Positions 1-64,000 of a stretch of DNA of 64,000 nucleotides are shown here, in pieces. Within the stretch, counting starts at the first letter, position 1, and the number at the start of each line of letters is the position of its first letter. The translations under genes and the position numbers were made by a program. This DNA is from Mustelus asterias (lineage: Eukaryota): the NCBI RefSeq assembly GCF_964213995.1, contig NW_027590121.1, positions 744,001-808,000 of the forward strand, read 5' to 3'. The notes beneath the pieces were generated by a model, which had not been told where the DNA came from, searched no databases, and was given only the letters and a program-made list of their open reading frames with translations.

Positions 1-68
1 ATGTTCAGTAACACGCAGAGGGGCAAGATCAAGAATGATAAGAGCTCTCCACCAATAATTACGATATT

Positions 69-1343
69 ATGTATCGTCCAGGGAAGCTCAATGAGCCCTC
101 GGATGCCCTCTCGCGCGGAACATGCGCCATCATGCAGGAGGACCGCTTGAAGGCCCTCCACAATGACCTGTGCCATCCTGGAGTCACCCGACTCTACCAC
201 TTCGTAAAAGCCCGCAACCTGCCCTACTCGGTGGAGGATGTCAGGTCAGTGACAAGAAGCTGTCGGATTTGCGCGGAATGCAAACCGCACTTTTATCGAC
301 CGGACCGGGCGCAATTGGTCAAGGCCACTCGCCCCTTCGAGAGGCTGAGTGTGGATTTTAAGCGCCCCCTTCCCTCAACGGACCGGAATGTCTATTTTCT
401 CAATATAATAGATGAATACTCCCGGTTCCCGTTTGTTGTCCCCTGTGCGGACACGTCGACTGCCACAGTGATTAAGGCATTCAGTGATCTTTTTACCCTG
501 TTCGGGTACCCCTGCTACATACATAGCGACAGGGGCTCGTCGTTCATGAGTAACGACTTGAGGCAATTCCTGCTCTCATACGGGGTTGCCTCTAGTAGAA
601 CCACGAGCTACAACCCGAGGGGTAACGGACAGGTGGAGAGGGAGAATGCTACAGTCTGGAAGGCTGTCCTACTGGCACTGAAATCCAGGGGCCTTCCAGT
701 TTCCCGTTGGCAGGAGGTCCTTCCAAATGCGCTTCATTCCATTTGCTCCCTCCTGTGTACGGCAACCAATGCTACTCCCCACGAGAGGATGTTCTCATTC
801 CCTCGGAAGTCGTCCTCGGGGATCTCCTTACCAGCCTGGTTGACGTACCCAGGACCCGTCCTTCTGCGGCGACATGTGAGGGCCCGCAAGTCCGACCCCT
901 TGGTCGAACCGGTCCAACTCCTCCACGCCAACCCTCAGTATGCCTATGTGGCATATCCTGATGGGCGAGAGGACACAGTCTCGGTTCGAGACCTGGCGCC
1001 CGCAGGGGACGTAGCAACTCCTGTCGCTCACATACCCCCTGTCACGAATCCCCTATCACTTATTTCTTCCCCAGACGTGGCGCGGTCAGCACCGGGACCA
1101 GTGCACAACAGTTATACTCCCATGTACAGCTTGCCTGAGACTCGGAGATCGGCGCCACCACAGAAGGTTCCAGGATCCCCTGCACCATCGCCTCACCAGG
1201 GTCAACCGGCCCGGGAGTCCTCGAGGGGACAGCCGGACGCTGTTTTGGAGAGAACGCCACCGCAAGCACCTGCTCCGGTGTCGCAACCGGTGTTGAGGAG
1301 ATCACAGCGACGGTGCGGTCCTCCAGACCGTCTGGACTTGTGA
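69..1343 (+). CDS. Gypsy pol C-terminus: integrase with HHCC zinc domain, DDE core and Pro-rich tail (partial)
   Basis: LHNDLCHPG...CRIC; SVDF / HSDRG / GQVE catalytic triad; YNPRGNGQVER motif. The upstream RNase H region (1-68) appears to carry a deletion or frameshift. Confidence 0.88.
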   Translation: MYRPGKLNEPSDALSRGTCAIMQEDRLKALHNDLCHPGVTRLYHFVKARNLPYSVEDVRSVTRSCRICAECKPHFYRPDRAQLVKATRPFERLSVDFKRPLPSTDRNVYFLNIIDEYSRFPFVVPCADTSTATVIKAFSDLFTLFGYPCYIHSDRGSSFMSNDLRQFLLSYGVASSRTTSYNPRGNGQVERENATVWKAVLLALKSRGLPVSRWQEVLPNALHSICSLLCTATNATPHERMFSFPRKSSSGISLPAWLTYPGPVLLRRHVRARKSDPLVEPVQLLHANPQYAYVAYPDGREDTVSVRDLAPAGDVATPVAHIPPVTNPLSLISSPDVARSAPGPVHNSYTPMYSLPETRRSAPPQKVPGSPAPSPHQGQPARESSRGQPDAVLERTPPQAPAPVSQPVLRRSQRRCGPPDRLDL

Positions 1344-1406
1344 ATTTTGTATATATGTGACCTGTTTTCGCACCCCGCCGGCCTTTGTTTTTAAAGGAGG
1401 GGTGAA

Positions 1407-1702
1407 TGTGGTGAACCATCGTTGGTTACCACTGTGGGTTATTCCTATGTTACTGTTGGGTTAGGGTGTTGCCACTGTGGGGGTTGTAGAATGTTGTTGG
1501 GTTAGGGTGTTTACCTGTGGTAGATGTTGTTATGGCACATCCCGGTCGGGCCCCGCCTCCTGGGGAGAGGTATAAGACCCTCTGCTCAGGCGGGACCCCT
1601 CCAGTCTGAACTGGTGTACTCGTGTTAGTTAGTTCCATTGTTTGCTAATAAAAGCCTTCAATAGCTGAAGCCTTGTTCCTCGTGCTTGATTGTCGCGCAT
1701 CA
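1407..1702 (+). repeat. Gypsy 3' LTR
   Basis: Starts TGTGG right after the PPT and ends GCATCA. Contains TATAAGA at ~1571 and AATAAA at ~1647. Confidence 0.8.
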
Positions 1703-2190
1703 CTCTGCCAGATCTAGACGTGACGTTCGAGATTTTAGCCTGTGATTCCTCTTTCAATATCCTGTAAAACAAGTTGACACAAGTCATCAGTGTCAGTACA
1801 GGATCGAAATTCAGAACAGACAATTCCAGTTTCTATGGAACATTCTTTCTCTCTCATTCCCCAAAAGCTGTAAATCTCCATCCCACACACTCTCCCTCCA
1901 TTCTCACTCTGCTGTATCTAATATTCACCCTCACAATTCTCCTCAAGGTGCTGATTGAGGCTGATTGATAGATCCATGCTCACGGCTTCCTGTCCTGGAC
2001 ACAGAGAGCTGGAAATCTCCACGCAGGCGGCCAGACAGATATATGCCCATATGACTGGACTAAAAATGTGGAATATACAGACTGGATTCACGACCTTACC
2101 CTTCAGTTGCTGCAAGTCCCCAATTTCCCCCAGAATTAGAAAAGAAATGGAAAGGGGGAAACATTGATTTCCTCCCAGATGTTGTCCAGA
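1703..2190 (-). pseudogene. 5' part of a minus-strand ZNF gene (exon 2 at 1929-1994; exon 3 starts at 1761) interrupted by the Gypsy element
   Basis: The reverse complement matches the exon-2/intron/exon-3 start of the other ZNF cassettes (e.g. 14761-14830, 3695-3990). The match stops exactly at the LTR end. Confidence 0.75.
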
Positions 2191-2655
2191 GGCGGAAGGT
2201 TTAATCTGAAGCTCATTGGCCAGCTTCCGCATTATGGCGTCACAACAGAGCCCTGCCTGAATCAGCCTATAGGAATCTCGCTGCTCTCCGGTGACGTCAC
2301 TGCGGTTCCAATGCGCAGGCCCGGCCGCCCCCACCCACTTTTCCCCCTCCCCCTCCTCCAGCCAAGGTTTCCCGGCAACCGGCTGACGGCTCCGGCCAGA
2401 GCGAGAAGCCGCTCGGTGATCTCCTCCCGCCGGCCCGGACTGCGCATGTTCAAGGGAGAGGGAAGCTGCACATGTGCGGGGGAGGTGCCCACCCGCCGAC
2501 AGACATACTGAGATTTTGACCAATGGGAAGAGTTGGAGGACCGCAAGGAGTCTGGTCCTCCAGCCAATCAGAGCTCCCCATTGTCTGAATGCGGAAGTTA
2601 GTTGGCCAATGAGCTTCAGACCAAACCTCCTCCTCTCGGCAACATCTGTGAGCAA
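2090..2655. promoter_or_regulatory. CpG-rich, putatively bidirectional ZNF promoter module (copy 1)
   Basis: CpG-rich; contains TGACGTCA, CCAAT boxes, TGCGCATG, and the palindrome TGGAGGACC-N11-GGTCCTCCA (2534-2562). Donor-like GTGAGC at 2648. Flanked by divergent ZNF cassettes. Confidence 0.65.
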
Positions 2656-2694
2656 ATGTAAAGGTGTTCTGTCAGTTTATTAAGAGCAGGAGGT

Positions 2695-2733
2695 ATCGCT
2701 TCTCGGCCTTTTGGCGAAGATCAAGTGTAGTAT
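2695..2733 (+). pseudogene. U2 snRNA 5' fragment (39 nt, 3'-truncated)
   Basis: ATCGCTTCTCGGCCTTTTGGCGAAGATCAAGTGTAGTAT matches vertebrate U2 nt 1-39 with one mismatch (T>G). The downstream sequence is not U2. Confidence 0.85.
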
Positions 2734-2809
2734 TGACATGCTGTGCTTGGTTGAAGTCATTTTGTTACATTTTAGCTTCAATTGAAGCAGTTTTTAAAAG
2801 CGGCATCTC

Positions 2810-3535
2810 GGAATGCACAATGAATAGTCAGAGCCTCGGAGGTACAGAGGATCAGAGGGATCTTGGTGTGTATGTTCATAGATCTCTGGAGACAGTAGGA
2901 CAGTTACATAAGGTGGTTCGGAAGGCACATGGGATACTTGCCTTCATTAACCGAGGCATTGACTATAAGAGCAGGGAGGTTATGATGGAGCTATACAAAA
3001 TGCTGGTTGGCCACACTATGGTGGAGTACTGTGTGCAGTTCTGGTTGCCACACTATAGGAAGGATGTAATTGCACTGTAGAAGGTGCAGAGGAAATTCCC
3101 CAGGGTGTTGCCTGGGCTGGAGTGTTTCAGCTATCAAGAGAAACTGGATAGGCTGGCGTTGTTTTTCTTGGAGCAGAGAAGGATGAGAGGGACCTTATTG
3201 AGGTGTATAAAATTCTGAGGGGCACAGATGGAGGGGGACAGGAAGGAACTTTTCTCTTTAGTAGAGGGGGCAATAACCAAAGGCATGGATTTAAGTTCAG
3301 GGGCAGTAGGTTTATAGGAGATGTGAGGAAAAACCTTTTCACTCAGACGGTGGTGGGAATCTGGAACTCACTGCATGAAACATTTAAGAAGTATTTAGAT
3401 GAGCTCTTGAAATGCCATAGCATACAAGGTTACGCACCAAGAGTGGAAAATGGGATTAGAATAGAAAGGTGTTTGATGGTCGGCGCAAACACGATAGGCT
3501 GAAGGGCCTCTTTCCATGCTGTCAAACTCTATGAC
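2810..3535 (+). mobile_element. CR1-type LINE 3' fragment (degenerate)
   Basis: QRDLGVYVH, EYCVQFW, FTQ..VGIWNSL motifs with frameshifts; CR1-like 3' end. Confidence 0.8.
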
Positions 3536-4238
3536 CACCCTCACAGGCAGCAAGTTCAAGACTATCATCAATCACAACCCCCTGTATCTTCACTAACTGA
3601 AACAATCCATTTAAAACATTCTTAGTCGAGGAATATCATCATATTTCTGTTCGGCCGGAAGCCTGCATGGAGATTTTCAGCTCTCTGTGTCCAGGACAGG
3701 AAGCAGTGGGCATGGATCTATCAATCAGCCTCAATCAGCACCTTCAGGAGAATTGGGAGGGCGAATATTAGATACAGCAGAGTGAGAATGGAGGGAGAGT
3801 GTGTGGGATGGAGATTTACAGCTTTTGGGGAATGAGAGAGGAAAGAATGTTCCATAGAAACGAGAATTGTCTGTTCTGAATTTCTATGCTGTACTGACAC
3901 TGATTAATTTTTCAAACTCGTTTTACAGGATATCAGAAGGTGAGGATTTACAGACAAAAACTCAAAACAAACATCACGTCAGCATTCAATTTATCGGGAC
4001 CTGAATATCACTGACCTTTGATTCTAGAAGGTGAAATGTTTCACTGTTCTTTCTGCTTCAGAAGATTCTCAACATCAGTGTGACTGGAAAAGCACCGAGA
4101 CACACACACACATCCGAGTGAGAGTGTTCCAGTACACTGAGTGTGGAAAGAGCTTTAACCAGTTACACAGCCTGAAAATACATCGCAGCATTCACAGCGG
4201 GAGAGACTGTACCCGTGTTCTGTGTGAGATTTAACTGA

Positions 4239-5033
4239 TTGTTTAACCTGGAGAGTCACAAGGACACCCGCATCAGGGGAAAACCGTGGAAATGTGGGGA
4301 CTGTGGAAAGGGATCCAATGTCCCATCAGAGCTGGAAATTCATCGACGCAGTCACACTGGAGAGAGACCGTTCAGCTGCTCTGATTGTGGGAAGGGATTC
4401 ACTCAGTCATCCAGCCTGCAGAGGCACCAGCGAGTTCACACCGGGGAGAGACCGTTCACCTGCTCTCAGTGTGGGAAGCGATTCACTCGCATTTCCCACC
4501 TGCTGAGTCACAAAGTCACTCACACCAATGAGAGACCGTTTAAATGTACTGACTGTGGGAGTGGATTTAAAAGTTCTCGAGAACTGATGTCCCACCAACG
4601 CACTCACACTGTGGAGAGACCGTTCAGCTGCCCTGACTGCACAAAGAAGTTTAGAACGTCATTTCACCTGCGGGAACACCAGCGAGTTCATACTGGGGAG
4701 AGGCCATTCACCTGCTCTGTGTGTGGGAACGGGTTCACTCAGTTATCCATCCTGTTGAGACACAATCTCATTCACACCAATGAGAGACCCTTTAAATGTT
4801 CTGACTGTGGGAGCAGATTCAAAAGCTCACGGGATCTGGTGTCCCACCAGCGCATTCACACTGAGGAGAGACCGTTCAGCTGCTCTCATTGCACAAAGAG
4901 ATTTAAATGGTCATCTGCACTGCGGATACACCAGCGAGTTCACACTGGGGAGAGGCCGTTCGCCTGCTCTGTGTGTGGGAAGGAATTCACTCGGTCATCC
5001 AACCTGCAGAGACACCAACGGATTCACCAATGA
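4239..5033 (+). CDS. Tandem C2H2 zinc-finger protein, 9 fingers (family ATG lost; may be a pseudogene)
   Basis: Nine CxxC-x12-HxxxH units with TGERPF-type linkers. Exon-3 acceptor TTTTACAG ends at 3928. The paralogous start MEKPWKC reads RGKPWKC here, and the ORF start at 4239 is a TTG. Confidence 0.8.
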
Positions 5034-5217
5034 TTATCGAGTTGGTTTCTGCTGTTATTGCTGCTGTTAATCACATCCAGCACTGAACCACGTTCATTCT
5101 GACAGTTGGTGAAGTGGAAGGTTGAAGGGTTTTCTTTCTGCTGGACTGGCTGGTTTCACCCCTCTGCTTCCAATGAGCTGATGCTCTTTGAGCCTGGGAG
5201 AGCACATTTCCAATGAA

Positions 5218-5635
5218 ATAAGAACAAAGAAAATTACAGCACAAGAACAGGCCCTCCGAGCCTGCATTGATCATGCTGCCTGACTTAACTAAAACCCCCT
5301 ACCCTTCCGGGGACCATATTCCTCTATTCCCATCCTATTCATGTATTTGTCCAGATGCCCCTTAAAACTCACTACCGTATCCGCTTCCACTACCACCCCC
5401 GGCAGCGAGTTCCAGGCACCCACCACCCTCTGTGTAAAAAATCTGCCTCGTACATCTCCTTTAAACCTTGTCCCTCGCACCTTAAACCTGTGACTCTTCC
5501 ACCCTGGGAAAAAGCGTTTGACTATCCATTCTGTCCATGCCCCTCATAATATTGGAGACTTCTATCAGGTCGCTCCTCAACCTCTGTTGTTCCAGTGAGA
5601 ACAAACCAAGTTTCTCCAACCTCTCCTCATAGCTA
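5218..5635 (-). mobile_element. CR1 3' fragment inserted in the ZNF 3' UTR
   Basis: RGRFFTQRVVGAWNSLP motif. The UTR on both sides is contiguous in the paralogous UTR at 25160-25430. Confidence 0.8.
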
Positions 5636-7635
5636 AACAAACAAATAAACAAAATGATCCACAAAAACTGATGAAAGACATTTACTTTATCCTGGATAGT
5701 AAATAGTGTTTTTCCTCCACTGCAGGTAGATCTAAAATAAATACAGAAAGGACTGGAAAAACACAGGTCTGGCAGCATCTGTGGAGAGGGAAACTGAGTT
5801 AATGTTTCATGTCCAATGTAACTCTACTTCAGAACTAGAGGGAGAAATGTGATGGGTTTGATACTGATGAGAAAGAGGGGAGGGCCAGGTCGAACAAAAG
5901 GGAAAGTCAGGGATTGGTTAGAGGGCGACGAGATTAAATGTCAAAAATGTCCTGGAACTAAAGGCAAAGGGAGAGGTAATGGTTGTAGTGAAGAAAGAAA
6001 GCAGTTTTGTCACTCGATTAATTGTATCCTCAATTACTTGCCCCATTTTCTGTCATTATCAGGAATACAATAGAATAATTTCACACCATCCCTTTATCTG
6101 ATTCTATACAATCCCTGTACAAATGTTGAGGCTAATCAGAGCTGGAAGGTCTCTCTCGCCAGTACATTTATCTTCACTGCACATTCTTTACATACACAGC
6201 AATTAAGCTTTTACATTTGACTGCAAATAAAACTCAATCTTTCATTACAACTACTGACTTATTATTGATTCATTAACTTTAACTCAATTATGGCTCACTA
6301 CTTATTCACCCATCTGTTACTGACTGGTAGCTAATTGTTAGAGTAATCTTTAATTAATACATTTGATTAATACAAGATACAATGGTTCAAAAATATACTT
6401 TGTGAAAGACACAAAGCTTTCTTACTAATCTTGATCAGGTTGAACAATCAGCCTCATTCTTGAGCCAGACTTTAGCAGAATATAATGTCCTCTAGCTTGT
6501 CAAAATGATTGAAGAATTCCTTAATTGCTTTCTCAGCCGTGTCTAGAGGCTTTTAGCTTTATGATATAAAGTTCTCATCACATGTTCGAGTTTAACATGG
6601 CTTCCTTGACCAAGTTATATTTAACTGTTAATACAGATGAAAGTGATCATTTTCATTTCTGAGGCACCCCTACAGTTTCCCACATCATAACAGTGACTAC
6701 ACTTCAAAATAACTTGACCGTAAAACACTTTCCAAGATCTTGTGGTCATGCAAGAAGCTGCAGAAATGTAATTTCCTTTTTAGAAATAGTCCCCAACTTG
6801 GATACATCACACTCAGTCCGCTCATTGAGATCATTAATAAAGACTGAGTCTTAATTTTGAGAAACAACCATGTCTTTCACTCCGTTTCCAAATCCCCTGT
6901 GAAAATCCAAACACAATATATCGTGAAATTATTTGGTTTAAAACAGAATGAGTTGTTGTGATTTGGAATTCACTGTCTGAAAATGGTGCAGGAAGCAAAT
7001 TAAACTGGATCTTTCAAAAGGGAATTGGACAGATTCGAAATGAAATATGGGATTAATGGAGGATCTTGTTCAAAGGGATATCATGGGTACAATGGCTGGA
7101 ATGGCCTCCTTCTCTGTTCTCAGATTCATTTGCATCTGATGAAAGTGGTAAATATCTGGAACCCACTTCCTACGATGGGCAGAGAAACAGAGATGATGGA
7201 ATCTTTCCAAAAGGAAATTGGATGAGCAATTGAGGGAAATAAACCTACAGGGGTACGGGGATAGAACAGGGCAATGGTTTGATTCACAGGGAACCAGCAT
7301 GGACTTAATGGGGTGGATGGCCGCATTCGCGACCCTAATTCCTGACTGATCTAAAGAGAGTATAACCTGATGCGTAACCATAAAGCAAATGAAGACAGCA
7401 GCAAAGGCTGATGGTTAGAAGAGCTAACTCTGTATCAGGCTGAGTACTGTGGGAGGATCAGGCTGAAGGAGTTCTGCACTGAGGAATGGACACAGGAGCT
7501 CATTGATTGGGGGCAGTCGCTCTGCCTTGAACAGACATTGAGTGAACATAGACCCTTGTGTGTTGTGCTCCTGAGAGAAATGCCACCTCCTGAGAGAGGC
7601 ATGACTCCAGCCTTTGTGACTAAAAGACAGTGATC

Positions 7636-8560
7636 CATATGAGCATAAGATATCAGAGCAGAATTAGGCCATTTGGCCCATCGAGTCTGCTCTGCCATTC
7701 AATCATGGCTGATAAAATTCTCATCCCCATTCTCCTTCCTTCTCCCTGTAACCTTTGATCCCCTTATTGATCAAGAACCTATCCATCTCTGTCTTAAAGA
7801 CACTTAATGACCTGGCCTCCACAACCCACTGTGGCAATGAGTTTCACTTTCGCCACCCTCCTCTCAAGAAATTCCACCTCATCTCAGTTTTAAAGGAGTG
7901 TCCCTTCACTCTGAGGTTGTGCCCTCGAGTTCTAGTCTGTCCCACGAGTGGAAACATCCTCTCCATGTCCATTCTATCTCGGTCTCTCAGTATTCTGTAA
8001 GTTTCAATTAGATCCCCTCTCATCCTTCTGAACTCCATCGACGATAGACCCAGACTCCTCAACTGCTCCTCATATGACAAACCCTTCATTCCTGGGATCA
8101 TTCCTGTGAACCTCCTCTGGACCCCCTCTAAGGCCAGCACATCCTTCCTTAGGATGGGGCCCAAAACTGCTCACAATATTCCAAATGGGGTCTGACCAGA
8201 GCCTGATACCGCCTCAGCAGTACATCACTGCTCTTGTTTTCTAGCCCTCTAGAAATGAATGCTAGCATTGAATTTGCCTTCGTAACTGCCAACTGAACCT
8301 GCATGTTAACCTTAAGAGAGTCCAGAACCAGGGCTCCCAAGTCCCTTTGTGCTTGAGATTTCCGAAGCCTTTCACCATTTGGAAAATAGTCTACGCCTTT
8401 ATTCTTCCGACCAAAGTGCATAACCTCACACTTCCCCACGTTATATTCCTTCTGGCACTTCTTTGCCCATTTGCCTAGCCTGTCCAAGTCATTCTGCAGC
8501 CTCCCGACTTCCTCAACACTACCAGTCCCTCTACATATCTTTGTATCATCCGCAAATTTA
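7636..8560 (-). mobile_element. CR1 3' fragment (continues at ~11951-11995)
   Basis: KFADDTK, RPHLEYC, RGDLIETY motifs. AAATTTAG is duplicated at 8554-8561 and 11951-11958. Confidence 0.8.
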
Positions 8561-8695
8561 GAAAGGGTCAAGACTTTCAAGTTTTTAGGTGTCCAGATCA
8601 CCAACAATCTGTCCTGGTCCCCCCATGCTGACACTATAGTTAAGAAAGCCCACAAATGCCTCTACTTTCTCAGAAGACTGAGGAAATGTGGCATG

Positions 8696-11419
8696 ATGTG
8701 GAGATGCCGGCGTTGGACTGGGGTAAACACAGTAAGGAGTCTCACAACACCAGGTTAAAGTCCAACAGGTTTATTTGGTAGCAAATACCATAAGCTTTCG
8801 GAGCACTGCTCCTTTGTCAAATGGAGTGGATATCTGTTCTCCAACAGTGCACAGACACAGAAATCAAGTTACAGAATACTAATTAGAATGCAAATCTCTA
8901 CAGCCAACCAGGTCTTAAAGGTACAGATAATGTGGGTGGAGGGAACATTAAACACAGGTTAAAGAGATGTGTATTGTCTCCAGACAGAACAGCTAGTGAG
9001 ATTCTACAAGCCCAGGAGGGAAGCTGTGGGGGTTACTGATAATGTGACATAAATCCAACATCCCGGTTTAGGCCGTCCTCATGTGTGCGGAACTTGGCTA
9101 TCAGTTTCTGCTCAGCGACTCTGCGCTGTCGTGTGTCGTGAAGGCCGCCTTGGAGAACGCTTACCTGAAGATCCAAGGCTGAATGCCCGTGACTGCTGAA
9201 GTGCTTCCCCACAGGAAGAGAACAGTTTTGCCTGGTGATTGTCGAGCGGTGTTCATTCATCCGTTGTCGTAGCGTCTGCATGGTTTCCCCAATGTACCAA
9301 GCCTCTGGACATCCTTTCCTGCAGCATATCAGGTCGACAACGTTGGCCGAGTTGCAAGAGTAGGTACCATGTACCTGGTAGATGGTGTTCTCACGTGAGA
9401 TGATGGCATCCGTGTCGATGATCCGGCACGTCTTGCAGAGGTTGCTGTGGCAGGGTTGTGTGGTGTCGTGGTCACTGTTCTCCTGAAGGCTGGGTAGTTT
9501 GCTGCGGACAATGGTCTGTTTGAGGTTGCGTGGTTGTTTGAAGGCAAGAAGTGGGGGTGTGGGGATGGCCTTGGCGAGATGTTCGTCTTCACCAATGACA
9601 TGTTGAAGGCTCCGGAGGAGATGCCGTAGCTTCTCCGCTCCGGGGAAGTACTGGACGACGAAGGGTACTCTGTCCACTGTGTCCCGTGTTTGTCTTCTGA
9701 GGAGGTCGGTGCGGTTTTTCGCTGTGGCGCATCGGAACTGTTGATCGATGAGTCGAGCGCCATATCCTGTTCTTATGAGGGCATCTTTCAGCGTCTGGAG
9801 GTGTCTGTTGCGATCCTCCTCATCCGAGCAGATCCTGTGTATTCGGAGGGCTTGTCCGTAGGGGATGGCTTCTTTAACATGTTTAGGGTGGAAGCTGGAG
9901 AAGTGGAGCATCGTGAGGTTATCCGTGGGCTTGCGGTACAGTGAGGTGCTGAGGTGATCGTCCTTAATGGAAATGCGTGTGTCCAAGAATGCAACCGATT
10001 CCGGAGAGTAGTCCATGGTGAGTCTGATGGTGGGATGGAACTTGTTGATGTCATCATATAGTTGTTTCAGTGATTGCTCACCATGACTCCAAAGGAAGAA
10101 AATGTCATCGATGTATCTAGTGTATAGCATCGGTTGAAGGTCCTGTGCGGTGAAGAAGTCTTGTTCGAACCTGTGCATGAAGATGTTGGCATATTGAGGT
10201 GCGCATTTTGTCCCCATGGCTGTTCCATGTGTCTGGATGAAGAACTGGTTGTTGAAGGTGAAGATATTGTGGTCCAGGATGAAGCGGATGAGTTGTAAAA
10301 TTGCATCTGGAAACTGGCAGTTGACGGCATTGAGTACTGAGGCCGTTGCAGCAATGCCATCATCATGGGGGATGCTGGTGTAGAGTGCCGAGACATCCAT
10401 TGTGACGAGGAGTGCTCCTGGTTCAACTGCTCCATGTGTGTTGAGTTTCTGTAGGAAGTCCGTAGTGTCGCGACAAAAGCTGGTGGTTCTTTGTACAATG
10501 GGTTTCAAGATGCCCTCGACATAGCCGGAGAGGTTCTTGCACAGGGTTCCATTTCCTGAAACAATGGGACGGCCGGGTGTGTTTGCCTTGTGTATTTTTG
10601 GGAGGCAGTAGAGATCTCCAATGCGGGGAGTACGTGGGATGAGAGCACGGAGGGTGCTCTGAAGGTCCGGATCAAAGGTTTTGATCAGAGTGTTGAGTTG
10701 ACGGGTGTGTTCTTTGGTCGGATCTGTGGGTAACTGTCTGTAGTGTTTCTCGTTGTTCAGTTGTCGGTCCACTGCTTTGCAGTAATCCGTTCTGTTCAGT
10801 ATGACAATGGCCCCTCCTTTGTCTGCTGGTTTGATGACAATGTTGCGGTTGGTCTTGAGAGCGTGGATGGCGTTGCGTTGTGCTTGGGTGATGTTCGGTG
10901 CTGTCTTGTGAGTGCGGCTGATGAATTTGGTGTTGACGCACCTCCTGATGGCTTGGGCATACATGTCAAGTCGAGGGCAGCGGCCTTCCGGAGGAGTCCA
11001 ATTCGACTCTTTCCTCTTCGGTTGCACTGAGGGTCTCTCTGTCTGCTGTTCTGGTTCATTAGCTGTCTCATTGTGTTCGCTGTTGGCCTCTTGGGATTTG
11101 TGGAAGAACTCCCGCAGCCTCATTCACCTGATGTATTCCTCTGTGTCTGCTGCGAGACTGATGGGGTCTATTTTGGTAGTGGGGCAAAAGTTGAGCCCTC
11201 GGCTGAGAACATTATCCACCCACATTATCTGTACCTTTAAGACCTGGCTGGCTGTAGAGATTTGCATTCTAATTAGTATTCTGTAACTTGATTTCTGTGT
11301 CTGTGCACTGTTGGAGAACAGATATCCACTCCATCTGACAAAGGAGCTGTGCTCCGAAAGCTTATGGTATTTGCTACCAAATAAACCTGTTGGACTTTAA
11401 CCTGGTGTTGTGAGACTTC
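8696..11419 (-). mobile_element. Penelope-like element, 5'-truncated, with inverted pseudo-LTR
   Basis: RT plus GIY-YIG ORF. The 3' terminal repeat at 8696-9030 is partly repeated in inverted orientation at ~11210-11419. Flanking duplication GAAATGTGGCATG at 8683-8695 and 11420-11432. Confidence 0.92.
9033..11123 (-). CDS. Penelope reverse transcriptase + GIY-YIG endonuclease (partial, probably inactive)
   Basis: KPADKGG, LPKIHK, GRPIVS, MDVSALYTSI, GTAMG, RYIDD, YIGET..LRQRMNEH. The frame continues upstream (VLSRGLNFCP) across a TGA at 11124-11126. The GIY tyrosine reads VVD here but VVY in the copy at ~38330. Confidence 0.88.
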   Translation of the reverse strand: MRLREFFHKSQEANSEHNETANEPEQQTERPSVQPKRKESNWTPPEGRCPRLDMYAQAIRRCVNTKFISRTHKTAPNITQAQRNAIHALKTNRNIVIKPADKGGAIVILNRTDYCKAVDRQLNNEKHYRQLPTDPTKEHTRQLNTLIKTFDPDLQSTLRALIPRTPRIGDLYCLPKIHKANTPGRPIVSGNGTLCKNLSGYVEGILKPIVQRTTSFCRDTTDFLQKLNTHGAVEPGALLVTMDVSALYTSIPHDDGIAATASVLNAVNCQFPDAILQLIRFILDHNIFTFNNQFFIQTHGTAMGTKCAPQYANIFMHRFEQDFFTAQDLQPMLYTRYIDDIFFLWSHGEQSLKQLYDDINKFHPTIRLTMDYSPESVAFLDTRISIKDDHLSTSLYRKPTDNLTMLHFSSFHPKHVKEAIPYGQALRIHRICSDEEDRNRHLQTLKDALIRTGYGARLIDQQFRCATAKNRTDLLRRQTRDTVDRVPFVVQYFPGAEKLRHLLRSLQHVIGEDEHLAKAIPTPPLLAFKQPRNLKQTIVRSKLPSLQENSDHDTTQPCHSNLCKTCRIIDTDAIISRENTIYQVHGTYSCNSANVVDLICCRKGCPEAWYIGETMQTLRQRMNEHRSTITRQNCSLPVGKHFSSHGHSALDLQVSVLQGGLHDTRQRRVAEQKLIAKFRTHEDGLNRDVGFMSHYQ

Positions 11420-12189
11420 GAAATGTGGCATGTCAGCTATGACTCTGACCAATTTTTACAGAAAACATTCTTTCTGGTTGTATCACAACTTGGTATGGCT
11501 CCTGCTCTGCCCAAGACCACAAGGAACTACAAAAGGTCGTAGTGTAGCCCAATCCATCATGCAAACCAAGCTGCCATCCATTGACTGTCTCCACTTCCCG
11601 CTGCCTCGGCAAAGCAGCCAGCATAATTAAGGACCCCACGCACCCCGGACATTCTCTCTTCCACCTTCTTCCGTTGGGAAAATGATGCAAAAGCCTGAGG
11701 TCACGTACCAACCGACTAAAGAGCAGCTTCTTCCCTGCTGCCATCAGACTTTTGAATGGACTTACCTTGCATTAAGTTGCTCTTTCTCTATATCCTTGTT
11801 GTGACTGTAACACTACATTCTGCACTCTCTCATTTCTTTCTCTCTGTACGGTATGCTTTGTGTGTATAGCGCGCAAGAAACAGTACTTTTCACTGTATGC
11901 TAATACATGTGACAATAATAAATCAAATCGAAACAAAATCAAATCAAATTAAATTTAGCAATTATGCCCTCATTCCATCTTCCAGATCATTAATGTGTAA
12001 CGGTGCGTGTTCTATGAATATGTGACTGAAAGCACACCTCAGCCAGCGAGACCCCGAGCAGAAGAAGATAAAGGAGATTTGCCAGTGTTGACCTGCAGGA
12101 ACAACCAAAGCACAAAGAAAGGTCCCCAAGGCAGGGACTCAGAAATATTGGAACAAAAGCCTATCGGCAGGGAGCCTGATCAATTTGCC

Positions 12190-12720
12190 TTTTTGGTTTG
12201 ATTTGATTTACTATCGTCACATGTATTAACATACAGTGAAAAGTTTTGTTTCTTGTGCACTAAACAGACAAAACATACCATTCATAGAGAAGGAAATGAG
12301 AGAGTGCAGAATGTAGTGTTACAGTCATAGCTTGGGTGTAGAGGAAGATCAACTTAATGCAAGGTAAGTCCATTCAAAAGTCTGACAGCAGCAGGGAAAA
12401 ATCTGTTCTGTTGGTACGTGACCTCAGACTTTTGTATCTTTTTCCCAACGGAAGAAAGTGGAAGAGAGAATGTCCGGGGTGCGTGGGGTCCTTAATTATG
12501 CAGGCTGCTTTGCCGAGGCAGCGGGAAGTGTAGACAGAGTCAATGGATGGGAGGCTGGTTTGCGTGATGGATTGGGCTACATTCACGACCTTTGGTAGTT
12601 CCTTGCAGTCTTGGGCAGAGCAGGAGCTGTACCAAGCTGTGATATGGTGTATCTGTAAAAGTTGGTGAGAGTCGTAGCTGACATGCCAAATTTCCTTAGT
12701 CTTCTGAGAAAGTAGACGAG
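12190..12720 (-). mobile_element. Rex1/Babar-like LINE 3' fragment
   Basis: Reverse-complement homologue of 11430-11950 (YFLRRLRKFGMS..TLTNFYR; IIKDPTHPGHSLF); (TTTGA)n tail. Confidence 0.75.
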
Positions 12721-12869
12721 TTCCTTGCATTGGGTAGTATTTGAGTCCAAGCTGTGAGTTTTGTGTTTTTTAATCAGTATTTTATCAAGTGCTGAGTAAA
12801 AAGGCAGTTTCAATGGTTTTTGAATGTTCGAAGATAATCGGCTTCCAGAAAGTTAAGAAAGGAATAGTT

Positions 12870-13395
12870 CATTGGTGAACCCTTCAGCATGCAGGTCAGC
12901 GGGAGCACCCCCGCACATGCGCAGCTTCCCCTCTCCCTTGGACATGCGCAGGCCGGGGGAAGGGGGCGATCACCGAGCGGCTTCTCGCTCTGTCCGGAGC
13001 CGCCAGCCGGTTGCCTGGAAACCTTGGCTCGAGGAGGTGCAGGGGGAGCGGAACAATGGGTGGGGGCGGGGCTCCCGGGTCCGCGCGGCGGAGATCCCAC
13101 CCCCTGACCTTGATGCTGAGGGGTTGACCAATGGGAAGAATTGGAGGACCGGAAGGACTCTGGTCCTCCAGCCAATTAGAACGCGGGCTTTGTGTGAATG
13201 AAGATTGAGCTTCAGACAGACTGAAACTTCCTCTGTGCAACATCTGTGAGTAAAACACTTTCTTTTCTCCCCCTTTCCATTTCTTTTCTCATTCTGGGGG
13301 AAACTGGGGACTTGCAGCAACTGAAGATAGAGGAAGTGAATCCAGGGAGGCTGCAGACTCTGGAAAGGTTGGCCCAGGTTTCTCTCTCTCTCAAA
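12870..13395 (+). promoter_or_regulatory. ZNF promoter module (copy 2, rearranged) with exon-1 donor
   Basis: Homologous to 2090-2655 and 27365-28000. Palindrome at 13142-13170; AACATCT|GTGAGT donor at 13246. Confidence 0.65.
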
Positions 13396-15095
13396 CCAGA
13401 AAATGATCCATTTCTGCCCACTGTTGGCTGTTAGCCAATTTTCTATCCACGCCAATATGTTATCCCCACAGCATGAATTTTTATTTGCTGCAATAATCTT
13501 TAATGTTTCACCTCATCAAATGTCTTCTGGAAATCTAAGTACAGCACATCCACTGATTCCATTTATCCAATTCCCGATGGGGAATTTTAGAAAATTAAAC
13601 AACACATCAACGATCTCACTCTGTTAAGACCCGAGAATGGAGCCCAGCAGGACCCGAGGACTCATCAGCCCACAGCTCCAACAGTTTGCTGAGGACCACT
13701 TCCCTGGTAATTGTGCTTTTTCAGAGTTCATCCCACACTTCTGTTTTCTGATTTCCAGCTGTTTCTGAGTTTTAACTGTATCCTCTATTGTGAAGACCGA
13801 GGCAAAATACTTGTTCAATTAATTTCCCAGCTCCTTATTTTTCATTGTTAATTGCTAGACTCACTTTCTATAAGACTCTTAAGAAATAAAGTAGGGCAAG
13901 TGAATGAAGTGTCAGTCGGAGAGCACTTTGTGTCCAGTGACCAGAACACTATTAGTTTTAAAATAGCTCTGGAAAAAGATAGGAGTGATCCACAGGTTAA
14001 GGCCCTAAACTGGAGCAGGGCCAATGTTGTGGGCATTAGGCAGGATCTAGCAGATGTTGATTATGTGAGTCTGTTTGAAGAGAAAGGAATGACTGGCTAA
14101 TGGGAGGCTTTTAAAAGTGTGATATCAAGAGTCCAGGAGAAGTATATTCCTGCTCAGATGAAGGGAAAGAATGGTAAACACACAGCCATGGAGCATTAAA
14201 CTTGCCTCGCAGGGCCACTCATATCAGCGCAAAGGCAGCTGCTTTGTGAGACTGCTGGCAGCACAGACAACTCCGAGATAAGAGTGCCCTGAGAAGAGAG
14301 ATTCATTGTGAAGGCTCAGGGACGGTTGATAAGATGTAAGAATTCTATTATTTTAATGAACATTCTTTCCTCTCTCGTTCCCCAAAAGCTGTGAATCTCC
14401 ATCCCACACACTCTCCCTCCATTCTCACTCTGCTGTATCTAATATTCACCCTCCCAATTCTCCTGAAGGTGCTGATTGAGGCTGATTGACAGATGCATGC
14501 TCACTGCTTCCTGTCCAGCAGTCAAAAATCCTAAGAATTCAGAGCTGCAGTTGGCCATTCAGCCCATCGAACTGCCTCAAACATTCATGGAGAATTGGCC
14601 GATCTACCTCAGCATCATTTCCCACACTATCCCCTAGATAGAGAGCGAATAGAGCCAACGTTTCGAGTCTGCAGAGAGGAAGGAATGTTCAATAGAAACT
14701 TGAATTGTGTGTTCTAAATTTCTATGCTGCACTGACACTGATGACTTCTGTAAACTCCTTTTACAGGGTATCGAAAGAGGAATCACAGGCTGAAATCTCA
14801 AACGTCACATCTAGATCTGACAGAGTCATATTCCTTGGGACCTGAATATCATCGGCCTTTGAATCTTTAAGGAGAAATGATTGTCCGGTCTGGTGACTTG
14901 AAAAGATTTCAAACATCAGTGTGACTGGAAAAGTGCCAACACACTGCCACACTGGAGTGAGTGTGTTCCAGTGCACTGAGCTTGAACCAGTTACACAGCC
15001 TGAATAAATATCACACCATTCACAGCGGGGGTGGGGGGACTGTTCTGTGTGTGGACGAGTCTTCAACTGAAGAGAGAGGAAAGGACACCTGCACC

Positions 15096-15602
15096 ATGGA
15101 GAAACCATGGAAATGTGGGGACTGTGGGAAGAGGTACAGATACCCATCTCAGCTGGAAGTTCATCGGCGCAGCCACACTGGGGAGAGACCATTCACCTGC
15201 TCTCAGTGTGAGAAGGGATTCACTGATTTATCCACCCTGCGGACACACCAGCGAGTTCACACTGGGGAGAGACCGTTCACCTGCTCTCAGTGTGAGAAGG
15301 GGTTCAGTCAATTAGCTAACCTGCAGAAACACCAGCGAGTTCACACTGGGGAGAGACCATTCACCTGCTCTCAGTGTGGGAAGGGATTCACTCAGTTATC
15401 CAGCCTGCAGACGCACCAGCGACTTCACACTGGGGAGAGGCCATTCACCTGCTCTCAGTGTGAGAAGGGGTTCAGTCAGTTATCCAGCCTGCAGACACAC
15501 CAGCGAGTTCACACAGGGGAGAGACCATTCACCTGCTCTCAGTGTGGGAAGGGGTTCAGAGCTTCATCCCACCTGCTGAGACACCAAAACGCTCACGAGT
15601 GA
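15096..15602 (+). CDS. Tandem C2H2 zinc-finger protein, 6 fingers
   Basis: ACCATGG start (MEKPWKC), six intact fingers, exon acceptor TTACAG ending at 14766. Confidence 0.88.
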
Positions 15603-16919
15603 TTCCAGAGGTTGGATTCTGCTGTTATTGTTTCTGCTCTCAATTACATCCAGGACTGCATTTTGTTCATTCTCACAGTTGGTCAATGGGGAGGGTCGGA
15701 GGGTTTCTTTCTGCTGGACTGGCCGGTCTCATGACTTTGCCTCCAGTGGGCTGGTGCTCTTCGAGTCTTGTTGTGAATACCTGGTTTCAAATTTCACAAG
15801 GATCACAGAGTGACAGGATGTTAGGAAGTTAAGAGATATTTAGTCAGCATTTCTGTTTGAAACCTCCCAAATGCCCATCCAATTTCCTTTGTAATTGTTT
15901 ATTGTCTCCACTTCCTCCACCCTCGTAGGCAGCGAGTTCCAGGTCATTACCATTCGCTGTATCAGAATATTCTTCCTCACATCCCCCCCTGCATCTCTGA
16001 TCCAAAACCTTAAATCTGTGACCCCCTCATCCTTGTCCCGTCAGCTAATGGGAACAGCTTTTCTTTGTCCACCTTATCTAAACCTGTCAGAATCTTGTCC
16101 ACCTCTATCAAATCTCCCCTCAACCTCCTTTGCTCCAAGGGGAACAACCCCAGCCTGACATTGACAATAAAGAACAAACTAACAGAATATGTTAATACCT
16201 GAAATCAAATGGGAATGTCTAATTTCTGTTTTAAAGAAATCATGAATATATTGTCCTGGACAATAAAGGGATTTGAATAACTCAGCTTGGGTGCAGTTGA
16301 ATGAAATGTATCAATCTCGCATCCACCCACAGTCTAGAGGAAGTGTGGAATGTGTAGCTGGAAATCCCTCCCTAACAGCACTGTGGGTGTACTTACACCT
16401 TCGGCATTGCAGCAGTTCAGGAAGGCAGTGTTGGCGCTGATCGTGGCCGAAGCAGCTACAGACAGCCACATATTCTGTTATAACTGAAGGACTGCAGATT
16501 AAATGCGAGGCATTATGGGACTGGACTATCTTGACCACATTCCTGTGACTGCTCAGTTTCTGCAATCATGAACCATTAAAGCTGCTTAGCTGGGCCCCGA
16601 CAGAGGACCTGGTGAGAATATTTACTCAGAATGAGTTAGAATTAAACTTATCCCAGGACCGGCTGGTGTTCAGTGGCTGAGATTCCCGAATCTGTAAAAA
16701 GGGGGTCTGACCAATCAACAAACAGTGGTAGGTAGTTAGTTCAGAAGCGTTCTCATGCATTATTTGAATTATTTTATCATAAATTTGTGATAAGACCTGT
16801 GAGGGACTTGTAACCCAATAGTTGTTGAATTGACGGTAAACTCCAAGTAGCACTGGGCTGAAAAGGGGGTCTGACCAAGAAGTGAAGTGATCTCAGGCAT
16901 TGTTTAAATTACATCATCA

Positions 16920-17455
16920 TTGGCCAACTTCCCCTTTGTGATGTCACAGTGGAGCCATCCTTGAATCAGCCAATAGGAATCACTGTGCTCCGCGGTGACG
17001 TCTCCGGGTTCCAGTGCGCAGGCCCGGGCGAGCGGACGCGGGAGCCCCGCCCCCACCCATTGTTCCCCTCCCCCTGCACCTCATCGAGCCAAGGTTTCCA
17101 GGCAACCGGCTGACGGCTCTGGCCAGAGCGAGAAGCCGCTCGGTGATCTCCCCCTCCTCCCGGCCCAGGTGTTCTGAGGTGTTGACTAATAGGAAGAGTT
17201 GGAGGACCAGAAGGACTCTGGTCCTCCAGCTGATCAGAGCGCCGGCTTTACATGAATGAAGATTGAGCTTCAGACAGACTGAAACGTCCTCCTGTCTCCA
17301 ACATCTGAGAGTAAAACACTTTCTTTTCTCCCCCTTTCCATTTCTTTTCTCATTCTGGGGGAAATTGGGGACTTGCAGCAACTGAAGGGAATGAAGTGAA
17401 TCCAAGGAGGCTGCAGACTCAGGAAAGGTTGGCCCAGGTCTCTCTCTCTCTTAAA
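16920..17455 (+). promoter_or_regulatory. ZNF promoter module (copy 3), exon-1 donor mutated
   Basis: Homologous module with an internal deletion. The donor reads GAGAGT at 17307 instead of GTGAGT. Confidence 0.6.
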
Positions 17456-17892
17456 GACATTGACATCCTTTGCTCCCTCAGTTTGACACATTTATTTGTT
17501 TGGCTAAAAGGATGGTCTCTTTCCTAATGTTCGTAATTAAAGGGCTGGTTTCCCCAGGAGATGGCTGACATTTAAGGGGACAGTAAATTAATATAGGACA
17601 GACATATGTCCAGTGTTGTTATATCAGACAGGTTTATTCCTGGTCCTGCAATAAATGCATTTATCATTCCAATCTTGTCATATTGTACTGTAGCTACATT
17701 ATATATTTCCAGTTATAGAGTCATTACAGCACAGAAGGAGTCCATTGGACAACTCGAGTCCATGCTGACTCTCACAGTAACTTCATAGTTTTTTCGCACT
17801 TTTTTCATGATTTTCAAGTGACTTCATTGCAGTGTTAATGTAAGCCTCCTTGTGACACTAATTAATAAACAATCAAAACTAAACTATAAACC

Positions 17893-18402
17893 GCCTTGGC
17901 GAACACTTACCCGAAGATCAGAGGCTGAATGCCCTTGATCTTTGGGTAAGTGTCCTCCAAGGTGGCCTTCAAGACACACGACAGTGCAGAATCGCTGAGC
18001 AGAAACTGGTAGCCAGGTTCCGCACACACGAGGACGGCCTCAACCGGGATATTGGGTTCATGTCACACTATCTGTAACCACCACAACTTGCCTAGACTTT
18101 CAAAATCTCACCAACTGTCCTGGCTGGAGACAATTCACACCTCTTTAACCTATGCTTAACCCTCTCTCCACTTCCATTGTACCTGGAAAGACTTGATTGC
18201 CTGTTAAGACTCGCATTCCAACCATTATCTTGTAATGGAGTTTGTGTCTATATGCCCTGTTTGTGAACCAAATCCTGCACACATCTGATGAAGGAGCAGC
18301 GCTCCGAAAGCTCGTGCTACTAATAAACCTGTTGGACTTTAACCTGGTGTTGTGAGACTTCTTACCGTGCCTACCCCAGTCCAACGCCGACATCTCCACA
18401 TC
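17893..18402 (+). mobile_element. Penelope 3' fragment with short 5' fold-back
   Basis: Endonuclease C-terminus (FRTHEDGLNRD) plus terminal repeat ending CTCCACATC. 17893-17920 is an inverted copy of ~17935-17965. Confidence 0.85.
18282..18316 (+). ncRNA. Minimal hammerhead ribozyme motif in a Penelope terminal repeat
   Basis: CAT-CTGATGA-A-GGAGC(AGC)GCTCC-GAAA-GC-TC-GTG: conserved core, stem II, palindromic AGCT stem III and stem I. Confidence 0.7.
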
Positions 18403-18405
18403 CAG

Positions 18406-19045
18406 GACAGGAAGCAGTGAGCATGGATCTGCCAATCAGCCTGAATCAGCACCTTTCAAAGAATTGGCAGGGTGAATATTAGATACAGCAGAGTGAGAAT
18501 GGAGGGAGAGTGTGTGGGATGGAGATTTACAGCTTTTGGGGAATAAGAGAGGAAAGAATGTTCCATAGAAACTAGAATTGTCAGTTCTGAATTTCTATCC
18601 TGTACTGACACTGGTGAATTTTGTAAACTCCTTTTACAGGGTAGATTTGCAGAAGGTGAGGATTTACAGGCAGAAATCTCAAATCAAACAACACATCAAG
18701 ACCTGACAGAGTTATTCATTTGATCAGGACCTGAATATCATTGGCCTTTGAATCTAAAAGGAGAAATCTTTTCCTGTTCTGTCTGCTTCAGAATTCTTTT
18801 TTAACATAAATGTGACTGAAAAATCACTGAAACACAGATACACCCAAGTGAGAGTGTTCCAGTGTACTGTGTGGGAAGAGATTTAACCAGTTGCACAGCC
18901 TGAAAATACACCGCAGCATTCACAGCGGGGAGAGACTGTACCCGTGTTCTGTGTGAAATTTAACTCATTGTTTAACCTGGAGAGTCACAAGAACACCCGC
19001 ATCAGTGGGAAACTGTGGAAATATGGGGACTGTGGGAGGCGATTC
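18406..19045 (+). pseudogene. Truncated ZNF pseudogene
   Basis: Exon 2 (18406-18471), then exon 3 from ~18640 to [14 protein letters not shown], where the sequence switches to CR1. Confidence 0.8.
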
Positions 19046-22000
19046 AGATGTACACTCGGTCCCCTCCTCCAGATCGTCTATGTATATGGTAAACAGTTGA
19101 GGATCCAGCATCGATCCCTGCAGCACGCCACTAGTCACTAACTGCCAACCAGAAAAGCACCCATTTATTCCGACTCTCTGCTTTCTGTTAGATAGCCAAT
19201 CCTCAATCCACGCTAACACTTTACCCCCAACTCCGTGTACCCTAATCTTCTGCAGCAACCTTTTGTGAGGCACCTTATTGAACACCTTCTGGAAATCCAA
19301 AAACACCACATCCACCGGTTCCCCTCTGTCAACTGCACTCGTTACATCTTCATAAAAATCCAGTAAATTCGTCAAGCACGACTTTCCCTTCATGAATCCA
19401 TGCTGCGTCTGATTGATCGAACCATTTTTTTCCAGGTGTCCTGCTATTTCTTCTTTAATGATGGATTCCAGCATATTTCCCAACTACGGACGTTAAGCTA
19501 ACCAGCCTGTAGTTACCCGCCTTTTGGCTACCTCCTTTTTTAAACAGTGGCGTCACATTAGCTGTTTTCCAATCAGCCGGCACTTCCTCAGAGTCCAGCG
19601 AATTTTGATAAATTACAACCAACGCATCTGCTATTACTTCTGCCATTTCTTTCAGTATCCTGGGATGCATTCCATCCGGGCCCAGGGACTTGTCTACCTT
19701 TAGTCCCATTAGCCTACCAAGCACTACCTCTTTAGTAATAGTGATCGTTTTAAGGACCTCACCCTCTACAGTCCACGACCATCAATTTTCGGTAAGCTAT
19801 TTGTGTCCTCTACCATGAAGACCGACACAAAAAACTTATTTAAGGCCTCGGCCATTTCCTCGTTTCCCATTATTAAATCCCCCTTCTCATCTTCTAAGGG
19901 TCCAACATTTACTTTAGCTACTCTTTTCCTTTTTATATATTTGTAAAAACTTTTACTATCAGTTTTTATATTTTGTGCTAGTTTAGTTTCATAATCTATC
20001 TTTCCTTTCTTTCTCGCTTTCTTAGTAGTTCTTAGTTGTTTTTTTAAAGATTTCCCAATCTTCTAATTCCCCACTAGTTTTGGCCACTCTGTACGCATCG
20101 GTTTTTAATTTAATACTCTCCTTTATTTCCTTAGTTATCCACAGCTGGTTATCCCTTTTCTTACATTCCTTTTTTATCACAGGAATATATTTTGCTGAGA
20201 ACTGAGAAAAATCTCTTTAAAAATCCTCCACTCTTCCTCAACTGTTCCACCAACTAGTCTGCGCTCCCAGTCTACATGAGCCAATTCTGCCCTCATCCTA
20301 TTGTACTCCCCTCTGTTCAAGCAGAGGACACTGGTTTGGGACCCTACTTTCTCTCCCTCCATTTGTATTAGAAATTCAACCATATTGTGATCACTCATTC
20401 CAAGAGGATCCCTCACAAGAAGATCATTAATTTTACCTGTCTCATTACACAGGACCAGATCCAGGATAGCTTGCTCCCTCGTAGGTTCTGTAACATACTG
20501 TTCGAGGAAACTATCCCGACAGCATTCTAAGAACTCTTCCTCAAGTCCACTGCGTCCGACTTGAGTCAACCAATCAATATGCAGGTTAAAATCCCCCATG
20601 ATTATTGCTGTTCTGTTTTTGCTCGCATCCAGTATTTGCTTGTTTATAGCCCGACCCACCTCAAAGTTATTATTTGGGGGCCTATAGACGATGCCCACAA
20701 GTGACTTTCTCCCCTTACTATTCCTTATCTCCACCCACAACGATTCCACATTCTGCTCCTGAAAGCCTATATCGTCTCTCACTACCGCCCTGATGTTATC
20801 CTTAATTAACAGAGCTACCCCACCTCATTTTCCTTCCTGTCTATCCTTCCGAAATGTCTGATACCCCTGGATATTCAGTTCCCAGTCCTGGTCACCCTGC
20901 AACCACGGTTCTGTAATGGCCACTAGATCATACCCATTTGTACTGATTTGTGCCATCAACTCATTCACTTTGTTTTGAATGCTACGTGCATTCAGGTAAA
21001 GTGTCTTTATGCCAGCCTTTATATGGACCCGATTTGTTAGTGCATTCTTTTGATTGCACGCTCTGTCCCTACCTGTCACAAACTGGTTATCCTTCCCCAG
21101 ACCATCTCCTTGCACTGCGTTAACCACCTCCCTTCTTGTGTTTGTCACCTTTTTTACTCTGCCTGAGCCCTTGCCTCCTTTAACTAGATGAATGTCCTCA
21201 TCATCAACCTTCACTTGTACCCTCTCCTTTACCTTTGATTTTGTAATTCCCCATACCCCTGAACCCTCCCCCCCACTATTTAGTTTAAAGCCCTATTTAC
21301 AGCCCTGGTTATACGATTCGCCAGGACTCTGGTCTCAGCACGATTCAGACGAAGACCATCCCAGCGGAACAGGTCCCCTCTTCCCCAATACTGGTGCCAA
21401 TGTCCCATGAATTCAAACCCATTCCTCCCACACCAATCTTTGAGCCACACATTAACCTCCTTAATCTTATTGACCCTGTGCCAATTCGCTTGTGGCTCAG
21501 GTGGTAATCCAGAGATTACCACCTTGTTGGTTCTGCTTTTTAATTTGGCTCCTAGCTTTTCATACTCCCTCTGCAGAACCTCTGTTCCTGTTCTGCCTAT
21601 ATCGTTGGCACCTACGTGGACCACTACAACTGGATTCTTACCCTCCCACTCCAAGTTCCTCTGCAGCCCAGATGAGATATCCTGGACCCGAGCACCAGGC
21701 AGGCAACACAACCTTCGGGATTCTCGATCCTGGTCACAGAGAACAGTATCAATACCCCTAACTACACTATCCCCAATTACCATTACATTTCTTTTTTCTT
21801 CCTCCCCCTGAATGGCTCCCTGTACCACGGTGCTGTGGGCAGTTTGCTTGTCCTCCTTGCAGTCCCCGTTCCCGTCCACACTGGGAGTAAGAATTTCAAA
21901 CCTGTTGTACAGATTCAGGGACTGAGGCTCTTGCAACTCTACCTTCTGGATCCCACTTCCTGCCTCACTCGCAGCCACACCCTCTTGTCCCTGACTCCCG

Positions 22001-22570
22001 GCTGAATTAGTTAGTCTAAGGGGTGTGACTGCCTCCTGAAACACAGTGTCCAGGTAACTCTCCCCCTCCCAGATATGTCGCAGTGTCCGAAGCTCAGGCT
22101 CCAGCTCATCAACCCTGAGCCGGAGTTCCTCAAGCAACCAACACTTCCTGCAGACATGCTCATTGGGAACCACAGTGGGATGCACCAGCTCCCACATCAT
22201 GCAGAAACAACATATCACATGACCCTCCATCACAATTACCTAGTTTAAGTTATTACAAACTAAGAAATAATCCTACCTGCCTCACCCGTTTCCTCCTAAA
22301 CCCGATGAGCCAAAGCCCTTTCGCTCTCATTCTGCTACCTGCTCACTACGCTGCCCGCTAACGACGCTGCCCGCTGGATAGTGCGGCCTGCCTTTTAAAC
22401 TTTACGTGCTAAAAAAACCCTTCCCAGCTCACCACGTGGCCCACTTCCACTTTACTTTTAAAGTAACTTTCTTAACAAAAAACAAACCCTGCAAAAAACT
22501 AAAAATTAGCCAGTCGCTTACCTTCACTCTCCCACCACAAATCAATCCTCCTCTCTGCTTGTTCCGACGA
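19046..22570 (-). mobile_element. CR1 LINE retaining 5' UTR, ORF1 and most of ORF2; 3' end missing; ORF2 frameshifted
   Basis: ORF1 at 21280-22233. APE endonuclease motifs (YLNARSI, AITE, MGDFN, SDHNMV) and RT motifs (GPDGMHP, FLDFQK.F, QGS) are spread over broken ORFs at 18965-21214. Confidence 0.9.
21280..22233 (-). CDS. CR1 ORF1p: zinc finger/leucine zipper + SGNH esterase domain
   Basis: CxxC...CxxC followed by a heptad leucine run; VIGDS, HVGANDIG and DGL(R)LN. The catalytic-loop His is apparently replaced by Arg. Confidence 0.85.
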   Translation of the reverse strand: MMEGHVICCFCMMWELVHPTVVPNEHVCRKCWLLEELRLRVDELEPELRTLRHIWEGESYLDTVFQEAVTPLRLTNSAGSQGQEGVAASEAGSGIQKVELQEPQSLNLYNRFEILTPSVDGNGDCKEDKQTAHSTVVQGAIQGEEEKRNVMVIGDSVVRGIDTVLCDQDRESRRLCCLPGARVQDISSGLQRNLEWEGKNPVVVVHVGANDIGRTGTEVLQREYEKLGAKLKSRTNKVVISGLPPEPQANWHRVNKIKEVNVWLKDWCGRNGFEFMGHWHQYWGRGDLFRWDGLRLNRAETRVLANRITRAVNRALN

Positions 22571-23064
22571 GCAATTCTTACATTAACACTGAAATGAACT
22601 TACTGTGAAAATCCCCTAGTCACCACTCAGGTGCCTGCTCGGGTACACTGAGGGAGAATGTTTAGCATGGCCAATGTTAAATAGCCCACACAACATTTTT
22701 TGGCATTAGTGTGGGGATAAGGTGTTTCTACTGACACACAAAGAAAGTTTTATCAGAACAAACTTTATTTAACAATACAGTTTAGGTGTAACAAATGAAT
22801 TCGGTTAACTTTAACAATTTAAATATTTAAAAATGACAAGATGCAATTCTTAATTGCTAATCTATCTCTATTAGTTCCAATTTAAGCAATATTACATGGC
22901 ACCATGTCAACATACTGAATTTTAAATGTACCCCGAACAAAAAACGTGATTATAAATACATTTCTTCAAGGCACAGGATTGTCACACCTTCCCCTTTATA
23001 AAATGAACCAACAAAATGAAAAGATAGCTTCATTTTTCAAAACCTCTAGCTGCACACTATTTTT

Positions 23065-23361
23065 TAATTGATTAGTGTCACAGATAGGTTTACATTAACA
23101 CTGCAATTAAGTTACTGTGAAAATCCCCTAGTCGCCACATTCTGGCATCTATTTGGGTACACTGAGGGAGAATATCGCACGGCCAATGACAGCTAACCAG
23201 CACGTCATTTGGACTGTGGGAGGAAACCAAAGCACCTGGAAGAAACACACGCAGACACGGGGGAGCGAACGTGCAGACTTCGCACAGACAGTGACCGAAG
23301 CCAGGAATCGAACCCGGGTCCCTGGTGTTGTGAGGCGGCAGTGCTAACCACTGTGCCGCCC
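23065..23361 (-). mobile_element. tRNA-derived V-SINE (HE1-like)
   Basis: A/B-box head GGCGGCACAGTGGTTAGC...GGTTCGATTCC and V-domain core TCTGCGTG..TTTCCTCCCACAGTCC. Confidence 0.8.
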
Positions 23362-23766
23362 TGATTTATCCACCCCAGAGATGCACAGTACAGAAGCAGC
23401 AAAAGTGTCTGCAGAGTCTCGAATTTAACATTCTCAGCCAAAAGGAGCAAGACCTCAAAGTGACCCAAAGGGTTAATAACATCAAACATTGAATTATGTG
23501 TGCCTGTCAGTGCTGGAACTACAACAGGACACAACAGCAGGACTGCGGTCTAAATCCACTTTTCACAATTGACCATTCAAAACATGAAAAGGACGTGGTT
23601 TGTGCGTGTCATGGGTGAGATGCAAAAGACTCCAGACAGTGACTCGAGCCGGGAATTGAACTCGGGTCCCTGAGGCACCAGTGCTAACCATTGTGCCGCC
23701 CAAGAAGTTGTTTACAGGCTTTTTCAACCAGTGTTCCTTGGGCAATATGAATGTAACCTACATGCA

Positions 23767-24085
23767 GGGCGGCACGGTAGCACAGTGGTTTCCACTGGTG
23801 CCTCACAGCACCAGGGACCCGGGTTCAATTCCCGGTTTGGGTCACTGTCTGTACAGAGTCTGTATGTTCTCCCTGTGTCTGCATGGGTTTCCTCCGGGTG
23901 CTCCGGTTTCCTCCCACAGTCCAAAAGACTTGCTGGTTAAGTGAATTGGCCGTGCTAAATTCTTCCACAGTGTCCCCAAACAGGCATCGGACTGTGGCGA
24001 CTCGAGGATTTTCATAGTAACTTCATTGCAGTGTTAATGTAAGCCTACTTGTGACACTAATAAATAAACTTTAACTTTAAACTTA
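23767..24085 (+). mobile_element. tRNA-derived V-SINE (HE1-like)
   Basis: Same head and core; tail CTTCATTGCAGTGTTAATGTAAGCC...AATAAAC. Confidence 0.8.
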
Positions 24086-25426
24086 AGGCCTAACCATGAT
24101 GGGGTCTGGAGGGTCCAGAGCGTCTGGGCTGGGTAAATACACTACTTGATTTCTCATCAATTCACTGGCCGGTTGCCAAGGAACCTTTGGGATATAAGAA
24201 TGCTAACACAAAGGGTTTGTTCAGAGGGTATTGTGAAGAAGCTGGGGCACAAAGCTCACAGGAAGATGACAACACTTGGGAAGAAAAGGAAGGCTGATAC
24301 CATGCCTCAAAACCTTCGTCGGTTTTAATTGCAAGCGGAAATTAACCTCAAGTTAAGTAAAGTAACAGATAATGAATATTTGGTTTTTGCATTGCAAGCG
24401 TTGCGAAGTTGAGTAGAGTAATTGTAGATTGAAAAGTAGGATGTTAGAGTTTGGTGTTAGTACAATTGTAAAATGCTGGGGGAGAAAGCAATGCGTGGTC
24501 CCTGAAAAAGGTGGTGCTTTTTCTGTGCTTAGAGAGTTAAAACAAAAATGCAAGTACATATAGAGAGCCCAAATTGAAACATTTGTATCGAAAGGCCAAG
24601 CAGCACTGTTACCAAGGCAACAGATTATAGAGCGAGGTACTCCTCTTTGAGTGGTTAGGTATTAGTTCTCAGAGAGGGGATCAGCCTCCCCTTCATAACA
24701 CAAGTATTTATGACTTTTTAAGTAGCTACAGAATAAATGAAATTGTGTTTAAGTACCAAATGTCGACTTTGTGTCTTTATTCGCTAGTAGAGGTTAAAAC
24801 ACACAGGTTTGGACTACAACAACACCTTTGGTTTACATTTTTCCTCATTTTTCATTTTCCGCTTTCCAAGCTTCTATTTTTCCTTTTCTCAATGATCCAG
24901 CAGTGATTTCAGAGAAACCTCTTTACCCAGCGAGTGGTGAGAATGTGGAACTCACTACCACAGCGAGTGGTTGAGGTGAACAGCATGAATACATTGAAGG
25001 GGAAGCTAGATACATACATGAGGGAGAGAGGAATAGAAGGATATGCTGATGGGGGGAGATGAAGAGGGGTGGGTGGAGGCTCAGGTGCAGCATAAATACT
25101 GACACAGACCAATTGGGCCGACTGGCCCGGCCCTGTGCTGTAGACTCAATGGAACAATTTTAGATCTATCTGTAGTGGTAGGAAAAACACTATTTACTAT
25201 CCAGGATTAAATAAATGTCCTTCATCAGCTTTTGTGGATCATTTCAATGGAAATGTGCTCTCCCAGGCTCAAAGAGCATCAGCCCACTGGAAGCAAAGCC
25301 ATGAGAGCAGCCAGTCCAGCAGAAAGAAACCCTCCAACCCTCCCACTTCACCAACTGTCAGAATGAACATGGTTCAGTCCTGGATGTAATTAACAGCAGC
25401 AATAACAGCAGAATCCAACCCCATCA

Positions 25427-26017
25427 TCACTTGTGAATTCGCTGGTGTCTCTGCAGGCTGGATAACTGAGTGAATCCCTTCCCACACTGAGAGCAGGTGA
25501 ATGGCCTCTCTCCAGTGTGAACTCGCTGGTGTGTGAGAAGGGTGGATGTTTTACTGAATCCTTTCCCACACACGGAGCAGATAAATGGCCTCTCTCCGCT
25601 GTGAGCTCGCTGGTGTTCCTGCAGTGTGGATGAATGAGTGAATTCCTTCCCACACACATGGCAGGTGAATGGTTTCTCCCCAGTGTGAACTCGCTGGTGT
25701 TCCTGCAGGTTTGATAACCGACTGAATCCCTTCCCGCACTTGGAGCAGGTGACAGGCTTCTCCCCGGTGTGAACCCGCTGGTGATCCTGCAGGGTGGACG
25801 AATGTGTGAATCCCTTCCCACACACACAGCAAGTGTACGGTTTCGCCCCGGTGTGAACTCGCTTGTGTCTCAGCAGGTTGCTTGACTGAGTGAAACATTT
25901 CCTACACTCAGGGCAGGTGAATGGTCTCTCCCCGGTGTGGCTGCGTCGATGGGTTTCCAGCTCAGATGGGCACTGACATGCCTTCCCACAGTCCCCACAT
26001 TTCCACGGTTTCTCCAT
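25427..26017 (-). CDS. Tandem C2H2 zinc-finger protein, 7 fingers
   Basis: MEKPWKC start and seven intact fingers. Exon 2 at 26544-26609 and the exon-1 donor at 27397-27402 are intact. Confidence 0.9.
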   Translation of the reverse strand: MEKPWKCGDCGKACQCPSELETHRRSHTGERPFTCPECRKCFTQSSNLLRHKRVHTGAKPYTCCVCGKGFTHSSTLQDHQRVHTGEKPVTCSKCGKGFSRLSNLQEHQRVHTGEKPFTCHVCGKEFTHSSTLQEHQRAHSGERPFICSVCGKGFSKTSTLLTHQRVHTGERPFTCSQCGKGFTQLSSLQRHQRIHK

Positions 26018-26916
26018 GGTGCGGGTGTCCTTGTGACCCTCCTGGTTAAACAGTCAATTAAATCTCACACAGAACACGGGTCCAGTCTCTCCCCGCTGTG
26101 AATGCTGCGATGCATTTTCAGGCTGTGTAACTGGTTAAAGCTCTTTCCACACTCAGTGCACTGGAACACTGTCACTCGGGTGTGTCTGTGTCTTGGTGTA
26201 TTTCCAGTCACATTTATGTTTAAAAAAATTCTGACGCAGACAGAACATTAAAAGATTTCTCCTTCAAGATTGAAAGGCCAATGATATTCGGGTCCCAATC
26301 AATCAAATGTCTGTCAGATGTTTATGTGACGTTTGATTCGAGATTTCTGTCTATAAATCCCCACCTTCTGATATCCTGCAAAAGGAGATTACAAAAGTCA
26401 TCACAGTCAGTACAGGATAGAAATTCAGAACAGACAATTCTAGTTTCTATGGAACATTCTTTCCTCTCTCATTCCCCAAAAGCTGTAAATCTCCATCCCA
26501 CACACCCTCCCTCCATTCTCACTCTGCTGTATCTAATATTCACCCTCCCAATTCTCCTGAAGGTGCTGATTGAGGCTGATTGACAGATCCATGCTCACGG
26601 CTTCCTGTCCTGGACACAGGGAGCTGAAAATCTCCATGCAGGCTGCCAGACAGATGTCTATAATACTGGATAAAAGTGTAACATACAGGACATTACTTGA
26701 GTAGTGGTAGAGCAGGGATTTGAGGAAGATTTATATTTAGGTAGGGAGAGCACATGATCTAGAACTCGCTGCCTATGAGGATGGTGGAACAGAAGATTCA
26801 ATCATTTCAAAATGAAATTGGATGGGTACTTGAAGGAAATAAAACTTGCAGAGGAATGTTGATAGAGAGATAGAACAGGATTCTACAGAGAATCAATCTG
26901 CAGTCTTTAAGATAAC

Positions 26917-27070
26917 GTGGAGATGTCGGCGTTGGACTGGGGTGGGCACACAACACCAGGTTCATCAGGTGAGTGGCCATTCACCTGATGAAGGAGCAGT
27001 GCTCCGAAAGCTCGTGCGATCAAATAAACCTGTTGGACTTTAACCTGGTATTGTGAGACTTCTTACTGTT
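26917..27070. mobile_element. Short fold-back Penelope derivative with hammerhead motif (26982-27016, +)
   Basis: Centre TTCATCAGGTGAGTGG|CCATTCACCTGATGAA; CAC-CTGATGA-A-GGAGC(AGT)GCTCC-GAAAGCTC-GTG. Confidence 0.75.
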
Positions 27071-27364
27071 TATAAGATGGACAGGTTAAGTTGATTGGCC
27101 ATGCTCAATTGCCACTTCGTGTCCCAGGATGTGTGGGTTGGGGGGGATGAGCAGGTTAAATCCGTCGTACTACTGGGAGAGGGCCTGGGAAGAATGCTCT
27201 GTTGGAGAGTCAGTGCAGACTTCATGGGCCGAAAGGCCTCTTTCTGCACTGTCGGGATTCTGTGACTCGAGTTACTCAATAGACTCCTTCTGTGCGGCAA
27301 TGAGTTTATGACTGGAAATATATAATGTAGCAACAGTAATATATTACACAACTAGAAATAATAA

Positions 27365-28000
27365 GGAATGGAAAGGGGGAGAAAAGAAAGTGTTTTACTC
27401 ACAGATGTTACCGACAGGAAGAAGTTTTAGGTTTTCTGAAGCTCAATCTTCATTCACACAAAGCCCGCGCTCTGATTGGCTGGAGGACCAGAGTCCTTCC
27501 GGTCCTCCAATCTCTTCATTGGTCATGACTTCAAGCATGCAGTTCAGGGGGTGGGCTCTCCTTCGCACATGCGCAGCTTCCCTTTGTCCTTGGACATGCG
27601 CAGTCCCGGGCCGGGAGGAGGGGGAGATCACCGAGCTGCTTCTCTCTCTGGTCGGAGCCGTCAGCCGGTTGCCTGGAAACCTTGGCTGGAGGAGGTTCAG
27701 GGGGAGGGGAACGATGGGTGGAGGCGGGGCTCCCGGGTCCGCGCGCCCGGGCCTGCGCACTGGAACCCGGAGACGTCACCGCGGAGCGCAGCGATTCCTA
27801 CTGGCTGATTCAGGAAGGGCTCTGTTGTGACGTCACAACACGGAAGTTGTCCAATGAGCTTCCGAGTGAAACGTCCTCCTCTGGGAGGAAATCAATGTTT
27901 CCCCCTTTCCATTTCTTTTCTCATTCTGGGGGAAATTGGGGACTTGCAGCAACTGAAGGGAAAGGTATTGAATCCAGTCTGTTTATTTCAGCATTTTTAG
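27365..28000. promoter_or_regulatory. Bidirectional ZNF promoter module (copy 4) between a head-to-head ZNF pair
   Basis: Inverted homologue of 2090-2655: TGACGTCA at ~27828, CCAAT boxes, palindrome at 27481-27509. ZNF genes diverge on both sides. Confidence 0.7.
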
Positions 28001-28048
28001 TCTGGGAGCCTGCATGGAAATTTTCAGCTCTCTGTGTCCAGGACAGGA

Positions 28049-28283
28049 TGTGGAGATGCCGGCGTTGGACTGGGGTGAACACAGTAAGAAGTCTCACAAC
28101 ACCAGGTTAAAGTCCAGCGGGTTTATTTGGTAGCACGAGCCACAAGCTTTCGGAGCGCTGCCCCTTCATCAGGTGAGTGTTCCAGTGCACTCAACTGATG
28201 AAGGGGCAGCGCTCTGGAAGCTTGTGGCTTGTGCTACCAAATAAACCTGTTGGACTTTAACCTGGTGTTGTGAGACTTATTAC
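28049..28283. mobile_element. Palindromic Penelope derivative with two inverted hammerhead motifs
   Basis: Inverted terminal-repeat arms. TGTCCAGGACAGGA is duplicated at 28035-28048 and 28284-28297. The hammerhead core at 28141-28175 (-) is intact. Confidence 0.85.
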
Positions 28284-28865
28284 TGTCCAGGACAGGAAGC
28301 AGTGAGCATGGATCTGTCAATCAGTCTGAATCAGCACCTTCAGGAGAATTGGGAGGGTAAATATTAGATACAGCAGAGTGAGAATAAGGGGAGAATGAAT
28401 GGGATGGAGATTCACAGCTTTTGGGGAATGAGAGAGGAAAGAATGTTCCATAGAAACTAGAATTCTCTGTTCTGAATTTCTATCCTGTACTGACTGATGT
28501 TTTTACAAAAATGTTTCACAGGATATCAGAAGAGGAGGAATCTCAGAGAGAACTCTCGGCTGGGTCACGTCTAGATCTGACAGAATCACTTGATTCCTTG
28601 GGACCTGAATATCGTCAGCATTTGAAACTAAGGGGAGAAATATTTATCAGCTTCAGAAGATTTTGAACATCAGTGCGACTGGAAAAGCACTGACACACTG
28701 ACCCCCAAGTGAGGGTGTTCCAGTGCACTGACTGGAAAGAGCTTTAACCAGTTACACAGCCTGAAAATACATTGCAGCATTCACAGTGAGGAGCGACTGT
28801 GTTCTGTGTGTTGAAAAGGCTTCAACTGGTTGACTGACCTGCAGAGATTCAAGGAGACCTAAAAG

Positions 28866-29372
28866 ATGGAAAAACCATGGAAATGTGGGGACTGTGGGAA
28901 GGGATGGAGGTCACCATCAGAGCTAGAAGCCCATCGGCGCAGCCACACGGGGGAGAGGCCGTTCACCTGCGTTCAGTGTGGGAAGGGATTTACTCAGTTA
29001 TCGAACCTGCAGACCCACCAGCGAGTTCACACCAAGGAAAGACCATTCACCTGCTCTCAGTGTGGGAAGGGATTCACTCATTCATCCAGTCTGCAGAGGC
29101 ACCAGCGAGTTCACACTGGGGAGAGACCGTTCACCTGCTCTGTGTGTGGAACAGGATTCAGTGATTCCAGCACTCTGCGGAGACACCAGTGAGTTCACAC
29201 TGGGGAGAGGCCATTTACCTGCTCAGTATGTGGGAAGGGATTTCGTGTTTCATCTACTCTGCTGAAACACCAGCACATTCATACTGGGGAGAGGCCATTC
29301 ACCTGCTCTGAGTGTGGGAAGGGATTCAGTGTTTTACCCACCCTGCACAGACACCAGCAAGTTCACGAGTGA
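28866..29372 (+). pseudogene. 6-finger ZNF gene with premature stop in finger 4
   Basis: MEKPWKC start. TGA at 29190-29192 replaces the usual CGA of HQRVH. The frame then continues through two more fingers to the family stop at 29370-29372. Confidence 0.85.
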
Positions 29373-31375
29373 TTCCAGGGGTTGGATTCTGCTGTTATTG
29401 TTTCTGCTCTCAATTATACCCAGGACTGCATTTTGTTCATTCTCTCAGTTGGTCAATGGGGAGGGTCGGAGGGTTTCTTTCTGCTGGACTGGCCGGTCTC
29501 ACAACTTTGCCTCCAGTGGGCTGATGCTCTTTGAGCCTTGTTGCGAATACCTGGTTTCAACTTTCACAAGGATCACAGAGTGACAGGTGATATGATGATA
29601 TGAAGTTAAGAGACATTTAGTCAGCATTTTTGTTTGAAACACCCCAAATGCCCATCCAATTTCCTTTGAAATTATTTATTGTCTCCACTTCCTCACCCCT
29701 CCTAGGCAGCGAGTTCCAGGTCATTACCATTCGCTGCATCAAAATATTCTTCCTCACATCCCCCCCCTGCATCTCTGATCCAAAACCTTAAATCTGTGAC
29801 CCCCTCGTCCTTGTCCCATCAGCTAATGGGAACAGCTTTTCTTTGTCCACCTTTTCTAAAACGGCCAGAATCTTGTCCACCTCTATCAAATCTCCCCTCA
29901 ACCTCCTTTGCTCCAAGGGGAACAACCCCAGCCTGACATCAACAATATAAGGAACAAACTAACAGAATATGTTAATACCTGAAATCAAATGGGTATGTTT
30001 AATTTCTGTTTTAAAGATATTGTGAATATATTGTCCTGGACAATAACGGAATTGGGATAACTCACCTTAGGTGTGTTGAATGGAATATATCGATCTGGCA
30101 ACCACCTACATTCTAGTGAAAGTCTGGAATGTGTAGCTGGAAATCCCTCCCTAACAGCACTGTGGGTGTACTTACACCTCAGGCATTGTAGCAGTTCAGG
30201 AAGGCAGTGTTGGGGTTGACCATGGCCGAGGCAGCTACATACAGCCACATATTCTGTTATAATTGAAGGACTGCTGATTGAATGTGAGGCATTATGGGAC
30301 TGGACTATCTTGACCACATTCCTGTGACTGCTCAGTTTCTGCAATCACGGACCATTAAAGCTGCTTAGCAGGGCCCTGACAGAGGACCTGGTGAGAATAT
30401 TTACTCAGAATGAGTTAGAATTAAACTTATTCCAGGATTGGCTGGTGGTCAGCGGCTGAGATTCCCGAATCTGTAAAAAGGGGATCTGACCAATCATCAA
30501 ACAGCAGTCGGTAGTTGGTTCAGAAGTTAAGAAGCGTTCTCAGGCATCATATCAATTATTTTATCATAAATTTGTGAGGGACTTGTGACCTGATAGTCGG
30601 TGAAGTGACGGTATACTCTAAGTAGCACTGGACTGAAAAGCGGATCTCTGAGAGTAGATTCTAATGGTTCTAATCCTACCATTCGATGGAACAAAAACAA
30701 GTTTGAGTTATAATAGAGGAGAATTAAGCACCTTGTATCTTATTTTAATTGAGGAGTTGTGAGCTTGTCGTGCTCTGTCGCTTTAAGAAGCTACAGCTGC
30801 GAGAGAGAATGCTGAGGATTCATTGTTTGAAATTTACGAGCCGTGAGAATCTGTGTGTTTTGTTTGTTTTATGTGGATGTTTGTAGATGTGTTTTATCAT
30901 TGTTTTGGGCTACATTTGTTAAGGTTTATCTTTCTGGGGATTTAATCTTATTTTGAGTCTTTAATTAAAGGTATTTCTGGAAGTTTAAAAACAGGAACAC
31001 AAGAACGCTTTGGGAATTAATTTGGTCATTGTTGTTGTAAAGCACATGCTAAGGTTTCTCTGCTTGTGTGTGGATGATATTTGTGGTTGAAAGCTTCAAG
31101 CTTTGAGGATTTCTGTCTGTGATTTAAATCAAACAAATTTTAAAAACGAAGTGTAATTAATAAAGATTTTTTTTCAAACTCTATGACCATGGAGCCATAT
31201 TTAATGGCCAGAGACCTGATTCCAGGATATTTTACTAAACATGTGGGAATTTTAATCCGGATACAATTCACACATTTAAGAATGAGAGTTTTAATTTGTC
31301 ATGCTTAGTTACAATTTGAGACATGTGAAATGATTCTGACCAATCCTGTACTGGATTGATCTTTGGTTAAACTTC

Positions 31376-31932
31376 CTGTCAGAGTTGAGAGGGTTGGCTT
31401 ATGAGGAGAGACTGAGTGGACTGGGACTATACTCACTGGAATTCAGAAGAATGAGAGGAGCTCTTGTAGAAACATATAAAATTATGAAATATAGTACATA
31501 TAAAATTATGGGAATCGATTGGAAGCAGGGAGGTTGTTTCCACTGGCAGGTGAAACTCAAACTGGGGGGCATCGCCTCAAAATAAGGGGGAGCAGATTTA
31601 GGACTGAATTGAGGAGGAACTTCTTCATCCAAAGTTTGTTTATTTATTATTTATTAATCACAAATAAGGCTTACATTAACACTACAGTGAAGTTACTGTG
31701 AAATTCCCCGAGTTGCCACACTCCGGCGCCTTTTGTGGCATTCCCTGCCAGTGCTTGTTGAATGTTTTTAAGGCAAGGATAGATAAATTCTTGAACAGTA
31801 AAGGAATTAAGGGTTATGGTGAGCGGGCGGGTAAATGAAGCTGAGTCCACGAAATGATCAGCCATGATCTTATTGAATGGCGCAGCAGACTTGAGGGGCC
31901 AGATGGCCTACTCCTGCTCCTAGTTCTTATGT
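31376..31932 (+). mobile_element. CR1 3' fragment interrupted by a SINE tail
   Basis: RGLAYEERL..LGLYSLEFRRMRG motif; SINE-tail sequence at ~31633-31750. Confidence 0.7.
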
Positions 31933-33909
31933 AAGGTCGAAAGATTTATTCCTGACGCAATGAATAGGGAAATTCTGGAATTGGATACTGAAGAAGAGAG
32001 TTTAAAAGGAGAGCTTATTCAATAGAAATGTTTCCCAGACCGTGTGGTCATTAGATTAAAACAAAGGAAGGGTGCTGACGTCCATTTGAGAACTTTTAGT
32101 CCACCCCTTTTCAAACTAAGGGAGTCTATGTACAAAGAAAGCCCAAGCTAAGGTGGTCTGGAAAACATCATGATGGGGGCACCAATCTGTTCATGAGCTG
32201 ATCACAAAGCCCCATGATGCCCAGATACTAATTTCATTGGACCGATATATAATGTATGTAATCTATCACCATTCTGATTGGATTGTGTCCAGTTGGGTTG
32301 GGCTGAGTAACTGGATAAGAATTGATGATATTCTTTGTTGGGTGGAGTTGCACATGGTCAGTCCCTGTGGCTTCTCCCCGCTGGCGTAACTCAATAAACT
32401 GTTTGTCGATAGAATCAGGCTTGAATGTTGAATGATTCTTCTGAGTTCATTCCCCAAAACACACTGGGTACATTACCGCTGGAGACCAGGTATCGCCAAA
32501 AACTTCAGACAATACAAAGACTCAAGAAAGCCAGTGTCCCAGTTTAAAGACACATCTTTTATCTGACTAACAATCGAAGGGAGAAATTATTGGACAGTGT
32601 AATGCCTCTCTAGAAGAGAAGCATCCTTATTTCTCCAATAACTCTGACGTACAATGCTTCGGCTGGATCAATTATACATTCTTCATCAGAAATTCTCCTG
32701 CCTTTCATCAGGTGTGAACAAATCATTTTCTATACAAATAAATCCTTAATTACACGTCATATACTTTAGCCAATTGCATTTTATCCTCTGACACAATGGG
32801 ATTTAATGGTCAGTAGAATCCAGACACTTCCTCCTCCTATTGCTTAGCAACCCCAGACACTTAGCTACAAAGGTCAAAGTTAATGTTCCCACTGGCTCTT
32901 ACTCCGCCACTGGCCAAACCAGACAAATGCACGTTCTCATGTCTGAGAAGACACTGTCTTATCTGAACAGTGTGAATCAACCCTGTTCTTGAAGCTGCCT
33001 TGAGAACCTTTCTGTTAGAAACTTCGCTGATAAAGGTTGTCACATTCTGTGGCTGCATTGTTCCGAAGAATGTAGCCTGTCTGTAAGTGTCCCTGTACCA
33101 TCATGCCTTGCAGCAGCCTGCCTTTGGCTAAAGTTTACAATTGCTTTTAAAAATACAGCTAACATACATTTTAAAATCAGAAAATTCATGTTTAAATCAG
33201 AATTAATTGTTTAAATCATTTACTACGTTCGTGTGTGTAGACTGTTCCCTTGTTCACTTCTGTGTCTGATTTAGTCATTTAACTCAATGCTGGTGGTTCT
33301 GTTAGTGTCTGAGATGCCTCATGGTTTAAAATTTCTCGAATCTATTTGGAATTTTCTCCAACAGCTTGTCATTGTGGAGCTCAGAGTACAGCACTTGTTT
33401 CAGGAGTCTTGTCTGGGGCTTGTGTACAATGTGGCCCGCCCATCGATACTGGGGATATTGGCCTGGGAGAGGACACTCACATTGATACGCCTATCCTGCC
33501 AGTAGATTTGCAGGATTTTGCGGAGGCAACATTGGTGACATCTCTCCAGAGATTTGAGGTGTGTTCTGTACATTGTCCATGTTTCTGATGGATACAGGAG
33601 GGCAGGGACCACGGCTGCTCTGCAAACCATGAGCTTGGTGCTGGATTTGAGGTCTCGGGCTTTGAACTCTGTTCCTCAGGCGTCCGAAGCCTGCACTGGT
33701 GCATTGGAGTTGATGCTGGATTTCATCGTCGATGCCTGCCGATACCAACAGGATGCTCCCGAGGTGTGGGGCTCACCGTGGATCTTGATGGTCAGGAGGG
33801 GAGTTGTATTGGGCTGCGAGAGAACCTTTGTTTCCCGGATGTTTAGTCAGAGGCCCATTCTCTCATCTGCCTCAGTGAATGTGTTGACAATAGTTTGTAG
33901 ATCAGACAC

Positions 33910-34790
33910 TTTTTTTTCATTCATTTGTGGGACACGGTATCACTGGCTGGCTAACATTTATTGTAAGGAGTCTATCAACACCAGGTTAAAGTCCAACAGG
34001 TTTATTTGGTAGCAAACACCACTAGCTTTCAGAGCACTGCTCCTTCGTCAGGTGAGTGGGAGATCTGCTCATACACAGCAAAGAGGGCATATAAAGACAC
34101 AAACTCAATTTACAGAATAATGAATAATGATTGGAATGCAAGTCTTTACAGCTAATCAAGTCTTAAAGGTGCAGACAATTTGAGTGGAGGGAGCATTAGC
34201 ACAGGTTAAAGAGATGTGTGTTGTCTCCAGACAGGACAGCCAGTGAGACTCTGCAGGTCCAGGCAAGCTGTGGGAGTTACAGATAGTGTGACATGAACCA
34301 AGATCCCGGTTGAGGCCGTCCTCATGTGTATGAGCAGATCTCCCACTCACCTGACGAAGGAGCAGCGCTCCGAAAGGTAGTGGCGTTTGCTACCAAATAA
34401 ACCTGTTGGACTTTAACCTGGTGTTGTTCGACTCCTTACTGTGTTTACCCCAGTCCAACGCCGGCATCTCCACATCATAACATTTATTGCCCATCCCTAG
34501 TTACCCGAGGGCAGTTGAGAGTTAACCATATTGCTGTGGCTCTGGAGTTACATGTAGGCCAGACCAGGTAAGAACAACAGATTTCCTTCCCTAAAGGACA
34601 TTAGTGAACCAGATGGGTTTTTCCGACAATCGACAATGGTTTCATGGTCATCAGTAGATTCTTAATTTTTTTTATTGAATTCAAATTCCACCGTCTGCCG
34701 TGGCGGGATTCAAACCCGGGGTCCCCAAAATATTAGCTGAGTTTCTGGATTAATAGTCTAATGATAATACCACTAGGCCATCACTTCCCC
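33910..34790 (-). mobile_element. Deu-domain SINE (SacSINE1-like), split by a Penelope palindrome
   Basis: GGACATTAGTGAACCAGATGGGTTTTT..GACAAT core and tRNA-like head. A second copy lies at ~41145-41490. Confidence 0.6.
33964..34477. mobile_element. Fold-back Penelope derivative with two hammerhead motifs
   Basis: Inverted arms. TAACATTTATTG is duplicated at 33952-33963 and 34478-34489. Motifs at 34020-34054 (-) and 34348-34382 (+). Confidence 0.85.
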
Positions 34791-35017
34791 CCCCCAGAGT
34801 CTGCATACTGCAGCCTGATGACTGAGATTGGGCTGGTCTTGGTTCTGGCCTGGAGGGGTGGGACATTGAAAGGCTCCCACTGGTCCAGTAGGTTAGCTCG
34901 ACTCCAGCAGGGAGCTTCATGGTGCTGGGGTGGAGTGTTGCTGCGGGGAAGGCGGGGATGAACGTTGGTGCAATGACGCAGCCCTGCTTGACCCCAGTTT
35001 GCACTCATACTGATCGC

Positions 35018-35530
35018 CTCACCATAGGAAGGACGTGATTGCACTGGAAGGGGTGCAGAGGAGGTTCACCAGGATGTTGCCTGGGATGGAGTAACTTAGC
35101 TATAAGGAGAGACTCGATAGGCTTGGATTGTCTTTTTTAGAACAGAGAAGGCTGAGGGGGGACATGATTGAGGTGTATAAGATTGTGAGGGGTATGGACA
35201 GGGTGGACAGGAAGCAGCTGTTCCCCTTAGTTGAAGGGTCAATAACGAGGGGGCATCATTTTAAGGTGAGGGGCAGGAGGTTTTGGGGGATTTGAAGAAA
35301 AATGTTTTCACCCAGAGGGTGGTGGGAGTCTGGAATTCACTGTCTGGGAGGGTAGTGGAGGCGGGAAAACTCACAACCTTTAAAAAGCACATGGATGAGC
35401 ACTTGAATGTTTTGACAGTTCAAACACCATCAGCCAAGTGCTGGAAAATGGATGAGTGTAAATTTACTATAGTTTTGTCAGTGCAGACTCGATGGGCTGA
35501 AAGGCCTCTTCTGTACTGTATGACTCTGAC
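35018..35530 (+). mobile_element. CR1 3' fragment abutting the ZNF stop codon
   Basis: FTQRVVGVWNSL motif and CR1 3' end GGGCTGAAAGGCCTC..CTGTATGACTCTG. Confidence 0.8.
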
Positions 35531-36285
35531 TTGTGAACTCGCTGGTGTTTCTGCAGTCGGGATGACTGAGTGAATCCCTTCCCACACACGGTGCAGGTGA
35601 ATGGCCTCTCCCCAGTGTGAACTCGCTGGTGTGTCCGCAGGGCAGATGACGATCTGAATCTCTTTGTGCAGTGAGAGCAGCTGAAAGGTCTCTCCTCAGT
35701 GTGAATGCGCTGGTGGGACATCATTAGCTGAGAGCTTTTGAAATCCCTCCCACAGTCAGAGCATTTAAAGGGTCTCTCTTGGGTGTGAGTGACATTGTGC
35801 CTCAACAAGTAGGGCAACTGACTGAATCCTTTCCCACACACAGAGCATGTGAACGGCCTCTCCCCAGTGTGAACTAACTGGTGTCTCCGCAGGCCTGATG
35901 CCACACTGAATCCTTTCCCACACACAGAGCAAGTGAACGGCCTCTCCCCAGTGTGAACTCGCTGATGGCTCTGCAAATCAATTAACTGAGTGAATCCCTT
36001 CCCACACACAGAGCAGATGAAAGGTCTCTCCCCAGTGTGAAATCGATGGTGTCTCTGCAGACTGGATAACCGAGTGAATCCTTTCCCACACTCAGAGCAA
36101 GTAAATGGCCTCTCCCCAGTGTGAATTCGCTGGTGTCTCTGTAAATCAATTATCTGAGTGTATCCCTTCCCACACTCAGAGCAGGTGAACGGCCTCTCCC
36201 CAGTGTGACCGCGTCGATGAATTTCCAGCTGAGATGGAAAACTGAATCCTTTCCCACAGTCCCCACATTTCCACGGTTTCTCCAT
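35467..36285 (-). CDS. Tandem C2H2 zinc-finger protein, 9 fingers, with CR1-derived C-terminal tail
   Basis: MEKPWKC start at 36285, nine intact fingers, exon 2 at 36810-36875. Confidence 0.88.
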
Positions 36286-37524
36286 GGTGCGGGTGTCCTT
36301 GTGACTCTCCAGGTTAAACAATCAGTTAAATCTCACACAGAACACGGGTACAGTCTCTCCCGCTGTGAATGCTGCGATGTATTTTCAGGCTGTGTAACTG
36401 GTTAAAGCTCTTTCCACACTCAGTGCACTGGAACACTCTCACTCGGGTGTGTATGTGTCTCGGTGCTTTTCCAGTCACACTGAAATTTAAAATCTCCTGA
36501 AGCAGACAGAACAGAGAAACATTTCCATTCTGGATTCAAAGGTCGATAATATTCAGGTCCCGACGAATTGAGGCCTCTGTCAGATGTTGATGTGACATTT
36601 GGTTTGAGATTTCTGTCTGTAAATCCTCACCTTCTGATATCCTGTAAAAGGAATTTACAAAAGTCATCACAGTCAGTACAGGATAGAAATTCAGAACAGA
36701 CAGTTCTAGGTTCTATGGAACATTCTTTCCTCTCTCATTCCCCAAAAGCTGCAAATCTCCATCCCACACACTCTCCCTCAATTCTCACTCTGCTGTATCT
36801 AATATTCACCCTCCCAATTCTCCTGAAGGTGCTGATTGAGGCTGATTGACAGATCCATGCTCACTGCTTCCTGCCCTGGACACAGGGAGCTGAAAATCTC
36901 CATGCAGGCTGCCAGACAGATGTCTATAACACTGGATAAAAGTGTAATATACAGGACATTATTTGAATTGTGATAGAGCAGGTATTTGAGGAAGATTTAT
37001 ACTTGGGTAGGGAGAGCACATGATCTGGAACTCGTGCCCATAAGGATGGTGGAACAGAAGATGAATGGAAAAGACATCCCATAATATAGTGGGATCTGGA
37101 AAGCAGAATTTATTTCCCTTTCCAAAAGAGAAAATGCTGGAAAATCTCAGCAGGTCTGGCAGCATCTGTGAGGAGAGAAAAGAGCTGACGTTGAGGCCAG
37201 ATGACCGTTTGTCAAAGCTATTTCCCTTTCTTTCCTCCTCTGCCACCGCTCTGCCTCGTCAATAAGACATTGGGACTCAGAGGGTTGATGCAGTTTGATG
37301 GACAAGTTGTCTCCATTCTGAGCAATGGGGAACAAGCTCCTCCCAGTCATTGACAATATTACCCCCTAAAACCTAAAATTTAGAATCCTAAAATGTGTAG
37401 GTTAGAGGGATTAGAGGGTAAATGTGTGGGGGTAGGGCCTGGGTGGGATTGTGGTCGGTGCAGACTCGATGGGCCGAATGGCCTCCTTCTGCACTGTAGG
37501 GTTTCTATGTTCGATGTTCTTCTA

Positions 37525-37950
37525 AAACGATGCCGGCCTGCGCATGCGCCTTGTTGCAAATTGCCCCCAATAAAGATGGCGGCCATGAACACGGCCCGAA
37601 CATTAGGAGCTGCAGGACCGCTCGGTACAAACTGGGTCCGTGAAGCTCTTTACCGAGGTTCGTGGCTGACACAACCTGCCTACGCAGCGTTTCCGTCCAC
37701 CCGCGAGATCCCTCGCCCCCTCCGTACCGTCAATCACCGCTAATCTATCTCCGAGCCGAAAAAACAGCCCGTCTCCGTCGCCATTACCCACAATGCGCAT
37801 GCTCCAGTCAGAGCGGGCTCCGCCCCTCATTCACTGTGATTGGTTGGAGGTCCGAGCGGGAAAGGCTGGTCCTCCAGCCCCTTCTCTTCCCATTGGTCCG
37901 CGCTACCATCAATCAGCCGGGCATTGTGACGGTGGCTTGCTGTTTGTCCA
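37525..37950. promoter_or_regulatory. CpG-island promoter, second type
   Basis: TGCGCATGCGC (NRF1-like), AAGATGGCGGC (YY1-like), TACCCACAATGC (ZNF143/SBS-like), GC box and CCAAT. Paralogous to 47480-47950. Confidence 0.65.
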
Positions 37951-37954
37951 ATAA

Positions 37955-38980
37955 TAACCGCACCGACCTCCTCAGAAGACAAACACGGGACACAGTGGAC
38001 AGAGTACCCTTCGTTGTCCAGTACTTCCCCGGAGCGGAGAAGCTACGGCATCTCCTCCGGAGCCTTCAACATGTCATTGATGAAGACGAACATCTCACCA
38101 AGGCCATCCCCACACCCCCACTTCTTGCCTTCAAACAACCGCACAACCTCAAACAGACCATTGTCCGCAGCAAACTACCCAGCCTTCAGGAGAAGTGACC
38201 GTGACACCACACAACCCTGCCACAGCAACCTCTGCAAGACGTGCCGGATCATCGACACAGATGCCATCATCTCACGTGAGATCACCATCCACCAGGTACA
38301 CGGTACATACTCTTGCAACTCGGCCAACGTTGTCTACCTGATACGCTGCAAGAAAGGATGTCCCGAGGCATGGTACATTGGGGAAACTATGCAGACGCTG
38401 CGACAACGGATGAATGAACACCACTCGACAATCACCAGACAAGACTGTTCTCTTCCTGTTGGGGAGCACTTCGGCGGTCACGGGCATTCGGCCTTTGATA
38501 TTCGGGTAAGCGTTCTCCAAGGCGGCCTTCGCGACACACGACAGCGCAGAGTCGCTGAGCAGAAACTGATAGCCAAGTTCCGCACACACGCGGATGGCCT
38601 CAACCGGGATATTGGGTTCATGTCACACTATTTGTAACGCCCACAGTTGCGTGGACCTGCAGAGTTTCACTGGCTGTCTTGTCTGGAGACAATACACATC
38701 TTTTTAGCCTGTCTTGATGCTCTCTCCACTCCCATTGTTTTGTTTCTTAAAGACTTGATTAGTTGTAAGTATTCGCATTCCAACCATTATTCATGTAAAT
38801 TGAGTCTGTGTCTTTATAAACTCTGTTTGTGAACAGAATTCCCACTCACCTGAAGAAGGGGCTTAGAGCTTCGAAAGCTTGTGTGGCTTTTGCTACCAAA
38901 TTAACCTGTTGGACTTTAACCTGGTGTTGTTAACTTCTTACTGTGTTTACCCCAGTCCAACGCCGGCATCTCCACATCAT
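37955..38980 (+). mobile_element. Penelope 3' fragment (GIY-YIG + terminal repeat), frameshifted
   Basis: ORFs 37662-38198 and 38014-38637 match the C-terminus of the 9033-11123 ORF. Hammerhead-like motif at ~38847-38883. Confidence 0.9.
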
Positions 38981-38981
38981 G

Positions 38982-39360
38982 GCACAGAGACAACACAGCA
39001 AAGCACTGACTTACTCTGAGTGTAACAATGACACACACAGGCTCCAATACAATCAGAGTGGGGATGGAGCACAGAGACAACACAGCAAAGCACTGACTTA
39101 CTCTGAGTGTAACAATGACACACACAGGCTCCAATACAATCAGAGTGGGGATGGAGCACAGAGACAACACAGCAAAGCACTGACTTACTCTGAGTGTAAC
39201 AATGACACACACAGGCTCCAATACAATCAGAGTGGGGATGGAGCACAGAGACAACACAGCAAAGCACTGACTTACTCTGAGTGTAACAATGACACACACA
39301 GGCTCCAATACAATCAGAGTGGGGATGGAGCACAGGGACAACACAGCAAAGCACTGACTT
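38982..39360. repeat. 87-bp tandem repeat, 4 full copies + 31 bp
   Basis: Units start at 38982, 39069, 39156, 39243 and 39330 and are near-identical. Confidence 0.95.
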
Positions 39361-39419
39361 CAAAACAGAAAATGCTGCAAAACCTCAGCAAGTCTGACAG
39401 CAACTGTGGAGAGAGATTC

Positions 39420-39912
39420 CATGATGTGGAGATGCCGGCGTTCGACTGGGGTAAGCCCAGTAAGAAGTCTCACAACACCAGGTTAAAGTCCAACAGGTTT
39501 ATTTGGTAGCACAAGCCACAAGCTTTCGGAGCGCTGCCCCTTCGTCAGATGAGTGGGAGTTCTGTTCACAAACAGGGCATATAAAGACACAAACTCAATT
39601 TACAGAATAATGTTTGGAATGCAAGTCTTTACAGGTAATCAAGTCTTAAAGGTACAGACAACGTGAGTGGAGGGAGCATTAAGCACAGGTTAAAGAGATG
39701 TGTATTGTCTCCAGCCAGAACAGTAAGTGAGATTTTGCAAGTCCAGGCAAATTGTGGGGGTTACAGATAGTGTGACATGAACCCAAGATCCCAGTTGAGG
39801 CCGTCCTCATGTGTGCGGAACTTGGCTATCAGTCTCTGCTCAGCGACTCTGCGTTGTTGTGTCGTGAAGGCCGCCTTGGAGAATGCTTACCCGAAGATCA
39901 GAGGCCGAATGC
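39420..39912 (-). mobile_element. Penelope terminal-repeat fragment
   Basis: Reverse complement of the Penelope 3' end; hammerhead motif at 39517-39551. Confidence 0.85.
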
Positions 39913-41555
39913 CTGTTTTACACAGCACATGGTCATTCTGAATGGAGAATCTCTGAGTTGTACAATTCACATCATTCAGGAGCCAGATTGTCTGCTCAGA
40001 AAGAGGAAGGTTTCTGTGACACCAATGAAAAGCAACACACACACACTCACAGACACCCTCACACACAGAGTCTCACACCCTGCAAATTATCTCCTGTCAC
40101 TTTTAGTCGTTTTGAAATAAATCCTGAATGAACTATAAAATCATTCAGAAGGACTTGTTGAGATTCCCCTGAAAGACATCTGTACTGTTCATTTCACTCC
40201 CTGTAGTTGTGATTTCCATATTCTCGCCACTCTTTGTGTAGAGAAATTTATCCTGGATTTCCTATAGGATTTCTTAGTGACTGTTTTATATTTATTGTCT
40301 CCAGTTTCCCAGTAACTTCATTGCAGTGTTAATCTAAGCCTACTTGTGACTAATAAATAAACTTTACTTTTTGCTCTTCCCCACAAGAGGAAACACTATT
40401 TCTGTATCTAAGCATTTTATAAATTTGAGGACCTCTGCTCAGGTTACCCCTCAGCCTTCATTTCTCAAGAAAGAAGAACTAGCCTGTCAATCCTTTCCTG
40501 ATAAAAAAAACACACACGTTTTGAAAATCATTTATGGGATGTGGGCATTGCTGGCTTGGCCAGCATTTATGGCTAATCCCTGATTGCCCTTGAGAAGGTG
40601 GTGGTGAGCTGCCTTCTACATTAAAATCTCATCATATAAATCCTCTCCTTTCCAGTGCCTGGATATTTTTTTTAATAATACGGTGACCAGAATGGTATGC
40701 AGTGGTCAGTAAGATTCTTGATCAGAGAGTCACAGATTTTCCAAAAGTGGTTTGAGTTTATCCATGGTTTTAAATTAGATTCTTAGGAAGCAACAATTTA
40801 AAAATGATGCATAATAAACAGGGGGAAAAAAAGAAGACCTATGGCAGGTGAGTAACTGAGGCCCCAGCACTGATCCTGCGTTACCCAAATAGTCACTGCC
40901 TGCCAGTTGGAAAAAGACCCGTTTAATCCTACTCTTTGTTTCCTGTCTGCCAGTCAGTTTTCTACCCATCTCAGTACAACAGCCCCAATCCCATGTGCTT
41001 TACTTTTTGTGAAGAAGTTGCTGTGTTGGTGGACGAGGGGAATCGGGTTCACGTTATCTATCTCAGGGCATAATCATCAACAACTTGTATTTACACAGAG
41101 TGTTGTGGGGCTGGAGGAGGTTACTGAGATACTGAGGAACTTTGTTTTATTCATTTTTACGGAATGTAGGCGTCACTTGCTGGGCCGGCATTTCTTGCCC
41201 ATCTCTAACTGCCCTCCATTTCAGAGGGCATTTGAGAGTCAACCACATTGCTGGTCTGGAGTCACATGTAGGCCAGACCAGGTAAGGACGGCAGGTATCC
41301 TTTTCCAAAGGACGTTACTGAACCAAATGGGTTTTTACGACAATTGATTAAAGGTTGAGGTTTGTCATTAGACTTTTAATTGAAGATTTTAATTGAATAC
41401 AAATTTCACCATCGACTGTGGTGGGATTCGAACCTGGGTCCCCAGAGCCTTACCCTGAGTCCAGTGATAATTCCACTGTACCACTGCCTCCCCTATTCAT
41501 CCAATTGTTATTGTTTATCTCAGGGCGCAGAAACAACAGAATCCAACTTTGCCGG

Positions 41556-42761
41556 TCACACATGAAGTCGTCTATGTTTCAGCAGGCTGTAATACTGATT
41601 AAATCCCTTCCCACACATGGAGCAGTTGAAAGGTTTTGCCCCAGTGTGAACTCGCTGGTGTCTCTGCAGGCGGGATGGATCAGTGAATCCCTTCCCACAC
41701 AGGGAGCAGGTGAATGGTTCTGTCGCAGTGTGAGCTCGCTGGTGTTTCAGCATATAGGATGAATCAGTGAACCCCTTCCCACACACAGAGCAGGTGAACG
41801 GCTTCTCCCCGGTGTGAATGCGTTGGTGTCTCAGCAGGCCAGATGACTGAGCGAATCCCTTTCCACACACAGAGCACAGGAACGGCCTCTCCCCGGTGTG
41901 AATGCGATTGTGTTTCAGCAGATCATCACTTCTTTTAAAGGTCTTATTGCATTCTGAGCATTGAAAAGGTCTCTTATCAGAGTGAATGTGTTGGTGTTGA
42001 TTGCAGTAGGAAAACTGAGCAAATCTTTTGCCGCAAATGGAGCAGGAGAACGGCTTCTCCCCTGTGTGAGTGCGGCGGTGTCTCCGGAGGCTGGATGACT
42101 CCGTGAAAGCCTTCCCACACACGGAGCAGCTGAATGCCTTCTCCCCGGTGTGAATAGGCCGGTGACTCAGCAGATGCTGCAAACAAGTAAATGCTTTCCC
42201 ACACACAGGGCAAACGTATGGCCTCTCCCCAGTGTGAGTGCCCTGGTGTCTCAGCAGACTAATCCTTCTTTTGAAGGTCTTCTCACATTTAAAGCATTTA
42301 AAATGTCTCTTCTGAAAATGAATCTGTTGGTGAACGGTGCAGTGGGAGGACTGAGTGAATCTCTTCCCACACTGGGAGCAGCTGAATGGCCTGTCCTTGG
42401 TGTGAACTTGTTGGTGCTCAGTGAGATGCACTGAGTCGCTAAATGACTCCCCACAGTGAGAGCAGCTGAACGGTCTCTCGTGTGTGTGAAGGAGCTGGTG
42501 CTCTGCAAGGCGGGAGGACTGGCTGAACCTCTTCCCGCAGTGGGAGCAGCTGAACGGTCTCTCGTCAGTGTGAAGGAGCTGGTGTTGGGCCTGTTCCTCA
42601 GAGGTTTCAATGCTTTGCCCAGAGTCAGAGCTTTGAAGAGGCTTCTGAATAATGTGATCGAGTTGGTGAGCCAGCAGGTTGGACGAACACATGAATTTCT
42701 TCCCACACACGGAGCAGGTGAATGAACTCTCACTATTGCGAGTTCGCTGTCGTGTCAGCAT
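41556..42761 (-). CDS. Tandem C2H2 zinc-finger protein, 13 intact + 1 degenerate finger (divergent subfamily)
   Basis: Long open frame with first ATG at 42761. After acceptor TTTTGCAG the exon starts at 42943. The true start may lie in an upstream exon. Confidence 0.88.
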   Translation of the reverse strand: MLTRQRTRNSESSFTCSVCGKKFMCSSNLLAHQLDHIIQKPLQSSDSGQSIETSEEQAQHQLLHTDERPFSCSHCGKRFSQSSRLAEHQLLHTHERPFSCSHCGESFSDSVHLTEHQQVHTKDRPFSCSQCGKRFTQSSHCTVHQQIHFQKRHFKCFKCEKTFKRRISLLRHQGTHTGERPYVCPVCGKAFTCLQHLLSHRPIHTGEKAFSCSVCGKAFTESSSLRRHRRTHTGEKPFSCSICGKRFAQFSYCNQHQHIHSDKRPFQCSECNKTFKRSDDLLKHNRIHTGERPFLCSVCGKGFAQSSGLLRHQRIHTGEKPFTCSVCGKGFTDSSYMLKHQRAHTATEPFTCSLCGKGFTDPSRLQRHQRVHTGAKPFNCSMCGKGFNQYYSLLKHRRLHV

Positions 42762-42973
42762 GTTTTCCAGCTGATCAATCCCTCCCCACAGGAGGAGCAA
42801 GGAAACAGATTCTCACCAGTTTCCAACTGAGATGGTCAATTAAATCCCTTCAGATGTACAAATCTTCAAATCCCAATGAATTGATTGACTCTGTCTGACG
42901 TGAGATTTGTTTGTCCAGACTGCAAATCCTCCTCTTCTATTTCCTGCAAAATAAGTTTACAAAGAATTACGTG

Positions 42974-43410
42974 GCTGGCACGGTGGCACAGTGGTTAGTC
43001 CTCCTGCCTCACAGCGCCAGGGACCTGGGTTCGATTCCAGCCATGGTTACCTGTCTGTGTGGAGTTTACACAGTAAGGAGTTTAACAACACCAGGTTAAA
43101 GTCCAACAGGTTTATTTGGTAGCAAACGCCACTTGCTTTCGGAGCGTTGCTGTGTGGAGTTTGCATATTCTCCACTTGTTTGCGTGGGTTTCCTCCGGGT
43201 GCTCCGGTTTTCTCCCACAGTCCAAAGATATTCAGGTTAGGTGGACTGGCCATGCTAAATTATCCATTTTCCCCCCATGGTGTGTAGGTTAGGGAGATTA
43301 GTGGGGTAAATAAGTTGGGTTATGTTGTTGGGGCCTTGGTGGGATGCTCTGTCGGAGAGTTGACTTGATGGGCCAAATAGCCTCCTTCTGAACTGTGGAA
43401 TTCTATGAAT
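42974..43410 (+). mobile_element. V-SINE containing an 82-bp Penelope fragment (43068-43149)
   Basis: SINE head and core; CTGTGTGGAGTTT is duplicated at 43055-43067 and 43150-43162. Confidence 0.8.
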
Positions 43411-44349
43411 ATATCTATCCTGGACTGACAGTGATGACTTTTGTAAATTCCCTTTGCAGGATATTGGAAAGGAGGATTTACAGCAAGAAAACACAAACCA
43501 AACATCACGTTGAGATCTGACAGTCACTCGGATCATTAGGAGCTGATTGTTATTGTCTTTGAACAGGGAAGGAGAATTGTTTGTTCTGTCTGTGACAATA
43601 CACAAACAGGCCATTCGGTTTATCGAGTCTGTACTGGAGTTTATCCTCCACATGAGTCTCCTCTCATTCTGATCACCACATCTCAGCTTTTCAGTTGATT
43701 TTTCCAATCCCTTTTCTCTCATAGGCTCATATATTTTCCTTTTGAAAGCATCTAAAGTATTTGAGTCAACCACTTCCAGTCGCAGTGAGTTCCATATTCT
43801 AACAACGTCTGAAGAAAGAAACATCTCCTATTTTCCTGTTTGATTTATTTGTTGTCTGTTCATGGTTCCCAGTAATGGAAGAACCAACAAGTGGAAACAT
43901 TCCATTCACATCCCCCTACTTATCCCATTCAGAAAGTCCGTATCAGAAGAGACAACATTTTTCTCTTGGTTTGAGCTTGTGTGTAAATCCTCAATTTCTA
44001 ACCCCCTGTAACAAAAAATATCCAAAATCCATCACGATAGAAAATCCAGGTACAAGTAATTCAGAAAGCTATTGTTTGTTATGAGGGGAATGGAGTAAAA
44101 GCAGGGAAGTTATGTTTCAGTTGCACACGGTGAGTCTGTATCTGGAGCAATGTCTACATTATCGATTTCCTTATTTAAGGAAAAATATAAATGCATGAGA
44201 AGTTCATAGAAGGTTTAGTCGACTAACACCTGGAATAGGTGGATAGTCTGATGAGGAGCAGTGAGACAGTCTCTGCTCGAGTTTAAAAGAGTAAGAGGCA
44301 ACTTAATTTAAACCTTTCAGATCCTGAAAGGTCTTGGATGTGGAGAGGA

Positions 44350-45672
44350 GTCATCGAGGTTTATAGCATGGAAACAGGCCTTCAGCCCAACTTGTCCATG
44401 CTGCCCCTTTTTTTAACCCCGAAACTAGTCCCAATTGCCCGCATTTGGCCCATATCCCTCTATACCCATCATACCCGTGTAACTATCTAAATGCTTTTCA
44501 AAAGAAAAAATTGTACCCGCCTCTACTACTACCTCTGGCAGTTTGCTCAAGACACTCTCCACCCTCTGTATGAAAATATTGCCCCTCTGGACCCTTTGTA
44601 TCTCTCCCTTCTCACCTGAAATCTATGCCCTCTAGTTTTAGACTCCCCTACCTTTGCAAAAGGATATTGACTATCTAGCTGATCTATGGCCCTCATTATT
44701 TTATAGACCGCTATAAGATCACCCCTATGCCTCCTGCGCTCCAGAAAAAAAATTCCCAGTCTATCCAGTCTCTCCTTATAACCATCAAATCCCAGTAGCA
44801 TCCTCGTAAATCTTTTCTGCACTCTTTCTCGTTTAATAACAACCTTTCTATAATAGGGTGACCAGAACTGCACGCAGTATTCCAAGTGTGGCCTTACACA
44901 AGTCTTGTACAACTTCAACAAGACGTCCCAACTCCTGTATTTAATGTTCTGACCAATGAAACCAAGCATGCCGAATGCCTTCTTCACCACTCTACCTATG
45001 AACCTGTACCCCTAGATCTCTTTGTTCTGTAACTCTCCCCAATTGCCCTACCATTAACTGAGTAAGTCCTGTCCTGGTTCAATCTACCAAAATGCATCAC
45101 CTCGCATTTATCAAAATTAAACTCCATCTGCCATTCACCAGCCCACTGGATTCCCGATGCAATCCTAGGTAACCTTCTTCACTGTCCACTATGCCACCAA
45201 TCCTGGTGTCATCTGCAAACTTACTAACCATACTGCAAACTTACTAACCATGCCTACTAAATTCTCATCCACATCATGAATATAAATGACAAATAACAGT
45301 GGACCCAACACCGATCCCTGAGGCACACGGCTGGTCACAGGCCTCCAGTTTGAAAAACAACCATCTACAACCACCCTCTGTCTTCTGTCATCAAGCCAAT
45401 TTTGTACCTATTTGGCTACCTCACCCTGGATCCCGTGAGATTACCTTATGCAACAACTTACCATTTGATACCTTGTCAAAGGCCTTGCTAAAGTCCATGT
45501 AAAGAACATCAACTGCACTGCCCTCATCTACCTTCTTGGTTACCCATTCAAAAAACTCAATTGAATTTGTGAAACATTATTTTCCACTCACAAAGCCATG
45601 CTGAGTGTCCCTAATCAGTCCTTGCCTCTCTACATGCCTGTAGATCCTGTCTCTCAAAATACCTTCTAACAA
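44350..45672 (-). mobile_element. CR1 ORF2 3' fragment (degenerate)
   Basis: [25 protein letters not shown] motifs. Confidence 0.85.
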
Positions 45673-46013
45673 CTTGTTGGAACTGTTGTTTACTCTTATG
45701 GGAGAATCTCGGGGTCACTGTTTAAACAAGTGTTGCCCATAGAGACAGAGATTAGATATTTTTCTCTCAGTGGGTCGTGAATCTTTGGATCTCCATTCCT
45801 CTAAGGTGGGAGTAGAGATTGATTTCAATTAGATATATATCTCTTGGGGCTAAAGGGATATTATGGGGGGATGGGTGGGACAAGAGTATTGAATTTGAGG
45901 ATCAGCCATGACCATAATGAATGGCAGGGCTGAATGGTCTCCTTCCGCTTCTATTTTCTATGCATGTTTCTATGTAAACATGAGGAGCTTGGGGCTGAAG
46001 GGTAACCAAAAGG

Positions 46014-47280
46014 CCATAAGACATAGGAGCAGAATTAGGCCACTCGGCCCATCGAGTCTGCTTCACCATTCAGTCATGGGCTGATATTTTTCTCATCCCC
46101 ATTCTCCTACCTTTTCCCCATAACTCCTGATCCACTTATTAATCAAGAACCTATCTATCTCTGTCTTAAAGATACTCAATGACCTGGCCTCCACAGCCTT
46201 CTGCAGCAAAGAGTTCCACAGATTCACCACTCTCTGGTGGGCCAGTGGGCTGACAAATGGCAGATGGAGTTTGATTTAGACAAATGCGAGGTGATGCATT
46301 TTGGTAGATTGAACCAGGGCAGGACTTACTCAGTTAATGGTAGGGCATTGGGGAGAGTTACAGAACAAAGAGATCTAGGGGTACAGGTTCATAGCTCCTT
46401 GAAAGTGGAGTCACAGGTGGACAGAGTGGTGAAGAAGGCATTCGGCATGCTTGGTTTCATCGGTCAGAACATTGAATACAGGAGTTGGGATCTCTTGTTG
46501 AAGTTGTACAAGACATTGGTAAGGCCACACTTGGAATACTGTGTGCAGTTCTTGTCACCCTATTATAGAAATGATATTATTAAACTAGAAAGAGTGCAGA
46601 AAAGACTTACTAGGTTGCTACCGGGACTTGATGGATTGAGTTATAAGGAGAGGCTGAACAGACTGGGACTTTTTTCTCTGGAGCGTAGGAGGCTGAGGGG
46701 TGATCTTATAGAGGTCTATAAAATAATGAGGGGCATAGACAAGGTAGATAGTCAATATCTTTTCCCAAAGGTAGGAGAGTCTAAAACTAGAGGGCATAGG
46801 TTAAAGGTGAGAGGGGAGAGATACAAAAGTGTCCAGAGGGGCAATTTTTTCACACAGAAGGTGGTGACTGTCTGGAACAAGCTGCCAGAGGTAGTAGTAG
46901 AGGCGGACACAATTGTATCTTTTAAAAAGCATTTAGATAGTTACATGGGTATGATGGGAATAGAGGGATATGGGCCAAATGCGGGCAATTGCGATTAGCT
47001 TAGGGGTTTTAAAAAAAAAGGGTTTTTTAAAAAAAGGGCGGCATAGACAAGTTGGGCCGAAGGGCCTGTTTCCATGCTGTAAACCTCAATGACTCTGGCT
47101 GAAGAAATTCCTCCTCATCTCTGTTTGAAAGGATCGTCCCTTTAGTCTGAGGTTGTGCCTCTGGTTCTAGTTTTTCCTACGAGTGGAAACATCCTCTCCA
47201 TGTCCACTCTGTCCAGGCCTCGCCGTATCCTGTAAGATTCAATAAGTTCCTCTTCAACCTTCGAAACTCCAACGAGTACA
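46014..47280. mobile_element. Plus-strand CR1 3' fragment (46236-47095) nested in a minus-strand CR1 3' fragment
   Basis: ORF 46237-46998 is a CR1 RT C-terminus. The host sequence ...CACTCTCTGG / CTCTGGCTGAAGAAATTCC resumes after it. Confidence 0.8.
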
Positions 47281-47479
47281 AAAGCCGTGTAACCGCTTCA
47301 GGTAACTACACAGGGATTCAACCTCTCATACTGAATATGTACATGACCCATAAACTTCTCTCGGCTGCAAACGTGAGGTGCAGCCTGGGAGTGGGTGAAG
47401 CTGTTTGAAAATCTATTGTTCATTGTTGGTATGCAAAAGGCCACGATGGGTGCATTAGGACCCGGTGGGAGCAGAAACA

Positions 47480-47950
47480 CAAAGACCCGCCCACGCACGG
47501 TTGCGTCACCAAGACACCAGGGCATGCGCTCTGCTCCCCGCTGAATCAAGATGGCGGCCGTTAACCTGAGCTTTGTCTCGGGAAAAAGACCTGAAGCTGC
47601 AAATCCGGGACCTACGGGCTCATATTCGATATTTGAGGCCTTCAAAAGATATTTAGAAACCCTCTACGTCCATCCGCCGGTTCCATTGCCCCCTCTATGT
47701 TTCTGCATCCTTACCGGCTGCTGATGAGACAGAGGAACTTCTCTCCAGTTGCTGTCACGGCGAACGTCGTTGCTTACTGCCCATGCGCACCTCCTCCCTG
47801 CAGTGGATAGGGAACTCTTCCTATTGGTCCGGAGCTGCCGTCAATCAGTCCCCGGGCAATGTGATGTGGAGCATGCGCAGTGTCATTGCTGTCCTTGGCG
47901 CTTGTTTGTCCCGGAGAAGCGGAGTCAGCGTTAGGCGGTGGCTGGGAGGA
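47480..47950. promoter_or_regulatory. CpG-island promoter, second type (copy 2)
   Basis: CAAGATGGCGGCCG, GCATGCGC, and the CTATTGGTCCG..TCAATCAG..CGGGCAATGTGA block shared with 37525-37950. Confidence 0.55.
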
Positions 47951-48007
47951 TTTGGAAACACTTTGTGGATCCGCAAACCCTTCAGAATCATTGTCAGCTC
48001 CCTGGTT

Positions 48008-48330
48008 TCACAGTGGTTAGCACTGCTGCTTCACAGCTCCAGGGACCTGGGTTCGATTCCCGGATTGGGTCACTGTCTGTGTGGAGTTTGCACATTCTCC
48101 TCGTGTCTGCGTGGGTTTCCTCCGGGTGCTCCGGTTTCCTCCCACAGTCCAAAGATGTGCGGGTTAGGTTGATTGGCCAGGTTAAAAATTGCCCCTTAGA
48201 GTCCTGAGATGTGTAGGTTAGAGGGATTAGTGGGTAAATATGTGGGGGTAGGGCCTGGGTGGGATTGTGGTCGGTGCAGACTCGATGGGCCGAATGGCCT
48301 CCTTCTGCACTGTAGGGTTTCTATGATTTC
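48008..48330 (+). mobile_element. V-SINE (HE1-like) with CR1-type tail
   Basis: B-box, V-domain core and tail GATGGGCCGAATGGCCTCCTTCTGCACTGTAGG. Confidence 0.8.
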
Positions 48331-48621
48331 ATTTGATTTCTGCGGGGCTTTTCCCTCCCGGGAACAGGCCCAGGTTAACGGCCCCATCCTGGCTCAGCCA
48401 CTGGAGGATGGTTCACATCAGAGGATGGGGGAGGGGGACAATAAATAAGAGGTTACACTTTGGCCTCAAATCAATGAGGACTCTGATCTCTGGGAAGGAA
48501 GGAAACCCTGGGAGGTGGGCGGGGAGGATTCACAAACACCCTCTGGAGGCCCCAACACCTCCAATAAGACCCATTGGTATTATTGTCAGTCTGCAGACAG
48601 GAGCTGGAGACCTGAACCCAG

Positions 48622-48856
48622 TAAGGAGTCTAACAAAACCAGGTTAAAGTCCAACAGGTTTATTTGGTAGCAAATACCATTAGCTTTCGGAGGGCTCTGT
48701 GCCCTGTTTGAGAGCAGATTTCCACTCCATCTGACGAAGGAGCAGCACTCCAAAAGCTAGTGGCATTTGCTACCAAATAAACCTGTTGTACTTTAACCTG
48801 GTGGTGTTAGACTCCTTACTGGGTTTACCCCAGTCCAATGCCGGCATTTCCACATC
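48622..48856. mobile_element. Fold-back Penelope derivative
   Basis: Inverted arms; AGA(C/A)CTGAACCCAG is duplicated at 48608-48621 and 48857-48870. Confidence 0.8.
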
Positions 48857-49039
48857 AGAACTGAACCCAGACAGAGGAAAGGGAGGGAGAAAACTGGGAG
48901 TGGAGGAAAAGAATGGTGGAGATGGTGAGATAGATTTGGACTTCAGCCCAGGGAGGAGGGAGAGTGTGTGGGACGAGGAGATGCAGATTTGGGGGAACAA
49001 GCGGAAAAAATGTTCCAGAGAAACTAGAATTGTTTGTTC

Positions 49040-52000
49040 ATAAGAACATAAGAAATAGGAGCAGGAGTAGGCCATCTAGCCCCACGCTCCTGCCCCGCCA
49101 TTCAATAAGATCATGGCTGATCTGAAGTGGATCAGTTCCACTTACCCGCCTGATCCCCATAACCCCTAATTCCCTTACCGATCAGGAATCCATCTATCCG
49201 TGATTTAAACATATTCAACGAGGTAACCTCCACCACTTCAGTGGGAAGAGAATTCCAGAGATTCGCCACCCTCTGAGAGAAGATGAGGGTATAGTTGGGT
49301 GGATTAGCAAATTTGCTGATGACACCAAAGTCGGTGGTGTGGTAGACAGTGAGGAAGGGTGTCGTAGTCTGCAGGAAGACTTAGACAGGTTGCAAAGTTG
49401 GGCCGAGAGGTGGCGGATGGAGTTTAATGCGGAGAAGTGTGAGGTAATTCACTTTGGTAGGAATAACAGTTGTGTTGAGTATAGGGCTAACGGGAGGACT
49501 TTGAATAGTGTGGAGGAGCAGAGGGATCTAGGTGTATGTGTGCATAGATCCCTGAAAGTTGGGAATCAAGTAGATAAGGTTGTTAAGAAGGCATATGGTG
49601 TCTTGGCGTTTATTGGTAGGGGGATTGAATTTAGGAGTCGTAGCGTTATGTTGCAACTGTACACAACTCTGGTGCGGCCGCACTTGGAGTACTGTGTGCA
49701 GTTCTGGTCCCCACATTACAGGAAGGATGTGGAGGCTTTGGAGAGGGTGCAGAGGAGGTTTACCAGGATGTTGCCTGGTATGGAGGGGAGATCCTATGAG
49801 GAGAGGCTGAGGGATTTGGGATTGTTTTCGCTGGAAAGGCGGCGGCTAAGAGGGGATCTTATTGAAACATATAAGATGATTAGAGGTTTAGATAGGGTGG
49901 ATAGTGATAGCCTTTTTCCTCTGATGGAGAAATCCAGCACGAGGGGGCATGGCTTTAAATTGAGGGGGGGTAGTTATAGAACCGATGTCAGGGGTAGGTT
50001 CTTTACCCAGAGGGTGGTGAGGGATTGGAATGCCCTGCCAGCATCAGTAGTAAATGCGCCTAGTTTGGGGGCGTTTAAGAGATCCGTAGATAGGTTCATG
50101 GACGAAAAGAAATTGGTTTAGGTTGGAGGGTCACAGTTTTTTTTTTAACTGGTCGGTGCAACATCGTGGGCCGAAGGGCCTGTTCTGCGCTGTAATGTTC
50201 TATGTTCTATGTTCTATGTTCCTCAACTCTGTCCTAAGCTGACCCCCCTTTATTTTGAGGCTGTGCCCTCCAGTTCTAGCTTCCTTTCTAAGTGGAAAGA
50301 ATCTCTCCACCTCTCCCCTATCCAGCCCCTTCATTATCTTATAGGTCTCTATAAGATCCCCCCTCAGCCTTCTAAATTCCAACGAGTACAAACCCAATCT
50401 GTTCAGTCTCTCCTCATAATCAACACCCCTCATCTCTGGTATCAACCTGGTGAACCTTCTCTGCACTCCCTCCAAGGCCAATATAGCCTTCCGCAAATAA
50501 GGGGACCAATACTGCACACAGTATTCCAGCTGCGGCCTCACCAATGCCCTGCACAGATGCAGCAAGACATCTCTGCTTTTATATCCTATCCCCCTTGCGA
50601 TATAGGCCAACATCCCATTTGCCTTCTTGATCACCTGTTGCACCTGCAGACTGGGTTGTTGCGTCTCATGCACAAGGACCCCCAGGTCCCTTTGCACAGC
50701 AGCATGTTGTAATTTTTTTCCATTTAGATAATAATCCAATTTGCTATTATTTCCTCCAAAGAGAATAACCTCACATCTGCCAGATCCTCGTCCACTCACT
50801 CAGCCTGTCCAAATCTCTCTGCAGCCCTTCTCCGCCCTCCACACGATTCACTTTTCCACTTAACTTTGTGTCGTCTGCAAACTTTGTTACCCTACACTCA
50901 GTCCCCTCCTCCAGATCGTCTATATAAATGGTAAATAGTTGAGGCCCCAGTACCGATCCCTGCGGCACGCCACTAGTTACCGTCTGCCAACCAGAAAAGC
51001 ACCCATTTATTCCGACTCTCTGCTTCCTGTCTGATAGCCAATCTCCAATCCACGCTAACACCCTACCCCCCACTCCGTGTGACCCAATCTTCTTCAGCAA
51101 CCTTTTGTGAGGCACCTTATCAAACACCTTTTGGAAATCCAAAAACACCGCATCCACCGGTTCCCCTCCGTCAACCGCACTAGTCACATCTTCATAAAAA
51201 TCCAACAAGTTCGTCAAGCACGACTTTCCCCTCATGAATCCATGCTGCGTCTGCTTAATTGAACCATTCTTATCCAGATGGCCTGCTATTTCCTCTTTAA
51301 TGATGGATTCCAGCATTTTCCCAACTACAGACGTTAAGCTAACCGGCCTGTAGTTACCCGCCTTTTGTCTATTTCCTTTTTTAAACAGCGGCGTAACATT
51401 AGCCGTTTTCCAATCCGCCGGCACTACCCCAGAATCCAACGAAATTTGATAAATAACCCCTAACGCATCCACTATTACCTCTGACATTTCTTTCAGTACC
51501 CTGGGATGCATTCCATCCGGGCCCGGGGACTTGTCCACCTTCAGTCCTGTTAGTCTACCAAGCACTGCCTCCCTGGTAACATTAATTTTATTGAGTACCT
51601 CTCCTCCTACCAACCCTCTATCGTTAATATTCGGTAAACTATTTGTGTCTTCCACCGTTAAGACCGACACAAAAAACTTATTTAAAGTTTCAGCCATTTC
51701 CTCATTTCCCACTATTAAATCCCCCCTCTCATCCTCCAAGCGTCTAACATTCACTCTTGCCACTCTATTCCTTTTTATATATTTGTAAAAGCTTTTACTA
51801 TCATTTTTTATATTTAGAGCTAGCCTAGCTCCATAACCTATCTTTCCTTTCTTTATCACTTTCTTAGTCGTTCTTTGTTGTTTCTGAAAGTTTTCCCAAT
51901 CTTCCAATTCTCCACTATTTTTGGCCACTCTGTACGCATCGGTCTTTAATTTAATACTCTCCTTAATTTCCTTCGTTATCCACGGCTGGTTATCCCTTTT

Positions 52001-52410
52001 TTTACAGCCCTTTTTTATCACCGGAATATATTGTTGCTGAGTACTGAAAAGGATCTCCTTAAAAATCCTCCACTGTTCCTCAGCTGTCCTACCTACCAGT
52101 CTGCTCTCCCAGTCCACCTTAGCCAATTCAGCCCTCATCCTATCGTACTTCCCTCTGTTCAAACAGAGGACAGTGGTGTGGGACCCTACTTTCTCCTCTT
52201 CCATTTATATCAGAAATTCGACCATATTGTGATCACTTGACCCAAGAGGATCCTTCACAAGAACATCCTTAGTTCTACCTACCTCGTTACACATTACCAG
52301 ATCTAAGATAACTCGTTCCCTCGTCGGTTCTGTAACATACTGTTCAAGGTAACTATCCCGACAGCATTCGAAGAACTCTTCCTCCATCCCACCCCTTCCA
52401 ACTTGAGTCA
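49040..52410 (-). mobile_element. CR1 ORF2 (5'-truncated, frameshifted) with a plus-strand CR1 nested at 49285-50220
   Basis: ORFs 52205-52471, 50771-52204 and 50200-50799 (QGSVLGP, FADD). 3' tail (CATAAGAA)n at 49040. The nested copy has ORF 49339-50121 and a (TTCTATG)n tail. Confidence 0.88.
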
Positions 52411-52905
52411 AATAAAATGAGACATGCTGCAGAAGCTTTTTCACTTTACATGACAGATACAAGAATAGCAAATTTCAAAGGGAACAACAATTTATTCTGT
52501 ATGAAAAGAAGTTGCTGATGGGTTGGGAAGTTGACTTTGGCTGAGTCATTGCAATGTGGAATGCTCCAGAGAACGGTTTGTTCCTCCGTGCTTTTGTTTA
52601 ATTGGAAAATTGAAAGGAGGGAGATGGCAAATAACTCACACCAATTGCTGGGAATTGTCGAAAGAATGAACCGCACATGAAGCTCGTTCTCAGAAAATAA
52701 CTGGATGGAACAGCACAAAGTGGATTGAAGAACTTCCACTGGTTCTCATGAGTATCTGGAGTAGGTCCCTATTAGCCCCATCGAACCACATGAGTGTGGA
52801 GACCAAGTGAGGGTAAGAAATTGTGCAAAGGGAGATGTGTTTGGACCCCTGTATAAGGGACCATACACTACAGTGGATAAGGTCAGTTGTATTGAATATG
52901 CAAAC

Positions 52906-53190
52906 GGGCGGCATGGTGGGGCACAGTGGTTAGCATTGCTGCTTCACAGCGCCAGGGACCCGGGTTCAATTCCTGGCTTGGGTACTATATGCGGAGTTTG
53001 CACTTTCACCGCGTGTCTGCGTGGGTTTCCTCCGGGTGCTCCAGTTTCCTCCCACAGTCCGAAAGACGTGCTGGTTAGTTGAATTGGCCATACTAAATTC
53101 TCCCCCAGTGTACCTGAACAGGCACGGATTTTCACAGGAACTTCATTGCAGTGTTAATATAAGCCTATTTGTGGCACAAATAAAATAATA
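52906..53190 (+). mobile_element. V-SINE (HE1-like)
   Basis: tRNA head, V core, AATAAA tail. Confidence 0.75.
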
Positions 53191-54571
53191 AACGTTTTTG
53201 CTAAAAAGTCAAATGGTTTTCTCATAACTCGGTGAAGCTCAGAGTCCCAGATAACGGAAGAAGCTGAGAAGGATCAGGACTGTTACGTACACGGTGAAGA
53301 ATATGCTGCGGACCTGGGACAATGATGAAAAAGAAGTGAAAAGTGCACCTGTACCATGGCTATTGTATCAGGAGGACGTTAAGATGGAAGCTCAATCCCC
53401 CTCAGCATCTTCATCTGGATGTTATCCAAAACCACATTAGGAAGGGGAATGATATCCAAAATGTCAGACAGGTAACGGAGTATAATGAATGATGCTGCAA
53501 CAGCTTTTAACACCAGGGTTGTTAATACCATTAACTTAGCCACTCTTAAGGTCGGAACTTAACCACACATTTACAACATATGGTCAGGCCCTAAAGTCTC
53601 ACGTACAAATGATCAATCAAATTATTAAAGAAAGTAAAATTGTATTAAGTGAATCTACTGAATGTATAATGTATGGATCTTGGTTGGTGGAACAAGCCAG
53701 AGAGATGATATAGTATATTGCTAAAGGAAGATGCACTGCAGCAATTCACCAAGGCTCCTGAGGCAGCACCTTCCAAAGCCACAACCACTTCCATCTAAAA
53801 GGACAAGGACAGAAGATAAAAGCAAAATACTGCCGATGCAGGAATGTGAAACAAAAACAGAATATGGTGGAAAATCTCAGCAGGTCGGACAGCACCTGGG
53901 GGGAGTGAATAGACCCAATGCTTTGAGTCCAGATGACCCTTCATCGGAAGGGCAGAAAATACATGGGAATACCACCACCTGCAAGTTCCCTCCAAGCCAT
54001 TCACCATCCTAAATTGGAAATGTATCACCGTTCCTTCACAGTCACCGGGTCATAATCCTGGAATTCCCTCCCTAACGGCATTGTGGGTGAACCCACAGCA
54101 CATGGACTGCAGGGTTTCAAGAAGGCAGCTCACCGCCACCTTCTCAAGGGCAGCTGGGGATGGGCGATAAATGCTGGCCAGCCAGCGCTGCCCATGTCCA
54201 TGAATCAATTAAAGAAAATGGTTCCCTTGTAGTTAACAGACCAACACCTAAAGGCTATGCCCACTTATCCATATAATATGATTATGTGTCAGGTTAGAGA
54301 GCTGGTACAGGTACAGTCAGTGATACATCAGTGTGAATGGTTCAATAGGAGGAATACTACTCCATTCAATCCAGAGACACTTTCTGATTTTGCTCATTTC
54401 TTTGTCATTCTTGTTGAGCCAGTGTGACGGCCTGAGCAATTCAAACCCGATGAGCTGAGTGGGTGTTCACTGCATCACAGATCTGATCTTGTCCCAAAGC
54501 CTTTCCACACTGTCTTCACTGGAGTCTGTGAGAGTGAGGTGGGAAGAAAGCTACACCTGCAATTGGTCTGA

Positions 54572-55160
54572 ATCATAGAATCCCTACAGTGCAGAAGGAG
54601 GCCATTTGACCCATCGAGTGTGTACCGACCACAATCCCACCCAGGCCCTATTCCTGTAACGCCACATATTTACCCTGCTAATCCCCCTGACACTAAGGGG
54701 CAATTTAGCACAGCCAATCAACCTAGCCCACACATCTTTGGACTGTGGGAGGAAACCAGGGCACCTGGAGGAAACCCACGCAGACACGGGGAGAATGTGC
54801 AAACTCCACACAGACAGTGACCCGAGGCCAGAATTGAACCTGGGCCCCCTGTGTGTGGAGTTTGCACATTCTCCTCGTGTCTGCGTGGGTTTCCTCCGGG
54901 TGTTCCGGTTTCCTCCCACAGTCCAAAAATGTGCGGGTTAGGTTGATTGGCCATGCTAAAATTGCCCCTTAGTGTCCTGAGATGCGTAGGTTAGAGGGAT
55001 TAGCGGGTAAATATGTAGGGATAAGGGGGTAGGGGTGGGGTGGGATTGTGGTTGGTGCAGACTCGATGGGCCAAATGGCCTCTTTCTGTACTGTAGGGCT
55101 TCTATGATTTCCCTGGTGCTGTGAGGCAGTGGTGCTGAACACTGTGCCACTGTGCCGCCC
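54572..55160. mobile_element. Minus-strand V-SINE with an oppositely oriented truncated V-SINE (54849-55110) inside
   Basis: The head of the minus copy resumes at 55111-55160; the two bodies form an inverted repeat. Confidence 0.75.
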
Positions 55161-55699
55161 GTTCTCTTACCCCTCTATCCTGGAGAATGTGAATGTGAAA
55201 TCTTCTCCTGAGTAGCACAGGAGTGAAGGGGACTTTTAAAGAAAACACTTCAAAACACTCGCAAGCTCTGTTTGAAATGCAGCGACCTTACCAGCGACTC
55301 ATATATCCAATATTGAAATAAGAAACAGGGTTTTGAATTTTGTGTGTGTAAATCCTTCCCTTCTAACCCAGATAAAATTAATTTACAAAATCCATCCCAG
55401 TCAATCCAGGATAGGAATTCACAACATTCTCTCCTGTTGACAGGGAGCACCGTGCACATGCACTGCTCTGCATTAAACAATGAAAGGTGTGTTGGGTTTG
55501 CATGGACAGAATATCCTGCAGATGCTTCAAATCTGAAATAAAAATAGTCAAAGCCCCAAATAGTCAACAGGCCCGGCAGCTTCTGTGGAGACAGAAACAG
55601 AGTGAAACATACAGTCAAACACCCACATGAATCCGGAGCAGCAGTGGCCCCTCTGCTCCAGCATTTGATAAGATCCTGGCTGATCTGATTGCGACCACA

Positions 55700-56122
55700 A
55701 CTCCACTTTCCTGTCTACCTCCATCCTTTCCTTACCTTTTCTCCCCCTTTTATTTCCCTTCCCCCCTTTTCCCATTTTACCTCTCTTCTTCCCATTCCCT
55801 CTACCCCTCCCCCCACATCTTCATCTGTCACAGCTGATTTCAGCTTCTCTGCCGTTGGCCATTCACACCCTTTATTCTCTCGATGGACTGCAATTAGCAG
55901 CTCTTTACCCGAGTTTCTGTGGCTGTGACTCATTTTTCATTCCCTCACCCTGCAGTATAAATATCTCCCACTTTCTATGCCTTTTAGCTTTGACAAAGGG
56001 TCATCTGGAGTCGAAACGTCCACTCTTTTCTCACTTTATAGATGCTGCCAGATCTGCTGAGATTTTCCAGCATTTTCTCTTTTGGTTTCAGATTCCAGCA
56101 TCCGCAGTAATTTGCTTTTATC
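55700..56122 (+). mobile_element. Second Penelope-type terminal repeat family (degenerate hammerhead, GAAACGTC type)
   Basis: AGCTTTGACAAAGGGTCATCTGGAGTCGAAACGTC followed by GATGCTGCCAGA.CTGCTGAG..TTCCAGCA. Related pieces at ~5725-5830, 37128-37220, 53815-53950, 56585-56790 and 57330-57500. Confidence 0.5.
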
Positions 56123-58846
56123 CATTTACTCAGTCTTAAAAACATTCAATGACTCTGTCTTCACTGCTCTCTGGGGAAGAGAAACCAAAGACCCTCTGAG
56201 AGAAAAAAACATTTCAATCTCTCTGTCTCAAACATCTCAAGTCTAGTTCGCTCTCCAGTGCCACCCAGAGAAAGCCAGGCCTGTGAAGGAGGGAGAGAGG
56301 GAGATGGAGAAGAACAAAATGAAAGGTCTGCAAACTGACAAAATGATTCACGGCTCAATACCAAAGCGAGTGGTAATGGGACAAGTAAAGTCACAAAAGA
56401 TGTTCTGGATGAGGTGTGAATAGCAGCAGTCTGAATACGAAGTAAAGAAAACAAGAGGTGAAAAAAGCAACAACGAAACACAGAACGCAAAGGGGGCAGA
56501 GAATGTGGTGTAAAATTGTTGAACTCAGTTTTGTTCCGAAGGTTGTAAGATACCTCTTTCAGTTGCGGGAAATATATTTCCCAGTTCGATGACAGGTCAC
56601 ATTCAGTCTGTTTCTCTCTCCACAGAGGCTGCCTGACTTGTTGAGTGTTTCCAGCCAAAACAGAAAATGCTGGAAAATCTCAGCAGGTCTGGCAGCATCG
56701 GTAAATAGAGAAAAGAGCTGCCGTTTCGAGTCCAGATGACTCTCTTGACAAAAGCAACAATTTGCTTTCATTCATGAGTATTCCCAGCGTTTTCTGTTTT
56801 ATGTCACAGAGAATGTGTAAGAATTGTCACACCCGGAACAGATGTCTCTTCCTCGGGACACTCCAGCTCGGGTCAGGGTGGGGGGATAATGTTCACTGTT
56901 TTATATTTGTGTCTGGCGCGAATAATACCTTAGATTAAACGGAGAAGTTTTTTTAAACTGAGGAGAGTAACTGCATTTGGGCGCTGACTTTAAACAACGT
57001 TAACCAGCCCGGGCTGCTGGAGAAACATTTAGGGATTTGTGAGCAGTCAGTTCCGGCTGGTTTGAAGTGAAATCCTGTCGGTGCTGCGGCAAATCTGAAC
57101 TCAAACCAGACAAACTGGAACCGCTGGGTTAGAGATTCCGGGTGTTGGGATGTGGAGGCTGGGGGAGGGGGAGATGGCGGTAAAACTCTGAGCCTGAGTT
57201 TAGACAGGGTGAGTGGGGTAAAGGGGAGGAGTGACAGTTAATGTGGGATTCAGGGGCAATAGCAGAAGGTGGGAATCTCTGGAAAAGAGCAATGGGGGTA
57301 AAGGCCTTCACAGAATGTTTGTTTAAATGAAGATAAAAGCAAAACACTGCGGATGCTGGAATCTGAAACATAAACAGAAAATGCTGGAAAATCTCAGCAG
57401 GTTTGACAGCATCTGTGGAGAGAGAATGGAGTTAATGCTTCCAGTCTGGATGATCACAGATGTGATCAGACCTGCTGAGGTTTTCCAGCACTTTCTGTTT
57501 TTGATTAACTGAAGGTTCAGCAGGTAAACAAGCAGCGAGTTCACACACACTGAACCCAGGGGAAGAGGTGACCCAGGATAAGGTACAGGCGCAGCTCAGT
57601 GAGGCTCTGCAATGTCCATCAACACATCCACATTGAGAGCTTAGAGCGCCAAGGGGGAGGGGAAGGAGAGACTATTTGGGACACAGCAGGAGGTCACCCC
57701 TCCCCCCACTCTGTGGTTCCACATCCCTCCCACACCTGGACAGGGTTGGCTCAAGGTGCAGGAAGCTGCAAGCTGAGAGGCTGAGCTGTGAACTGGACGG
57801 GGTTGGGGCTTTGAGTGACAGCCCTGGGGCTATATCAGGACAGGAACTGCCACAGATTCTCCCTTTTTTCCGTGGAGCTGTGTTGGTGAGTGTTGGTGCA
57901 CTCTGGTTTCTCTTGATCCTATAAATATTTTAGTGTAACCTCTGTCTCGCTGTCTTGGTAATGGGGGTGGGTTGTACATTGCTGTGCGTGTTGACGAGAT
58001 AACCTGTCCTCAGCTAGTTTCGGTCTGCAGATTCCATTTCTCAGCCCAGTCTGCTGCTCTGTCTCTGTCTCTCTGTACTTTGCTGCAGTGCTCCACGTTC
58101 TGAGCAACATCCAGCCCATTGTTATCGCCTGGAAAAAGCGGCAAACTGCCTTCACTGGTTAACATTTTTGCCTCACAGCGCCAGGGACCCGGGTTCAATG
58201 CCAGCCTCGGGTCACTGTCTGTGTGGAGTTTGTGCATTGTCCCCGTGTCTGCGTGGGTTTCCTCCGGGTGCTCCGGTTTCCTTCCACCGTCCAAAGATGT
58301 GCAGGTTAAGTGGATTGACCATGCTTACAATTGTCCCTTAGTGTCCCACCATGTATAGGTTCTAATCTGATTTATTATTGTCACATGTACTGGAATAGAG
58401 TGAGAAGTAATATTTCTTCCGTACTATGCAGGCAAAACGTACGTTGAGAAAGTACATGGGGGAAAGGAAAAACGTAGGGTGCAGAACATATTGTTGCAGT
58501 TACCGGTAGGGTGAAGAGAAAGGTCAGTCGGGGGATTAACAGGGAAAATGCGTGAGGTTACAGGGATAGGGGGCGTGCTTGGGAAAGGTGCTCAGCCGTA
58601 AGTTCAGTCCACACTCAATGGGTCCAATGGCCTCCTTCTGTGTTGTAAGGATTCTGTGATTAGTGAATTACGGTGAACAACCATTGAATAGAGGGGTTTC
58701 TGGGGCGCAGAGCATTGTGGGAATTGTGACCGCCATTAGTCAGTGCCTGACTCTAAATGTTTCATTGCAGTCTGAGGGCAAGTCAGCAACCTGAGCTCTC
58801 AATTCTGTTTGTCACTCCTCAGAGACTGCCTGGCCTGCTGAATATC

Positions 58847-59755
58847 ATAAGAAGTCTCACAACACCAGATTAAAGTCCAACAGATTTATTTGGTAGCAAA
58901 ATCCACTAGCTTTCGGAGCGCTGCTCCTTCGTCAGGTGAGTGGGAGTTCTTTTCATAAACTCAATTTACAAAATAATTATTGGAATGCGAGTCTTTACAG
59001 GTAATCAAGTCTTAAAGGTACAGACAATGTGAGTGGAGAGAGGGTTAAGCACAGGTTAAAGAGGTGTGTATTGTCTCCAGACAGGACAGTTCATGAGATT
59101 TTGTAAGTCCAGGCAAGTCGTGGGGATTACAGATAGTGTGACATGACCCCAAGATCCTGGGTGAGGCCGTCCTCATGTGTGCGGAACTTGGCTATCAGTC
59201 TCTGCTCAGCGACTCTGCGCTGTCATGTGTCATGAAGGCCACCTTGGAGAACGCTTACCCGAAGATCAGAGGCCGATGATCTTCAGGTAAGCATTCTCCA
59301 AGGCGGCCTTCACGACACACGACAGCGCAGAGTCACTGAGAAGAGACTGATAGCCAAGTTCCGCACACATGAGGACGGCCCCAACCGGGATCTTGGGGTC
59401 ATGTCACACTATCTGTAATCCCCACGACTTGCCTGGACTTGCAAAATCTCATGAACTGTCCTGTCTGGAGACAATACACATCTCTTTAACCTGTGCTTAA
59501 CCCTCTCTCCACTCACATTGTCTGTACCTTTAAGACTTGATCCCCTGTAAAGTCTCGCATTCCAATCATTATTTTGTAAATTGAGTTTGTGTCTTTATAT
59601 GCCCTGTTTGTGAAAAACTCCCACTCACCTGATGAAGGAGCAGCACTCCGAAAGCTAATGGATTTTTTTACCAAATAAACCTGTTGGACTTTAACCTGGT
59701 GTTGTGAGACTTCTTACACTGTTTACCCCAGTCCAATGCCAGCATCTCCACATCA
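58847..59755. mobile_element. Long palindromic Penelope derivative (~430-bp arms)
   Basis: Arms fold back at ~59270. CTGCTGAATATC is duplicated at 58835-58846 and 59756-59767. Hammerhead motifs at 58904-58938 (-) and 59626-59662 (+). Confidence 0.9.
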
Positions 59756-60074
59756 CTGCTGAATATCTCCAAGATTTATTCTCTTTATTCCAGATACAAT
59801 CTCTACAGAGTTTTGTTCCAGTACATGTAGGTTAGGGGGATTAGTGGGTAAATATGGAGGGATATGGGGTAGGGCCTGGGTGGGATTGTGGTCGGTGCAG
59901 ACTTGATGGGCCAAATGGCCTCTTTCTGCACTGTAGGGTTTCTATGTTCTATTGTTTTATTGTATCGAGATTAGAAACACAGGCTGACTAGTTCGGAGCC
60001 AGTTTGAATCAGGCTGCGTGTTGGATGCAGAACTCAGTCCCTGGCCTCCTATGGCGACCAGAACTGGACGCAGT

Positions 60075-61050
60075 CGGCCGCATTTGGAAGACTGCGTCCA
60101 GTTCTGGTCGCCACACTACCAGAAGGACGTGGAGGCTTTGGAGAGAGTACAGAGGAGGTTTACCAGGATGTTGCCTGGTATGGAGGGGCTTGGTTATGAG
60201 GAGAGATTGGGGAAACTGGGGTTGTTCTCCTTGGAAAGACGGAGGATGAGGGGAGACTTAATAGAGGTGTATAAAATTATGAAAGGCATAGATAGGGTGA
60301 ACGGTGGGAAGCTTTTCCCCGGGTCGGTGGTGACGTTCACGAGGGGTCATAGGTTCAAGGTGAAGGTGGGGAGGTTTAACACAGATATCAGAAGGACATA
60401 TTTTACACAGAGGGTTGTGGGGGCCTGGAATGTGTTGCCGGGCAAGGTGGTGGAGGCGGACACACTGGGAACGTTTAAGACTTATCTAGACAGCTATATG
60501 AACGGAGTGGGAATGGAGGGATACAAAAGAGTGGTCTAGTTTGGACCAGGGAGCGGCGCGGGCTAATTGTTCTTTGTTTCTCATTTCAAGGCTTCATTCT
60601 ATGATCATCTTGCTGGTGCCAGTACAGAGCGAGACTGCGGATAGTTGGGAACCTGTCTCGGGGGCAGGGAATTCATATGGTGTTTGTAAAACAGAAGTGG
60701 AAATGAATAGGGTTGGGAAGCATTTTCTGATCAGGGCCAGTGTGATCTCCTGGACTCGTTTCGATCGCCTCAGGGGGTCGGAGAGGAATTTCCCAGATTT
60801 TTTTCCCCATATTGGCCCTGGGGTTTTCACTCTGGGTTTTCGCCTCTCCCTGGAGATCACATGGTCTGGAATGGGGGGGTGGGGGTGAGTTAATAGGTTG
60901 TGATGAACAAAGCATCGTAGCTGTGAGGGACAGCTCGGTGGATAGGATATTAGGATGTAGATAGGCTGGAAAATTGGGCGGGGATCCTGGATTCAGGATT
61001 CAATCCTGGACCGGGGAGCGGCGCGGGCTTGGAGGGCCGAAGGGCCTGTT
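60075..61050 (+). mobile_element. CR1 3' fragment with an insert in its 3' UTR
   Basis: RPHLEDCVQFWSP...FTQRVVGAWNVLP; direct repeat at 60542-60564 and 61007-61029. Confidence 0.8.
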
Positions 61051-61278
61051 CCTGTGCTGTATTGTTCTTTGAGTGTTTTTGTTATTGTTGCTTCAGTCTG
61101 AACTCTATTTATAACCTGTCTCTGTGGGCTCTCTCTCAATCCACTTTTTCTCTGTTTCAAATCAATTTCACAGGAACTAGGATGAGACGATTTGCAGTGA
61201 GGAAACAAGAAATAAATATCATATCAGAATCTGACAGTCATCTCATTTATCGTAACTGAATATCAGTGGATTTTGAAC

Positions 61279-61980
61279 ATGGAAGGAAAACGCACCGTTC
61301 ACAGTGGAGAGAAACCATACATGTGTTCTGTGTGTGGACGAGACTTCAGCCGATCATCTGGCCTATCGAGACACAAGTGCAGTCACTCCATGGAAAAACT
61401 GTGGAAATGTGTGGACTGTGGAAAGGAATTCAATTACCCATTCCAGCTGAAAATTCATTGGCGCATTCACACTGGGGAGAGGCCATTCACCTGCTCTGAG
61501 TGTGGCAAAGGATTTACTGAGTCAGGAAATCTGGTGTCACACCAGCGCATTCACACTGGGGAAAGGCCATTCATCTGCTCAGAGTGTGGGAAGGGCTTCA
61601 CTCGGTCATCCAACCTGCTGACACATCAGCGGGTTCACACTGATGAGAGGCCTTTTAAATGCTCAGACTGTGGGAAGTGCTACAAAAGTTCTGATGCACT
61701 CATGTCCCATCAACGTATTCACACTGACGAGAGACCATTCAGGTGCTCTCACTGTGGGACTAGGTTCAGGCATTCATGTAACCTCATTGTACACCAGCGC
61801 ACCCACACTGGGGAAAGGCCATTCACCTGCTCTCAGTGTGGGAAGGGATTCAGTCAGTCCTCCAATCTGCTGACACACCAGCGAGTTCACACTGGGGAGA
61901 GGCCATTCATCTGCTCTGAATGTGGGAAGGGATTCACTCAGGCATTCCACCTGCTTAGACACCAAATAATTCACAAGTAA
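61279..61980 (+). CDS. Tandem C2H2 zinc-finger protein, 8 fingers
   Basis: AACATGG start, eight intact fingers, acceptor TTTCACAG at ~61172, AATAAA at ~62097. Confidence 0.9.
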
Positions 61981-63027
61981 CCACAGTGATTGGAATCTGC
62001 TGTTAATCCTATCCATGACTGTAATGTGTTAATTGGATTTTTGCTGATAATGAACTCCAGCCAGTTGTGTGGTTTAATATTCTGAATAGAAGTCAAAATA
62101 AACCAGCTTTGTGTTTAATACTGTGTTGAATCTTTTTCACATCATCAACATATCTGAATTCCTTTTTGAAGTGCTCTCTCATGTCGGAATACTTTTAAAC
62201 TTTAGGTTGAAATTGCGATTGGGAAATTAGATTAAATGTGTTTATTCCACAATTGCTTCTCTGAAATTCCCCAGAACACCCAACTTCTGCCTTCCCGCAT
62301 TGTTGCTGTACGTTCTGTAAAAGGGAAGATGAAACAGAGGAGTCTCAATCTAATCCGCACTCTCATTAATCTGTTCTAGTGTCATTGCATTCTCTCACGT
62401 CATTTACATGTTTCCCAATGTTGGAGACCTGCCTTTCAGTGAGCAGAAATATCCCAATCTGGGATTTAATCAATGTGCCCATTAGGAAAATCACTTTATT
62501 GTTAAGGGCACGGGTGGGAATGAATTCCCTGGTCTTGTTATTGTCAGGCGGAAGCCCTGGCTTACGAATTGTGTCAGAAAACATTTCACAGATATACAAA
62601 ATGAGAATGAACATTGATGGTAACTTGTTCCCAGGGATTGTTTTAAATAGCACAATGGCAACCTTGCGAAATGCATATGTTCTATAAACTGTCCGTTAGG
62701 CAGCAAAATACTCTGACCAAACAGACCCTTTGAGCAAAGCGACCTCGAAACGGACAGTCAAGATGGGGAAAGTGCTACACAGTAATTACACGAGCAAGGA
62801 AATATCATCAAAGGACTGAGCATGAGTGAACGAAGCATAACTGTATTTTTAGTATAGTTGCAAGTTAAAAACCCAACTGCGGCACAGCTGTTCAGGTTGA
62901 GTGTTCTGTTTTGATTTGATATTTCATTTATGATCTTGTGACTCTTTCTGTGGACACGATATAATTGTTTCTGTTTATCGGTGCGGGAGCGCCCTCTGCT
63001 GATCTCTAACCGGAACCCCCAGTCTGG

Positions 63028-63067
63028 GGTTTTTGGGCGGAGTTCGCTGTATTTCTGCACCAGTGTG
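63028..63067 (-). other. Recombination signal sequence (23-type)
   Basis: Heptamer CACACTG (63067-63061), 24-nt spacer, nonamer CCAAAAACC (63036-63028), directly after YFCAME. Confidence 0.8.
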
Positions 63068-63371
63068 AACTCCATGGCACAGAAATACACGGCGCTGTCA
63101 GGCAGAAGAGCCCTGGCGATTTTTAAAGGAACAGTGTTGTTTCCTTTGTGCAAAGCAGCCGAGAACCTATCTGACAAATCCGGAGACGTATCGGTATTGC
63201 CCGAGCTATGTATCTTCATCAAATATCTCAGAGCTTGCCCGGGATAGTGGATGCACCAGAACACAGTTTGAAAAGCAGCTGTCGAGTATTTACAGTCCAA
63301 CAATATGCTCTGTCCTTCCAGAACGCTTCATTTAGATCGATCTTGAAACACTGAAGCTTCAACATTTATCC
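63068..63371 (-). pseudogene. T-cell receptor alpha/delta-like V segment, pseudogene
   Basis: Acceptor TTGTTACAG, then phase-1 exon INVEASVFQDRSK*SVLEGQSILLDCKYS...VFWCIHYPGQALRYL...DRFS...DSAVYFCAME. In-frame TGA at 63328-63330. No leader exon identified. Confidence 0.82.
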
Positions 63372-63483
63372 CTGTAACAAAACACAGAAGATATCAAATA
63401 TCTCAGAGCGAAGAGAGCCCATGGAACAGACACTGATCATTCAAACATCGGCTTAATGCTGGAAATTTTCAGTCACATCAACA

Positions 63484-63726
63484 CTTCAATGAAGTTAATG
63501 TGAAAATCCCCTAGTCGCCATACTCTGGCGCCTGTTCGGATACACTTAGGGAAACTTTAGCATGGCCAATGCACATTACCAGCACATCTTTCGGACTGCG
63601 GGAGGAAACCGGAGCACCCGGAGGAAACTCACACAGACACAGGGAGAATTTTCAGACTCCACACAGACAGTGACTGAACCCAGGTCCCCAGCGCTGTAAC
63701 GCAGCACGGCTAACCACTGTGCCACG
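63484..63726 (-). mobile_element. V-SINE (HE1-like) in the V-gene intron region
   Basis: GGAGGAAACCGGAGCACCCGGAGGAAAC core and tRNA head on the minus strand. Confidence 0.8.
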
Positions 63727-64000
63727 ATGTCGGATTATTCTTGCAGTACTTTTACTATTGCAATGTAATTTGATGCAGTTGAACGTATGCATGAGAGATA
63801 ATCCCAACTTTATTTTGTTGCTGGCGATTCGCTTTATTCAATTAATAGTGGTTATAAACGCCCATTTTAAACAAGAAGGAGCCACCAAGATTCCGATAAG
63901 ATGCCTAGTCTAAAATAACAACACAAGATGCAAACATGACCCTGGATTCACATTCATTTCCTATATTCTTTAGTTATTTGCATTTAAATCTTTCCATCGT

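Follow-up and report, generated by a model that had tools for sequence, protein, structure and literature searches.

Introduction

ZNF512 and ZNF512B, zinc-finger proteins that are not known to carry KRAB, recruit SUV39H. Both have been reported as heterochromatin starters at repeats and pericentric regions (as cited in PMC13458389). According to PMC8896011, ZNF146 (OZF) consists of fingers only, carries no KRAB and binds LINE-1 ORF2, and disruption of ZNF146/OZF or ZNF507 changes the transcriptome modestly or little. In zebrafish, the FiNZ-ZNF family has about 700 members (Wells et al. 2023, PMC10547256); positive selection is seen in FiNZ clades, and knock-down derepresses transposons (PMC10547256). 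For the KRAB-like ZNFs of ray-finned fish, the use of TRIM33 has been proposed (PMC11603059). Across animals, the numbers of ZNFs and retroelements correlate, independent of accessory domains (PMC10547256).

Loss of KRAB-domain gene families is enriched among cartilaginous fish (PMC8455134), and they hold some of the larger tabulated ZNF repertoires, with 475 to 3,586 open frames (PMC10547256 supplement). Shark ZNF numbers were already known from this tabulation (Wells et al. 2023 supplement, PMC10547256). For the anatomy of the shark family, a literature search beyond whose reach lay most subscription papers and part of the PMC10547256 supplement found no publication. Here we describe the anatomy of this predicted finger-only family, which we consider well supported, starting from a 64,000-nt stretch of the Mustelus asterias genome (the window).

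Results

Between positions 1703 and 61980 of the window we counted ten C2H2 zinc-finger loci, where an earlier note made from the sequence had claimed at least nine. As that note had stated, intact, stop-containing and transposon-destroyed copies lie side by side: five loci keep an intact ATG frame, one has no start ATG, one carries a premature stop and three are cut by transposons. The single architecture assigned to most loci was borne out for the 66-nt segment, present in seven of ten, but not for the MEKPWKC start, present in only four; two loci, with 13 and 8 fingers, have different starts and no 66-nt segment.

Locus 0 (1703..1994, minus strand) is a remnant with a 200-nt block, an acceptor at 1761/1762 and the first 59 nt of the last exon; an LTR retrotransposon, whose end lies at 1702, truncates it. 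Between it and locus 1 lies a bidirectional, CpG-enriched promoter and non-coding first-exon region of the type we call P (2082..2656, unstranded), containing a candidate minus-strand donor at 2353. Locus 1 (plus strand) has its homogenised non-coding block at 3695..3895, the first 66 nt of which, with GC as donor, had been described as 'exon 2'. Its last exon (3930..5220) comprises a leader of putatively decayed fingers (3930-4274), an open frame of nine fingers (4275-5033, plus strand) in which AGG replaces the start ATG, and the shared 3' UTR. Type P promoters also lie upstream of locus 2 (12870..13345) and locus 3 (16917..17404). Locus 2 (14358..16872, plus strand) combines a partly inverted block (14358-14515), an acceptor at 14767 and an intact six-finger frame (15096-15602), and has its 3' UTR in common with locus 5. 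Locus 3 (18406..19051, plus strand) keeps block and leader, and a LINE inserted at 19051 cuts its first finger.

Loci 4 and 5 stand head to head around a common bidirectional type P promoter (27363..27977). Locus 4 (25241..26609, minus strand) has its block from 26609, an acceptor at 26375, an intact frame of seven fingers (25427-26017) and the shared 3' UTR; locus 5 (28291..30647, plus strand) has a block, an acceptor at 28522, six fingers (28866-29372) and a 3' UTR, with a premature TGA at 29190-29192 within finger 4. Locus 6 (35467..36875, minus strand) has its block from 36875, an acceptor at 36641 and an intact nine-finger frame (35467-36285), and inserted repeat DNA replaces its stop codon and 3' UTR. 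A second promoter type lies upstream of it (37520..37940; CpG observed/expected 0.98). The AlphaFold model of the locus 6 protein has nine ordinary fingers and no further fold. Locus 7 (41528..42943, minus strand; intact frame 41556-42761, 13 fingers) belongs to another subfamily and has neither the 200-nt block nor the tryptophan finger, a shark-specific finger with invariant W, D, P, S and E whose scaffold is common to horn shark and which none of 117 non-shark matches carries. Locus 8 (43411..43596, plus strand) is a transposon-cut remnant that retains the end of the intron and the beginning of the last exon. Locus 9 (61175..62008, plus strand; intact frame 61279-61980, eight fingers), also without the block, starts one finger earlier, so that the tryptophan finger comes second.

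CpG enrichment of the promoters, as previously proposed, was evident (observed/expected 0.55-0.98 vs 0.43 for the window); they fall into two types and often serve head-to-head gene pairs. The common 3' UTR was recognised by its motif at six of the seven full-length loci but has been lost by insertion in the nine-finger gene at 35467-36285. Pfam returned finger families only on three arrays and no match on three promoter-region frames, and the nearest solved structures by sequence are arrays from proteins of the KRAB zinc-finger class (KZFPs), e.g. ZFP568.

We used 156 anchored copies in 1.26 Mb of cluster DNA, a sample that is not independent, its choice having partly followed the regions that best match locus 1. 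An in-frame stop lies 13 codons upstream of the start at 105 of the 156 anchors, and only two keep more than 90 open codons ahead of the start. Because this stop precedes the start, the cluster proteins are predicted to be tandem fingers only, of the OZF type as a descriptive class. The promoter motif and the acceptor are only 356-367 nt apart in 23 of 94 genes. An exon 1 peptide in frame with the leader was rejected, since the frame of the first-exon ATG differs between paralogs. One contig joins exon 1 to the last exon (2353 to 1761); it belongs to another organism, its run is RNA only by guess, and the letters between its two sides are not known. The 15 matches listed (606 more exist), repeat-dominated and from contigs of other organisms with RNA again guessed, contained no further splice joint. 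One contig covers the leader and the ATG with no splice between them.

The leaders of 48 genes contain a mean of 2.8 upstream ATGs, which could hinder translation; their depletion (0.38-0.40 of expected) does not discriminate, as finger-coding DNA reaches 0.44. A leader hairpin present in the majority sequence was rejected, because the variants among 86 distinct copies mostly break its pairs, with no double compensation among the commonest pair types. In the layout that we infer, a non-coding first exon within the shared CpG promoter would splice to one large last exon, the first 350 nt of which would be decayed fingers, and translation would begin at an ATG arisen in a former TGEKP-type linker.

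The supposed exon 2 was not supported: the 66-nt segment has no codon periodicity, and its conservation does not break off at the presumed intron border but extends some 135 nt further. The segment is the head of the 200-nt homogenised non-coding block and bears no coding signature, and we rejected it both as a coding exon and as a conserved upstream frame. Among the 67 parsed of 73 distinct copies, its borders read AG in 48 and GT in 60, and four copies have 10-nt deletions. Contig depth, taken against a DNA run, is as low on the segment as on the intron and equally low on the joint-supported first-exon part; such depth cannot rank gene parts. The block was also rejected as a structured RNA (z = 0.16; no Rfam match). 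Seven distinct insertion junctions fall within -13 to +2 of the block start, the others being spread over spacer and block. Gene conversion or recombination would keep the block alike among copies.

The earlier note saw no KRAB-, SCAN- or BTB-like frame, and we likewise found neither KRAB nor SCAN in the cluster DNA; more generally, its effector-less reading is supported by the stop that closes the frame shortly before the start in most copies. A profile search gave no KRAB-like sequence in the 1.26 Mb (own profile, best E = 3 over 44,540 frame pieces). This profile is tetrapod-derived and, as a positive control, recovers 83 proteins, of which 69 are non-seed. PF01352 matched none of 76 scored candidates, its positive control being without a match as well. 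When non-finger segments, 207 in all and taken from ZNF proteins outside sharks, were compared with the 1.26 Mb, 25 had a match, in every case only to transposon proteins, degenerate fingers or antisense finger frames. SCAN gave 146 matches with 150 of 604 candidates scored, scattered and many with stops; C71, C89 and the sampled clusters of C12 and C23 had none, and masked tetrapod segments gave no SCAN-like match in the 1.26 Mb. BTB was absent from Pfam scans of seven window frames and has no room in 23 of the 94 genes. For the FiNZ layout, a purely structural test turned up no conserved upstream coding exon, FiNZ-like or other. Twelve longer shark proteins contain no KRAB or SCAN, and most resemble fused gene models. 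An unrecognised effector, which had been offered as an option, is not supported in the form of a separate exon: up to the last exon, the 94 genes share no family-wide segment besides the promoter and the 200-nt block.

The start motif (exact 22-mer) occurs 2,641 times genome-wide, and since the reversed control occurs 0 times, this count is not due to chance. Counting the promoter and 'exon 2' cassette genome-wide, a check named in the earlier note, gave 875 exact promoter 32-mers and 1,338 exact block 26-mers; such counts may be inflated, as some of the near-identical copies on unplaced contigs may be haplotype duplicates. The 264 kb around the window hold 39 arrays. Of the 156 anchored copies, 81 are intact, 39 are broken and 36 lack an ATG at the anchor. 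The duplication unit is a multi-gene segment and not the three-exon, one-gene cassette that had been envisaged; the duplicated segments have variable ends, include transposon remnants and are 95-98% alike. An orphan T-cell-receptor-like V pseudogene is co-duplicated, in seven copies (97-100%) on cluster contigs. The closest relative lies in another gene for 761 of 820 fingers, and the parts of these genes have mosaic histories. These results support a clustered birth-and-death ZNF family in the shark, in agreement with the earlier proposal.

Next to this turnover, selection on the fingers was observed. Over 20 independent recent pairs, pN/pS was 0.18 for the F/L core, 0.29 for the linker, 0.41 for contact residues and 0.42 for other positions, and another comparison of recent duplicates gave 0.35-0.38 for contact residues. 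The finger scaffolds are under purifying selection, which speaks for translation; C and H are invariant by construction of the finger pattern, so this does not count towards it. For contact residues, nine older pairs gave 1.56, and omega is near 1 between subfamilies. Codon models of three families placed omega at about 0.45 for non-contact residues and from 0.7 to about 1.5-2 for contact residues, with marginal values above 1 (2 x delta lnL about 4.2 and 3.0) in two families that overlap and may align non-orthologous fingers. The 814 distinct fingers carry 469 fingerprints, with entropy highest at helix positions -1, 3 and 6, a pattern that fits DNA readers. The base-contacting residues vary much, with marginal signs of positive selection. 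Their retention in recent duplicates (pN/pS 0.41) does not resemble an arms race still in progress.

Discussion

With somewhat better than even confidence, we regard these genes as a birth-and-death C2H2 family, thousands strong, whose proteins, predicted to be bare finger arrays, would probably target repetitive DNA, transposons for instance, and use those same fingers to recruit silencing factors. The suggestion of transposon recognition comes from what is known of KRAB-ZNFs, FiNZ-ZNFs and ZNF146, by analogy, together with the published cross-species correlation. A more elaborate form, which we consider improbable, is a system of at least two thousand genes that silences repeats without a separate effector domain and in which the N-terminal tryptophan finger serves as a co-repressor dock. 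There, older N-terminal fingers would have been lost into the 5' leader, leaving the tryptophan finger at the exposed end, and reshuffling of downstream fingers between genes at the homogenised blocks would make new specificities. It is unlikely, though worth serious weight, that expansion was mostly passive, recombination-prone regions copying anything and selection only keeping expressed arrays folded and harmless, most members being without a specific target; the V pseudogene copied along, the variable ends and transposon remnants of the segments, the 75 of 156 anchors broken or without ATG and the contact residues near omega 1 between subfamilies all fit this account. That the proteins are instead sequence-specific regulators of host genes, their own promoters, satellites or RNA seems to us quite unlikely. 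The anatomy and selection data fit it equally, the family-wide shared promoter and intron blocks would permit autoregulation, and fingers bind RNA and protein too (PMC8896011), but thousands of lineage-specific, fast-turnover copies would suit moving targets better than they would a fixed gene network, and the correlation with retroelements (PMC10547256) points the same way.

We give very little credence to a distant or unrecognised effector exon spliced onto the arrays like KRAB or FiNZ exons. Two of 156 frames are open from acceptor to fingers, AG dinucleotides occur within 36 nt before the ATG, and contigs from two putative RNA runs go from the acceptor region into unplaced sequence, for which neither the sample nor the genome gave a match. 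An NCBI shark model joins a 33-residue first exon to such an open frame, yet this peptide is frameshifted and stopped in the close paralog. Against such an exon also stand the 94 promoter-to-acceptor intervals without a family-wide candidate, the upstream side closed off by head-to-head partners, the negative KRAB searches and the contig unspliced across the ATG. A mobile element carrying the finger array is largely refuted and, in our view, scarcely credible: the copies number in the thousands, lie on several chromosomes and have near-identical non-coding blocks, which recalls one, but they are clustered rather than dispersed, keep their introns, encode no transposase or reverse transcriptase in the unit, and share segments without fixed ends that span several genes and old insertions.

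If a finger-only family of such size does police transposons, an effector domain is dispensable, and a third vertebrate lineage becomes available for testing why tandem ZNF families have grown independently in many animals. If it does not, the family is a large example of recombination-driven expansion. The near-identical starts and leaders would permit family-wide knock-down, as for FiNZ genes.

Compared with known systems, the shark family resembles the KZFPs of tetrapods and lobe-finned fish in its clustered tandem C2H2 arrays on one last exon with TGEKP-type linkers, its birth-and-death turnover, and its conserved scaffold on which the base-contacting residues vary. It differs in having no KRAB, a closed upstream frame, a start codon in a putatively decayed linker and more numerous copies (2,641 start motifs); KZFPs bind transposons, with TRIM28-type repression and TRIM28-dependent H3K9me3. 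With the FiNZ-ZNF genes of cyprinid fish the shark family shares a KRAB-independent giant-cluster expansion and, as predicted, a two-exon layout, but in FiNZ genes a separate exon encodes a conserved N-terminal domain of 28 residues, where the shark family has no conserved upstream coding exon, and FiNZ clades are under positive selection, for which the shark evidence is marginal. ZNF146/OZF and ZNF507 are single genes, in contrast to thousands here; ZNF512 and ZNF512B, each a conserved single gene, have split fingers as well as other motifs and do not form tandem-array families. The ray-finned KRAB-like ZNFs are alike as a candidate KRAB/TRIM28 substitute in a lineage without KRAB/TRIM28, but they carry a KRAB-like domain, of which the tetrapod-derived profile found none in the shark clusters.

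Zinc-finger loci in the window

A six-frame scan of the window found seven C2H2 finger arrays and three remnants, and these ten loci bear out the cluster of tandem zinc-finger (ZNF) genes, intact beside broken, that the earlier note had described. Intact ATG frames with 6, 7, 9, 13 and 8 fingers occur at five loci, one locus has an open 9-finger frame whose first codon is AGG, one array has a stop inside finger 4, and the remnants are interrupted by an LTR element, a LINE or other repeats, whose proteins were identified. The LTR retrotransposon end at 1-1702 (integrase frame 42-1343) cuts the first remnant (locus 0), and LINE pieces at 19051-22239(-), with esterase-like ORF1, endonuclease and reverse transcriptase, cut a second (locus 3); another copy of such a LINE, with pieces of the same three parts, lies at 50771-52411(-). 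A tandem repeat of an 87-nt unit (99.5% identity, 38982-39360) is flanked by Penelope-like pieces. Among named proteins, the nearest belong to sharks: Mustelus asterias (81%) and Heterodontus francisci (65-80%).

For comparison we used a 1.259-Mb sample, made up of the window, G000:C89:744001-808000, and 1.195 Mb of further DNA from the same 3.68-Gb genome, in which copies are not independent because part of it was picked around the best matches to the 9-finger array at 4275-5033(+). The proposed shared architecture held in part: the window promoter blocks are CpG-enriched, but they fall into two types, the MEKPWKC start is found at only 4 loci and the 66-nt segment at only 7. Of the 36 pairs of adjacent arrays in the surrounding 264 kb, 10 are head-to-head; the gap has a median of 4.1 kb in these and of 7.0 kb in tail-to-tail pairs.

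Both arms of the type P promoter, one of the two types, can finish in one 78-nt block (875 exact 32-mers), located at 2082-2160, 13268-13345, 17329-17404 and 27900-27977, and the block region holds three different candidate donors. The 3' UTR motif (5040-5110, 15610-15680, 25350-25420 and 29380-29450), whose first 21 nt served as a search anchor, matches the majority at 0.88-0.94 over its first ~45 nt in 62 non-redundant genes with no periodicity, and is present in horn shark gene models as read-through tails; it is an old shared 3' UTR element.

Duplication of multi-gene segments

Pieces of window 1703-17169, each 2-12 kb long and free of an insertion present at 8695-11420, are repeated with 95-98% identity at over 15 sites, introns and old insertions included and with variable ends. 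The duplication unit is thus not a one-gene cassette, as had been supposed, but a segment of several genes. The histories of the fingers and of the leader (the 5' stretch of the last exon before the start ATG) are decoupled (Mantel r = 0.13, p = 0.14). Of 820 fingers taken from 105 non-redundant arrays, 761 are most closely related to a finger of a different gene. Together with the recurring segments, these observations argue that multi-gene segments duplicate and that their parts probably swap.

The insertion at 8695-11420, a Penelope-like retroelement, has a reverse transcriptase frame that is open over 696 residues; it is missing from paralogous segments and is a young insertion. A T-cell-receptor alpha/delta-like V segment (63060-63370(-), Pfam V-set) has an in-frame stop near its start, followed by a heptamer, a 23-nt spacer and a nonamer. 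Of the 40 copies scored from 204 candidates, seven (97-100%) are on contigs of the zinc-finger clusters and the remaining 33 (88-91%) on different contigs; the segment is an orphan carried along by segmental duplications.

Start codon and probable absence of an effector

The last exon begins ~350 nt upstream of the ATG, and its leader translates into decayed fingers, in pieces; at the 8-finger array 61279-61980(+) one leader-position finger is still intact. The start ATG occupies the place of TG in a TGEKP-type linker. In 105 of 156 copies the frame meets a stop exactly 13 codons before the start; in 2 of the 156 it stays open up to the acceptor, which counts against the finger-only reading. 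A genome search with Pfam KRAB gave no match, but its control likewise matched nowhere, so we built our own KRAB profile from 20 segments of fetched tetrapod proteins. This profile recovers 83 proteins (69 non-seed), and its best match in the 1.259-Mb sample had E = 3. Genome matches to SCAN were scattered, with none in the sampled clusters, and we take them to be LTR-element capsids.

Between promoter motif and acceptor, the only family-wide segments in 94 genes are promoter tails and a 200-nt non-coding block, and in 23 of these genes just 356-367 nt separate the two. First-exon ATGs vary in frame between paralogs, and the first-exon peptide of the NCBI model P0003 is frameshifted in a close paralog. 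The closed upstream frames, the lack of SCAN in the sampled clusters and the profile search, akin to a check that the earlier note had suggested for spliced products and run here on the genomic sample, agree with its remark that no KRAB- or SCAN-like ORF is visible. Judged from sequence, the predicted shark proteins very probably consist of fingers only.

AGG replaces the start ATG in eight copies, the array at 4275-5033(+) and seven paralogs, all of them open. They hold 32 non-synonymous versus 25 synonymous variant alleles (ratio 0.37, p = 3e-4), and a CTG in good context lies 11 codons upstream. These copies may thus initiate at a non-AUG codon, although conversion from ATG-bearing paralogs could yield an identical pattern.

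The 66-nt segment and the 200-nt block

The 66-nt segment, formerly read as exon 2, is the head of the 200-nt block. We aligned 36 non-redundant genes, out of 78 with the segment among the 156 copies, and mean pairwise identity was 0.94 in the segment, 0.89 in the next 168 nt, and 0.74-0.81 in the leader and likewise in fingers 1-2. These genes showed neither codon periodicity in the segment (0.973, 0.959, 0.971) nor a drop in identity at its donor. Of 67 parsed copies, 48 have AG immediately before the segment (an AG 5 nt further in might substitute) and 4 carry a 10-nt deletion; an ATG within the segment has good start context. No joint of the segment to the last exon was found among 249 contigs from three putative RNA runs of other organisms, in which unspliced single contigs span the segment's borders. 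One contig of putative RNA from another organism joined the promoter region (2353) directly to the acceptor (1761), a joint absent from a DNA run. The segment may be a minor alternative exon, and the three-exon, one-gene cassette gives way to duplicating multi-gene segments.

Private variants are about equally dense in the block (138 in 200 nt) and the leader (273 in 356 nt), whereas shared variants are scarce in the block (61 vs 331). For the 29 nearest pairs, divergence is 1.7% across the block and 1.9% across the leader. In 21 segmental duplicates the block carries 19 variants over 201 sites, a density no lower than that of the adjoining LINE remnant (0.117 per site; p = 0.18 and 0.48); constraint of 4.5-fold would have left only 5 (p = 3e-6). 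Since variation among duplicates is not reduced and shared variants are scarce, the data favour homogenisation by conversion or recombination. Mild constraint may contribute as well, given that block and leader distances are correlated (Mantel r = 0.38, p = 0.004), that the only four differences between locus 0 and the contigs of two other organisms fall where locus 0 deviates from most of the family, and that young redundant copies perhaps escape selection.

Penelope-like elements have inserted twice, independently and in opposite orientation, within ~10 nt of the block start (17891-18402 and 28048-28284); the latter insertion is a hairpin with a duplicated target. At locus L118, near G000:C784:74270, what we take to be a tRNA-like stretch is inserted between the promoter block and the 200-nt block.

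Selection on the fingers

Across 20 independent recent pairs, whose frames were picked as open with a slight bias towards function, pN/pS was 0.18 in the F/L core, 0.29 in linkers, 0.41 at contact positions and 0.42 elsewhere, each below 1 at p < 1e-4, which shows purifying selection on finger scaffolds. Contact pN/pS reached 0.9-1.05 in scaffold-matched fingers, and nine older gene pairs gave a pN/pS of 1.56. When codon models were fitted to three families, non-contact codons had an omega close to 0.45. The contact codons came out at about 0.7, 1.5-2 and 1.5, and comparing these with omega = 1 on a coarse grid gave 2 x delta lnL values of 0.2, 4.2 and 3.0. Specificity is diverse, with 469 fingerprints across 814 fingers and 118 of 142 arrays distinct. 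Young copies keep their specificity and retain their contact residues, a pattern unlike that of an arms race in progress.

In the first finger, a W precedes the first cysteine, and the copies compared were chosen by that W. Helix positions 1, 2 and 5 are P, S and E in 85-100% of 78 distinct copies, in which positions -1, 3 and 6 vary, and the motif occurs in 8 of 13 fetched shark proteins versus 0 of 117 non-shark ones. Modelling predicts an ordinary finger fold, and ZFP568 has a similar helix. If the whole family has a docking site in common, the only candidate is the conserved face of this finger; with contact positions that vary, the finger may simply read DNA.

Family size and relation to known systems

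There are 39 arrays within the 264 kb around the window. A genome-wide count of promoter and "exon 2" parts, also suggested earlier, gave 875 exact promoter 32-mers and 1,338 exact 26-mers of the 200-nt block, beside 2,641 exact start motifs; each reversed control gave 0, and the counts are perhaps inflated by haplotype duplicates. Matches are bunched on contigs C12, C16, C23, C71 and others. The 156 family copies in the 1.259-Mb sample comprise 81 intact, 39 broken and 36 without ATG at the anchor, some of which start further upstream. Long NCBI shark ZNF models (P0015, P0017, P0019, P0021, P0033, P0052, P0068, P0079, P0081, P0115 and P0116) resemble fusions of neighbouring family members linked by transposon-derived filler, and public annotation therefore likely undercounts and misdraws the family.

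With its anatomy, numbers, turnover, duplication mode and scaffold selection shown here, the family is real, very large, predicted to be finger-only, and little described. Its genes would yield transcripts of two exons, translated from the linker ATG, and the finger arrays would bind DNA; by analogy, their targets may lie in repeats and silencing factors may be recruited through the fingers. We put transposon targeting, argued from that analogy and a point on which the earlier note outran the data, at about even chances, and consider the whole explanation, a birth-and-death finger-only family likely binding repeats and silencing through its fingers, slightly more probable than not.

The supplement of Wells et al. 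(PMC10547256) lists between 475 and 3,586 ZNF frames for sharks and rays; by word search, "shark" is absent from the main text as accessible, and sharks are unmentioned in the accessible text of their preprint (10.1101/2022.11.29.518450). The accessible parts of PMC10208646 and 10.1101/2025.06.08.657570 hold nothing on the shark finger family, and the literature searched yielded no published description of its anatomy. KRAB families are over-represented among gene families lost in cartilaginous fish, according to the part of PMC8455134 consulted. The shark family at most works like the KRAB-ZNFs or the FiNZ-ZNFs, but is a member of neither.
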